Source: Macrostomum hystrix (taxonomy: Eukaryota; Animalia; Platyhelminthes). From it: 64,000 nucleotides of DNA. Position numbers and translations under genes: made by a program. Shown piece by piece: positions 1 to 64,000 of the stretch. The notes below the pieces were generated by a model. That model worked only from the letters and a program-made list of their open reading frames with translations, was not told the DNA's origin and did no database searches. The stretch is taken from NCBI GenBank assembly GCA_950097015.1, contig CATNEN010000034.1, positions 62,001 through 126,000 on the forward strand. Direction: 5' to 3'. Position 1 is the first letter of the stretch. Each line of letters opens with the position of its first letter.

Positions 1-101
1 CGCTGTACCTATTCTCATGCGCTGTACCTATTCTCATGCGCTGTACCTATTCTCATGCGCTGTACCTATTCTCATGCGCTGTACCTATTCTCATGCGCTG
101 T
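1..101. repeat. 19-bp tandem repeat (cgctgtacctattctcatg)n, truncated by the window edge
   Basis: About 5 exact copies are visible from position 1. Confidence 0.95.
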
Positions 102-879
102 GCATTGTTTTAGCGTGAAAATGAATATTTATGGTCAATTAAAGATGATTCAATTAATGAAATCAATATTTTTGTTGAAAAAATCCTATGTCTATCGTTC
201 TACGTTTAACTTCGTTCTACGAAAGCTTCGAAATTGAAATCGCGGACTGCAGGCGATTTCACGAAGGCCAAAAAAACAACGCGTCGTCTCCTAGGAGCAA
301 AAATCGGATGCGGAAAGTCGGCAGCCAAATAATGGGATCAATTGAACAACGAAAGGTAGAAGATTAGAAGGACAAAGAGTAATGGAATGGAAACCTGACT
401 CTGCCCCCCTGCTCATTAGGATAAGTACAGATCAAAATACAGCATAGTAGTCTCTATTCCATCCACTTCTGCATTCTAATTTCACCGCGTTGCCTCCTTT
501 ACAGCCCCGCTCCCCGCAGCTCCTCCTTAACTCCCCCAAGCACCCGGAATTGTCTCCAATATCCCAGGCTAAATACCCTCAGTAGACTGATCACCCTTTG
601 TTGCAGCTGGCAATCTGTTAGAAGGATGAGAAATAGGACGCGTGTGGGAACCCCACCTGCTATAGCTGCTGCTGCTGCTGCTGCTGCCGCTAATGAGGAA
701 AAGACCTGCAGCCTTTAGACTTACTAATTTACGCCTACCTTCCCTGGCATTTAAACCTCGCTTTACTCTTAATGCTTAAATCTGTTTTGTTTCTCACTAT
801 GTACTCATTCTCGCGCTGCTTTTTTCCGCCTTGACTCTATTCTCCTATTTGTGTCCTCCTTTATTAAATTATATTGGGA

Positions 880-1040
880 CCGAGAGGTCGGAAGTTCGAG
901 TCTTAGCCCAAGGTGTGAAATCATATCACCGAGTATGAGTCATGACACTCACTTCTCCATTTCTTCAGTTCATCCAGTATGTAAAATGAGTACAAGCATC
1001 CCCTGGGGTAGAAATTAGGGTGTCCATGTACTTAACCCTT
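880..1040 (+). mobile_element. Degenerate tRNA-derived SINE-like fragment, related to 3400-3612
   Basis: gagaggtcggaagttcgagtcttagccc is B-box-like and resembles the 3.5-kb copy. It is followed by ttcatccagtatgtaaaatgagtac, similar to ttcatccggcagtgaaatgggtacc. Confidence 0.4.
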
Positions 1041-1954
1041 TCTATTTATCCCAGGGTTGCAAAACGTCGCCAGTTTTGCGCCAAAAAAATTTATCCGCCG
1101 AATTAGCGATCGAACAAATATTTTTTATCATACATAAGCAACATGTTTTCAGACATTAAATGCACTTATCTACCTGTGCGAGTATTGCCGAAGTCACAAC
1201 AGAATACACAGTTGTACCCAGACAGGCAAGGTGAATGAGTGCTCAGATAACACAGGCTGTCAAGTAGACAGACAACATCCATGCCTCACTCAGAGCCCAC
1301 TACCATTTATCCTGCACCGGCGAGTCCTATCGAGCACCGCCCCCCCCTCCCCCAGCTAAGCCCTTCAGCGCCCGCCCACGCAAGAGTCTGCATCTTCCAG
1401 CAGAAGAGAGCGAAGCTAGAGTGTGCCCACCTAAACTGAGCCCGAGAGACAGAGACAGGTGGGAAGCCGCGAGAGACTAAGGGGGAAAAAGGAAAAATTG
1501 GGAAATGGATACGAGCTTGGCTGTATTATTCGCACAGCCAAAAAAGTGAGGGAATAAGAGAGAAAATAGGTGCGCTAAGACATAAAGAGTTGCATCAAAG
1601 TGTACCAATATTTTTGGCGTTGTGGTACACTACATTTTCTTTAGGGCTAGAAAAAATGTGCTTGATCTAGGTCCCAGCTTTAACTAAATTGTTTGGTAGA
1701 ATAATCACACGATTATAATTTCATAGCGGTTAGTGTGAATCTTTATGCTATTATAAGTAGTATAAGTTGCACATAAATACAAGTTATATGCAAAACGCAT
1801 GAAATACAAAGAGAGTTTGTATTTGCAAGTAATACAAAAATCTCTTGTACAGATTTCTTATCCTGGTATCCAATATTCGCCCAGGTACTGAAGCAATAGG
1901 TCATTTATAGCTATATAATAATAGCTATATTATTATATAGTTAGGGGACAGAAA

Positions 1955-2070
1955 CAGCACATAGACAGCGCACAGATGGCGCACAGACAGTGCACAGACG
2001 ATGCACAGTTAGCGCACAGACGGTGCACAGATAGCACACAGATGGCACACAGATAGCGCACAGACAGCAT
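1955..2070. repeat. Degenerate gcacaga(t/c)-type short tandem repeat
   Basis: Recurrent gcacagac/gcacagat units of about 10-12 bp. Confidence 0.8.
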
Positions 2071-3399
2071 ACAGATTGTCCCTCCAAAATATATTCCCGC
2101 ACATGCTGTGCCACCTTCCTGACTATGGCCTGTGATACTTCTATGCATAGTTAGATATTGCAATAACAATCAAAAAAACAAAATATAATCATAACAATAA
2201 AGACAATGACCCTAGTAAGCAGAATTCAAATAAATTTAACATTTAAATTTCCTGGTAAGAATATTTACTAAATAAAAAAATGGGCTTATATCTATATAAA
2301 TAGAGTTACACTATTATGCAAGCAAATAATATATAAAATAAAGATTGAAGCTAATTCGTAGAATTACAATACATGCTAGTGTCTAGTGATGAAACTCAGT
2401 TTACATATATAACAATGACTGTTGCAAAACAAGGGACAATATCATAGATTCGATAAGCTTGAGTATGCAAGAAAAAGATAAAGCTATAGTTTTCTTAACT
2501 TATTTGTCTGTTGTCAGAATTGGAATAGGGGTGAGTCCTGATACCACAAAAGAAGAAACAATGATGGCTTTGATTATATTATTTTATATAATTGGCATGT
2601 GAATAAAAGCAGGTCTCTTAGAAGCCATGCAGAAAACAAAAGAACAACCACAAACCCAAACAAACAACGTCTACCTCCTAAGCTATAAAAAAGGAAAGTG
2701 GTTATAGCATTTAGCCCCTTACTCTCTAGTCTAGCAGGTGGCAGTCTCGGTCATTAGTCATATACATATTCATATTTTATATGCTATGCAAGCAGCAAGC
2801 CGATGAGAATATCTATAAAAAGTTCTAAATGAAGGGCTAGAATAGTTTAGGCCTATAAATATGCGTCATTTTTTATATTATTTTTATAAATAATATATCG
2901 TTCGCTCTAATCGCTCATCTCATAACATTTAGGTAAAAAACTATTTCTATGAATTACAACGCTTCAAAAATGTTTATTTCTGATAGTCAGAGTAAAACAA
3001 AAATATTATTAGACGCTAATGTAATAATTTTAAATAGCTTATTTAAAAAATCTTAGAATCCTTAAAGGTAATTTAGAAATCAGTTACAAATCATTTCAAT
3101 CTACGTCATTTTGACGCATCGATCTTTACTTCTTTAATTGTAATTTTGCCTCATCTTGTCGTGACTTGTGTTTTTGGTTGTGGAAGTTTTTGGCCATATG
3201 ATACGCTCATATCGAACATGTATCGAGCTGTATCAAATCTTGTACAACGATAGTATGGAAGGGCGTTGCAATCGCGATAGGCAAAAAATACTTTGACGGT
3301 CAACTTTGCCAGAAAAAATCCATTACGTATAGATAGCCCTTTCCGTATAGATTGCGTTGCTAGCTCTTCCCGAAGCTTTTCATAGTGCCCTGCCATGAC

Positions 3400-3612
3400 A
3401 TCGACTGCAATGACAATGGCATGTGGCACTCCCACCTGCTGAATCCAAATTTCTTCCCCGGCTGATGATGGTACCCATTTCACTGCCGGATGAAATGAAG
3501 CACCATATGTTAATTGCATTGCACAAGGCCATAAATTGTCTTCGTTGGGCTGAGATTCGAACTCCCAACCTCTTTGGTAGAGGTCCGACGCTCTAACCAC
3601 CGGGCTACATGA
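3400..3612 (-). mobile_element. tRNA-headed SINE-like element (family S2)
   Basis: The reverse complement reads gtagcccggtggttagagc (A box) then gggagttcgaatctc (B box), followed by ggccttgtgcaa...tcatccggcagtgaaatgggtacc, a central-domain-like motif. No complete acceptor stem. The 3' boundary is approximate. Confidence 0.55.
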
Positions 3613-4165
3613 ACTTTTGTTGGACAGAATTATGCAAAGAAATTAAACTGCACGAATTTAAACATTTAATGTGCTAACCTTTAGTTTTATGCCTATTTAG
3701 AGAGCTTTGCTTCATTCGTTGTATTATAGCATTCAATAAGACGCAAGAAGACAATATTCACTTTTATGCAGCTATAGAAATCTAAAGAATAATTCGAATG
3801 AATATATGTTGGAGCTTGCTAGACAAGTATGTCGAGCAAGTACGAGTACTACTAGTAATGCCAGACAGTTGCTTTTTTTAATACAAAAATATGCTTTTTC
3901 AAGAATCAATTAACAAAGGCTTTCATCGATATTGATATATTGACAAGTGGGGACATATGTCACTTGAAGCTCGGACTCAAAGAAAAGCATTGTTCATCCA
4001 TACTTTTGCCATGCAGAATGTATATATTTTTATCTGGAAGAACAGTGAATTTTAATTCGATATTGCAAATTTGTATACATAGCACACTACTAAAAACAGT
4101 AAGTAGTAAAATTGCAACTAATAGTACTGGAGTTAAAGAAGCGAAAATAAAAGGGCCAGATGGTG

Positions 4166-7100
4166 TCAGACAATGTCGCCGACCTTGCCCAGCCGTCCGG
4201 CAGAGTTCATGCGTCGAAGTGAAGCTTGATTCTGCCGCACTGGCAGCGAAATCGGCCTGCTGGCCACCGGGGCAGCAGCGGCTGCCGCGCCTTCGCTGGC
4301 AGAAGCTGGCCGCAGTCGAACCAGAGACCCCGGATCGCCGCTTTTCCCCAGCTTGATGCCGGCGCCAATCGCACTGTGGGAAAGCGTCACCCGGGACGGA
4401 GTTGGCGCCGGCAGCGACGGCTTTGCCCCGGCGTCGGGGTAGTCGACGAGTTGCTCATCGATCAGCAGCAGTCGACGGCGATGACCGACACCGACACCGC
4501 CAGTTGGTGGCCGTCTGCCGCGGTCTTGCTGAAGCTGTGGCGGCCCATAGCTGGCGGATGCCTGGAGTTTGAGGAGATGAGATTCTGGATTTGCAGACTG
4601 CAATTTTCAGACTCGTTGCTTTTTAATTCGATTGACTTAACTCAAGACTTAAAAAGTAGCGCGTGGTTGACTGGGCTCTTGCTGAACTCATGCTTCCTGT
4701 GTACTCTCTACTGTGAACAGTGGGGCAAATACATACAGTACATCTGCGTAGCAAGGCCATGTGTGTTTACGTAGGTGCTGTGACAATCACACATAGGGAG
4801 GGGCTAAATGTATTCCTTCGTGTTTGGGACTCAAGCCTAGAGATTTCGATGCCGAAGTGCACCATTTGTGGATATGTGGATATAATAACAATAATAATTG
4901 CAGAAGTGCTGCGTGCAATGCCACTTCTTGTGGTGACACAAGACCCGCAGCCAGCGAGGAGGCAATTCTGCCCATTTCGATGACTCCTGAGCACACGCAA
5001 ACAGATACCGTACGCAGGCATACGCTCACACAGGTGTGTACATCTGCCCTGAATTTCTCATCGTCAGGCAGTGTACACTTTCACTGTTTACTTGGAGCTT
5101 GGCCATCAAGGGCGTAATTGAACGACAGCCCTCAAACCGTCTCTCGGCGGCTGCGCCCCAAATGAATGTGGTCTCGCCGCGGAATTGAGCTCAGGGACCT
5201 TGGTGCGAGAGGCAGACGCGCTAACCGCATGGTGTGGATGGTGTCGACTCCCCAATCTTCAGTGCGTTTGGGAGGGCAAACCATAAGGAGGATTTCACGG
5301 AGTTTGGTGTGGGGTAGTATCTTTGAGATTGAGCACACCTTCATAAGCGCGTGGTAGGAAAATTTTGTTGTACGGCTCAATTTAAACCTGGTTTTTGCTC
5401 CTTTCTCGCCTATAGAACTCACCTGTGTCTGATAGGTGGCTGCGCCTGGCCGCCCTGACCCGGATTCGGCGAGTCGATACACCCGCACCAGTTCGCTATT
5501 CTCCACTACGGGGGAGCTCGCCGGCTGCAGAACTCGACGCGGCTGCGGCGGCGCCCTACGCTGGCAGGCATCAGGATTGAAGCCGGCATTGTCTCCGAGG
5601 ACGGCACCGACTGAAGCCCGGAAGCGGTTCAGAGACTTGGTCCGGCGCATCCGTCTGGCCTCGGCGTTCTGACTCGATGCCGGCGGCGGTGGTCGATGCT
5701 CTGGGGATTCTTCTCGGTCGCCATCGTCATTGGCAGCAACGTCTTCCAGAGCCAGTGCGTCGCAGCCGACGACCAGTCCATCTGCTCTCGGCGTTGCCAA
5801 CGGCTGCGATGGTGTCGATGGCTTCTCCGCCCGGCTGGACACGATGTCCACCCAGGCGTTGTCAGAAGCATCGCCGCCGGCGTTCTTCGTTTCAGCCGTC
5901 GCAGCCGTTGCTGGCTGGCGGTTGGAACGACCATCCGGCAGATGGCTCACATCTGCAGTTAACCAGGTTAGCATTTGAGAACAATCTGATGCTTGTTAAA
6001 CCCAGGTAGTTTGCACGCTTACCTTTCGGAGCTTTGTAGTCCACAATGGCGGCTGCGTGCCAGTTGCCACAGGCTACTGACAGGACGGCGAATGGGACCG
6101 GCACGCGGCGCGGTTCGAACACTCGCGGCGCCAAAGATTCAGAGTCGCCAACTGGCGCGGCGGTCGCTGTGGCCGGCAGCACGCCAGAGTTTCGGCCCCA
6201 CATCCACAGCTCGCCCTCGCAAGCGGTTACGGCGCTGGAGAAGTTCTCGGCCGCGTCGACGCTGGCGAGGCGGCCGTCGCCTGACACCCAGCTGAGGTCG
6301 ACTGGCGTAGGCGAGGCGGCGAAGTTGACTCGTTCTCCAAAGCCGCATTGTCCATCGAGATTGCAGCCGAGAGCGAATAGGCGAGATCCATCGACGGAGA
6401 GGAACAGTGAGTGACTGGAGCCGCCGCTGCGATATTTCGGTGAGACTACATTTCTTAGAAAAAGTTAAGAAGACAGGTTTCGCCTAAATATTTCTGCACT
6501 AATTTAGTGGCTGTGTTTAATTGGAAGCGGAGCAAAGGCTTATCTTATGATACGCTCGTATTAGTTTCATTATTAATAGCTTCATGAATTTCTGATAAGA
6601 CTTTTCAGTGAAAAAAAAGATTTCCTATTTTTCTCTTCATGCCCTTCGCAGCCTAAAAATGCATTAAGCTCCAGGAACAACAAAACAACAGAACTACCAA
6701 GGGGGGAATTCTGCCAGACATTTTTTGTTCTGCACCCGAACGGAGCAGCGCAAGCACACGACATTCAAGAACACGGGCTAACTTTTTTGTCCAGGCCAAA
6801 GGTGTGATTTTTCCCATAAGCGCAAGTGTATTTCATACACCCCCATACACGAATTAGCACTGCGCCTCAGTGCGGCCTTGCCAAGTATTCAAAGTTCATC
6901 AGCATATCACCCGAGTGTGCTTGCATCATCTCCGTCTTCGGCGGTCACCTACCTTTATCTAGACGGATTTTCTGGACCTTCAAGGGCAAAAACAGGTGGA
7001 AATATGCCACTATTGACACCCTGACGCGAATTTCTCCAATTTCACAGATCAAGCGAAAATACTAGACGCAGCTCAACCACAGGACACCATCGCTTACTCT

Positions 7101-9337
7101 ATCAACCAATCAGTCACCACCCAACGCTGTTAGCATTCAGTTGCTGCCAAAAATATTCAGGAAATCCTCCCTTGGTATAAAAACGGGTGGCAAAAGGGCT
7201 TGATAATCCTACTGTTAATATAGGCATACTAGTAAAGAAAATGCTATGAAGATACACTTTTTAGGAAACAAGTTTTGTAAAATTCGTTGAAGGAACATAT
7301 TAAGTAAGTCATATCAAAAGAAGAGCTTCCTAAACTCAAAACCAACCTCATAATAAACTTTTCTATAGGTGTAGTTTCCCGTCCTACTCCGAGAGTTCCT
7401 TAACAGGCGCATGGGTGAAATGAGCACGGGCAGACAATATGGATCAAGGCAACCACTGAGATGCGAAATCTACATTTAATTATTGGAAGCATCGCTAATT
7501 ACCAAGCACTCGCAATAGGCGTCTGCTCAGCTTCGGCAGTCGAAGTTGACTCCGTCAGAAAGTTGAGCAGCTTCGGCTTGAACAAGTGATCGCTGCGGCT
7601 GCCGCACGCCCGGCAGTAGCCCCACACGTAGCAGCGGCCGGTGTCTGGAATTGGGAAATCTGATTTGCTGATACTCAAAGAATAAAAAATCTGGATTAAA
7701 TGACTTCACCCACCGTCAATGGCGAGGCTGTGATTCTGGCCGGCGCTGATCCTTGCCACCGGGCTGCGGAATGCGCCCTCAATTGGTGCCGGCTTCTCAA
7801 GTACATCAGTCTTGACACCTTCAGGCATGGGGACCCCAAGCTGGCCATAGACATTGCGCCTATTTGTTAATAAAAAATTGAAGTTTATTGCGAAAATTTT
7901 GCGATTTTTCTGGTTTAGTCCGAATCAGTGATCCAGATTCTTGACTAGCTTGCTCTCACCTCCAGGTTATGAATGGACTGTCACCTCCAGGTTATCTATG
8001 GACTGTCGCCTCCAGGTTATCTATGGACTGTCGCCTCCAGGTTTTCTATGGACTGTCGCCTCCAGGTTATCTATGGACTGTCGCCTCCAGGTTATCTATG
8101 GACTGTCACCTCCAGGTTATCTATGGACTGTCACCTCCAGGTTATCTATGGACTGTCGCCTCCAGGTTATCTATGGACTGTCACCTCCAGGTTATCTATG
8201 GACTGTCGCCTCCAGGTTATCTATGGACTGTCGCCTCCAGGTTATCTATGGACTGTCGCCTCCAGGTTATCTATGGACTGTCACCTCCAGGTTATCTATG
8301 GACTGTCACCTCCAGGTTATCTATGGACTGTCACCTCCAGGTTATCTATGGACTGTCACCTCCAGGTTATCTATGGACTGTCACCTCCAGGTTATCTATG
8401 GACTGTAGATAACAGAAGATTAGATAATGGAGCAGAAAACTGAGTTAAATTTGCACACTAGATAGACTTAAACAAACGCACCCGACTGATACGACTTCGC
8501 CAGAGCTGCACAGCAATAGCGAATGGTACTGACCACAGGCCACTTGCTTCACTTTGTCTGGCAGCGCCAAGGAAACCGGGATCAGCTGTCAAGTATTAAA
8601 TGAGAATTACAATATTAATTGACCGAGTTAGAAACCGTGTTAAGTATAAAAGGAGACATTTGGAGTCTCAGAACCGAAGATACTACCGTTAGTAGAGCAA
8701 GATGCGCGCTAGACCTACCCTATCTTGCCGCTGCATTTCCTCCAGCGCGTCAACTGACAGCTGGGCGTAGAAATTGCAGCCGCAGCCTCGCACGGTGCCA
8801 TCGCGTAGGAGGAACAGACTGTGCTTGTCCCCAGCTGAAACCTGGACAATCTCGGCGTCGATAGATGCTCGAGTGGGCGTCAAACAGTGCCGTTGATGCG
8901 AGCAACCAAGCCTTATCAAAAACAGTTGCACAGAACAGTGTTAAATAATGTCTAGCTCGTAGTCTGGCTATGTTGATAATTTAGGACTGGAAAATAAAAA
9001 CTATGCTTACTGGCCATTTTGGTTGTTTCCCCAGCCAAGAACTGTGCCATCACCTAAAATAGAGAATTGGAGTTGAATTATGTAAACAGATAATGTAATA
9101 AGAAGCAAAATTTACACAGTGACTATTACCTTTTAATGCAAAGGTATAAAATGCTCCACAAAACACTGCTGATACGTTTACAGAAGGATTCTTCAGGAAA
9201 CCATCAACCGCGCAGATGTTATCATCTATAATGTGGCCATGCTGTCCAAATGCACCACTGCCCCAGCAAAATACCCTCGCTTCAGGAACAGGAGCGTCAT
9301 GCGCACCTTCCGTGTGAGTCGAGTGGCTAAATTTCAT
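4166..9337 (-). CDS. RCC1-repeat (beta-propeller) protein with a low-complexity C-terminal half, ~721 aa, 9 coding exons
   Basis: Phase-consistent GT-AG exons: 9337-9130, 9053-9011, 8911-8719, 8585-8482, 7859-7714, 7644-7503, 6426-6023, 5952-5423, 4561-4166 (alternative in-frame acceptor at 4597). RCC1 motifs include VFCWGSGAFGQHG, GWGNNQNGQLG, VSAGDKHSLFL, VACGQYHSLLL, ISAGQNHSLAI and VACGNWHAAAI. The start ATG is tentative. Confidence 0.85.
4942..5235 (-). mobile_element. ~300-bp tRNA-headed SINE-like element (family S1), intronic copy
   Basis: Colinear with 13993-14293 and 40986-41278; shares gacccgcagccagcgaggaggca and gagctcagggaccttggtg. Confidence 0.75.
6686..7214. mobile_element. ~530-bp non-autonomous TIR DNA transposon (family A), in an RCC1 gene intron
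   Basis: Ends are caacagaactaccaag and cttgataatcctactg followed by ttaa. The internal sequence is the reverse complement of 14857-15399. Confidence 0.8.
7957..8406. repeat. 25-bp minisatellite (c[a/g]cctccaggttatctatggactgt), ~18 copies, intronic
   Basis: Directly visible; lies between RCC1 exons 8585-8482 and 7859-7714. Confidence 0.97.
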
Positions 9338-10847
9338 AAACTTGTGAAAATTCAAAGAGACACTTATGTGCCTCAACTATCATGACAATCGATTTCTATA
9401 AAGAATAGAAATTTATGGGAGTAAAAGCTTAACTGCGATTATTTATGACTACCAGTTGATAATAATGATTCGGCTTCCTGACTTAGATTAAAAAAGATCG
9501 CTAAAATTATTATTTAAAAACATATAAAGCATGAACTATGCATGTAATAAATAATTTTGTTTGTTTTGTAGAAGATCACTCTTAATACCTTAGAGATGCT
9601 ATATTATCTATGGAAACAATCACGAGAAAAAATACTTTAAAGCTGAGTTTCTTTATTTGGCTTGGTACCACAAAAAGCTAATAAGAGTCATGAAATCAAA
9701 AAACGAATGTACATGGCAACCGTTAAAACAATTAATTACAAAAATATTTATTGAATAAGAAAAGCCTTAGACGAACTGAATCTCTAAAAAGGTATATTTG
9801 AGAATGTGAAAGTAAAAAAGAAAGTTCCTATGCCTACCTCATATTCACGAAGAGATATCGACAACTTGGGTTAAGCTAGAAAAAATAAAGAAATAGTAAA
9901 AAGCAGTTATTATCCTTAAAATCATTTGCGAGGTACTAGAAGCATATTAATTTGCAGCTCTAAATGCTTGTGGTACTGCATGAAAGAAAAGCAAGTACTG
10001 TGCATTTATAAACCCACATGGCAGCCTATCATTCCAATATTATTCTTTTTTGTACTTGCAATTTTTAACGAATTTTTTTCTACGAAAGCTTCAGAATTAT
10101 CGCTCAGCCACCGGTCGTTAGATAAAATTTTAATTGGTCTACGATTACATGTATATACTTTTCCTTTACCCGTACCTTCGCTTTCGTATTACTTACTGAT
10201 GTGATTATTCAAATTATTAAATAAGTCGAGTTACACTGGCTAATTACATTAATGCCTTAGTACTAACAATTACGCCCACGAATGGCACAATGAGCGTTAT
10301 ATGTATAATATATATGATGTGATACGATGATACCTTATGATGAAGGATATAATATATATATAAGGTATAGCTATTGCTATACAATAGCTATTGCTATAGT
10401 TATTGCTCCTAAGTAGTATTTACTATGTGCTTTTAAATGTCTAAAATTTGGACTACATTGGCTGTCTCTCACACTCAAAGTCATGATAAAGCATCATTGA
10501 TTTATTTTCTTAAATGAAAAAATAGTAGCAGCCCTGCTATAAAATTATTATTACTAACAGAACTGAGTCAAGTAGGCCTATAGTATTGGTTTTCTACTCT
10601 GAATTAGCCTATTGTATATTTTTGCACCTTTGGAGTTTGGGCACCCTACTACAGCATGCTAGCTTACCACCTGACTGTCAAAATATATATTGACACTTCC
10701 AAGATCAAAACAACCCAGAGGCCTACAAATACTATTGAAGGTATATGGGTGGTGGGCCCTCTGTAAGGCCAAATTTCCTACCATGCATGGAGCCAGTGAT
10801 CTATTTGAGACTTACCCCTAGAACTACATGTAACACTATCTTCCCAT

Positions 10848-11100
10848 CATACATGCGCAATACCCAGCCGGGTGAAACGAGGGCCAAGCAAGGTAAGTAG
10901 CAAAAACCAATCAACCAAGCGCAAAAAAATCTAAGGGGGGACCAAGGGACAAAAAAGGAAGGCGTGAAGAAAAGGAAAAAAGGGGAGAGAAAAAGAGAGC
11001 AAATATGAGCAAACTAAGTTGTAAATTAATCAATGAAACAAACTAAGTTGTAAATAGAGCAAAAACGGCCGGCTAAGATTTGGGAGGTTGCGCATGTATG
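10848..11100. mobile_element. hAT-like MITE (family C) copy 1, 253 bp
   Basis: TIR catacatgcgcaa...ttgcgcatgtatg with exact 8-bp TSD cttcccat (10840-10847 and 11101-11108). Confidence 0.9.
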
Positions 11101-11799
11101 CTTCCCATCCATCAGTTTGGCAATGTCTTATGCTTGACTACACAATAGGCCCTATTACCCCCTGTGACTCTTTTTGACTTACTTGGCTTGATGTTTGGGC
11201 ATAACTGTGGTTTCTCTCTCTAAATTATTTTAAAATATTTTTGCCTAGGTGATTAGCCTGGTTGAGAGAGGCAAAAAGTGCTGCTTAAGGCTTCGGCCGA
11301 AATCATTATATGCTGGTTGTAAAAAAATAACAACATTATCTAAATCGTCATATTGTCCACATTGGACAATTTGACATACACGAGATCGTCATTTTGTTAT
11401 TTTATTGGCTCCACAAACAGCTTTGTTGAAAGCATAAGCAAAGTGAAGCCTACTTTTTTGGCCTTGTCTCACTTGGCTCTATAAAAATAATGTCATTTGA
11501 GCCACTCAAAGTACATTGCACATTACATAACATGTGCACTGAATTTCGTTCAGCATGTAGCTATGTACATGTGAATTAAACATGCCCTTCTATTGTATTG
11601 TCATTCTATAGCAATGCCAATTATTTGCATGATGTACATATGCACAAGTACACTGATACCACAGATGTTGTGCACACTGTGAATTTTATAAACAGACACT
11701 CAGCTCTTAGAGCCAAGTCATTGTTTGACTTGAATTGAAACAGGAGCATGAGATCTGCAAATACTTGACTATAGGCCTACAAATAGTCAAGATTGTCAT

Positions 11800-12079
11800 C
11801 ATACATGTGCAACCTCCCAAATCTTAGCCAGCTGTGCGACTTAGTTTTTGCTCTATTTACAACTTAGTTTGTTTCATTGATTAATTTACAACTTAGTTTG
11901 CTCTTATTTGCTCTCTTTTTCTCTCCCCTTTTTCCTTTTCTTCACGCCTTCCTTTTTTGTCCCTTGGTCCCCCTTTTGATTTTTTTGCGCTTGGTCAATT
12001 GGTTTTTGCGACTTACCTTGCTTGGCCCTTGTTTCACCTGGCCGGTTTGGCCAGGTCGGCCGGGTGTTGCACATGTATG
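11800..12079. mobile_element. hAT-like MITE (family C) copy 2, inverted relative to copy 1
   Basis: TIR catacatgtgcaa...ttgcacatgtatg with 8-bp TSD attgtcat (11792-11799 and 12080-12087). Confidence 0.9.
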
Positions 12080-13272
12080 ATTGTCATATTAAATAGAATA
12101 TTGTGATACTTTTGTGCAAATCGTCATATGACATTTTAGAATATGACGATTTGGTCTGTACCCCTGCTTAATGGCTATAGTTTCAGGCAGGTCTGCCAAC
12201 AGTCTGATTCTGATCATTAATCAGACTGTTCTCCCAGGCAAACCCTTAATTTATACAGATCAATGGGCAGACTACAACAAACAAGCCAACCACCTGACCA
12301 TTAACCATTCTCTAGACTTTTGACTCTTTTTGATGTAACCACTCACTTGCTCTGGGTGCCTTAGGTAATCAAAATATGCAGTGTTGGGCACAAATCTGAT
12401 ACTTCAATACTTCAATACTTCAAATTCTTCAAATACTTCAAATTCTCAGAATTGGATGTTGATATCAGGCAACACATTTTCTTAAGTCTGATAATCTAAA
12501 ACATTTAATATAATAGTAATAAATATTGTTCTGTCTTCACTAAAAAGCCTAGAAATGATTAAAAAAGTAAAAAATATAAAATATATGTTAATCACGGGAT
12601 TTATTTAATATATAAGCACTTTTAAATTTAGATTTTGATAATTTTTTTATGCATAAAAATTAGATTGCATTCATATATGCAATGTAGATTATTGTTCTCA
12701 TTCTGATCTGAACACTCATGATGTCTACTGATGATGATGTAATTTATGTTGATGATGCTTCTGTGACTGCTTTCACCACTAGCACTCAAGGCCAAAATCA
12801 GCCTAATCATGAGAATCTAATTGTGTCAGTGCCAGTTTGCCAAGTTTCGTACCTAAAACTGAAAATATATTAAAATAATCTGGCAAACTTAAGTTATGCA
12901 AATGTTTGCTCTTAAAATGAAATATCCAAAAAAAATTTAATTTAGAGAGGAAAACCAAAAATATGCCCCGAAAGCAACTAAGTATACAATAACAAACTAT
13001 ACAATGTTGCTAAAAATATTTGAATTAAACATTTCTATAAAATGAAAATTCGTTCTTCATATAAATGTAAATGTAATATGTTGGCAGTTTGTATGTCAAT
13101 GACCTGATCCATTTCAATACACTCATTTACATTATAATGAATTTATGATGAATTCATTTACATTACAATTAGCTAGGTGTTTTAGCAATCCTATAAATCC
13201 ATTTTTAAGTAAATGCTAGGTCATTGACTAATTTTTTTGTTGGTATTAGCCTAAAATATATATTGTTATATA

Positions 13273-13522
13273 TATACATGTGCAACCTCCCAAATCTTGG
13301 CCGGCCATGCAACTTAGTTTTTGCTCTATTTACGACTTAGTTTGCTCTCATTTGCTCTATTTTTCTCTCCCCTATTTCCTCTTCTTCACGCCTTCCTTTT
13401 TTGTCCCTTGGTCCCCCCTTTGATTTTTTGCACTTGGTTGATTGGTTTTTGCGACTTACCTTGCTTGGCCCTTGTTTCACCCATCCAGTTCGGCCGGGTC
13501 AGCCTGGTGTTGCGCATGTATG
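13273..13522. mobile_element. hAT-like MITE (family C) copy 3
   Basis: TIR tatacatgtgcaa...ttgcgcatgtatg with 8-bp TSD gttatata (13265-13272 and 13523-13530). Confidence 0.9.
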
Positions 13523-13992
13523 GTTATATAGTACGCTTGTATGAGCTCGTATTATATATATATAGTATTCGGTTTATAATTTGGGCCTAAATGTTTTGCA
13601 AATCAGAAAAAAATGTATAATTTGCTAAATAGTTTTTTTAACAACTTTTTGTTTTCATATTTGAAAGTAGTAAATAGTAGCTAGAGCTCTATACCTGTCT
13701 ATGTAAACATCTTAACTAGTTCATTCACTTTTTAGTGCCTACCAATACACAATATAAACCATCTGCTACAGGAATAATGGCTAGCTTTAATACTAGGCCT
13801 AAAAGGATTTAATGCAATGTTAATGCCATTATCAAAACAGATTAAATGGTCTAATTTCTATGTATAATAGCTATAGATGGCAATCCCCTAGTTTAGCGCA
13901 AAATTTATTTTAATATACGAGTAGGGTTGTCACACTGGCTGTAGCCCAGGCACAACTGCGTTGGATCATGTCTATCTCTAAGTATCTATGAA

Positions 13993-14293
13993 AGGTAGCG
14001 AGTGGCAGTGTGGTGCAACACCTTTGCCTCTCGCACCAAGGTCCCTGGGCTCGATTGCTCGGCGAGGCCACATTCATTTGTGTCTCAGCGTGTTTGAGAA
14101 GGCTTGGCGTCTTGTCATGCAATTGGCAACCTCGAGAGCCGACCTACAAACGCATAGCGAAAGTGTACACTGCCCGACAATGAGAAAGTCAGGGCAGATG
14201 TACACACCTGTGAGCATGTCTGCATTGTATCTGTATGTGTGTGCTAAGGAGTCAGTGGAATAGGCAGAACTGCCTCCTTGCTGGCTGCGGGTC
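13993..14293 (+). mobile_element. tRNA-headed SINE-like element (family S1)
   Basis: Head gtggcagtgtgg...gggctcgatt carries A/B-box-like motifs. The body matches the reverse complement of 4942-5235 and 40986-41278. Confidence 0.75.
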
Positions 14294-14856
14294 TACTGTC
14301 AACAAATGATGCGCCCGCAGCTCTGCTGCTAAAAAGAATATTTTTTTGCCCTAGTGTAGTTGTTTTTGCCAGCCGGGCTTCAAGTACATTGCTTGGCTGC
14401 TAAAGTCAGTTTCGACTGTAATTTCCTATTTCCAAGAATTTCTCTTGTATCATGATATATGTATTTGAATGTTGTACTTCGGAGTATCAAAGGTTGCTAC
14501 TTGTCCAGAAACTGGGCCAGACTGAACCTTGTCTAGGTAAACAGAATTTCCCCTCAACTGTGGCAATGATTTTATTTTCTGTTGCTGTTTTTCTGTCTGG
14601 AGTTATTCTGCTACAGAAAATGTACTCTGAGAACGAAACACGGTATAGTGAAGGTCATTGAAATATTTTTTGTCTTATCATTTCAAAGGGGATGTCAACA
14701 TAAGGCTCTAATATCATTTAGCTGGTCGACCCCGGTTACCCTGGGCCGTCTTCTAGAGGGCAATTTCTTAAAAAAAATGTAATTTTGTTACTGTTGGTTC
14801 ACGCACTAATAAAATCACATGATATAATTATGGTTTTAACTACTCCTAGCTTTTAA

Positions 14857-15399
14857 CAGTAGGACTACCAAGCCATTTTGTTTCCCGGTTTTCTACCAAT
14901 GGCTAACAGCGTTGGGTGGTGACTGATTGGTTGAAAAACTTGACGATGTTGTCCTGTGGTTGAGCTGCGCCCAATATTTCGGCGCAGCAATGAAACCGAA
15001 GAAATTCGCGTCAGTGTCCATAGTGGCCAATTTCCACCTGTTGTAGCCCTTAAAGGTCCAGGAAATCCATCTAGATAAAGGTAGGTGACCGCTGACGACG
15101 GAGATGATGCAGGCGCATTCGGTTGTCATGCTGATAAATTTTGAATGCTTGGCAAGGTCGCACTGAGGCGTAGTGCTAATTCGTGTAAGGCGGTGTATGA
15201 AATACACTAGCGCTTATGGCAAAAATCAGACCTTCGGCCAGAACGATTGAATATCTCGACGGTTTGAAGAGCTGGCGACTTGATTACTGCTTCAGAAGAT
15301 GGACACGCGAGAAAAAGCCCGTGTTCTTGAATGTCGTGTGCTTGCGTTGCTCCGTTCGGGTGCAGCACAAAAATTGTCTTGGATTGGTTAATTCTACCG
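14857..15399. mobile_element. ~540-bp non-autonomous TIR element (family A), TTAA-flanked
   Basis: ttaa|cagtaggactaccaag ... ttggttaattctaccg|ttaa. Homologous to the 6686-7214, 58345-58885 and 61.1-61.46 kb copies. Confidence 0.8.
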
Positions 15400-15420
15400 T
15401 TAACCAGTTTTTTTCTAATA

Positions 15421-15446
15421 GAAGCTTCTTCTGATCAATCTTGCAG
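15421..15446 (+). promoter_or_regulatory. 3' splice acceptor, candidate SL trans-splice site for NAGK
   Basis: cttcttctgatcaatcttgcag immediately precedes codon GCA of the conserved N-terminus, with no ATG. Confidence 0.65.
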
Positions 15447-16529
15447 GCACCGGCCAAGCTGCTCATTGGTGTCGAAGGCGGCGCCAGCGTCACCAAGCTC
15501 TGCCTGGCCGACGCCGCCACCGGCCGGCTGCTCGGTCGCAGCCGAGTCGACGGCACCAATCATTGGCTGGTTGGCTTCGCCGCCTGCGCTGATCGTCTAG
15601 CCGTTGGCATAGAAAATCTGTTTCGGTCCATCGCCAATGACGACGGTAGGAAAATCGGCGACTTAGCCGGCATCGGCATGGCCCTGAGCGGCATCAGCAA
15701 CACCGGCAATGCCGCGGACATGGAGGCTGCCCTGCGCCAGCGCTTGCCTCAATTGCCTGCAGATTGTTGCTTAGCCATTGTCAACGATTGTGTCGGCGCG
15801 GTGGCCGCCGCAAGCGACTCCGGCGGTGTTGTCGTCATCGCCGGCACCGGCTCCAACTGCTGCCTGAGCAGTCGGGATGGCTCCGAGACGCTACATTGCG
15901 GTGGCTGGAGCTACATGCTCGGCGACGAAGGCTCCGCCTACTGGATCGCGCACCGGGCCCTCAAAGCTGTCTGGGACCAGCGCGACGGCCTGCGCGCCTG
16001 CCCGGAGCCCGTTGACGCGGTGCGAAATCTGGCCTTCAAACACTTCGACATTGACGATTACGACGGTATCCTGCCGCATTTGTACACTAATTTTGAAAAA
16101 TCGCGCGTCGCCTCGCTGACCGCTAAGCTGGCTGATTTGGCCTCGGACGGCGACGCCCTGGCCAAGCGAGTCTTCGCCGACGCCGGCGCCGAGCTAGCTA
16201 GTCACGTGATGGCCGTTGTCAGTCGGGCTGCGGAGAGCGGCGGCCAGCATCGGCTCCAAAGCCTGCTGGATTTCGCAGGCCGTCTGACAGTGGTCTGCGC
16301 CGGCTCCGTGTGGCTCAGCTACCGCCTGCTCAGCGCGGGCTTCACTGGCGCACTATGCAGTCGCGCCTGCCCGGTGTCGCTCCGTCTGGTGAGATTCAAC
16401 GACGGTGACGGCGGCGTTGGCGCTGCCGCGGGTGCCGCCTGGCTGGTCGGCCTGAAGCTCGGCGTGGAGCTGCCAGTGGATCGGGCGGGTTCGCTGCTGG
16501 AGATGGACACTATTCCCGCGTTTCGCTGA
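15447..16529 (+). CDS. NAGK: N-acetyl-D-glucosamine kinase (BadF/BadG/BcrA/BcrD ATPase family), single coding exon lacking a genomic ATG
   Basis: Motifs GVEGGAS, IVNDCVGA, VVIAGTGSNC, CGGWSYMLGDEGSAYWIA and VCAGSVW match animal NAGK. The track's TTG start is the acceptor ttgcag. Confidence 0.93.
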   Translation, partial: APAKLLIGVEGGASVTKLCLADAATGRLLGRSRVDGTNHWLVGFAACADRLAVGIENLFRSIANDDGRKIGDLAGIGMALSGISNTGNAADMEAALRQRLPQLPADCCLAIVNDCVGAVAAASDSGGVVVIAGTGSNCCLSSRDGSETLHCGGWSYMLGDEGSAYWIAHRALKAVWDQRDGLRACPEPVDAVRNLAFKHFDIDDYDGILPHLYTNFEKSRVASLTAKLADLASDGDALAKRVFADAGAELASHVMAVVSRAAESGGQHRLQSLLDFAGRLTVVCAGSVWLSYRLLSAGFTGALCSRACPVSLRLVRFNDGDGGVGAAAGAAWLVGLKLGVELPVDRAGSLLEMDTIPAFR

Positions 16530-17485
16530 TGCCCGAGATTGTTCATTCTCCCCCATGACAAAGTTTTAATAGGCACACGATTATTTTAAATTCCTTATTT
16601 TAATCTACAGAGTTTTGGGAGTTTAGTTATTTAGTTCAATTCCAAAAATGAGATCTAGGCGCTCGTAGGATCTAATATTCAATGCTAGAAATTTCAAGCT
16701 CGTGATTAACAGTCTAAGGACCGCGCTATTTCTCCCCCCTTGCGAATGACCATGGGCTGTTTCAAATACCCACTGCTACTTCACGATAGTTCCCAAACCG
16801 AATGACCGAGTTTTTGTGAAAGTCCACCATATGGATCGAAATTTTCTGCCCTTTACCATCTGTATAATCTTCTATGGCGAATCCATATTGGTAAAAAAAG
16901 AAAAAAAATTATCAACCCAAAATAGTCAGCAATGATAGCTGACATGGTCACATGATGAATTTTTGTGAGCAGAAAAATATGCCTGTATTGGTGGTTCTTG
17001 CCACCAGACACTCGGCCAAGAATCGTTGAATGTCTCGATTATACCGATTTTTGTGATTCTGAAAGTTGTTGAAACGGATAGAGCGGAAATTTTTAAGGAT
17101 TTTCATGCCTATTGATTGAATATTTAAAGAGATACAGAAAAAAGAAAAAAAATTGGCATTTGAAATATCCCCGTGGTGTTTCTACTGATCATTTAACTGT
17201 ACGCTATGATTTATGACCTTGTGCTAACATAAAGTACTAATCAGATCTTACGGTACGCGCTGTTTATATCTTAATATTGATTATATTGTCAGTTCTCTTG
17301 TATTATCAATATTCTTATATTTTACACTAGTTGCAATAGTGATTTTAAAGTAAACATTACTTTTGCTAGGCCAATCAAATTGGTGCGATGCTTTAAAATA
17401 CGACAGCATCTGTTCTGACTTATGATCATTCTCAAAGAGGCTTTTTCACCTGCGGTTTTTCCCCTGCTTGCTACTATCAATAGCC

Positions 17486-17515
17486 TAATCGGCACATTTT
17501 TGTCTTCCGTTTCAG
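17486..17515 (+). promoter_or_regulatory. Branch point, polypyrimidine tract and AG; candidate SL trans-splice site for Smad
   Basis: ctaat...catttttgtcttccgtttcag, followed in phase 0 by TCA TTA GCG...GTG AAG AGG CTG. Confidence 0.65.
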
Positions 17516-19511
17516 TCATTAGCGGGGTTAATCGGAGGCCTGCACTCTTCCTCAGTGAAGAGGCTGGTTGGCCTGGCCGCCCAGCAGCAGCCGCAGGGTG
17601 GCAGCGAGAAGACGGTGAAGTCTTTGCTGAAGCGCCTGAAGGTCCAGGAGCAGGCCAAGGTGCTGGAGCGAGCGCTGTCCGAGCAGAGCCCCAGCACCGC
17701 CTGCGTGACTGTCGCAGGCGGCGACGCCGAGCCGCTGCACGTCGTGGCCTGCAGGCTGTGGCGCTGGCCAGATTTGCAGACTGCTCAAGAGTTGCGACCG
17801 CTTGAGCACTGCCAGCACCCGTATAGGTAGAAGCCGAGAGGGTCAGGATTCGTAACCTTAGGGTCAGGATTCGTAACCTTAGAGTCAAGATTCGTAACCT
17901 TAGGGTCAGGATTCGTAACCTTAGGGTCAGGATTAGGAACCTTAGGGTCAGGATTCGTAACCTTAGGGTCAGGATTCGTAACCTTAGGGTCAGGATTAGG
18001 AACCTTAGGGTCAGGATTCGTAACCTTAGGGTCAGGATTAGGAACCTTAGGGTCAGGATTAGGAACCTTAGGGTCAGGATTAGGAACCTTAGGGTCAGGA
18101 TTAGGAACCTTAGGGTCAGGATTCGTAACCTTAGGGTCAGGATTAGGAACCTTAGGGTCAGGATTCGTAACCTTAGGGTCAGGATTAGGAACCTTAGGGT
18201 CAGGATTAGGAACCTTAGGGTCAGGATTAGGAACATTAGGGTCAGGATTAGGAACCTTAGGGTCAGGATTAGGAACCTTAGGGTCAGGATTAGGAACCTT
18301 AGGGTCAGGATTAGGAACCTTAGGGTCAGGATTAGGAACATTAGGGTCAGGATTAGGAACCTTAGGGTCAGGATTAGGAACATTAGGGTCAGGATTAGGA
18401 ACCTTAGGGTCAGGATTAGGAACCTTAGGGTCAGGATTAGGAACATTAGGGTCAGGATTAGGAACCTTAGGGTCAGGATTAGGAACATTAGGGTCAGGAT
18501 TAGGAACCTTAGGGTCAGGATTAGGAACCTTAGGGTCAGGATTAGGAACATTAGGGTCAGGATTAGGAACCTTAGGGTCAGGATTAGGAACCTTAGGGTC
18601 AGGATTAGGAACATTAGGGTCAGGATTAGGAACCTTAGGGTCAGGATGAGGAACCTTAGGGTCAGGATTAGGAACCTTAGGGTCAGGATTAGGAACCTTT
18701 GGATCAGGATTAGGAACCTTAGGGTCAGGATTAGGAACCTTAGGGTCAGGATTAGGAACCTTTGGATCAGGATTAGGAACCTTAGGATCAGGATTAGGAA
18801 CCTTAGGGTCAGCATTAGGAACCTAAGGGTCAGGATTCAGAACCTCGGATTAAAATTTAGAATGTAGGATTTGTATTCGGAATCTACTATTCGGATTTGG
18901 TATCTTTAAGGAAATTAAGGAAATTTGGAAATCTCAATCTATATGATTGAGATTTTGGATTTAAGAATCTGGGACTATATGGTTTAAGATCCAGTTTGGG
19001 TTTTAACATCGTTCCTCGTGATTTAGGATCTAGGATTGGGATTTATTATCTAGCAATGGGATTTAAGACTCGGGATTAGGATTTCAGGTCTTGGTTCAAT
19101 ATTTATGAATATTGGAATTTCCTGTCTTTAATTTTAGGATACAAAATTAAATTCTGCCTGTTCCCACGTCACCCCTTTTCATCTAATTATTGTTAAAAAT
19201 GAAAGCAAAAAATAAAATTCCATCAGATCCCGCTTCGTGGGCGATCTGTGCGTTAATCCCATGCACTACCAGCGCCTACTAGCTGGCATGGGTGCCCCCC
19301 AGGAGCCCGTCATTGTCTACTCGGCTGCTGCCGAGATCGCCGCGGCAGCCGCCACCAGTTTGGACTCTTCGTCGTTGCCGTCGCCGGATCGCGAATCGCT
19401 GCATCTGTACCTTCGCCAGGCTTCGCCAGAGGGCTACATGACTGAGGACAACTACAGCTCGGCTGCCGATCCGGCCAGCCCAGAGGCCGCTGGCTTCCAG
19501 GCTGTGAGAAT

Positions 19512-19555
<44 letters not shown>

Positions 19556-20236
19556 TGTACCAGGTATGTTTCTGTACATATAAGATATGTACAAAATTCT
19601 CTACGTTTGTAATATCTGTAGTTTTTTTCGGACAGTTTAGGTTTCGGGTTGTTTTTTAGTTTTTTGAACAGTCTAGGTTCATGTCATTCAGTCTAGGTTG
19701 CTGACATGACAGTCTAGGTTGCTGACATGACAGTCTAGGTTGCTGACATGACAGTCTAGGTTGCTGACATGACAGTCTAGGTTGCTGACATGACAGTCTA
19801 GGTTGCTGACATGACAGCCTTGTTTGCTGACATGTCAGTCTAGGTTCCTGACATGACAGTCTAGGTTGCTGACATGACAGTCTAGGTTGCTGACTTGACA
19901 GTCTAGGTTGCTGACTTGACAGTCTAGGTTGCTGACATGACAGTCTAGGTTGCTGACATGACAGTCTAGGTTGCTGACATGACAGTCTAAGTTGCTGACT
20001 TGACAGTCTAGGTTGCTGACTTGACAGTCTAGGTTGCTGACATGACAGTCTAGGTTGCTGACATGACAGTCTAGGTTGCTGACATGACAGTCTAGGTTAG
20101 GATAGGACAGTTAGGATGTCAGTTCTGACAGAAGGTTTCGTAGAGTTCAAATATTTTCTTACATTTGAATTTGTTAAGTAATTTTTTAATTACGTAAATT
20201 GGATTGAGCAAACCACACCTTTTCAACCTCGTAAAG

Positions 20237-20268
<32 letters not shown>

Positions 20269-20920
20269 GCGTCAGCAGGACCTGGCCAGCTTGTTGAGCA
20301 TTCCCTACATGGAGGCTGAGCACTGGTGCTCCGTGCACTACTACGAGCTCAACAGTCGGGTGGGCGACGCCTATTACGCAACGTCACCTTTCGTCACTGT
20401 GGATGGCGGCACGGATCCTGGTGGTCGGGGCCGTGGCCGCTTCTGCCTCGGCCTCCTATCCAATGTGAACCGCTCGCTGCCAGTTGAACAGACTCGCCGA
20501 TCCATCGGGGCCGGAGTCGGTCTGTACTACATCAACGGCGAGGTGCACGCCGAGTGCCTGTCGGACAGTCCAGTTTTCATCCAGTCTCCCAACGGCAACA
20601 TCAGGCAGGGCTGGCACCCGGCCACCGTGTGCCGCATCCCGCCCGGCTGCAACCTGTGCGTCTTCTCCATCGCCGACTTCGGCAATCAGCTGCGTCAAGG
20701 CGTTGATAAGAGCTTCGACGAAGTCTACGCCCTCACCAAGATGTGCACGATTCGCATCGCCTTTGTCAAAGGCTGGGGCAGCGAGTACAGGCGCCAGCTG
20801 ATTACTGCCACCCCATGCTGGATTGAAGTTCATCTCAACGGTCCGCTGCGCTGGCTGGACCGCGTGCTGTCGGTTCTGGGCAGCCCGGAGGGTGACTACG
20901 GCCCCACCTCCTTGAGCTGA
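17516..20920 (+). CDS. SMAD: Divergent receptor-regulated Smad (MH1 + polyQ linker + MH2), ~444 aa, 3 exons, no genomic ATG
   Basis: Exons 17516-17826, 19227-19563 and ~20237-20920 (exon 3 acceptor approximate, all candidates phase 0). MH1 motifs [15 protein letters not shown] and [10 protein letters not shown]2 motifs [14 protein letters not shown] and [12 protein letters not shown]...TPCWIE. C-terminus TSLS. Confidence 0.93.
17840..18845. repeat. 21-bp minisatellite (agggtcaggattaggaacctt)n in Smad intron 1
   Basis: About 48 copies with variant blocks (attcgt, aacatt); begins ~14 nt after the donor. Confidence 0.97.
19690..20097. repeat. 21-bp minisatellite (agtctaggttgctgacatgac)n in Smad intron 2
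   Basis: About 19 copies directly visible. Confidence 0.97.
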
Positions 20921-20933
20921 ATCAGAGCTAATC

Positions 20934-22910
20934 ATCTACTCATTCAGCACTAAGATAGACATGGATAATCTCTATAATAATCTACTCATTCAGCACTAAG
21001 ATAGAGATGGATAATCTCTATAATAATCTACTCATTCAGCACTAAGATAGAGATGGATAATCTCTATAATAATCTACTCATTCAGCACTAAGATAGAGAT
21101 GGATAATCTCTATAATAATCTACTCATTCAGCACTAAGATAGACATGGATAATCTCTATAATAATCTACTCATTCAGCACTAAGATAGACATGGATAATC
21201 TCTATAATAATCTACTCATTCAGCACTAAGATAGAGATGGATAATCTCTATAATAATCTACTCATTCAGCACTAAGATAGACATGGATAATCTCTATAAT
21301 AATCTACTCATTCAGCACTAAGATAGACATGGAAAATCTCTATAATAATCTACTCATTCAGCACTAAGATAGACATGGATAATCTCTATAATAATCTACT
21401 CATTCAGCACTAAGATAGAGATGGATAATCTCTATAATAATCTACTCATTCAGCACTAAGATAGACATGGATAATCTCTATAATAATCTACTCATTCAGC
21501 ACTAAGATAGACATGGAAAATCTCTATAATAATCTACTCATTCAGCACTAAGATAGAGATGGATAATCTCTATGATAATCTACTCATTCAGCACTAAGAT
21601 AGACATGGATAATCTCTATAATAATCTACTCATTCAGCACTAAGATAGACATGGATAATCTCTATAATAATCTACTCATTCAGCACTAAGATAGACATGG
21701 ATAATCTCTATAATAATCTACTCATTCAGCACTAAGATAGACATGGATAATCTCTATAATAATCTACTCATTCAGCACTAAGATAGACATGGATAATCTC
21801 TATAATAATCTACTCATTCAGCACTAAGATAGACATGGAAAATCTCTATAATAATCTACTCATTCAGCACTAAGATAGAGATGGATAATCTCTATGATAA
21901 TCTACTCATTCAGCACTAAGATAGACATGGATAATCTCTATAATAATCTACTCATTCAGCACTAAGATAGACATGGATAATCTCTATAATAATCTACTCA
22001 TTCAGCACTAAGATAGACATGGATAATCTCTATAATAATCTACTCATTCAGCACTAAGATAGAGATGGAAAATCTCTATAATAATCTACTCATTCAGCAC
22101 TAAGATAGAGATGGATAATCTCTATAATAATCTACTCATTCAGCACTAAGATAGAGATGGAAAATCTCTATAATAATCTACTCATTCAGCACTAAGATAG
22201 AGATGGATAATCTCTATAATAATCTACTCATTCAGCACTAAGATAGACATGGATAATCTCTATAATAATCTACTCATTCAGCACTAAGATAGACATGGAT
22301 AATCTCTATAATAATCTACTCATTCAGCACTAAGATAGAGATGGATAATCTCTATAATAATCTACTCATTCAGCACTAAGATAGAGATGGATAATCTCTA
22401 TAATAATCTACTCATTCAGCACTAAGATAGAGATGGATAATCTCTATAATAATCTACTCATTCAGCACTAAGATAGAGATGGAAAATCTCTATAATAATC
22501 TACTCATTCAGCACTAAGATAGAGATGGATAATCTCTATAATAATCTACTCATTCAGCACTAAGATAGACATGGATAATCTCTATAATAATCTACTCATT
22601 CAGCACTAAGATAGACATGGATAATCTCTATAATAATCTACTCATTCAGCACTAAGATAGAGATGGATAATCTCTATAATAATCTACTCATTCAGCACTA
22701 AGATAGACATGGATAATCTCTATGATAATCTATTCATCCAGCAGAAGCATAGAGATGGATAATCTCTATAATAATCTACTCATTCAGCACTAAGATAGAC
22801 ATGGATAATCTCTATGATAATCTATTCATCCAGCAGAAGCATAGAGATGGATAATCTCTATAATTCTTCCATCATCCAGCAGAAGCATAGATATGGATAA
22901 TCAGTAATTT
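20934..22910. repeat. 46-bp minisatellite immediately after the Smad stop codon
   Basis: Unit aatctactcattcagcactaagataga[c/g]atggataatctctataat, ~43 head-to-tail copies with no spacers. Confidence 0.97.
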
Positions 22911-23439
22911 AATCCCTTCATCTACAATTGATCCATGAAGACATATTTTTCCGTAATGTTCTGACTATGGTGTTTGCTTCTGTGTGTAATTTTATTATTT
23001 ATTAATCAGTTTAACTTATGCACGTATTGAGCTGGGTTTTGGCTTTGCAATGTGTTTACATTTCTCTCATCCATGCTGTTATGAACAGAAATATTTTATT
23101 TCTAGATTTGTTTACTTATTTTGCCATAGAGCAGGATTTAGATTTGACTCATCATTTTCCCGGTTCATTGCAGTTCAGAGATAGAGCTTGTACTCTTTTC
23201 AAGAAATCATTCAACGACGGTGTATTATATTTAAGCTATTCTGCATGCATTGTTGCTTATTCTGTTTTAAAAGTTCACATTGTTTTTTATTTTAAAAGCG
23301 TCATTTTTTCTTAAATGGATTTTCATTGAAAAGCTTTCACTGCCCATATTATGAATGCTGTGTTGGTATTCTTGCTTTTGACATCCAATGTTCTGTCCGA
23401 TTCTATTACGGGAGATTAACCCTCTTGACCATCTGATCC

Positions 23440-26400
23440 CTATAATCCCAAATCCATCAGATCCTATAATCCCAAATTCATCAGACCCTTATAATCCCAA
23501 ATTCATCAGATTCTTATAATCCCAAATCCATCAGATTCTTATAATCCCAAATTCATCAGATTCTTATAATCCCAAATCCATCAGATTCTTATAATCCCAA
23601 ATCCATCAGATTCTTATAATCCCAAATCCATCAGATTCTTATAATCCCAAATCCATCAGACCCTTATAATCCCAAATCCATCAGACCCTTATAATCCCAA
23701 ATCCATCAGATTCTTATAATCCCAAATTCATCAGATTCTTATAATCCCAAATCCATCAGATTCTTATAATCCCAAATCCATCAGATTCTTATAATCCCAA
23801 ATCCATCAGATTCTTATAATCCCAAATCCATCAGATTCTTATAATTCCAAATCAATCAGATTCTTATAATCCCAAATCCATCAGACCCTTATAATCCCAT
23901 ATCCATCAGATTCTTATAATCCCATATCCATCAGACCCTTATAATCCCAAATTCATCAGATTCTTATAATCCCAAATCCATCAGATTCTTATAATCCCAA
24001 ATCCATCAGATTCTTATAATCCCAAATCCATCAGATTCTTATAATCCCAAATTCATCAGACCCTTATAATCCCAAATTCATCAGATTCTTATAATCCCAA
24101 ATCCATCAGACCCTTATAATCCCATATCCATCAGACCCTTATAATCCCAAATTCATCAGATTCTTATAATCCCAAATTCATCAGATTCTTATAATCCCAA
24201 ATCCATCAGATTCTTATAATCCCAAATCCATCAGATTCTTATAATCCCAAATTCATCAGACCCTTATAATCCCAAATTCATCAGATTCTTATAATCCCAA
24301 ATCCATCAGATTCTTATAATCCCAAATCCATCAGATTCTTATAATCCCAAATCCATCAGATTCTTATAATCCCAAATCCATCAGATTCTTATAATCCCAA
24401 ATCTATCAGATTCTTATAATCCCAAATCCATCAGATTCTTATAATCCCAAATTCATCAGACCCTTATAATCCCAAATCCATCAGACCCTTATAATCCCAA
24501 ATTCATCAGATTCTTATAATCCCAAATCCATCAGACCCTTATAATCCCAAATCCATCAGACCCTTATAATCCCAAATTCATCAGACCCTTATAAACCAAA
24601 TTTCCATCAGACCCTTATAATCCCAAATTCATCACACCCTTATAATCCCAAATCCATCAGACCCTTATAATCCCAAATTCATCAGACCCTTATAATCCCA
24701 TATCCATCAGATTCTTATAATCCCAAATTCATCAGACCCTTATAATCCCAAATCCATCAGACCCTTATAATCCCAAATCCATCAGACCCTTATAATCCCA
24801 AATCCATCAGACCCTTATAATCCCAAATCCATCAGATCCTTATAATCCCAAATTCATCAGACCCTTATAATCCCAAATCCATCAGACCCTTATAATCCCA
24901 AATCCATCAGATTCTTATAATCCCAAATCCATCAGATTCTTATAATCCCAAATCCATCAGATCATTATAATCCCAAATCCATCAGATTCTTATAATCCCA
25001 AATCCATCAGATTCTTATAATCCCAAATCTATCAGATTCTTTTAATCCCAAATCCATCAGATTCTTATAATTCCAAATCTATCAGATTCTTATAATCCCA
25101 AATCCATCAGACCCTTATAATCCCATATCCATCAGATTCTTATAATCCCAAATCCATCAGATTCTTATAATCCCAAATCCATCAGATTCTTATAATCCCA
25201 AATCCATCAGACCCTTATAATCCCAAATCCATCAGATCATTATAATCCCAAATTCATCAGACCCTTATAATCCCAAATCCATCAGACCCTTATAATCCCA
25301 AATCCATCAGATCATTATAATCCCAAATCCATCAGATTCTTATAATCCCAAATCCATCAGATTCTTATAATCCCAAATCTATCAGATTCTTATAATCCCA
25401 AATCCATCAGATTCTTATAATTCCAAATCTATCAGATTCTTATAATCCCAAATCTATCAGATTCTTATAATCCCAAATCCATCAGATTCTTATAATCCCA
25501 AATTCATCAGACCCTTATAATCCCAAATCCATCAGATTCTTATAATCCCAAATCCATCAGATTCTTATAATCCCAAATCCATCAGACCCTTATAATCCCA
25601 AATTCATCAGACCCTTATAATCCTAAATTCATCAGACCCTTATAATCCCAAATCCATCAGACCCTTATAATCCCAAATTCATCAGACCCTTATAATCCCA
25701 TATCCATCAGACCCTTATAATCCCAAATCCATCAGACCCTTATAATCCCAAATCCATCAGACCCTTATAATCCCAAATTCATCAGACCCTTATAATCCCA
25801 TATCCATCAGATTCTTATAATCCCAAATTCATCAGACCCTTATAATCCCAAATCCATCAGACCCTTATAATCCCAAATCCATCAGACCCTTATAATCCCA
25901 AATCCATCAGACCCTTATAATCCCAAATTCATCAGACCCTTATAATCCCAAATCCATCAGACCCTTATAATCCCAAATCCATCAGATTCTTATAATCCCA
26001 AATCCATCAGATTCTTATAATCCCAAATCCATCAGACCCTTATAATCCCAAATCCATCAGATTCTTATAATCCCAAATTCATCAGATCATTATAATCCCA
26101 AATTCATCAGACCCTTATAATCCCAAATTCATCAGACCCTTATAATCCCAAATCCATCAGATTCTTATAATCCCAAATTCATCAGACCCTTATAATCCCA
26201 AATCCATCAGATCATTATAATCCCAAATCCATCAGATTCTTATAATCCCAAATCCATCAGATTCTTATAATCCCAAATCCATCAGATTCTTATAATCCCA
26301 AATCCATCAGATTCTTATAATCCCAAATCCATCAGACCCTTATAATCCCAAATCCATCAGATCATTATAATCCCAAATTCATCAGACCCTTATAATCCCA

Positions 26401-26652
26401 AATCCATCAGACCCTTATAATCCCAAATCCATCAGATCATTATAATCCCAAATCCATCAGATTCTTATAATCCCAAATCCATCAGATTCTTATAATCCCA
26501 AATCCATCAGATTCTTATAATCCCAAATCCATCAGATTCTTATAATTCCAAATCTATCAGATTCTTATAATCCCAAATCTATCAGATTCTTATAATCCCA
26601 AATCCATCAGATTCTTATAATCCCAAATCCATCAGATTCTTATAATCCCAAA
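23440..26652. repeat. 25-bp minisatellite (ataatcccaaatccatcagattctt)n, ~3.2 kb
   Basis: About 128 copies with biallelic positions (attc/accc, atcc/attc). Confidence 0.97.
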
Positions 26653-27469
26653 CGTTTTCGATCTTAGTCAGTTTGCAATACTTGTTGGATTATAAGTTGT
26701 GACCTACTTTTTCTGTTTTGTTTTGTTCGTTTTGCTGATTTATTAATTCACAGTTTTTCAATAGTGAATAAAAAGCTTTATAAACAATTGGCTACCAATT
26801 TGCTTCTCAGAAGCTGTAATAATTAAAGTTCTGCTCTGTTTTAGTGTCTAATTGCCTCATCCAACGATGAACATACGAGCTATATTTTATTATTTTATAA
26901 ATCTCAGTTTTCCTTTGCATTACGCAGTATTCTAAATGGATCATTAAAACTAAAACCTTCAAAGCCGACAAAGCCTAAAACTGTAAAACTTTATAAAAGT
27001 AACACTTAAATAGAATTTTATAAAACTTAGTCAGAGGCTCACAAGAATTATAAAAACAAATCCAATTTAATGTTGTCTTGCTTTTTGCTGGTTCTGTGAT
27101 TGCTTCAGCATGATATGCCCTTCTGAAGTTATTTTCTAAAAATATCTTTATTAGCTTCTCATCGGCGACCATTTGTCTCCTGCTCAGCTAACATCCACGC
27201 GTTCGTGAGGAATTGAATAAAATGCAACTAGGCTCCATTGTTGCTGAATTGCTTTGTCTATTTATAATATTTATAAAAGTAAAATCTAAAGTTGCTTTCG
27301 CTTTGACAGCCTTTCAGCAGTGTCTCAATGCTCTACTTTTGACTATAACATCATAGCGAGTATTCTTAACAGTTGTGGCATTTATTTAGGTCGGTCAGGA
27401 TTAAGATAAGTGGTGTATTGAATAAGTGCAGCGACAAATAGCGATACAGACATCTTGAAGGGAGATTTA

Positions 27470-27962
27470 GGGATCAGGACAGGTTGCAGAAAGGGAGATT
27501 TATGGATCAGGACAGGTTGCAGGAAGTGAGATTTAGGGGTCAGGACAGGTTGCAGGAAGGGAGATTGAGGGGTCAGGACAGGTTGCAGAAAGGGAGATTG
27601 AGGGATCAGGACAGGTTGCAGGAAGGGAGATTGAGGGATCAGGACAGGTTGCAGAAAGGGAGATTGAGGGGTCAGGACAGGTTGCAGAAAGGGAGATTGA
27701 GGGATCAGGACAGGTTGCAGGAAGGGAGATTGAGGGATCAGGACAGGTTGCAGAAAGGGAGATTGAGGGATCAGGACAGGTTGCAGAAAGGGAGATTGAG
27801 GGATCAGGACAGGTTGCAGAAAGGGAGATTGAGGGATCAGGACAGGTTGCAGAAAGGGAGATTTAGGGATCAGGACAGGTTGCAGAAAGGGAGATTGAGG
27901 GATCAGGACAGGTTGCAGAAAGGGAGATTTAGGGATCAGGACAGGTTGCAGGAAGGGAGATT
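27470..27962. repeat. 33-bp purine-rich minisatellite (gggatcaggacaggttgcagaaagggagattga)n
   Basis: About 15 copies; explains ORF 27484-27969. Confidence 0.95.
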
Positions 27963-28190
27963 GGTGTAGGAAGAAAGTACGATTCCTAGAAAAATAGAAG
28001 TCTAAAATAGCAAGTGGACGGTGGAATCCATCGCACCATATCTTTTCTCAACCCGGGATCCATCCCTTGTTTTGTCACAGCGAATTCGCGTAGCCGGGCT
28101 GCCTAGGTCGTCCCTTCGCAAGGCGGCAAGCGGCCAGCAGCAGCACCAGCAGCAACTGTATCCCCCCGTGTGTCCCTGATCCCAGTGGCC

Positions 28191-31100
28191 ATGCACCGTC
28201 TCTTTGTGGCGTCGCACGCGTTCGCGCCAGATCGACCTGACGAAGATCTGGAACTGCAGCCCGGCGACTGCGTGGCCCTGCTGGAGAGACTGCCCGGCTG
28301 CGACTGGGGCCGTGGCGTCTCGCTGGCCACAGAGGCTACAGGCATCTTCCCCATGAACTTCGTCACCGAGCTGGCCGCCGGTGACTGCGAAGCCAAGATT
28401 GGTGAGCTCGGTGATTTGAGGGTTAGTGGAGCGGCTAGGTGAGGTAGTGGAGTGGCTAGGTGAGGTAGTGGAGTGGCTAGGTGAGGTAGTGGAGTGGCTA
28501 GGTGAGGTAGTGGAGTGGCTAGGTGAGGTAGTGGAGTGGCTAGGTGAGGTAGTGGAGTGGCTAGGTGAGGTAGTGGAGTGGCTAGGTGAGGTAGTGGAGT
28601 GGCTAGGTGAGGTAGTGGAGTCGTTGGATCATGTAGTAGAGTGGTTGGATAATGTAGTAGAGTGGTTGGATAATGTAGTAGAGTCGTTGGATCATGTAAT
28701 AGAGTCGTTGGATCATGTAGTAGAGTGGTTGGATACTGTAGTAGAGTGGTTGGATAATGTAGTAGAGTGGTTGGACAATGTAGTAGAGTGGTTGGATAAT
28801 GTAGTAGAGTGGTTGGATAATGTAGTAGAGTGACTGGTTGGGGTAGTAGAGTGGCAGAGTTAGGCGCATAGTCGTGAAGACGGGTATTAGAGTGACTGGT
28901 TGGGGTAGTAGAGTGGCAGAGTTAGGCGCATAGTCGTGAAGACGGGTATTAGAGTGCCAGATTGAATTAGATAGTTTTGGCCGTTTGTTAAAACTAGACG
29001 GTTAAATTTTTGTTCCGCCAACCGTTGCTAGGCGCCGATCAGCGGTTGTACCTGTGCAGGCACAGCTTCCCAGCTGACGCGGCCGGAGATTTGGCGATGT
29101 CGCCCGGCGACCTCATCCTCAGCCTGCAGCAGATCGATGCCAACTGGTGCCTGGGCCGGCGCCTGACATCTGCGCAGAACGGCTATTCCAGCGATGACAA
29201 CGAGGGCGCCTTTCCGCTGACTCACGTGAAGGATGTGACCCACCTGGCGGCGCGCACAGACGCGGCGGCATCCGAGGTCAGCGAGAAAAGCCGGCAGCAG
29301 CGGCCGAGGCACGCCGTCGCCACCAAATCCGTTGCGGCCGCTCACTTCGGCGGCGAGTTGAGCTTCAACCAGGGCGATCGGCTCATTGTGACGAGAGAAA
29401 TCGACGAAGTTTTTCTCGAAGGCTACTGCGGAGACCGCTTCGGCATGTTCCCAGCTGACTATGTCCGCTTCCTGGACGAGGAACAAGTTCACGACAATGG
29501 TTGCGACGCTGGCGACGGCTTCACAGAGGAGGCACTGCTGACTGAGTCGCAGCCGCTGCGCTCAGAACCCGCAAGGGCTGTTTTGCAGGTAAGCATCGTT
29601 TACTCGTATTAGTACGAGGGACACCTCGTAATCTGTTTGACGGCTTTTTATTGAGCCGATCAGTGAAGGACAAAAAATCTGTCGATATAATCAATCAATA
29701 AATCGATCATCGGACAAATCAATCAATAAATTTGATCAGCTGCCCAAATCAATCAATAAATTTGTTTAGCTGCCCGAATCAATCAATAAATTTAGTCAGC
29801 TGTCTAAATCAATCAAAAAATCATCTGATCTGACCAGATCACCCAATAAATTGATCGTTCGACCAAATTAACCGATGAAATAAAACTGATCAAATCAATC
29901 AGTTAATTAATTAGCTGACCAAATGGATCACTAGATTGGTCAGCTGACTAGATCAATCGATAAAGCGATACGCTAAAATTGGTTTATAGTGGTGATCAAC
30001 GAGATAAATAAAAAATAGCTTATTCTTGGTTTAAATGTGTAAAACTGCATCAAGAATCCAATTCAGCGTACCAAGAAGCCAAATCAGGTTAATTAACCAA
30101 ATTATTTAGTTTTCTACCCCCCACGCAATTCTCAGAATCGTCAGGCGCCGATTCCTCTGTACGAGCCGGAGCAGGAGCTGCAGTCCTACGGCCAGGTGAA
30201 ATATCCGTTTGTAGCCCAGGAGACTGGCGAGCTAACAGTCATGCCGGACACCATAGTCTACCTTCTGGGCCATCAGTATAACGAGTGGACCTACTGCATG
30301 GTGGACAGCGACTACGGGCCACAGCGTGGCCTCGTGCCCACTGCCTACATAGACATCATTGTGGACTGCGACTCCGCTAGGCCGGTCCTCGAGCCGCAGT
30401 CAGTTGCTGAAGATACAGCGTCCGGAAGCAGGCCGCAACAACGGGAGCCGGCCTTTCACTTCAGCAGTCTGGACGCCAGCGAGGCCCGCGGTATCAGCCT
30501 GGACCAGGCCATCAGTGCCGAACTGTCTATGGCCCGAGCTGCCGGCACGGAGCGTTTGCGCTCCATGCCCGATAGCGAAAAAGCCGCCATTGCGCAGCGA
30601 CTCATGGCCCAGACTGAGAGCCTGCTGCAGTCCGCCAGCGTTCAGGCCAAGCCTCCGCTGCCGCCTCCGCCTCTTCCGCCGCCTTCGGTGCTGCTACCGC
30701 CGCCGCCGATGCCTCCGCTGCCGCTGCCACCACCGCTGCCGCCGTCCGTCAGTCCGTCGCGCGTCGCTCCGTCTGTGCCGCCGATGCCGTCGGATTCGCT
30801 CGTCAGCAAGCGTCTCGCCAGCTTTGACAACAACTCATCCGCTTTTGCTGGCGCCGATGATCAGGTTGTTCGCGACCTGCGCAGTCGCATCAGCAGTCTG
30901 GATCGTCAAGGAGACAGCGGATCAGCCGCTGATGCCCGCTCAACCACCGCCGCAGAAACCGGCTTCTCCTCAGCTGGCGGCGACGGCGAGCGGGCCTACC
31001 TCACAGACATCCTCGCCGGGCTAGTTGAAACTCCTGCCGACGCCGCCGTCAGCGAGGAGGCTGCCAAGCGTCGCCGTCGTTGGGGCCACGTATTCAACGA

Positions 31101-34100
31101 ACTGATGGCCACCGAGCGGGCGTTCAGGGCCGACATGACTGCCCTGGCTGAAGCATTCCTCCGGCAGCCGGGCGCGGCTGATCGGCCAGTCGGGTTCCCG
31201 GCCGATTCCCTGTTCGCCCACCTGGAGGAGGTGGTTGTCGTGTCTGGCCAACTAGCTAGCCGACTGGGAGCTTCAGCCAGAAGATCCTGGTGGCGCATTT
31301 CTGCGCTGCCGTTCAGCACTGGAGTCGGCCTATTCGGGCTACTGCGGCCGTCAGCGGGAGTCGCTGGAGCTGGCAGCCCGCCTGGGCAACCAGCCGCAGT
31401 TCGGCGCGTACATGTCCGCCAAGGCGGCCCGCATCATGCCGAATTCGCTGTTTGATTTGAGCGCCCTACTGATCAAGCCAGTTCAGCGGGTGACGAAATA
31501 TCCGCTGCTGTTGAACGACCTGCTGCAGTCGGCCGAGACAGGCTCTAAGGAGTCGGAGAATCTGTCAGCAGCTTTTCAACTGGTGAAGAGTCTGGTTCAT
31601 CGCATCAATGAGTCGCAGCGAACCAGGGAGCTGCTCAACCGATATCTCTATCATAATCGGCGCAGTGTTGGCGGAGGCTTCGGCGGCGAAGGCGCCATCG
31701 ATGGCGGAGGTCAAGCGTCATCCGAGGGCGGCAGCTGGCGGCTCTCGCACGCGCTGACTAAGAAGAGCGGCCGCCTGTCACAGATGATTAGCGCCGGCCT
31801 GGGCCTGGCCGAGAGCACCCAGGACGATGAGTTGGAGCGCTGCGTGGCCACTTTCAAGCAGTGCAAGCGCTGCATCCGGGTGTTCCTGGAGCGATGCGAC
31901 ACCCTCGGCAAGGCTATGCGGCACAGCCTGTCGGATCTACTGAATTTGACACAGAGCCTGTGGTCGTTTGGAGCCGACGGTGGCGGACTTGAGGAGGCGG
32001 CGCAGGTAAAAAATTTGCGAGTTGGACGGTCCCGTATTGGCAATCGGGGGGGTTCATGTATTTACATTTAAAGAATTGGGGTTAGGCAATTCGGGATCAG
32101 GGTTTGGAAATTCGGGATCAGGGTTTAGAAATTCAGGATCAGGGTTTAGAAATTCAGGATCAGGGTTTAGAAATTCAGGATCAGGGTTTAGAAATTCAGG
32201 ATCAGGGTTTAGAAATTCAGGATCAGGGTTTGGAAATTCGGGATCGGGGTTTGGAAATTCGGGATCAGGGTTTGGAAATTCGGGATCAGGGTTTGGAAAT
32301 TCGTGATCAGGGTTTAGAAATTCAGGAACAGGGTTTAGAAATTCAGGATCAGGGTTTGGAAATTCGGGATCAGGGTTTGGAAATTCGGGATCAGGGTTTA
32401 GAAATTCAGGAACAGGGTTTAGAAATTTAGGATCAGGGTTTGGAAATTCGGGATCAGGGTTTGGAAATTCAGGAACAGGGTTTAGAAATTTAGGATCAGG
32501 GTTTGGAAATTCGGGATCAGGGTTTGGAAATTCAGGAACAGGGTTTAGAATTCAGAAACAGGGTTTGGAAATTCGGGATCAGGGTTAAGGATTGGGATTT
32601 CGGACTCTGGGTTAGTCATTTTGGGATCAGACTTTGTGATTTCGTGATCGGGGTTGGGAATGTTGATCAAGGCATCAAACTGGTTCTGGAATTAACATTT
32701 TGTTTCATCGATTGAGCTTTAACGCTCCAGATTAGGCTGTTGATAAGGCCACCCTCCCGTCTCCCTCCAGCTCCTCACAGTTCAGCGCGCCCTACTCCAA
32801 GACTACACCGGGCAGTGCCTGGCCGACTTAGATTTAGAGGTCCTGGCCCCTCTAAATGAGCTGCTAGGCTGCTACAGCGGGCCGGCCACCCTCATTGGCA
32901 AGTGCAACAGCAAGCGCCTGGACTATGACTGGCTGCGCAGCCAGCAGGCTAAGAAATCTGACCTGTCGGGTCGCGAGCGGGAGGACCTGGCCACAGCCGA
33001 GCGAACCTACGCTGCGCTGCGCGACCGACTCAAAGAAGAATTGCCGCAGCTTTGCCGCCTAACCGTAAACTTTCTGCAGCACTCTCTGGCTCGATTTGCC
33101 CGCCTGCACCAGGCATTCACTAGGCGCGCTTTGGACTCATTGAATTCTCCGCCGCTTCCTGGATTTCAACCAACCTTTGTTGACAGTTGTGCCGCACACC
33201 TGGCCGATGTCACCGATCGTGTGGCCGCGCTCAGAATCGCTCCAGACGGATTCAGTCCGCGGGTGGCTAATGGCGGCGCCAGTGGCAGAATTTTGGACTC
33301 CGCCACCCTGGTGGAAACCGATACAATGTCCTCTGGTCAGCAGCAGGCACAGCCTACCACCATTTGGTACGTTGATCCGTTTCCGCTGCTCAACCCGGAG
33401 CCCACAGCTCCACCGACACAGGCTCCACCGACACAGGCTCCACCGATGCCAGCTGCGAGACGGCATCAGCCGCAACCTCAGCCACACGGGGTGAGTCAGA
33501 AATGGGCTGCGCTCTTACTGTTTCTTACGAGTAGTTGGTCTCCACTGTCCCTTCCACCCCTTCTTGTCCTTCAGTTGGCTCCACTGCCCCTTCCACCCCT
33601 TCTTGTCCTTCAGTTGACTCCACTGTCCCTTCCACCCCTTCTTGTCCTTCAGTTGACTCCACTGTCCCTTCCACCCCTTCTTGTCCTTCAGTTGGCTCCA
33701 CTGTCCCTTCCACCCCTTCTTGTCCTTCAGTTGGCTCCACTGTCCCTTCCACCCCTTCTTGTCCTTCAGTTGGTCTCCACTGTCCCTTCCACCCCTTCTT
33801 GTCCTTCAGTTGGCTCCACTGTCCCTTCCACCCCTTCTTGTCCTTCAGTTTGTCTCCACTGTCCCTTCCACCCCTTCTTGTCCTTCAGTTTGTCTCCACT
33901 GCCCCTTCCACCCCTTCTTGTCCTTCAGTTTGTCTCCACTGTCCCTTCCACCCCTTCTTGTCCTTCAGTTGGCTCCACTGCCCCTTCCACCCCTTCTTGT
34001 CCTTCAGTTCGTCTCCACTGTCCCTTCCACCCCTTCTTGTCCTTCAGTTGGCTCCACTGTCCCTTCCACCCCTTCTTGTCCTTCAGTTCGTCTCCACTGT

Positions 34101-35015
34101 CCCTTCCACCCCTTCTTGTCCTTCAGTTGGTCTCCACTGTCCCTTCCACCCCTTCTTGTCCTTCAGTTGGCTCCACTGTCCCTTCCACCCCTTCTTGTCC
34201 TTCAGTTGGCTCCACTGTCCCTTCCACCCCTTCTTGTCCTTCAGTTGGCTCCACTGTCCCTTCCACCCCTTCTTGTCCTTCAGTTGGCTCCACTGTCCCT
34301 TCCACCCCTTCTTGTCCTTCAGTTCGTCTCCACTGTCCCTTCCACCCCTTCTTGTCCTTCAGTTCGTCTCCACTGTCCCTTCCACCCCTTCTTGTCCTTC
34401 AGTTGGCTCCACTGTCCCTTCCACCCCTTCTTGTCCTTCAGTTGGCTCCACTGTCCCTTCCACCCCTTCTTGTCCTTCAGTTGGCTCCACTGTCCCTTCC
34501 ACCCCTTCTTGTCCTTCAGTTCGTCTCCACTGTCCCTTCCACCCCTTCTTGTCCTTCAGTTGGCTCCACTGTCCCTTCCACCCCTTCTTGTCCTTCAGTT
34601 GGCTCCACTGTCCCTTCCACCCCTTCTTGTCCTTCAGTTGGCTCCACTGTCCCTTCCACCCCTTCTTGTCCTTCAGTTGGCTCCACTGCCCCTTCCACCC
34701 CTTGTCCCGTGTACCTGTTGAATAGGTAGCCAGCATCGATTCTCAATATGTTTAGCATCCCCAAATTCGCACTATTTCCGTTCCTTCCTTTCCGAAAAGC
34801 TTCAGCAGCAGGCCGTCTCGAACCCGATGGCCAGGGTCATCTACGCTTTCGCCGGCCGCAATCCGAACGAGCTGACAGTGGCTCCTGACGAGCTGGTGCG
34901 GATCAGAGCATTCGCTGATCAGTCTGGCAACCCTGACTGGTGGCTGGTTACTAAAACTGACGCCACCGCCATAAGCGGCTACATTCCAGCCAGCTACGTG
35001 TCCAGGCAGATTTGA
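28191..35015 (+). CDS. DNMBP: Dynamin-binding protein/Tuba-like Cdc42 GEF: 4 SH3 + Pro-rich + DH + BAR + C-terminal SH3, ~1188 aa once one apparent 1-nt frameshift is corrected
   Basis: Exons 28191-28401, 29032-29588, 30136-32005, 32771-33490 and 34806-35015, with phases consistent. DH motifs ELMATERAF and LIKPVQRVTKYPLLL; BAR motif KRLDYD; SH3 motif WWLV...GYIPASYV. An extra G at 31266-31268 shifts the frame. Confidence 0.88.
28430..28950. repeat. Two related 21-bp minisatellite blocks plus a ~62-bp direct duplication in DNMBP intron 1
   Basis: gagtggctaggtgaggtagtg switches to gagtggttggataatgtagta; the sequence at ~28827-28951 is then duplicated. Confidence 0.93.
29690..29960. repeat. Degenerate ~30-bp repeat (aaatcaatcaataaa core) in DNMBP intron 2
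   Basis: Recurrent aatcaatcaataaat...tcagctg units. Confidence 0.75.
32085..32585. repeat. 21-bp minisatellite (gggatcagggtttggaaattc)n in DNMBP intron 3
   Basis: About 24 copies. Confidence 0.96.
33533..34705. repeat. 39/40-bp pyrimidine-rich minisatellite in DNMBP intron 4
   Basis: Unit ctccactgtcccttccaccccttcttgtccttcagttgg, ~30 copies. Confidence 0.97.
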
Positions 35016-35514
35016 CATTTGACACCGTATGATCGATCTAGAAATCTAATGATTGCATGGTATAAACATTTTTATAATCAGATTTGCCACAGGTTCATTA
35101 TACAGAAATAATTCTGACGCCTTCTGTATGGAATGTTTGTTGTATAGCAGCATTCGGATTCATTATCAGATAATATTTTCCTATTCATATTTCTATAAAC
35201 CTAGTTTTGTACTTACATAATTAATTTGAACCTGTAAATTCGTGTGTGTGTGTGTCTTTCTAGCAAAAACATGGCCTAATTCAATGTTTCATTAAAAAAT
35301 TTTCTGAACGCCAATTTTATCTCACATGTTCTTGATAATTTTATAAGCAGAGTTCTGGAAAGGTGATAAAACTTTCTTTTTTGGTCTTCAGATTGAACTG
35401 CTTTCAATATTTTCATGTGCCTCGATGTAAATCTTATTGCCTTCCTGGTGCTTTGATAGCCCAAGCAAGATATCCCACTATTTGTAGGTGCTTTGCTGTA
35501 AAACACTCGGACCC

Positions 35515-36728
35515 TACTCAGTGTCTACTCAGATTAGAGCAGGTGTCTACTCAGATTTGAGTGTAGAGTGGTAAGAGTGGGTGTCTACTCAGATTAGAGC
35601 AGGTGTCTATTCAGATTTGAGTGTAGAGTGGTAAGAGTGGGTGTCTACTCAGATTAGAGCAGGTGTCTACTCAGATTAGAGCAGGTGTCTACTCAGATTA
35701 GAGCAGGTGTCTACTCAGATTAGAGCAGGTGTCTACTCAGATTAGAGCAAGTGTCTACTCAGATTTGAGCAGGTGTCTACTCAGATTAGAGCAGGTGTCT
35801 ACTCAGATTAGAGCAGGTGTCTACTCAGATTAGAGCAGGTGTCTACTCAGATTAGAGCAGGTGTCTACTCAGATTAGAGCTGGTGTCTACTCAGGTTAGA
35901 GCAGGTGTCTACTCAGATTTAAGTGTGAAGTGGTAAGAGTGGGCGTAAACTCAGATTAGAGCAGGTGTCTACTCAGATTAGAGCAGGTGTCTACTCAGAT
36001 TAGATCAGGTGTCTACTCAGATTAGAGCAGGTGTCTACTCAGATTAGAGCAGGTGTCTACTCAGATTAGAGCAGGTGTCTACTCAGATTAGAGCAGGTGT
36101 CTACTCAGATTAGATCAGGTGTCTACTCAGATTAGAGCAGGTGTCTACTCAGATTAGAGCAGGTGTCTACTCAGATTAGAGCAGGTGTCTACTCAGATTA
36201 GAGCAGGTGTCTACTCAGATTAGAGCAGGTGTCTACTCAGATTAGAGCAGGTGTCTACTCAGATTAGAGCAGGTGTCTACTCAGATTAGAGCAGGTGTCT
36301 ACTCAGATTAGAGCAGGTGTCTACTCAGATTAGAGCAGGTGTCTACTCAGATTAGAGCAGGTGTCTACTCAGATTAGAGCAGGTGTCTACTCAGATTAGA
36401 GCAGGTGTCTACTCAGATTAGAGCAGGTGTCTACTCAGATTAGAGCAGGTGTCTACTCAGATTAGAGCAGGTGTCTACTCAGATTAGAGCAGGTGTCTAC
36501 TCAGATTAGAGCAGGTGTCTACTCAGATTAGAGCAGGTGTCTACTCAGATTAGATCAGGTGTCTACTCAGATTAGAGCAGGTGTCTACTCAGATTAGAGC
36601 AGGTGTCTACTCAGATTAGAGCAGGTGTCTACTCAGATTAGAGCAGGTGTCTACTCAGATTAGAGCAGGTGTCTACTCAGATTAGAGCAGGTGTCTACTC
36701 AGATTAGAGCAGGTGTCTACTCAGATTA
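35515..36728. repeat. 22-bp minisatellite (gtgtctactcagattagagcag)n, intergenic
   Basis: About 50 copies between DNMBP and DENR. Confidence 0.97.
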
Positions 36729-37004
36729 AATTGTCGCGCAAATTTAATCACTGTTTTTATTCGCTCTGTAATGTGTGGCATAATTTGTGTTACTATGGCT
36801 AAAATATGCACTAAGTAATTGTAAAAGGATTGAGTTAGACTCATCGTGTAGATTTACCTATTAGATTATTGCGTTGTCTTGAAATAATTAATTGCCTAAT
36901 TTAGTCAAGACCCAAATTTAACCCTAATTTAGTAATAATCTCTTATCTAGTTGACATTATGTGGCTAGCACAATTTAGGCCTAGAATCAGAACGGGACAG
37001 TTAA

Positions 37005-39095
37005 GATTGGGATCTTGGAGACAGTTGGGATTTGGATCTTGGAGACAGGTCGGATTGGGATCTTGGAGACTGTTAGGTTTGGGATCTTGGAGACAGTTAT
37101 GTTTGGGATCTTGGAGACAGTTATGTTTGGGATCTTCGAGACAGTTAGGTTTGGGATCTTGGAGACAGTTAGGTTTGGGATCTTGGAGACAGTTAGGTTT
37201 GGGATCTTCGAGACAGTTAGGTTTGGGATCTTCGAGACAGTTAGGTTTGGGATCTTCGAGACAGTTAGGTTTGGGATCTTGGAGACAGTTTGGTTTGGGA
37301 TCTTGGAGACAGTTAGGTTTGGGATCTTGGAGACAGTTTGGTTTGGGATCTTGGAGACAGTTTGGTTTGGGATCTTGGAGACAGTTAGGTTTGGGATCTT
37401 GGAGACAGTTTGGTTTGGGATCTTCGAGACAGTTAGGTTTGGGATCTTCGAGACAGTTTGGTTTGGGATCTTCGAGACAGTTAGGTTTGGGATCTTCGAG
37501 ACAGTTTGGTTTGGGATCTTCGAGACAGTTAGGTTTGGGATCTTGGAGACAGTTAGGTTTGGGATCTTCGAGACAGTTAGGTTTGGGATCTTCGAGACAG
37601 TTTGGTTTGGGATCTTCGAGACAGTTAGGTTTGGGATCTTGGAGACAGTTAGGTTTGGGATCTTCGAGACAGTTAGGTTTGGGATCTTGGAGACAGTTAG
37701 GTTTGGGATCTTGGAGACAGTTAGGTTTGGGATCTTGGAGACAGTTATGTTTGGGATCTTCGAGACAGTTAGGTTTGGGATCTTCGAGACAGTTAGGTTT
37801 GGGATCTTCGAGACAGTTTGGTTTGGGATCTTCGAGACAGTTAGGTTTGGGATCTTGGAGACAGTTAGGTTTGGGATCTTCGAGACAGTTAGGTTTGGGA
37901 TCTTGGAGACAGTTAGGTTTGGGATCTTGGAGACAGTTAGGTTTGGGATCTTGGAGACAGTTATGTTTGGGATCTTCGAGACAGTTAGGTTTGGGATCTT
38001 CGAGACAGTTAGGTTTGGGATCTTCGAGACAGTTATGTTTGGGATCTTCGAGATAGTTAGGTTTGGGATCTTGGAGACAGTTATGTTTGGGATCTTCGAG
38101 ACAGTTTGGTTTGGGATCTTCGAGACAGTTAGGTTTGGGATCTTGGAGACAGTTAGGTTTGGGATCTTCGAGACAGTTAGGTTTGGGATCTTGGAGACAG
38201 TTAGGTTTGGGATCTTGGAGACAGTTAGGTTTGGGATCTTGGAGACAGTTATGTTTGGGATCTTCGAGACAGTTAGGTTTGGGATCTTCGAGACAGTTAG
38301 GTTTGGGATCTTCGAGACAGTTATGTTTGGGATCTTCGAGATAGTTAGGTTTGGGATCTTGGAGACAGTTATGTTTGGGATCTTCGAGACAGTTTGGTTT
38401 GGGATCTTCGAGACCGTTAGGTTTGGGACTCTTGGAGACAGTTAGGTTTGGGATCTTCGAGACAGTTATGTTTGGGATCTTGGAGACAGTTAGGTTTGGG
38501 ACTCTTGGAGACAGTTAGGTTTGGGATCTTGGAGACAGTTAGGTTTGGGATCTTGGAGACAGTTATGTTTGGGATCTTCGAGACAGTTAGGTTTGGGATC
38601 TTGGAGACAGTTAGGTTTGGGATCTTCGAGACAGTTTGGTTTGGGATCTTCGAGACCGTTAGGTTTGGGATCTTCGAGACAGTTTGGTTTGGGATCTTCG
38701 AGACCGTTAGGTTTGGGACTCTTGGAGACAGTTATGTTTGGGATCTTGGAGACAGTTAGGTTTGCGACTCTTGGAGACAGTTATGTTTGGGACTCTTGGA
38801 GACAGTTAGGTTTGGGATCTTGGAGACAGTTATGTTTGGGATCTTCGAGACAGTTATGTTTGGGATCTTGGAGACAGTTATGTTTGGGATCTTCGAGACA
38901 GTTAGGTTTGGGACTCTTGGAGACAGTTATGTTTGGGATCTTCGAGACAGTTAGGTTTGGGATCTTCGAGACAGTTATGTTTGGGATCTTGGAGACAGTT
39001 AGGTTTGGGACTCTTGGAGACAGTTATGTTTGGGATCTTCGAGACAGTTAGGTTTGGGATCTTCGAGACAGTTAGGTTTGGGATCTAAGAGACAG
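37005..39095. repeat. 24-bp minisatellite (gggatctt[g/c]gagacagttaggttt)n upstream of DENR
   Basis: About 85 copies with variants; source of ORFs 36959-39051. Confidence 0.97.
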
Positions 39096-39327
39096 TTAGT
39101 TAATTGGTATCTTAGAGGCAAGTGAGATTCGGATCTTGGAGACTTGGGATCCTAGGGATGGTATTGACAATCCATCTAGTATCCGTATTCAGAAATTTCA
39201 TGTTTTTTTTGTTTTCTATGAAGAGTTGGGGACTCGACCAAGCTGTTAAGATTCCCCAATTAACTTTTCTACAATCTATTCCTTCTCTTCTATCCTCAGC
39301 TTTCCTTCTATTATCCTGCTCAGCCGG

Positions 39328-40023
39328 ATGTCAGACAGCGATAGCGACAGAGATGAGGCAGTGCCAGCAACAGCACCAGCAGCATCGGCGCCAGCGGCGC
39401 CAGCGGCAGCTCCAGCGGCCACCGGAGGCTTCCTAGCCGAGCCCAAGCCGGTGCCTGGCGTGCGCTACCCGCTGCAGGTTCAGTACTGCGGCTCCTGCAG
39501 CCTGCCTCTGGAGCTTTGCGAATTCTCCGCCGACCTGGCCGCCTGCCGCTCTTGGTTGGAGCGGAATCTGCCCGAGGAATTCGCTACCAGGATTTCCGTC
39601 GCCGCTGGCGGCTCCTCCGCAGCCGAATCGAATAAATCCGGCGCAGCAGCGCCTGAGGAGACGGCCGCCGGCGAGGACGACGACAAGAAGAAGCGGCAGA
39701 CCCGCGGTGGCAAGGGCACCAACAAGGAGGCCAAGAAAAAGAAGGACACGGCGGAGCAGGCCAGGATCTGCCTGTCACGAGCCCAGCGCGGCAAGAGAAA
39801 GTCCGTCACGGTGGTGACCGGCCTGGCCTCGTTCGGCATTGATCTGAAAGAAGCCTCGCGGGTGTTCGGCCAGAAATTTGCCACTGGCGCCAGCGTCACT
39901 GGCAACGGCGACGAGATTGTCATTCAGGGCGACGTCCGGGACGACCTGTTTGATTTCCTGCCGGAGCGGTGGCCGGCCATCGACGAAGAGCGAATTGAGG
40001 ATCTGGGAGATTTGAAACGATGA
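39328..40023 (+). CDS. DENR: Density-regulated protein (translation re-initiation factor, MCTS1 partner), 231 aa, single exon
   Basis: N-terminal YCGSCSLPLELCEF Zn motif, KKRQTRGGKG, and a SUI1 domain RGKRKSVTVVTGL...FGQKFATGASV...IVIQGDV. Confidence 0.95.
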   Translation: MSDSDSDRDEAVPATAPAASAPAAPAAAPAATGGFLAEPKPVPGVRYPLQVQYCGSCSLPLELCEFSADLAACRSWLERNLPEEFATRISVAAGGSSAAESNKSGAAAPEETAAGEDDDKKKRQTRGGKGTNKEAKKKKDTAEQARICLSRAQRGKRKSVTVVTGLASFGIDLKEASRVFGQKFATGASVTGNGDEIVIQGDVRDDLFDFLPERWPAIDEERIEDLGDLKR

Positions 40024-40174
40024 TTGGCGTTGGTGGGATTCGGCAATGGGGAGAGCTGATTTGGGAGTTTTTTGGCTGGGGATGACAGTGGCTTTGCTTG
40101 GTGAAAACGGCGATATATTAAAAAAATAATTAGTTTCAATCATTTCCTTACACCTTCTTAATATCTTAGGTTTA

Positions 40175-40370
40175 TTGTCTCATCTATTCTCTAGGTCCAC
40201 TGTCTCATCTATTCTCTAGGTCTACTGTCTCATCTATTCTCTAGGTCTACTGTCTCATCTATTCTCTAGGTCCACTTTCTCATCTATTCTCTAGGTCCAC
40301 TGTCTCATCTATTCTCTAGGTCTACTGTCTCATCTATTCTCTAGGTCTACTGTCTCATCTATTCTCTGTA
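40175..40370. repeat. 25-bp minisatellite (tctcatctattctctaggtc[t/c]actg)n
   Basis: About 7-8 copies downstream of DENR. Confidence 0.93.
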
Positions 40371-40985
40371 CACATTAACTTTGACTTTGTCGTCTGTTTT
40401 GGTCTGTTAAGATAGGAGCGAATTAAATCTGAATAACAAGGCACTGTCATTCCATCAGCAACGGGTTTTGACATTCGAGGTTTATGAGGCTCTAGCTCTA
40501 CGCAGACAAATAACTAGATAAATTATTATTTATTGTATTAATAATAATTTCTATATTTGTTGCATGGATCCATGCGTCGATGAACAAGTGACGTCACTGG
40601 AGCTGTGTTGATTGGCACAGAATAAATTAGATCGATTTCAATTGAATATTGCCTAGGTTTCTCTTCAAGGTGACCAGTGAGAATTAAGCGCTCGGCTGTT
40701 TGGCATTTTCTGGGCTTGACCTTCACCAGTCGCTGGTGCAGTCAGCTCAGCCTATGCAAATACTTGCCTATTTTTGTTCACTGCCTCTGTTCCGATTTTG
40801 ATCTTTTCACTTTTTAAGCTCCTAGAAGAGATGCTATTCAAGATGGTTCACGGATGATTGTCTCACTGTTGACTATAGACATGGTTCGACAGACGATTTA
40901 CTGGCAAGATAGATTCGCGGATGATCGGTTTTATAATAGTAGTCATTTTTGCAGGAGGGCAATGACACATAATTTGAGGACAATT

Positions 40986-41278
40986 GACCCGCAGCCAGCG
41001 AGGAGGCAAATCTGCCCGTTTCGCTGACTCCTGAGCACACACGCACACAGATACTGTACGTGGCAACAGCTCACACAGGTGTGTTTATTTGCCCTGACTT
41101 TCTCATCGTCAGGCAGTGTACACTTTCACTGTGCCTTGGAGGTTGGCCCTCAATTGCACAACAAGCCCCCAAGCCTTCTCTCCGTGACTGCGCCCTAAAA
41201 GAATGTGGCCTCGCCACGGAATCGAGCTCAGGGACCTTGGTGTGAGAGGCAAACGCGTTAACGGCTCCGCCACTCCCT
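40986..41278 (-). mobile_element. tRNA-headed SINE-like element (family S1)
   Basis: The reverse complement begins agtggcggagccgttaacgc...gagctcgattcc and is colinear with the other S1 copies. Confidence 0.75.
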
Positions 41279-42451
41279 GGTTCACAGATAATTGACTGAC
41301 AAAATGGATTGACAGACATTTCAAGCGATCATTGGTCGATCCATACTGTGACCAAATTACGTGTCAATCCATCTTGTCACTCAATTGACTTGTCAAATCC
41401 GAATTCCAGCCGCTGCTGCAGCCTTGAATTCGTTGACAAAACGCAAGTTGCCTCTGTGCTTTTTGCGCGTGGGATTCTTTGCATTGTATTTGGTGGGATA
41501 AAATCAGGCCGGCTGGTTACTGTAGATGATCATCAAAATAAGATCAGGAAATTGCAGAAAGCCGCTGCAACAGGGTAAGCGCTACAGTAGAGGGCATTGC
41601 TGTATTGCTGTAAAAGCAGGAGTTTGCTGAAATTCTATTAAATTACTGTAAAATCAAAGCAGCAGACAGCAAGCGCGGAAGCGGATGTCTGCAATATTCG
41701 CAATACAAGCTAAACATAGAGATTTCAACGATGGCGCCGAATGCTGTATCGCTATTCCTTATTATATTGCACAAAATTCTATTGGACAAAAGATCTTGAA
41801 TTATTTGAGAGTTTGAAAGCGCAATACGAAACTACAAAAAGTCTTTGTATCTGTAACCGTAGAGCACAAGGGTATTTCAAATAGTGACATTCTTTTTTCT
41901 GTATCCCAAAGTATTCAACCAATCGCTCTATCCGATGAACCAACTTCCATAATAACAAAACATCAGCAAAGCAACGATTCTCGTCGGGTGTCTGATGGCA
42001 AAAACCACCAATATAGGCATATTTTTCTGCTCAAAATTTCATCACGTAACCATGTTGGCTACTATTGTTGATTATATTGCTTCTTTTTGAACCAATATGG
42101 ATTCGCCGTAGAAGTTAATACAGAGCTAGTTTTTGTCACCAGGGTCTTCGACAAGAATCGCTGGATATGTGGACGATACTGACGTCGGTGGCTTTGAAAG
42201 TTAGTTCATCGTGAAGAGTGGAAAGTTTCGATCGATATGGTATTTGAAATATCCCCGAAAACAAAAGCGTGGTGTTTATTTCAGTGTGTAGAAAACGACA
42301 CTGAAGCGTAAAAATGAAGGTAATTGCTTCATGCGATTGTTCGAGCTTCGTAGGAAAAAAGAAAACGGGATAGGATCCGATAGGATTGAAGGGAATGACT
42401 GACTGATGTGTGACCACCTAAAAAACAGCCTGGAGGATTACTCAATCATCT

Positions 42452-45400
42452 CTACTCATAGTAGGACGTTGAATTCGTTGACTCTTCTTCCGGATCAGTC
42501 TCTTCTTGATTCTCAATGTGCTGTTGCTGCTGCTGCTGTTGCTGTTGCTGTTGCTGAGTGTAGAGCAGGTGCTGATGGTGAGGCTGGTCGGGTTCCAGGG
42601 TCTCGGCCGGCAGAGTCTGATCCACCGGGTAGTTTGCATCGTACTCAAGCTTCTCAATCTCCGGGTTGAACGCTACTCGCTTCTCCACATTTTCACCGCC
42701 TCCGCCTCCGCCGACGCCACCGGCAGCCTCCAGCATCATCTCCATGGCAACTGTGTCGCCCTGCATCTCCATGATGGCTGGGAGGTCGCCTGCCGACTGA
42801 CGACAGCCGCCGATGGCCGCCGCAGATGCCGCCTCGCCGACGTGCAGATTGTGCAGCTGGCAGGCGCTTGCACTGTGCGTCCCCTTCATGATGGAGTCGC
42901 CACCAAACTCCTCTTTGTGCTCGCAGATCCAGTCGTCCACGTACAGGTGACAGGCTGACGCAGTCGATGTCGCAGGGGCATTGTCGGCCCCGACCAAGAC
43001 ACCGGCTGTTGAACTGTCGAGATGCTCGCCTCCCGTTGTGGAGGCCGCCCTCACAGGTGACCCCGCGGCGACCGCGACAGCCGCCGAAGTGGCAACAGCG
43101 AAAGCGGCATCGGCTACGTCGCCGCAGTCAGCGATTAGACCAGAGCCGCTGCTAAATCGGCTGCAATCTTGGTCGTTGAAGTCGGCAACAACGCCGCTAA
43201 CGTCGCCTCCATCGACGAGGACGATGGCCGAGCCTGCAGAGCTTTCGCGGCAAGCCTCTTCATCGTCTTCTTCTAACTCTTGTTCTTCAACGTCGATGTC
43301 ATCGTCTTCATCATCACCAGATTGACGATGCCTTTGACAGCGTCGGCGTCGACGGCAGTCCGCTTCAGAGGACGATGTTCCCAGCGCCGAAGATGTCGGC
43401 AGAAGCGGCGCCCTTGTCATCTCGGCATCCCACCTGCCCGAAGCCGTCAGCTGATCAGGATTGTCGCCGCAATGTTCGTCTTTATTACTCATTGAACCCC
43501 GACGGCTGCCCGCCAGCTGGTCGTCGCCGATAACCGGTGTAGCATCGGGCAGCGAGCCACGCGAACTTTCGGCCACCTGGGTCAAGCGACAGTCGATGAC
43601 TCCGCCGCCGGATTCCTCGCGACAGCCGCTCCTCTGCTGCCTGCAGCGGCCGCCGCTGTTGACGATGTTGTTGGCGAAACAGAAGTGCGTGTCCGGCATG
43701 GAGCGGCTGATGTCCGGACTGCTCGGCTGGCTCTCCACCGCCGTTGTGCGGCTGCGGCGCCGCTTGGCCTTCTGGGATGCTGCGGGTTGAAGGGAGAAGT
43801 TGTTAGCTTGAATCAGCTTGTATTTGTGATGGACAGAGAGGAGCAATGACCGCCATCGCGAACGTCTGTCTGGCTAAGGCTAAGGCTAAGGTTAAGGGCT
43901 AAGGCTAGGGCTAAGGCTAAGGCTAAGGTTAAGGGCTAAGGCTAGGGCTAAGGCTAGAGCTAAGGGCTAGGGCTAAGGCTAAGGCTAAGGTCAAGGGCTA
44001 AGGCTAAGGCTAAGGTTAAGGGCTAAGGCTAGGGCTAAGGCTAGAGCTAAGGGCTAGGGCTAAGGCTAAGGCTAAGGTCAAGGGCTAAGGCTAGGGCTAA
44101 GGCTAAGGCTAAGGCTAAGGCTAAGGCTAAGGCTAATGCTAAGGCTAGGGTTACGGCTAAGGCTAAGGCTAAGGCTAAGGCTAAGGCTAAGGCTAAGGCT
44201 AAGGCTAATGCTAAGGCTAGGGTTACGGCTAAGGCTGAGGCTCATGAGGCTATGATTTATGAATCACATATTCTTGAGGCTGCCCTTCGAACATCAGTGT
44301 AACAAAGTGCGGCTATTTTCACTGGAAACCAGACAGTAAAGCTGACAGTTGAATCAAATTTCAACGCCTCGGTTCTTGTTGGAACCGTGAGAGCCTAATT
44401 TCTCAATGGCGCCCTCATTTGGTTGTGAGTTTCTCTCTACTTAATAAATTTTTCTGAAGGGCTAAAAGTGCACGACCGAGTTTTCGCCCGGTTCGCCTTG
44501 CCTAGCCTCCGCTTTTTCTGCCACACTGGCTTATGGAGCAACAGCATGCGTTTGTCCTGGGAGACTGCATTCTAATCAGTCAATTCCGAGGCAATCGTGT
44601 GGACTTGTATTTGCCCAAATTCAGGTCGAACTCGACCTAAAATTATTCCTTATAGCGATCATTACTTTCTAACATCATGACTTTGACGACTCATATTGCT
44701 TTTTTTTATTTGCGACCCTGCTGACTAACAGAGCTTTTATAATTCATTAATCAGACTGTATAATTCTCATTTATGCGTTGCCCCGGCTATGTCTTCGCAA
44801 TTTCTTGATGCGATGACTCCCAACTCATATGACCCCAACTCTCATGACCCCAACTCCCATGACCCCAACACCCATGACCCCAACTCATATGACCCCAACT
44901 CTCATGACCCCAAATCCCGTGACCGAAACTCCCATGACCCCAACTCATGTGACCCCAAATCCCGTGACCGAACCTCCCATGACCCTAACTCCCATGAACC
45001 CAACTCATATGACCCCAACTCCCATGACCCTAACTCATATGAACCCAAATCCCGTGACCGAAACTCCCATGACCCCAACTCATGTGACCCCAAATCCCGT
45101 GACCGAACCTCCCATGACCCTAACTCCCATGACCCCAACTCATATGACCCCAACTCCCATGACCCCAACTCATATGAACCCAAATCCCATGACCAAAACT
45201 CCCATGACTCAAAATCCCATGAACAGCGGTCATTTCTGTTCGGTCAGTGCTGAATTGCTCACTCAGCATCGCCTTGACTTCGTCCATCCGGTCGATGCTG
45301 ATCCTCAGCGGCGGCAGGCGTCTCTGTCGCTTCTTCGGGCTGACCTCCTGGTCGCCGCCGCCGCGCGAGTGCAGCGTGTGCGTGCTGGTGAAGTTGGACT

Positions 45401-48400
45401 CGGAAGCGTCCTCCGGTATGTTCGGCATGTGGCCGTGCGAGCTGCCGTGGCCCTGCGGCGGGACCTCCAGATTGGCCGTGGACCCAAACCAGCCGCTGGT
45501 CATGGCGAACTTCTCCGAGGCCTGGGTGTAGGACATCTGAGGGTCCTCCTTGTTCCACCAGCGGTCCTTCTCTAGCGCCGGCAGGGTGGTCAGCATGTTG
45601 TCCACGGCGAAGAGGCCAACCTTGAGGTTGCGGTCGACAATCCAGTTGCACTCGAAATCGTCGTCGTCTTCGCCGAACGGATTGATCATCTGCTCGGCCA
45701 CCTGCGGGTTTGTCAAGTTGGGCCACATGTACCTGCGTACAGCTGTTCAGTCCGTGGACTGGGGGAGGCCGCCACAACCACCTAAATTTTACGGATAGGA
45801 TAACTAAAGCACAATGGAAGTTTCTTGTGTGAGCCTCGATCAGAAGGCTGCTTGAGTGTGGGCTACTAATTTGCGATATCCGATATGTGTTGAAAAACGT
45901 CTAACCAAACTTATGGAAGCGACTTTTAGTAGCGGTAAAATAAGATGGTCGCACCTTGAGCCAGCCCAGGTAGAAGAACAGCTGCATCAGGGTGTCGATG
46001 GGCACGTACAGGTCAATGGAATATTTGGCCGACATCTCTGGCCCGAATTCTTCCCTGACACTGGCGAAGTTGATGTACTGCCTGGACATTATAGTGTTGA
46101 AGTAGAAAACGTAGACCGCCAATGTGGCTACCTGCAGTTGATTATCAAAGGTGCTAATGCTAATCAAAATAGCGTATAATTTTGCATGTTCCGTATAATA
46201 TTTGTTCAATTTACCTGCGTATAAACAAGCGGAATGCTGATCCAGTCATAGGAGAACAGTGTTCCTAGGCACTCTTTGAATCTGCTCAGTTCCTGTGGCG
46301 TTGAGTGCGTATTATGAGACTGGTGTACTACTTGTTAGGCAATTAAATATGAGCTACAATGTGCTTAGTATATTACCATACGCCATAGCAGTTGGCAGGT
46401 GAGATCTACTGCGGAGTGAGGTGGGTGGCGAAAGGAGGTGGGGGCGGAAGGAGGTGGGTGGTGGAGGGAGGTGGGTGGCGGAAGGAGGTGGGTGGTGGAG
46501 GGAGGTGGTTGGCGGAGGGAGGTGGGTGGAGGGGAGAGAGCTGAATGGCAGATAAGCAAGCCAAATGGCACTAAAATAATTTCATGCGCTCACATCCAGC
46601 AGAACGCACAACGGGTAGTCCCCGATTCGGTTTTCTCTGCGCGCCCGCTGGAAAAGCATGGCGCACCACTGGGTGGGCACCCAGTACTTGCTGGATATGT
46701 GCGGCACCTTCTCATGATTGTATAGTTCGAACTCGTTCTCAGTCATGAGGCCTGTTGTGGTGCAAAGAAGGTGGCATGGAAATATTAAAGGTGCGAAGCA
46801 TTACTTGCTTATCATCACTCAGGAATCGAAATGGGGTCTCACCCTGATCCACCAGACTCCCCAGAGTGGGAAATCGCTTCTTAACGGTGGAGCTGATGGT
46901 CCGTAGCAGCAGCACCTCGGCTTGAATCAGGTAGCGAATGGCGGTTCGCCTCAGCATCACAGTGTTCTCATCGGCTCCAGGAATGAGCACGGCAAAGTAG
47001 GACATGATGCTGCGGGCCATCGAAGTGGACTATGTGCTGACGGATAATTAATTGACAGGTGAGGATCTACACTTCATCGATCCGTACCTCAGACTATTGA
47101 AAAACGTAAATAATTTTGAACGATAGATAAAGTCGCGCAGGGCAAATGCTCGTCGAGTTTTTATATGAGGGGATCCAACTCACCGGTCTGGCCAAGGGAT
47201 GTAACAGTACTGTGCCCACCAGCGCTGTACTACAACCGTAACGTAAAAGCCAAGGATAAAGGTGAGCGGCAGGATGCTCTCGAATGTGCCGCTGTAGACA
47301 ACTATCTTCTCGAAGACTCTGCAAAGCAGTGGGTGGCGGAGGGAGGTGGGGGAGATGTGTAATTGAGTGGGTTGGACGACGGTGTGAGGTGGGCGATGGA
47401 GTGAGGTGGGCGATGGAGTGAGGTGGGCGATGGAGTGAGGTGGGCGATAGAGTGAGGTGGGCGATGGAGTGAGGTGAGCGATAGAGTCAGGTTAGGCGAT
47501 GAAGTGAGGTGGGTGATGGAGTGAGGTGGGCGATGGGGTGAGTTTAGGCGATGGAGTTAGGTGGGCGATGGAGTGGGGTGGGTGATGGAGTGAGGTGGGC
47601 GATGGTGTGAGGTGGGTGAAGAGATCGAAAAAAGAAGCAGAAAAAATACCAGTTAATGATAAGTACGAGTATATATAATAGAGCCACCTATTACTTTAAG
47701 GCAACATGCTATAAAGTGTCTTGAATATTGTTCAAAATTTTCTTTGTGGCGCTGAAATTCGTAGCTCTATCACAGTGCATGAGAAGAATGGTGAAATCGA
47801 GAAAGGGGAAAACGCTATTCTTGATGAAGCAGTTGCTTCGCTGAGCCTTCAAAAGGTTCAGCAGAGCTCCTGTCACTCATTGTCAACTGTGCTGCCTCTC
47901 GTCAGTCGAAATTCACCTTCCTGGCCAAATGCCTTCTAGTAAGCGAGCCAGCTCTCGAAAACTATTTCTCCCCAGGTAAATAACGCAGTGCAGTGGAGTC
48001 TTTGCACACAAAGGGTCTAAATATAGGCCTTCATGATTGGTGATTGGACGCACAATGTCTGTTTAAACACTCCTCAGGTGCACTTTTCAGCGTACAGACT
48101 GGAGATGACAAAAATATGTTTCTTTTTAGCATTCAAATCAGCTGGGTCTCCCGCTGAGGAATTCTGGGCCGGATATTTAAATTCTTAGTGCGTGGATCTG
48201 GTGGCCCAGACAGACCTTTATTTATTTATGAGCCATGAGGCTTGTCCAAATGAGTTGGAGCTGTATAGTTGAACCTTAAAAGTGCGAGAAATACAGGAAG
48301 GAACAGGCAACTGAACAGGCGGTTAGTTACTAAAGAAGATCGGGCTTTTTTTCAAAGAGCAAAATTACACTCGGGTGGATATGGGGAAGTTGGGAGATTG

Positions 48401-49486
48401 TGCGGAAGTTAGGACATTGAGGGAGAGGATGAGACATTGTTGCGCAAAAGGATAATTTTAAACAAGAGTTTGTGGCCAGAATGTGGGCAATAGGGCAGAT
48501 TGCGGGCAATAGGGCAGATTGCGGGCAATAGGGCAGATTGTGGGGAAGAGGGCAGATTGTGGGCAATAGGGCAGATTGTGGGGAAGAGGGCAGATTGTGG
48601 GCAATAGGGCAGATTGTGGGCAATAGGGTAGATTGTGGGGAAGAGGGCAGATTGTGGGCAATAGGGCAGATTGTGGGCAATAGGGTAGATTGTGGGCAAT
48701 AGAGCAGATTGTGGGCAATAGGGCAGATTGTGGGCAATAGAGCAGATTGTGGGCAATAGAGCAGATTGTGGGCAATAGGGCAGATTGTGGGCAATAGGGC
48801 AGATTGTGGGCAATAGGGCAGATTGTGGGCAATAGGGCAGATTGTGGGGAAGAGGGCAGATATTGGGGAAGTGGGCAGATTTTGGGGAAGTGGGCAGATA
48901 TTGGGGAAGTGGGCAGATATTGGGGAAGTGGGCAGATTTTGGGGAAGTGGGCAGATAGTGGGGAAGTGGGCAGATTGCGGGGAAGACGGCTGGTTGTGGG
49001 GAAGTGTGCAGGTTGCGGGGAATTTGGCAGGTTGTGGTGAAGATGGCAGGTTGCGGGGAAGTTGGCAGGTTGCGGGGAAGTGTGCAGGTTGCGGGGAAGA
49101 TGGCAGGTTGTGGGGAAGTTGGCAGGTTGCGGGGAAGTGTGCAGGTTGCGGGGAAGATGGCAGGTTGCGGGGAAGTTGGCAGGTTGCGTGGAAGATGGCA
49201 GGTTGCGGGGAAGTGGGCAGGTTGTGGGGAGGATGACAAGGACTAAAAGAACTGTCAATCAGACAGGGCCTGTTCCACCCCAATGGTCGGTGGCCTTCGC
49301 TCACTTTCTCTGCGCCGGGGTGTGCAGAGCCAGCCGGTAAACGCAGCTAGTGGCGGTGTACAGGACACAGAAGATCAGCAGCTCACGGAACACCAGCTTG
49401 TAGACGGAGGCCCGCCAGATGCCCAGCAGCCTGGCCAATCCCAGCAGCTTGACCTCGCCAACTCGGTAGGAGTATGAGTAGGTCAT
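42452..49486 (-). CDS. BEST: Bestrophin anion channel with a very long low-complexity C-terminal tail, ~887 aa, 8 coding exons
   Basis: Exons 49486-49305, 47318-47184, 47009-46843, 46751-46594, 46292-46215, 46131-45955, 45701-45263 and 43779-42452; total 2664 nt with matched phases. Motifs MTYSY, LGFYV...[41 protein letters not shown]. The last-exon join is less certain than the core. Confidence 0.9.
43870..44240. repeat. (GGCTAA)n-type hexamer microsatellite with variants, in the last bestrophin intron
   Basis: Long ctaaggctaagg runs interspersed with gggctagg and ggttaagg. Confidence 0.95.
44810..45215. repeat. 15-bp minisatellite (catgaccccaactc-type) with a 9-unit higher-order duplication
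   Basis: The translated track shows 5-aa units with the block [25 protein letters not shown] recurring nine units later. Confidence 0.92.
46405..46530. repeat. G-rich degenerate repeat (ggaggtgggtgg...) in a bestrophin intron
   Basis: Repeated gggtgg/ggaggt tracts. Confidence 0.85.
47380..47620. repeat. 17-bp minisatellite (gatggagtgaggtgggc)n in bestrophin intron 1
   Basis: About 13 copies. Confidence 0.93.
48480..49230. repeat. 19-bp G-rich minisatellite with a progressive unit gradient, bestrophin intron 1
   Basis: The unit drifts from gggcagattgtgggcaata through gggcagatattggggaagt to ggcaggttgcggggaagat. Confidence 0.95.
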
Positions 49487-50796
49487 GGCGCTCCGCTGAG
49501 CCTCAAGATCTGTTGTCGGGGCAGGCGCCTACGGATTAGCCGGCTTCGCTTGGTTTTTAAAGAGGCCCAGAGATTTCAGGCGCCGATTGCAGATTAAGCA
49601 ACAAAGGAGTCCAGCTGCGCTAACAATGAGCCCTATAGAACTGGCTCCAGCCGGACACAACTGGAAACTACTGGATAGGCGGCAGGGCGTGGGTAGGTCG
49701 CAGATAGAATGATTAGAAAGTAAAGCTGAGAGGTGAGACAGATGCAGAGAAAAAAATTACGGAGGGGGTGGGTCGGTTTGGTGGTCTGGCAACAGACAAA
49801 ACGCCTGCGACTAAGGCCAGAGGTTGAATACTTATGCCGCAGTGTTGCGCGTGGGAGTGCCCTAAGGACTGGTCCAAAATGCACTGGTCGGCTAAGTGAG
49901 CTGCGTGCGGAGCAGGCGATGACTCACGGTTCCGCGGCCTCTAACTAACAATGTCGGCTGTAAACAAGCCTGTTAAAAGCTGCTGCCCTTACCGCCCTTT
50001 TATCCCTTAAAACTGCATCGCCTTGACTTCCCCATCCAATCCGGCCGGAGGGTTGCAATTTTTCTCCCAACACCGTCCTCCTAAATCTCCCGTCTGAGGC
50101 GGGGAGCACGTACAGGCCCGAAATCCGGCGGACTCCCAAGCCATCCAGTCTGTCTCTAAGCTTATAGGCTGGCGCAGAAACCCCACGCTGAGCTTGTCTG
50201 CTGACTGTGGCGACTGCGCATGCGTGAGTGAGTGTGTTTTACTGACGGAGGGAGGGAGGGAGTGAGGGAGGGGGAGACGGCGCCATTGCAGTACAGCGAG
50301 TACAGCTTCCTCGCCGGCCCGACTAAATTAGGCCAGCCAATAGGCCAGTATAGCCAGCCAACCTTTCTACCCCCCCAGGAGCCTTCTCTCCATTCCTTTC
50401 CCCACCCCACCAGCATTCATCGTAGCATGCGGCCCTCCCGTTAACAAGCAGCGATTCGGATGCAGACGTAACTATAGTAAGGATAGATATACTATAGTAT
50501 AGTATAGTATAGGCTAAACTGAATTAGTTCAATGCCTGTACCTGCGTGTTGTGCCTCTGTACAATAGTTAAAGCGGCGAAGTCCACCCCGATTTTAAGGC
50601 GACCCAGCGAGGTCGCTGGGAGGTCACTGAGACATGTGCATGCAGTATGTTGTGCATTTTGGCACACGCGGAAAAATGCCTGCTTAAATACAGGTTGACA
50701 CTGCTATGACTAATAAAGCGTACATACAGTTCTTCTTAGATGCAAGCTAATCATTTTTCTTTTAATTTGAATGGCTGGTGCTATACCTGTTCTCTA

Positions 50797-50890
50797 CCGG
50801 TGGCAGAGCGGTCAACGCGTTTGTCTGGGCTCGATTCCGCTGCGGAGCCGCAGAGAGAAGGCTTGCGGGCTTGTCGTGCTGATGATGTGC
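50797..50890 (+). mobile_element. Internally deleted S1 SINE-like fragment
   Basis: tggcagagcgg (strong A box), gggctcgattcc (B box) and gagaaggcttg...cttgtc are shared with S1. Confidence 0.6.
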
Positions 50891-51809
50891 CATTCCCTGA
50901 AAATATTATTAAAATATTCAAATAAGCATTTTAAATTCTCACTGCATAATCTCTTCGTATCGGGAAATTAGGTAACACTATACTCACTTATTATCCCCCT
51001 AAAATTTCCCCAGTGGCATTGTTAGACTGCATGGCGAAGCGTATGTATTTGACAGCATTTCAAAACTACAGCCACCCATGCACGCTATTAATCAGCTTTA
51101 AAGATCTAAAATTGACCTCACTTCACTTTACCTGGAGAATCGGTTTTGTTTACGAAAAAGCCGACTAAATCGAGATATGAACCGCATTCTTTTCGGCCGC
51201 AAAAACTTCAAAGAGCTTCCGCCAGTAGCTCTCTCGAAAAAAAGTACTAAAAAAGCCCATTAGCCAAGAAACATGTGAAAATGCGTTGTCCAAATATGAA
51301 ATCTAAACTTTCCTACCTGCGCAGTAGGACCAATGCGGCTATGTATTTATTTCTGCAGCAATAAGAATTTACACAATCAATTGAAAATTACATGTCATTT
51401 ACGCATTCATAGCTGATATAACTAAAGTAGCTTTCATATGAAAAAACATTGAATTGACACTGATGATTTGTGAAGAATTGTAAGACTAGCATTGACGGAT
51501 GGCTACGAAAAGTAGAGAAGTTATATCAATAATTATCGAATCAAAAAACTAAACTTTAGATAATTATAGTTAAATGGTTTCGACAATTCGTTGATTTAGT
51601 CAAAGAAACAGTTAAAAAAACAAAAGAGTACGGACTCTAGCCTGCCTAACTACTATAAGTACTATATAGGCGGCAATAGGCGTTTCTCGGTCAGCACCCA
51701 GTTAAGCGGAAATCGCACGATTCATATAAGAAGCCATGTAAATAATCATGCTTTTTGAAATAGCAAATCAGAAATAACCAATCAAATATTAGCAAGCTTT
51801 TTATCGCAA

Positions 51810-52100
51810 CAGCCAATCAGAGAGCCGCAGGCTTTCCTCAACAGCCGGTAAGAACCATTAGATTCTCTCTGAAAGCCAATCAGAATATTCAAAGGCTTTA
51901 AACGCAACAGCAAATCAGAGTGTCCTTCGCTACTCTACCCTAACAGCCAATCAGTGTCCTTCGCTTCTCATTCCTAACAGCCAATCAGAGTGTGCTTCGC
52001 TTCTCAACCCTAACAGCCAATCAGAGTGTCCTACGCTTCTCAACCCCAAAAGCCAATCAGAGGGTCCTTCGCTTTTCTACCCCAACAGCTAATCAGAAAG
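51810..52100. repeat. Degenerate tandem array built on agccaatcag (CCAAT-box consensus), 3' of the MXRA7-like gene
   Basis: Repeated acagccaatcagag units of about 30-35 bp. Confidence 0.85.
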
Positions 52101-52120
52101 CCGCAGGCTTTTACCCTGGT

Positions 52121-53209
52121 CTAAGCGTACAGACTCAACTGGTTCTTAATCTGCTCCAAAGAAGCTTTCGAAACGGCGCTGTCACCGGTAACTCCATCGC
52201 CCTGCCGTTCGGCCAGAATGCCGGAAATCTCTCTCAACTGGTCCAGCACAATGTCGCGCTCCTGCTGCAACTCATCCGGCGACAGACTGTCGAGCAGTTT
52301 AGCCTGTTCGGCTTTCTTCAATCTGCCAGGCAGATGTGCGAATGGTACTGGATTTGGTTCTGATTTTAGCTTCTGGGGCTGCTGCAGTTGCCTATTATGT
52401 GCCGCCAATAATTGCGATGCTTCTTCGTCTCTCAGGTTTGCTTTAGTCACCAGTTCTGCAGTTTTAAATCATAAAAAGCAAAAAATGTTCTTGTTTAATT
52501 TTGTAGGACGTAGCTGGACATTAAGCAGTCTAAAAGAAAAAAGAAAATTGCCTGCAGAGTTGAAAAAAGTAGGTTACTAGCTTGTCCATGAGAAAGTAGC
52601 ATGATGTTCTGGATAGCGAGGTCTTCTCTCAAGCCAGCCAATCAGAGACTAACAGAGTCTCATATCGAGCCAGCCAATCAGAGATTGTCAAGGTCTTCTG
52701 TCGAGCCAGCCAATCAGAGACAAAAGGTTTACTCTCTGAGCCAGGATATCAGAACTAACCAAGTTTTTCTCTCGCGCAAGCAAATCAGAGACTACCAGGG
52801 TCTCCTCTCGGGCCAGCCAATCAGAGACTACTAGGGTCTTCTCTCGAGCCAGCCAATCAGAGATTACTAGGGTCTTCTCTTGAGCTAGCCAATCAGAGAC
52901 TATTAGGGTCTTCTCTCGAGCCAGCCAATTAGAGACTAACAAGATCTTCTCTTGAGCCAGCCAATCAAATAATAGCAGGGTATTCTATGTGAGCAAACTA
53001 ATTGGGCAATCAGAGAATCTTGCCCAGCTTAGCTTACCGTCCTGAGCCCTGGATTTCTCTGCAGCCACCTCGGCCGCCCATTGGGCAGTGAGCTGACGCC
53101 GCCGGATCAACTGCTGAGCCAGCGTAGCCAGCAGGCAGGCCAGCACGGTGGTCAGTATGACTAGCAGTGCCTGACCAGCGTTGCCTTCTGATGCACGCGG
53201 ATCAGTCAT
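52121..53209 (-). CDS. MXRA7: MXRA7-like single-pass membrane protein, 168 aa, 2 exons
   Basis: Exons 53209-53038 and 52455-52121 (phase 1 matched, 507 nt). N-terminal hydrophobic helix ALLVILTTVLACLLATLA. The C-terminus PGRLKK...SPDELQQERDIVLDQLREI...IKNQLSLYA resembles the MXRA7 helical domain (recognised from memory, not searched). Confidence 0.7.
52620..52985. repeat. ~33-bp minisatellite with cagccaatcagag in each unit, MXRA7-like intron
   Basis: About 10 units of gagccagccaatcagagactactagggtcttctctc type. Confidence 0.9.
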
Positions 53210-53398
53210 GGCCGGGCCTGGAATATAAGACGTTAGAAATATCCCATTACATTACTACTAGTAGCAAGAATGAAAGCGACTCTAAAATAAAAAAAATAAC
53301 TGCGTTTCCGTCTTAACCGTTCACATTTCGAATAGTTTTTGAATAGCTCAGGCTTCGTATACTCACAATGATATAGAGCTGTCTTGAACGAAAAACTA

Positions 53399-53404
53399 TT
53401 TATT
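53399..53404 (-). terminator. Candidate polyadenylation signal AATAAA for SDR39U1
   Basis: TTTATT on the + strand, ~113 nt after the SDR39U1 stop and ~180 nt before the next acceptor. Confidence 0.5.
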
Positions 53405-53516
53405 TACATAAAAATAGAAATGATTTGTTTGCAGAACTCGAGTAAGGCGTAGAAAAAAAGTTTATGCTAGGTAGAGAACCGGATGAAAAGTAGCTGGCAA
53501 GCTAAAAGTACAAAGT

Positions 53517-54831
53517 CTAGTAGCCGTAGATATCTCGCATAGCTTCGCGCAGATCGGCAAACTGGAACCTGTAGCCGGCCTCCTGGGTTCGTCTGGGCGA
53601 CACGAAAGCGCCGTCGATAAGAACGCCGGCCCTATCGGCGCCGAACATCAGACGAACCACCGCTGCCGGTGTAGTTAAAAAGGCCGGACGGCGCAGACTG
53701 GCAGCCAGAGCGGCAGCCAAATCCGAGCTCGTATTCTGAGCGGGCGCCACCGCATTGAGCACGTCTAGATGAGCTGCTGCTAGAGCGGGCAGGTCTGCCA
53801 GCAATGCGTGCTGGAGAACACCAACAGCATCTTTGATGTGCACCCAGGCAACTGGCTGGCGGCCGCTGGCCACCGGACCGCCGAGGCCCAGGCGGAACGG
53901 CAGGGCCATGCTGGCTAGGGCGCCGCCGTCCCGGCCCAGGGCGACGCCCATGCGAACGGCTACGCGGCGAGTGGCAGGCGTCGATTGGGCAAAGATAGCT
54001 TCTTCGATGCTGACGCATAGTCGGCCGGCCAGGCTAGAGTCGGCGGGTCCGGAATAATATTCGTCGTAGACTGGCTGAGGTCCGGAGGAGACGAGCTGCG
54101 CGGAGAGGGGATCGGCGCAAGTTGGCAATTGCAAAACAATCAAGTATAGAAACTGCTCGATTGTCTTCATATTCCCATTAAAATGTGGGCACTCAAGCAT
54201 CATTTTGGCGCACTACCAACCTGAAGTCGGCGACTCGAGGAATTCTTCATTGTCAGGTGGTTGGCACTTACGGGCGCAAACAACAAGCCCCCAAGCCTTC
54301 CAACCGCGGATTCGAGCTCAGGGACTCTGGGCGGAGAGTTGGACCCCTATAAGAGGAATAGTAATTCCCACGACTGAAATCCCAAGATTCGATTGAGCAG
54401 GGAGCACTCACAGACGAAGGGTAATAACCCACGGCAGACACTCCAACCAGACGTCGAGGCGGCTTCGGTTGAACGCCTTCGGCTGCAGCGGCCAGGCAGC
54501 GAATCCGGCCGATCCGACTGTCGAACAATTCGTCAACATACTGACGGTAGGCGGCAGCTGACAGCCGCAGAGCTGGGCCGGACTCCAGGATGCTCCTGCC
54601 AGACAGGCAGCAAACAGCTTCAACACCGTCAGGTAGGCCGCATCGTTCGACCTCCGACCAGGTCAGCGAATCCGAGGAGTCCCCCGATGTCGCCAATTGG
54701 TGTCGGCTGCTGCGTCGCCGATCTATAGAGACAACTCGATGGCCGGCGGAGCGGAGGCTGCGCAACAGGTGGCGGCCGATGAAGCCGCTGGCACCGCCGA
54801 TGGCGATGACGGATCGCGGGAAACTGGGAGG
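53517..54831 (-). CDS. SDR39U1: Epimerase family protein SDR39U1 (TIGR01777-type NAD(P)-binding), ~333 aa, 2 exons, no genomic ATG
   Basis: Exons 54831-54412 and 54095-53517 (phase 0). Rossmann motif IAIGGASGFIG, VSAVGYYP, VRMGVALGRDGGAL...PFRLGLGGPVASGRQPVAWVHIKD, LNAVAP and VSPRRTQEAGYRF. Confidence 0.9.
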
Positions 54832-54844
54832 CTGCAAATAATAA

Positions 54845-57183
54845 ACAGGATGGGGTAGCAACCAATATACAGGATGGGGTAGCAACCAATATACAGGATG
54901 GGGTAGCAACCAATATACAAGATTGGGGTAGCAACCAATATACAGGATGGGGTAACAACCAATATACAGGATGGGGTAACAACCAATATACATGATGGGG
55001 TAGCAACCAATATACAGGATCGGGTAGCAACCAATATACAAGATTGGGATAGCAACCAATATACAAGATTGGGGTAGCAACCAATATACAGGATAGGTAG
55101 CAACCAATATACAGGATGGGGTAGCAACCAATATACAGGATGGGGTAGCAACCAATATACATGATTGGGGTAGCAACCAATATACAGGATGGGGTAGCAA
55201 CCAATATACAGGATGAGGTAGCAACCAATATACAGGATGGGGTAGCAACCAATATACATGAATGGGGTAGTAACCAATATACAGGATGGGGTAGCAACCA
55301 ATATACAAGATTGGGGTAGCAACCAATATACAGGATGGGGTAGCAACCAATATACAAGATTGGGGTAGCAACCAATATACAGGATGGGGTAGCAACCAAT
55401 ATACAGGATGGGGTAGCAACCAATATACAAGATTGGGGTAGCAACCAATATACAGGATGGGGTAGCAACCAATATACAGGATGGGGTAGCAACCAATATA
55501 CAGGATGGGGTAGCAACCAATATACAGGATGGGGTAGCAACCAATATACAAGATTGGGGTAGCAACCAATATACAGGATGGGGTAGCAACCAATATACAG
55601 GATGGGGTAGCAACCAATATACAAGATTGGGGTAGCAACCAATATACAGGATGGGGTAGCAACCAATATACAAGATTGGGGTAGCAACCAATATACAGGA
55701 TGGGGTAGCAACCAATATACAGGATGGGGTAGCAACCAATATACATGATTGGGGTAGCAACCAATATACAGGATGGGGTAGCAACCAATATACAGGATGG
55801 GGTAGCAACCAATATACAGGATGGGGTATCAACCAATATACAGGATGGGGTATCAACCAATATACAGGATGGGGTAGAAACCAATATACAGGATGGGGTA
55901 GCAACCAATATACAGGATGGGGTAGCAACCAATATACAGGATGGGGTAGCAACCAATATACAGGATGGGGTATCAACCAATATACAGGATGGGGTAGCAA
56001 CCAATATACAGGATGGGGTATCAACCAATATACAGGATGGGGTAGCAACCAATATACAGGATGGGGTAGCAACCAATATACAGGATGGGGTAGCAACCAA
56101 TATACAGGATGGGGTATCAACCAATATACAGGATGGGGTAGCAACCAATATACAGGATGGGGTAGCAACCAATATACAGGATGGGGTAGTAACCAATATA
56201 CAGGATGGGGTAGCAACCAATATACAGGATGGGGTAGCAACCAATATACAGGATGGGGTAGCAACCAATATACAGGATGGGGTAGCAACCAATATACATG
56301 ATTGGGGTAGCAACCAATATACATGATTGGGGTAGCAACCAATATACAGGATGGGGTAGCAACCAATATACAGGATGGGGTAGCAACCAATATACAGGAT
56401 GGGGTAGCAACCAATATACAGGATGGGGTAGCAACCAATATACAGGATGGGGTATCAACCAATATACAGGATGGGGTAGCAACCAATATACAGGATGGGG
56501 TAGCAACCAATATACAGGATGGAGTAGCAACCAATATACAGGATGGGGTAGCAACCAATATACAGGATGGGGTAGCAACCAATATACAGGATGGGGTAGC
56601 AACCAATATACAGGATGGGGTAGCAACCAATATACATGATTGGGGTAGCAACCAATATACATGATTGGGGTAGCAACCAATATACAGGATGAGGTATCAA
56701 CCAATAAACAGGATGGGGTAGCAACCAATATACAGGATGGGGTAGCAACCAATATACAGGATGGGGTAGCAACCAATATACAGGATGGGGTAGCAACCAA
56801 TATACAGGATGGGGTAGCAACCAATATACAGGATGGGGTAGCAACCAATATACAGGATGGGGTAGCAACCAATATACATGATTGGGGTAGCAACCAATAT
56901 ACATGATTGGGGTAGCAACCAATATACAGGATGGGGTAGCAACCAATATACAGGATGGGGTAGCAACCAATATACAGGATGGGGTAGCAACCAATATACA
57001 GGATGGGGTAGCAACCAATATACAGGATGGGTATCAACCAATATACAGGATGGGGTAGCAACCAATATACAGGATGGGTAGCAACCAATATACAGGATGG
57101 GGTAGCAACCAATATACAGGATGGGGTAGCAACCAATATACAGGATGGGGTAGCAACCAATATACAGGATGGGGTAGCAACCA
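54845..57183. repeat. 24/25-bp minisatellite (caggatggggtagcaaccaatata)n between ITPA and SDR39U1
   Basis: About 95 copies; ends about a dozen nt from the SDR39U1 acceptor. Confidence 0.97.
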
Positions 57184-57498
57184 ATTGGCCAAATTGAAAG
57201 AAAAAAGAAACCTACAAAAGAGATTGTATTTTAATTGGGCTCCACTTTGGAGAAGCAAAAGTTACAAAAATATCGTAGACTATTTAGTTAATGTTAATTG
57301 CAAGTGACTAAAAAAGCAAGTTCCTTAAAATAATTAACAAGTAAATTATAAGTTTAGATAAGGACGCACATGATGAAATAATTATTGCAAAAAAGAAACA
57401 ATTACTCCTTACGTCAATCTAGCAACACAAATTTGATGACAAGCTACTAGCTATTCTCGCCGTCTACCTTGAAAATTAGCAGTTTGAAAAGCCTGCTT

Positions 57499-58296
57499 TC
57501 ACTGCTTTAACTCTTCAAGCAGAAAGTCTCGCACCAAAGCCAAGGCTTTGGCCCTGTGTGAAATTGTATTTTTAACAGCCGGCGACATCTGGGCGAACGT
57601 CTCGGCAAAGCCGTCCGGCCGAAAGATCGGATCCCAGCCGAATTTGTTCTCACCGGCTGGCGAGTCAACTATGACGCCCGGACAGATGCCATTGAAGGTC
57701 TTCACCTCCTGGCCGGGCCCGCGACTATAGGCGAACACGCAGCGAGCCTGGGCGGTCTTGTCTGTGAAGGCAGCCAACAGCTTCGGCAAGCCAGCCGGTC
57801 CCAGTGCATCTAGGAACCACTTGATGTAGACACCGGGCAGACCGCCCAATGCATTGAAGCAGAGGCTGGTGTCTTCAACTAGCACGGGCCCACCAACTTG
57901 ATCAGCAGCTAGTCGGCATTTCTCCTGTGCCACCTTTGACAGACGCATTGTTGCAGGGTTTACTTTGATCAATTGTTTAGCCTATTTGAGCAATTGCCTG
58001 ACTAGTTTTCTACCCCAGTTGTAGCACAGGCCAACAAGGTATAGCTTCTACTTATGTATCTACCAAATTTTTATAATGACCCTGGATTCAATTGGTAATA
58101 AAATTTTTGCATTTCGAAGCCTCTCAAAGCAACAACTCACAGTCTCAGGTGTGCCCTGCAGCTCTGGCAGGTCGACATTCTGGCTAACAACTCGATCAGC
58201 CAGGCCAGCAGTCAGCAAGATGCTATTTAATTCGCGCAACTTATTTGCATTTCCAGTTACAAATGTGACAACTTTCAGCTTTTCTTTTGTTGCCAT
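57499..58296 (-). CDS. ITPA: Inosine triphosphate pyrophosphatase (HAM1 family), 196 aa, 2 exons
   Basis: Exons 58296-58141 and 57933-57499 (phase 0). Motifs [39 protein letters not shown] and KNTISHR. Confidence 0.96.
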
Positions 58297-58344
58297 CTGC
58301 CCTCAGGTAGCTTATTAGCTCTGGAATTTTTTCTAAATGATAAG

Positions 58345-58885
58345 CAGTAGGACTACCAAGCCATTTTGCTGCCCATTTTTATACTTAGGGGCTACCCAGA
58401 ATTTTTTGGCAGCGCCTGAATGCTAAGAGCATTAGGTGGTGACTAATTAGTTGACAGACTAGGTGATAATAATGTACTATAGTTAAGCTGTGGTTGATAT
58501 TTAGGCTTGATCAATGAAATTAGAGAAATTTGCATCAGGGTATCCATAGCGGCCTAGTTCTACCTGCTATAGCCCTTGAAAGTCTAGCAGTCCATCTAGA
58601 TAAAGGTAGGTGACCATCAATGACAGATGATGTAGGCAAAATTGGGTGACATGATGATAAAGTTTGAAGGCCTGGCAAGGCTGCACTAAGGTACAGTGCT
58701 AATTTGTAAAAAATCCAATCCTTTAGCCAGAACTACTTAATATCTTTAAGATCTAACGAGCTGGTAACTAGATTTATGTTTCAGACAATGGGCAACAAAA
58801 ATTTGGCACATGTTCTTGGGTTATATATATGAATTGCTCTATTTGGGTATAGCACTAAAAATTGCTCCCATCAGTTGTTCTATGA
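58345..58885. mobile_element. Family A TIR element, degenerate copy just upstream of ITPA
   Basis: Starts cagtaggactaccaagccattttg; internal catctagataaaggtaggtgacc and cactaaggtacagtgctaatt match 14857-15399. The right end is eroded. Confidence 0.7.
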
Positions 58886-60536
58886 TTATATTATCTAGTT
58901 ATAAAATAGCTACATTTAGAGAATATATTTTATGAAACTAATTAAACACATTATAATATAAGGAGTAGGCCTAAAATAAATATATAGTTACTTATTATAT
59001 TGTGCATTGTTTGTATCAGTATCATCAAATTCAAATACAAAGTCTAAACCATCTAACATCCTGATTGGCAAAGCTAGATATTGTAACTTAGTTTAGCTAT
59101 CTAAACATTTTAATTACAACTTCACCAGGGATAGATAAGGATAGGCCTAGGCCCTATTATATTTACAATTTGATAAAATAATTTCAATGAGAACTTTTTG
59201 AGCTAATTGAATGTTTTATTAGTATCATGTTAGAACCATGATCAAATACAAACTATGGTCAGTGTTATTCTGAATTGAAGAGAAAAAGTTGTAATTTTAT
59301 ATTAGCTAGCTATCTTATTGAAACAAATATATAATTTCCTAGGACAAAAATCAAAAAATCAATTTGCTCTATCAAGCATTTCTTAAAATATGTATATAAC
59401 TACAGAATAGCTATAGTTACAACCAAGAGAAACATATTTACAAAGTGATATCAATATAACAAAGCTAGCCAGCTTGGACTCAAAGCTTGGACACATACAT
59501 AAATAGAAGAACAATGCTAGGTCCAGTCTGCACTGGGCCTAATAAAAATCAATCTTAGCCATTATGTGTGAGTAGAGGTCTTAGAAATCTTAGTAAGCGA
59601 GTTAGCGAGTCCTCAAATTAACAAGCCCTATCTAAGCAGTTTATTTTGTTTAATAAAATAAACACGCCCAAGTTAGCCTTCTAGGTTTCTACTTATGTCT
59701 AGCTTAAAGCTATTGCTTTTATAATTTAACATCGCCGCTCCGCAACATAATGATTGGTTTCGTAGAAAGCCAACGTACATATTTATTTATAGTCAAAATT
59801 AATATTTAATAGTTATATTTATATTTATTTATATTTATAGTCACAATCAGAGAGTATGTCTGGTCAACAATATATAATATACTCCGGCTTAATCAAAGTC
59901 TATTGTACTCGTATATCAAGCTAGAAGCATCTTGGTACTTGTAAGTTACTGAGCGAGAAGGACATCGGGAAGATCTGAAGGTTGACCAAATGCGTTTTTA
60001 AAGGTATTGACTACAGCAGGACAAGGATGTTGTCGTTCCATTGTCGTTCCTCGAGGCATAAGGCATAACAATTCTAATAACAATATGTGATGGTTTTTCT
60101 GAATATATAAACGCAGCTCGCCTTGTGAGCTCCAAACACAAACACCAGAGGCATGGCGGGACAGCTCAGCTGCTCAGGTGGGTCGCTCTCTTCTCACTTT
60201 CTCTACCGCGTAACGGTAGACGCTCGGGGCATTAGCATCAAAGCGAAGGCCACGCAGCAAGCGGTCGCGTACAGTTGGCATATGAACAAACTCACAAAGC
60301 CAAGACAAATCTCTTGGGGATGGCCAGTGATGCATGCCACAACAGCAGAAAGTTCTGAAACGAATTTCAGGAATAAAAATCTGCTCAGAGCTCACAGCAG
60401 AATTAGGGCCTGTTTATTAAATTGTAATTAATTTTAGCATCCTTTTAAAAGTTCAATGTCATTCTTATTGTATCATAAGCAAGTTATAAGCGAAGGAGAG
60501 GTATAATCCGAAAGGATTTGTCTTTGATTTCAGTAA

Positions 60537-60840
60537 GGTGGTAGCACGACAATTGCTTGCGTGACAACTGCCTGCGCGACAACTGCCTGCGCGACGACTG
60601 CCTACGCGACAACTGACTACGGCGACAACTGACTGCAAGACAACTGCCTACGCGACGACTAAACTCTTCTGCCTGCAGTCAGTTTTCGTGCTGTTAGTTG
60701 TCACAGCAGTCTGCAATTGTCACAGCAGGCAGTTGTCGCCGCAGCTAGTCAGCTGTCGTGCAGGCAGTCGTTCCGCAGGCAGTTTTCGCGTAGGCAATTG
60801 TCACAGCAGTCAGTTGTCGTGCAGGCAGTTGTCACCGACC
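60537..60840. mobile_element. Foldback-like element: tandem gacaactgcc units mirrored by ggcagttgtc units
   Basis: The left arm repeats (gc)gacaactgcct, the right arm repeats gcaggcagttgtc; termini ggt...acc. Confidence 0.7.
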
Positions 60841-60859
60841 TTTGGCTAGACGGAGCTGC

Positions 60860-61457
60860 TGCTGGACCTTAACCAAGTGGCACCAGGCGAACCTAATGCA
60901 AATTTCTCCCATTTCGCTGATCAAAACTTAATATTGGGCGATATATTGGGCCAAGCCTATAGTCAGTCCAGCAATCAGTCACCACCCCGACGCCGTCAGC
61001 ACCGTCAACAGGAAGCCTCCAGCTGGCTATGTAGTCCCTATAAATTAGCGAATTTCTCTATACTCTCGCTGATCAAGCCTCGATATTGGGCGTCACTCAA
61101 CTACTACTTGTTGAAGGTCCAGCAGCTCCGTCTAGGTAAAGTTGACTAACGAAGTTGGAGATGATCTAGGCACATTCGGCTGATAAATTTAGAAGGCCTG
61201 GCAAGGCCGCACTGAGGCGCAGTGCTAATTCGTATATAGGGGTGTATGAAATACACTGGCTCTTATGGAAAAAATCTGACCTTCGGCCAGAACCGTTGAA
61301 TATCTCGACGGTCTGAAGGGCTGGTGGCTTGGTTATTGTTTCAGAAGATGCGCAACAAAAAGTTGGCGCGTGTTCTTGAGTTTCGTGTTGTTGCGTTGCG
61401 TTGTTCCGTTCAGGTGCAGCAAAACTAATTTTCAGCCTGTCCTTGGTAGTTCTACTG
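60860..61457. mobile_element. Rearranged family A element
   Basis: 61110-61457 matches the 15050-15399 orientation and ends cttggtagttctactg. 60860-61090 carries family A pieces in the opposite orientation. Confidence 0.7.
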
Positions 61458-62103
61458 TTCTATTGGATCTAAGCCCAGTACTGGATGCTTCCCATTTTGA
61501 ACAATGTAAAGGAGGGGCAGCTTTCCTAATTATTATCAGGCACCCACTATTATCTGTGCTTGGATTTACTTGTAATCTGGATTTGCGATTCCTAAAGATG
61601 ATCATCTTAAAAAGTTTTCGATCCCAGGGTCCCAGATTACAAAAGACGAAAGCTGTCCGAGCCTGGCGAGCTCACTATGATTTCTATCATAATTGCATAG
61701 AACAGCATTGATTGCTTGTGCCCGCCAGCCTGTTAACCTAAGGAACCTAAGAAGCTTCTTTGGAAGCCTAAGGAACTACATTGTTGCTCATTTGAAGTGC
61801 ACTTTTCCATTTCAGTCTTTAAATCTACCGCAGCCCCAACTCACACCACTCGTACTTGATACTAATAGCTCGCTCATCTCTAATTAGTCTAGGGTCTAGG
61901 CTAGGCATTTTTACAGCAAGCAAAGGTTAAATAGCGTAGCCGGACGGTATATGCCATAGATACATTTTCTAGCCCTGTAACTGAAAGACAGCCAAGGGCT
62001 CAAAAAGGTCTTCAGCGCGCCCACACAAGCTTTCATTCATTAAAACAGATCACCTTTCCTTAAGTGTTTCTGCTGCAGCTGAACAAAGAAAGCCTACAAT
62101 ACC

Positions 62104-63468
62104 ATGCGCGAGTGCATCTCCATTCACATCGGCCAAGCCGGTGTTCAGATCGGCAACGCCTGCTGGGAGCTCTACTGCCTAGAGCACGGTATCCAGCCAG
62201 ACGGAATGATGCTAGCGGGCAGAGAGAAGTGCGACGACTCAGCTGAAACCCTGTTCTCTGAGACAAGCTCTGGTCTGCACGTTCCTAGAGCATTGTTAGT
62301 CGACTTAGAGCCGACTGTGGTTGACGAGGTCCGCACGGGTACCTACCGACAACTGTTCCACCCGGAGCAACTCATCTCTGGCAAGGAGGATGCAGCTAAC
62401 AACTACGCACGCGGACACTACACTGCTGGCAAGGAAATCATTGGCAACGTGCGCGAGGTAGTGTCACGAGTGGCGGAGAACTGCAGCAGTCTGCAAGGTT
62501 TCTTCGTGTTCCACTCCTTTGGCGGTGGCACTGGTGCCGGCTTCACTTCACTGCTGATGGAAAAACTGGGTACCGAGTATGGCAAAAAGGCCAAGCTGCA
62601 GGGTTCCATCTATCCCGCTCCTCAGATCTGTAGTGCAGTGGTGGAGCCTTTCAACTCCATTCTCTGTACAAACGGCACGCAACGGCACTCGGACTGTTCG
62701 TTCATTATGGACAACGAGGCTATCTATGATATCTGCAAAAAGAACTTGGACATTGATAGGCCAACGTACACCAATCTAAACAGGCTGATCGCTCAAGTCA
62801 TCTCTTCAATTACTGTCTCTTTGCGGTTCGAAGGTTCATTGAACGTAGACATCACTGAGTTCCAGACGAACCTCGTGCCTTACCCGAAGATCCACTTCCC
62901 TCTTGCAACGTACGCACCGATTATCTCTACCGAGAAAGCCAATCACGAGATGCTCAAAGTCCGAGACATCACCAACGAATGCTTCGAGTCGAAAAGTCAA
63001 CTGGTGAAGTGTGACCCGCGACACGGAAAATACATGGCCTGCTGTCTGCTGTACCGTGGAGATGTCTCTTCAAAGGATGTCAACGATTCCATTCAAAAGA
63101 TTAAGAGCAAACGCGATATCCAGTTTGTGGACTGGTGTCCTACAGGCTTTAAGGTAGGCCTAAACTTCCAGCCTCCTACCGTCGTACCTGGAGGCGATCT
63201 GGCGAAGGTGCCCCGAGCGCTCTGCATGCTAAGCAACACCACTGCAATCGCAGAGGCCTGGGATCGACTGGCATACAAGTTCGACCTAATGTACTCCAAA
63301 CGAGCATTTGTTCACTGGTACGTCGGAGAAGGTATGGAGGAAGGAGAGTTCGCCGAGGCACGCGAAGAGCTGGGCTCCATGCAAAAGGACTACGAAGAGG
63401 TCGGTGTGGACACTGTTGAAGGCGAGGAGGAAGAGGTCGAAGAGATGGATAAGGAAGGTTCGCAGTGA
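62104..63468 (+). CDS. TUBA: Divergent alpha-tubulin, 454 aa, intronless CDS
   Basis: MRECISIH N-terminus, [37 protein letters not shown] and [20 protein letters not shown]. Confidence 0.97.
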
Positions 63469-64000
63469 ACGAAAATGTCAAATGCGATATGTCTGGACTC
63501 TTCAAAGGACATCATTGAAAAGTAGTAAAAAAGTTGTAAATACTCGTACATTATGTCTGACTTCTACCGGAAAACTTTGAGATAGCTATTTTGGCACATC
63601 AATTACGTGCTGCTTTAGGAAGCTCTTTTATTTATTTTTATTATTACTGTGACTACATGAATGCGTCGCTACAAGTTGCCAGTATGGCATCTATTTTATG
63701 TCTACTTTTCGTTTTCTGTTTTTTTACTCAAAGAAGCACTTTTGCTTTTCAATCTTGCGTCACCTTTACTTTAGCCTATTTTGCAATATGAATTGAATCC
63801 GGTTATCCCCTCAACAGGTGCATAGTTTTATCACTTGTGCCAAATAGAAATACTTGTCATAACACCTGCACTTTATGTAAAATATGCTTAGAATGCAAAG
63901 CATAGTTCGCCTATACGTAAATTAGAACAACGGGTTGAGCTTTTCATGCTTAGTTTAAAAATATCTGAGTGTTGAATTCTATAAAAAAATCGATATCAAG

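Follow-up and report, generated by a model that had tools for sequence, protein, structure and literature searches.

Three genes of conserved protein families in the window, the whole 64-kb stretch of Macrostomum hystrix DNA analysed here, open directly behind a splice acceptor and lack an initiator ATG. They are an N-acetylglucosamine kinase-like gene (NAGK), a Smad gene and SDR39U1, and their features are collected in Table 1. Pfam searches confirmed the family of each product, with matches to PF01869 for NAGK (1.8e-21), to MH1 for Smad (5.6e-17) and to Epimerase for SDR39U1 (1.4e-7). ITPA lies upstream of SDR39U1 on the same strand.

Table 1. Acceptors and coding exons of NAGK, Smad and SDR39U1; coordinates are positions in the window and a slash marks a splice boundary.
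Feature	Position	Strand	Evidence
NAGK outron end: pyrimidine tract and AG acceptor, ttgcag at 15441-15446	15359..15446	+	sequence, RNA contigs
NAGK (N-acetylglucosamine kinase-like) single coding exon, 360 codons (15447-16526) and stop (16527-16529), without initiator ATG	15447..16529	+	
Smad trans-splice acceptor, ttgtcttccgtttcag	17490..17515	+	sequence; contigs start at 17515
Smad first coding exon, N-terminal part of MH1, without ATG, GT donor at 17827	17516..17826	+	
SDR39U1 candidate acceptor, cctgtttattatttgcag, abutting a 24-bp minisatellite	54832..54860	-	sequence; same phase and codon position in M. lignano
SDR39U1 exon 1, 140 codons, Rossmann GGASGFIG motif, without ATG; ends at 54412, then GTGAGT	54412..54831	-	
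Second AG, 8 nt inside SDR39U1 exon 1, CCTCCCAG/T	54824..54825	-	
SDR39U1 exon 2, 192 codons (54095-53520) and stop, DUF1731 part	53517..54095	-	71% identity to M. lignano P0033

A first-pass annotation of this DNA had placed the openings of the three genes in phase 0 at a pyrimidine tract followed by AG, and all three sites are confirmed in the sequence. The junctions read ...ttcttctgatcaatcttgcag/GCA CCG GCC AAG for NAGK (phase 0 opening at 15447 on the plus strand, with ...atcttgcag directly 5'), ...ttgtcttccgtttcag/TCA TTA GCG for Smad (phase 0, with ...ccgtttcag ending at 17515) and ...tgtttattatttgcag/CCT CCC AGT for SDR39U1 (phase 0 at 54831 on the minus strand, with ...tattatttgcag directly 5' and the junction tttgcag/CCT at 54832/54831). 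An in-frame TGA at 15432 stands 5 codons 5' of the NAGK opening, and an in-frame TAA at 17486 stands 10 codons 5' of the Smad opening. The frame 5' of the SDR39U1 acceptor has no stop for 542 codons, running through the 24-bp minisatellite, and includes in-frame ATGs at 54993 and 55746.

It had also been claimed that no in-frame ATG precedes the first conserved motif of these genes, and this holds. The first in-frame Met of NAGK is residue 78, well beyond the GVEGG phosphate-binding motif, while a search of the reading frame found no Met in the first coding exon of Smad (17516-17826) or in the 140 codons of SDR39U1 exon 1. For SDR39U1, the statement that no other in-frame AUG precedes the first motif is true only if the first of its two AGs is used; use of the second would set a leader ATG out of frame. 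Adding a single Met was expected to restore the N-terminal length usual for these families. With it, NAGK has 8 residues before GVEGG, within the 4-9 of most relatives, and SDR39U1 has 12 residues before GGASGFIG, in a family with a median of 6 and a range of 6-23.

RNA evidence at the NAGK and Smad acceptors came from Logan contigs of four runs, which were placed on positions 14000-17835. Runs X3, X4 and X5 contain spliced RNA, since their contigs cross the Smad intron, with depth 0 at 17328-17455. Non-genomic 5' sequence is joined exactly at the NAGK acceptor in two runs and at the Smad acceptor in three. At NAGK, a 1384-nt contig of X5 fits 15446-16805 from its 25th letter, and a 907-nt contig of X4 fits 15446-16328; each carries 24 non-genomic 5' letters. 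At Smad, 17515-17826 is matched by contigs of all three runs (X3, X4 and X5), which bear 23 extra letters at the 5' end and run at the 3' end into the spliced next exon. The length of the non-genomic piece is therefore constant across runs, at 24 letters for NAGK and 23 for Smad. One further contig of X3 is colinear with the genome from 15359 through the NAGK acceptor and is either unspliced precursor or DNA. As for a cis-spliced upstream exon bearing an ATG, none of the junctions listed for the contigs connects a place in 14000-17515 with either of the two acceptors.

The geometry of these junctions is consistent with a shared leader. At both acceptors the genomic match reaches one base into the AG, so that the foreign piece must end in a G that is not preceded by A, as expected for a leader ending in ...GCATG. 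The constant 24-25 leader letters would be accounted for by branching of a k=31 assembly graph if the 5' piece were common to thousands of transcripts, as only the first 5-6 letters of the gene would then make a word unique. In a k=31 assembly a private upstream exon should be assembled further than 23-24 letters. We infer that the foreign 5' piece on the NAGK and Smad contigs is the spliced leader, and with high probability both genes are trans-spliced at the predicted acceptors.

The leader of the genus is well described. M. lignano, M. cliftonense and M. hystrix are reported to share one identical leader, which ends in ...TTTATTGC-ATG and whose final ATG is explicitly called a translation start codon (Wiberg et al. 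2023, PMC10468722). A leader of M. hystrix that does not end in AUG had been named as something to look for; the published one ends in ATG (PMC10468722). Reported figures put 20-39% of Macrostomum genes as trans-spliced (Wasik 2015; Wudarski 2017, PMC5730564; Ustyantsev and Berezikov 2021, PMC8629364; Wiberg et al. 2023, PMC10468722), and the passages searched in the Macrostomum papers contain no list or share of genes that depend on the leader ATG. The first-pass statement that flatworm leaders end in AUG, and that this AUG can initiate, agrees with the literature: all reported flatworm leaders are described as ending in AUG, and use of the leader AUG as initiator is credited to Cheng et al. 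2006 (PMC10468722, PMC12582326, PMC5832876). Within the 64-kb window, a search for the leader 3' end gave one match with 3 mismatches at 29780-29797, which is at chance level (8 of 100 shuffles), and no SL RNA gene was found.

We compared the three loci with those of M. lignano, in which a single contig carries NAGK followed by Smad and ITPA followed by SDR39U1, as they are in the window. The NAGK protein of the window is 74% identical to M. lignano P0001 and otherwise retrieved distant kin only in the homologue search; as a query for encoding contigs on record it found none. M. lignano supplied the best protein matches both for NAGK and for SDR39U1 exon 2, at identities (74% and 71%) that mark the window as DNA of a different Macrostomum species. 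All three M. lignano NAGK copies have ttttgcag/GCT GAG in phase 0, with an N-terminal extension 10 residues longer than that of the window gene. Each of the six deposited M. lignano NAGK models lacks a Met, four of them starting exactly at the acceptor and two reading through it, and the cluster of P0001 comprises genome-derived models only. The M. lignano annotation is described as having split genes at mapped trans-splice sites after leader trimming. A NAGK model that starts right after the AG, in an annotation split in this way, thus lends the matching M. lignano site indirect experimental support as a place of trans-splicing.

SDR39U1 presents a similar picture with one complication. Exon 1 as a protein query gave no match at E <= 1e-8, while exon 2 retrieved M. 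lignano P0033 (71% identity, E 1.5e-77), and the M. lignano orthologue has both PF01370 and PF08338. Its acceptor reads ccccgcag/TCT CCC AGC GTC, in phase 0, and its codon position matches that of the window acceptor (MSPSVRPSVIAVGG versus MPPSFPRSVIAIGG). A stop lies 19 codons upstream with no ATG in between, and model P0033 lacks a Met and is marked 'partial'. This stop removes the repeat-encoded ATGs of the window as a conserved SDR39U1 start, and a repeat-encoded N-terminus for the protein was accordingly rejected. The complication is the second AG (CTCCCAG/), 8 nt downstream, which is kept in both species and reads TCTCCCAG/C in M. lignano. Model P0033 begins at L004:6001, one base past this second AG, as would be expected had trans-splicing used this out-of-frame site.

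In the three M. lignano copies of Smad we looked for an AG at the matching place and found it absent (ttcttctg/tcgctcgcc), which indicates that the Smad arrangement is not conserved. The nearest good upstream acceptor is in phase, but it is followed by TAG TGA. The M. lignano Smad models start at L001:6364 and L003:11907, neither of which abuts an AG. Using the model starts of M. lignano to locate trans-splice sites works for NAGK but was rejected as unreliable on account of these Smad starts.

We consider it likely that NAGK and Smad, and probably SDR39U1 as well, undergo spliced-leader trans-splicing at the AG before the first coding codon and that the leader AUG initiates their translation. 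The genus leader would be joined at the phase-0 acceptors to give AUG-GCA..., AUG-UCA... and AUG-CCU..., its last three letters serving as the initiator codon of NAGK, Smad and SDR39U1, respectively. The leader 3' end ...CAATTTATTGCATG would be expected at all three acceptors, and the predicted N-termini are (M)APAKLLIGVEGG... for NAGK and (M)PPSFPRSVIAIGG... for SDR39U1. Judged from the reading frames, the leader AUG is the only in-frame start available to NAGK and Smad, and translation of both would begin there. SDR39U1 is probably trans-spliced likewise, to go by its acceptor and the M. lignano orthologue. The first-pass claim that the leader supplies the start codons is therefore sustained in part: NAGK and Smad have contigs with a non-genomic 5' piece at the acceptor, but SDR39U1 has a competing AG that is out of frame.

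Two other sources could be imagined for the 5' pieces. A cis-spliced upstream exon, rather than the leader, might supply the ATG of one or more of the three genes, and the loose letters of the contigs could indeed be genomic if they derive from outside 14000-17835; for SDR39U1, the ITPA gene lies upstream on the same strand. We consider this very unlikely. No joint to the NAGK or Smad acceptor is listed across 3.5 kb, and an exon serving Smad would need to lie beyond the entire NAGK gene. At 23-24 letters the loose pieces are short, equal in every run and nearly equal in both genes, whereas a private exon should have been assembled further, and the M. lignano models of NAGK and SDR39U1 are 5'-partial despite a transcript-based annotation. 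The 5' pieces could also be library oligonucleotides, for instance a template-switch oligo, attached to transcripts that start at 15447 and 17516 and are translated from a non-AUG codon. A shared oligo ending in G would produce the same contig geometry, yet it would require two transcription starts exactly past a strong pyrimidine-tract AG in three samples, and the unspliced form of NAGK in X3 extends 5' of the acceptor. Given also that trans-splicing is pervasive in Macrostomum, we regard such an artefact as extremely improbable.

It is harder to set aside the idea that SDR39U1 differs from the other two genes, which we nevertheless think unlikely. Trans-splicing could take place at the second AG, leaving an exon from 54823 on which the leader AUG would be out of frame and open a 66-codon junk frame, and the conservation of this AG in both species together with the start of P0033 at L004:6001, one base after it, would fit such a choice. 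However, with an out-of-frame start the conserved Rossmann motif would not be translated, and exon 1 holds no other ATG from which it could be; the first AG after a pyrimidine tract is also the normal choice of acceptor. The 6001 start is itself a weak guide, as other M. lignano model starts also fall away from AGs. Alternatively, transcripts could read through the acceptor and be translated from a minisatellite ATG at 54993 or 55746, for which the 542 open codons upstream provide the frame; such an extension, AT-rich in the window, does not exist in M. lignano, in which the stop intervenes 19 codons upstream. In the acceptor region (54741-54922), 0.54-0.61 of the sampled words, only 13 in number, occur in RNA-like runs, against about 0.40 expected if exon-only words were present. 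The excess favours one of these arrangements on its face but is ambiguous: words of the junction and words of the repeat are not told apart by so small a sample, and transcripts could include the repeat as part of an outron or of the ITPA 3' UTR. Trans-splicing at the first AG, with initiation at the leader AUG, remains our preferred reading for SDR39U1.

The arrangement of the window genes closely resembles that known from Schistosoma, in which the leader likewise ends in AUG, a phase-0 acceptor precedes a conserved open reading frame without an AUG of its own, and only the leader Met gives the protein the N-terminal length normal for its family. Initiation at the leader AUG was demonstrated by reporter assays in Schistosoma, whereas the window genes are known from sequence and RNA contigs, and the two flatworms differ in that Schistosoma is parasitic and Macrostomum is a free-living member of an early-branching group. 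Nematode SL1/SL2 trans-splicing shares with the flatworm system the removal of an outron at a normal 3' splice site and the resolution of operons. The leaders of nematodes are not known to end in AUG or to donate a start codon. In Echinococcus granulosus, 143 of the 187 clusters that carried the leader were, by prediction, full length only with the leader ATG, and use of the leader AUG is kept between orthologues of different species (PMC3510090), as it is for NAGK and probably for SDR39U1 in the two Macrostomum species. That study (PMC3510090) was a transcriptome-wide survey in which the leader was read on cDNAs, while the window offers three genes whose leader is deduced.

Donation of the AUG by the leader has been an established flatworm mechanism since 2006 and has already been remarked on in Macrostomum, and the three genes are new examples of it. 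They add three cases from a free-living, early-branching flatworm to a mechanism first established in parasitic ones, and their value is practical, for annotation, rather than in opening a new question. On a broader scale, it is conceivable, though we think it less likely than not, that a large share of Macrostomum genes, on the order of 3 in 10, no longer possess a start codon of their own and have come to depend on the leader AUG. The phase-0 acceptor would be kept between species despite a change in N-terminal length, as in NAGK, with occasional turnover, as in M. lignano Smad. If this is true, leader-donated initiation would be a trait of Macrostomum that is quantitatively major and evolving, and one to which ATG-based annotation is systematically blind.

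For the genome of the window and for that of M. lignano, the practical consequence is that the leader ATG has to be added at mapped trans-splice sites if gene models are not to come out 5'-partial, truncated or wrongly extended. The first-pass annotation had expected ATG-based methods to truncate or miss SDR39U1, and here our result departs from it. With the minisatellite frame open upstream and ATGs at 54993 and 55746, an ATG-based caller is likelier to add a spurious repeat-encoded N-terminus than to truncate the gene, and the wrong extension would run into the minisatellite.

Two same-strand gene pairs of the window keep their order in Macrostomum lignano: NAGK followed by Smad (15447-20900) and ITPA followed by SDR39U1 (53517-58300), compared with the M. 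lignano loci L001, L003 and L004, and one M. lignano contig, NIVC01000334, carries both. The spacer between NAGK and Smad is mostly covered by RNA contigs, which reach position ~17260, ~250 nt short of the Smad acceptor. Both pairs could be operons resolved by trans-splicing.

The NAGK contig from sequencing run X3 is colinear with the genome through the acceptor (15359-15446), unlike those from runs X4 and X5, in which NAGK was assembled with a short non-genomic 5' piece, the inferred spliced leader, joined at that acceptor. Therefore these libraries contain unspliced NAGK precursor, or else some DNA. The repeat upstream of this acceptor has a contig depth of 170-540 vs ~14 for the NAGK gene, and contig breaks are numerous at 15367-15373 and at 16776.

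In M. lignano, all three Smad copies examined (L001, L002 and L003) lack the AG at the site matching the window's Smad acceptor (ttcttctg|tcgctcgcc), and this 5' region has no in-frame ATG. The closest strong acceptor lies 48 nt upstream of that site, in phase, and is followed by TAG TGA.

Tandem repeats lie inside the Smad gene and next to the SDR39U1 acceptor (see table). The first Smad minisatellite begins 13 nt past the donor of exon 1, and the minisatellite by the SDR39U1 acceptor is open in three frames. The M. lignano repeats are unrelated to the latter and occupy the same ITPA-SDR39U1 spacer.

Repeats and compared regions in and around the three genes
Feature	Coordinates	Strand	Position
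High-copy repeat	window 14768-15407		directly 5' of NAGK acceptor
Second repeat	window 16776-16860		NAGK 3' region
Minisatellite, 21-bp unit, 48 copies, 94% matches	window 17839-18845		inside Smad
Minisatellite, 21-bp unit, 20.6 copies, 94% matches	window 19668-20098		inside Smad
Minisatellite, 24-bp unit, 2.3 kb	window 54860-57260	-	adjoins SDR39U1 acceptor
Tandem repeats, 25-26-bp units	M. lignano L004:4572-5558		ITPA-SDR39U1 spacer
Compared Smad copies	M. lignano L001:6310-6370; L002 and L003:11800-11870		Smad 5' region
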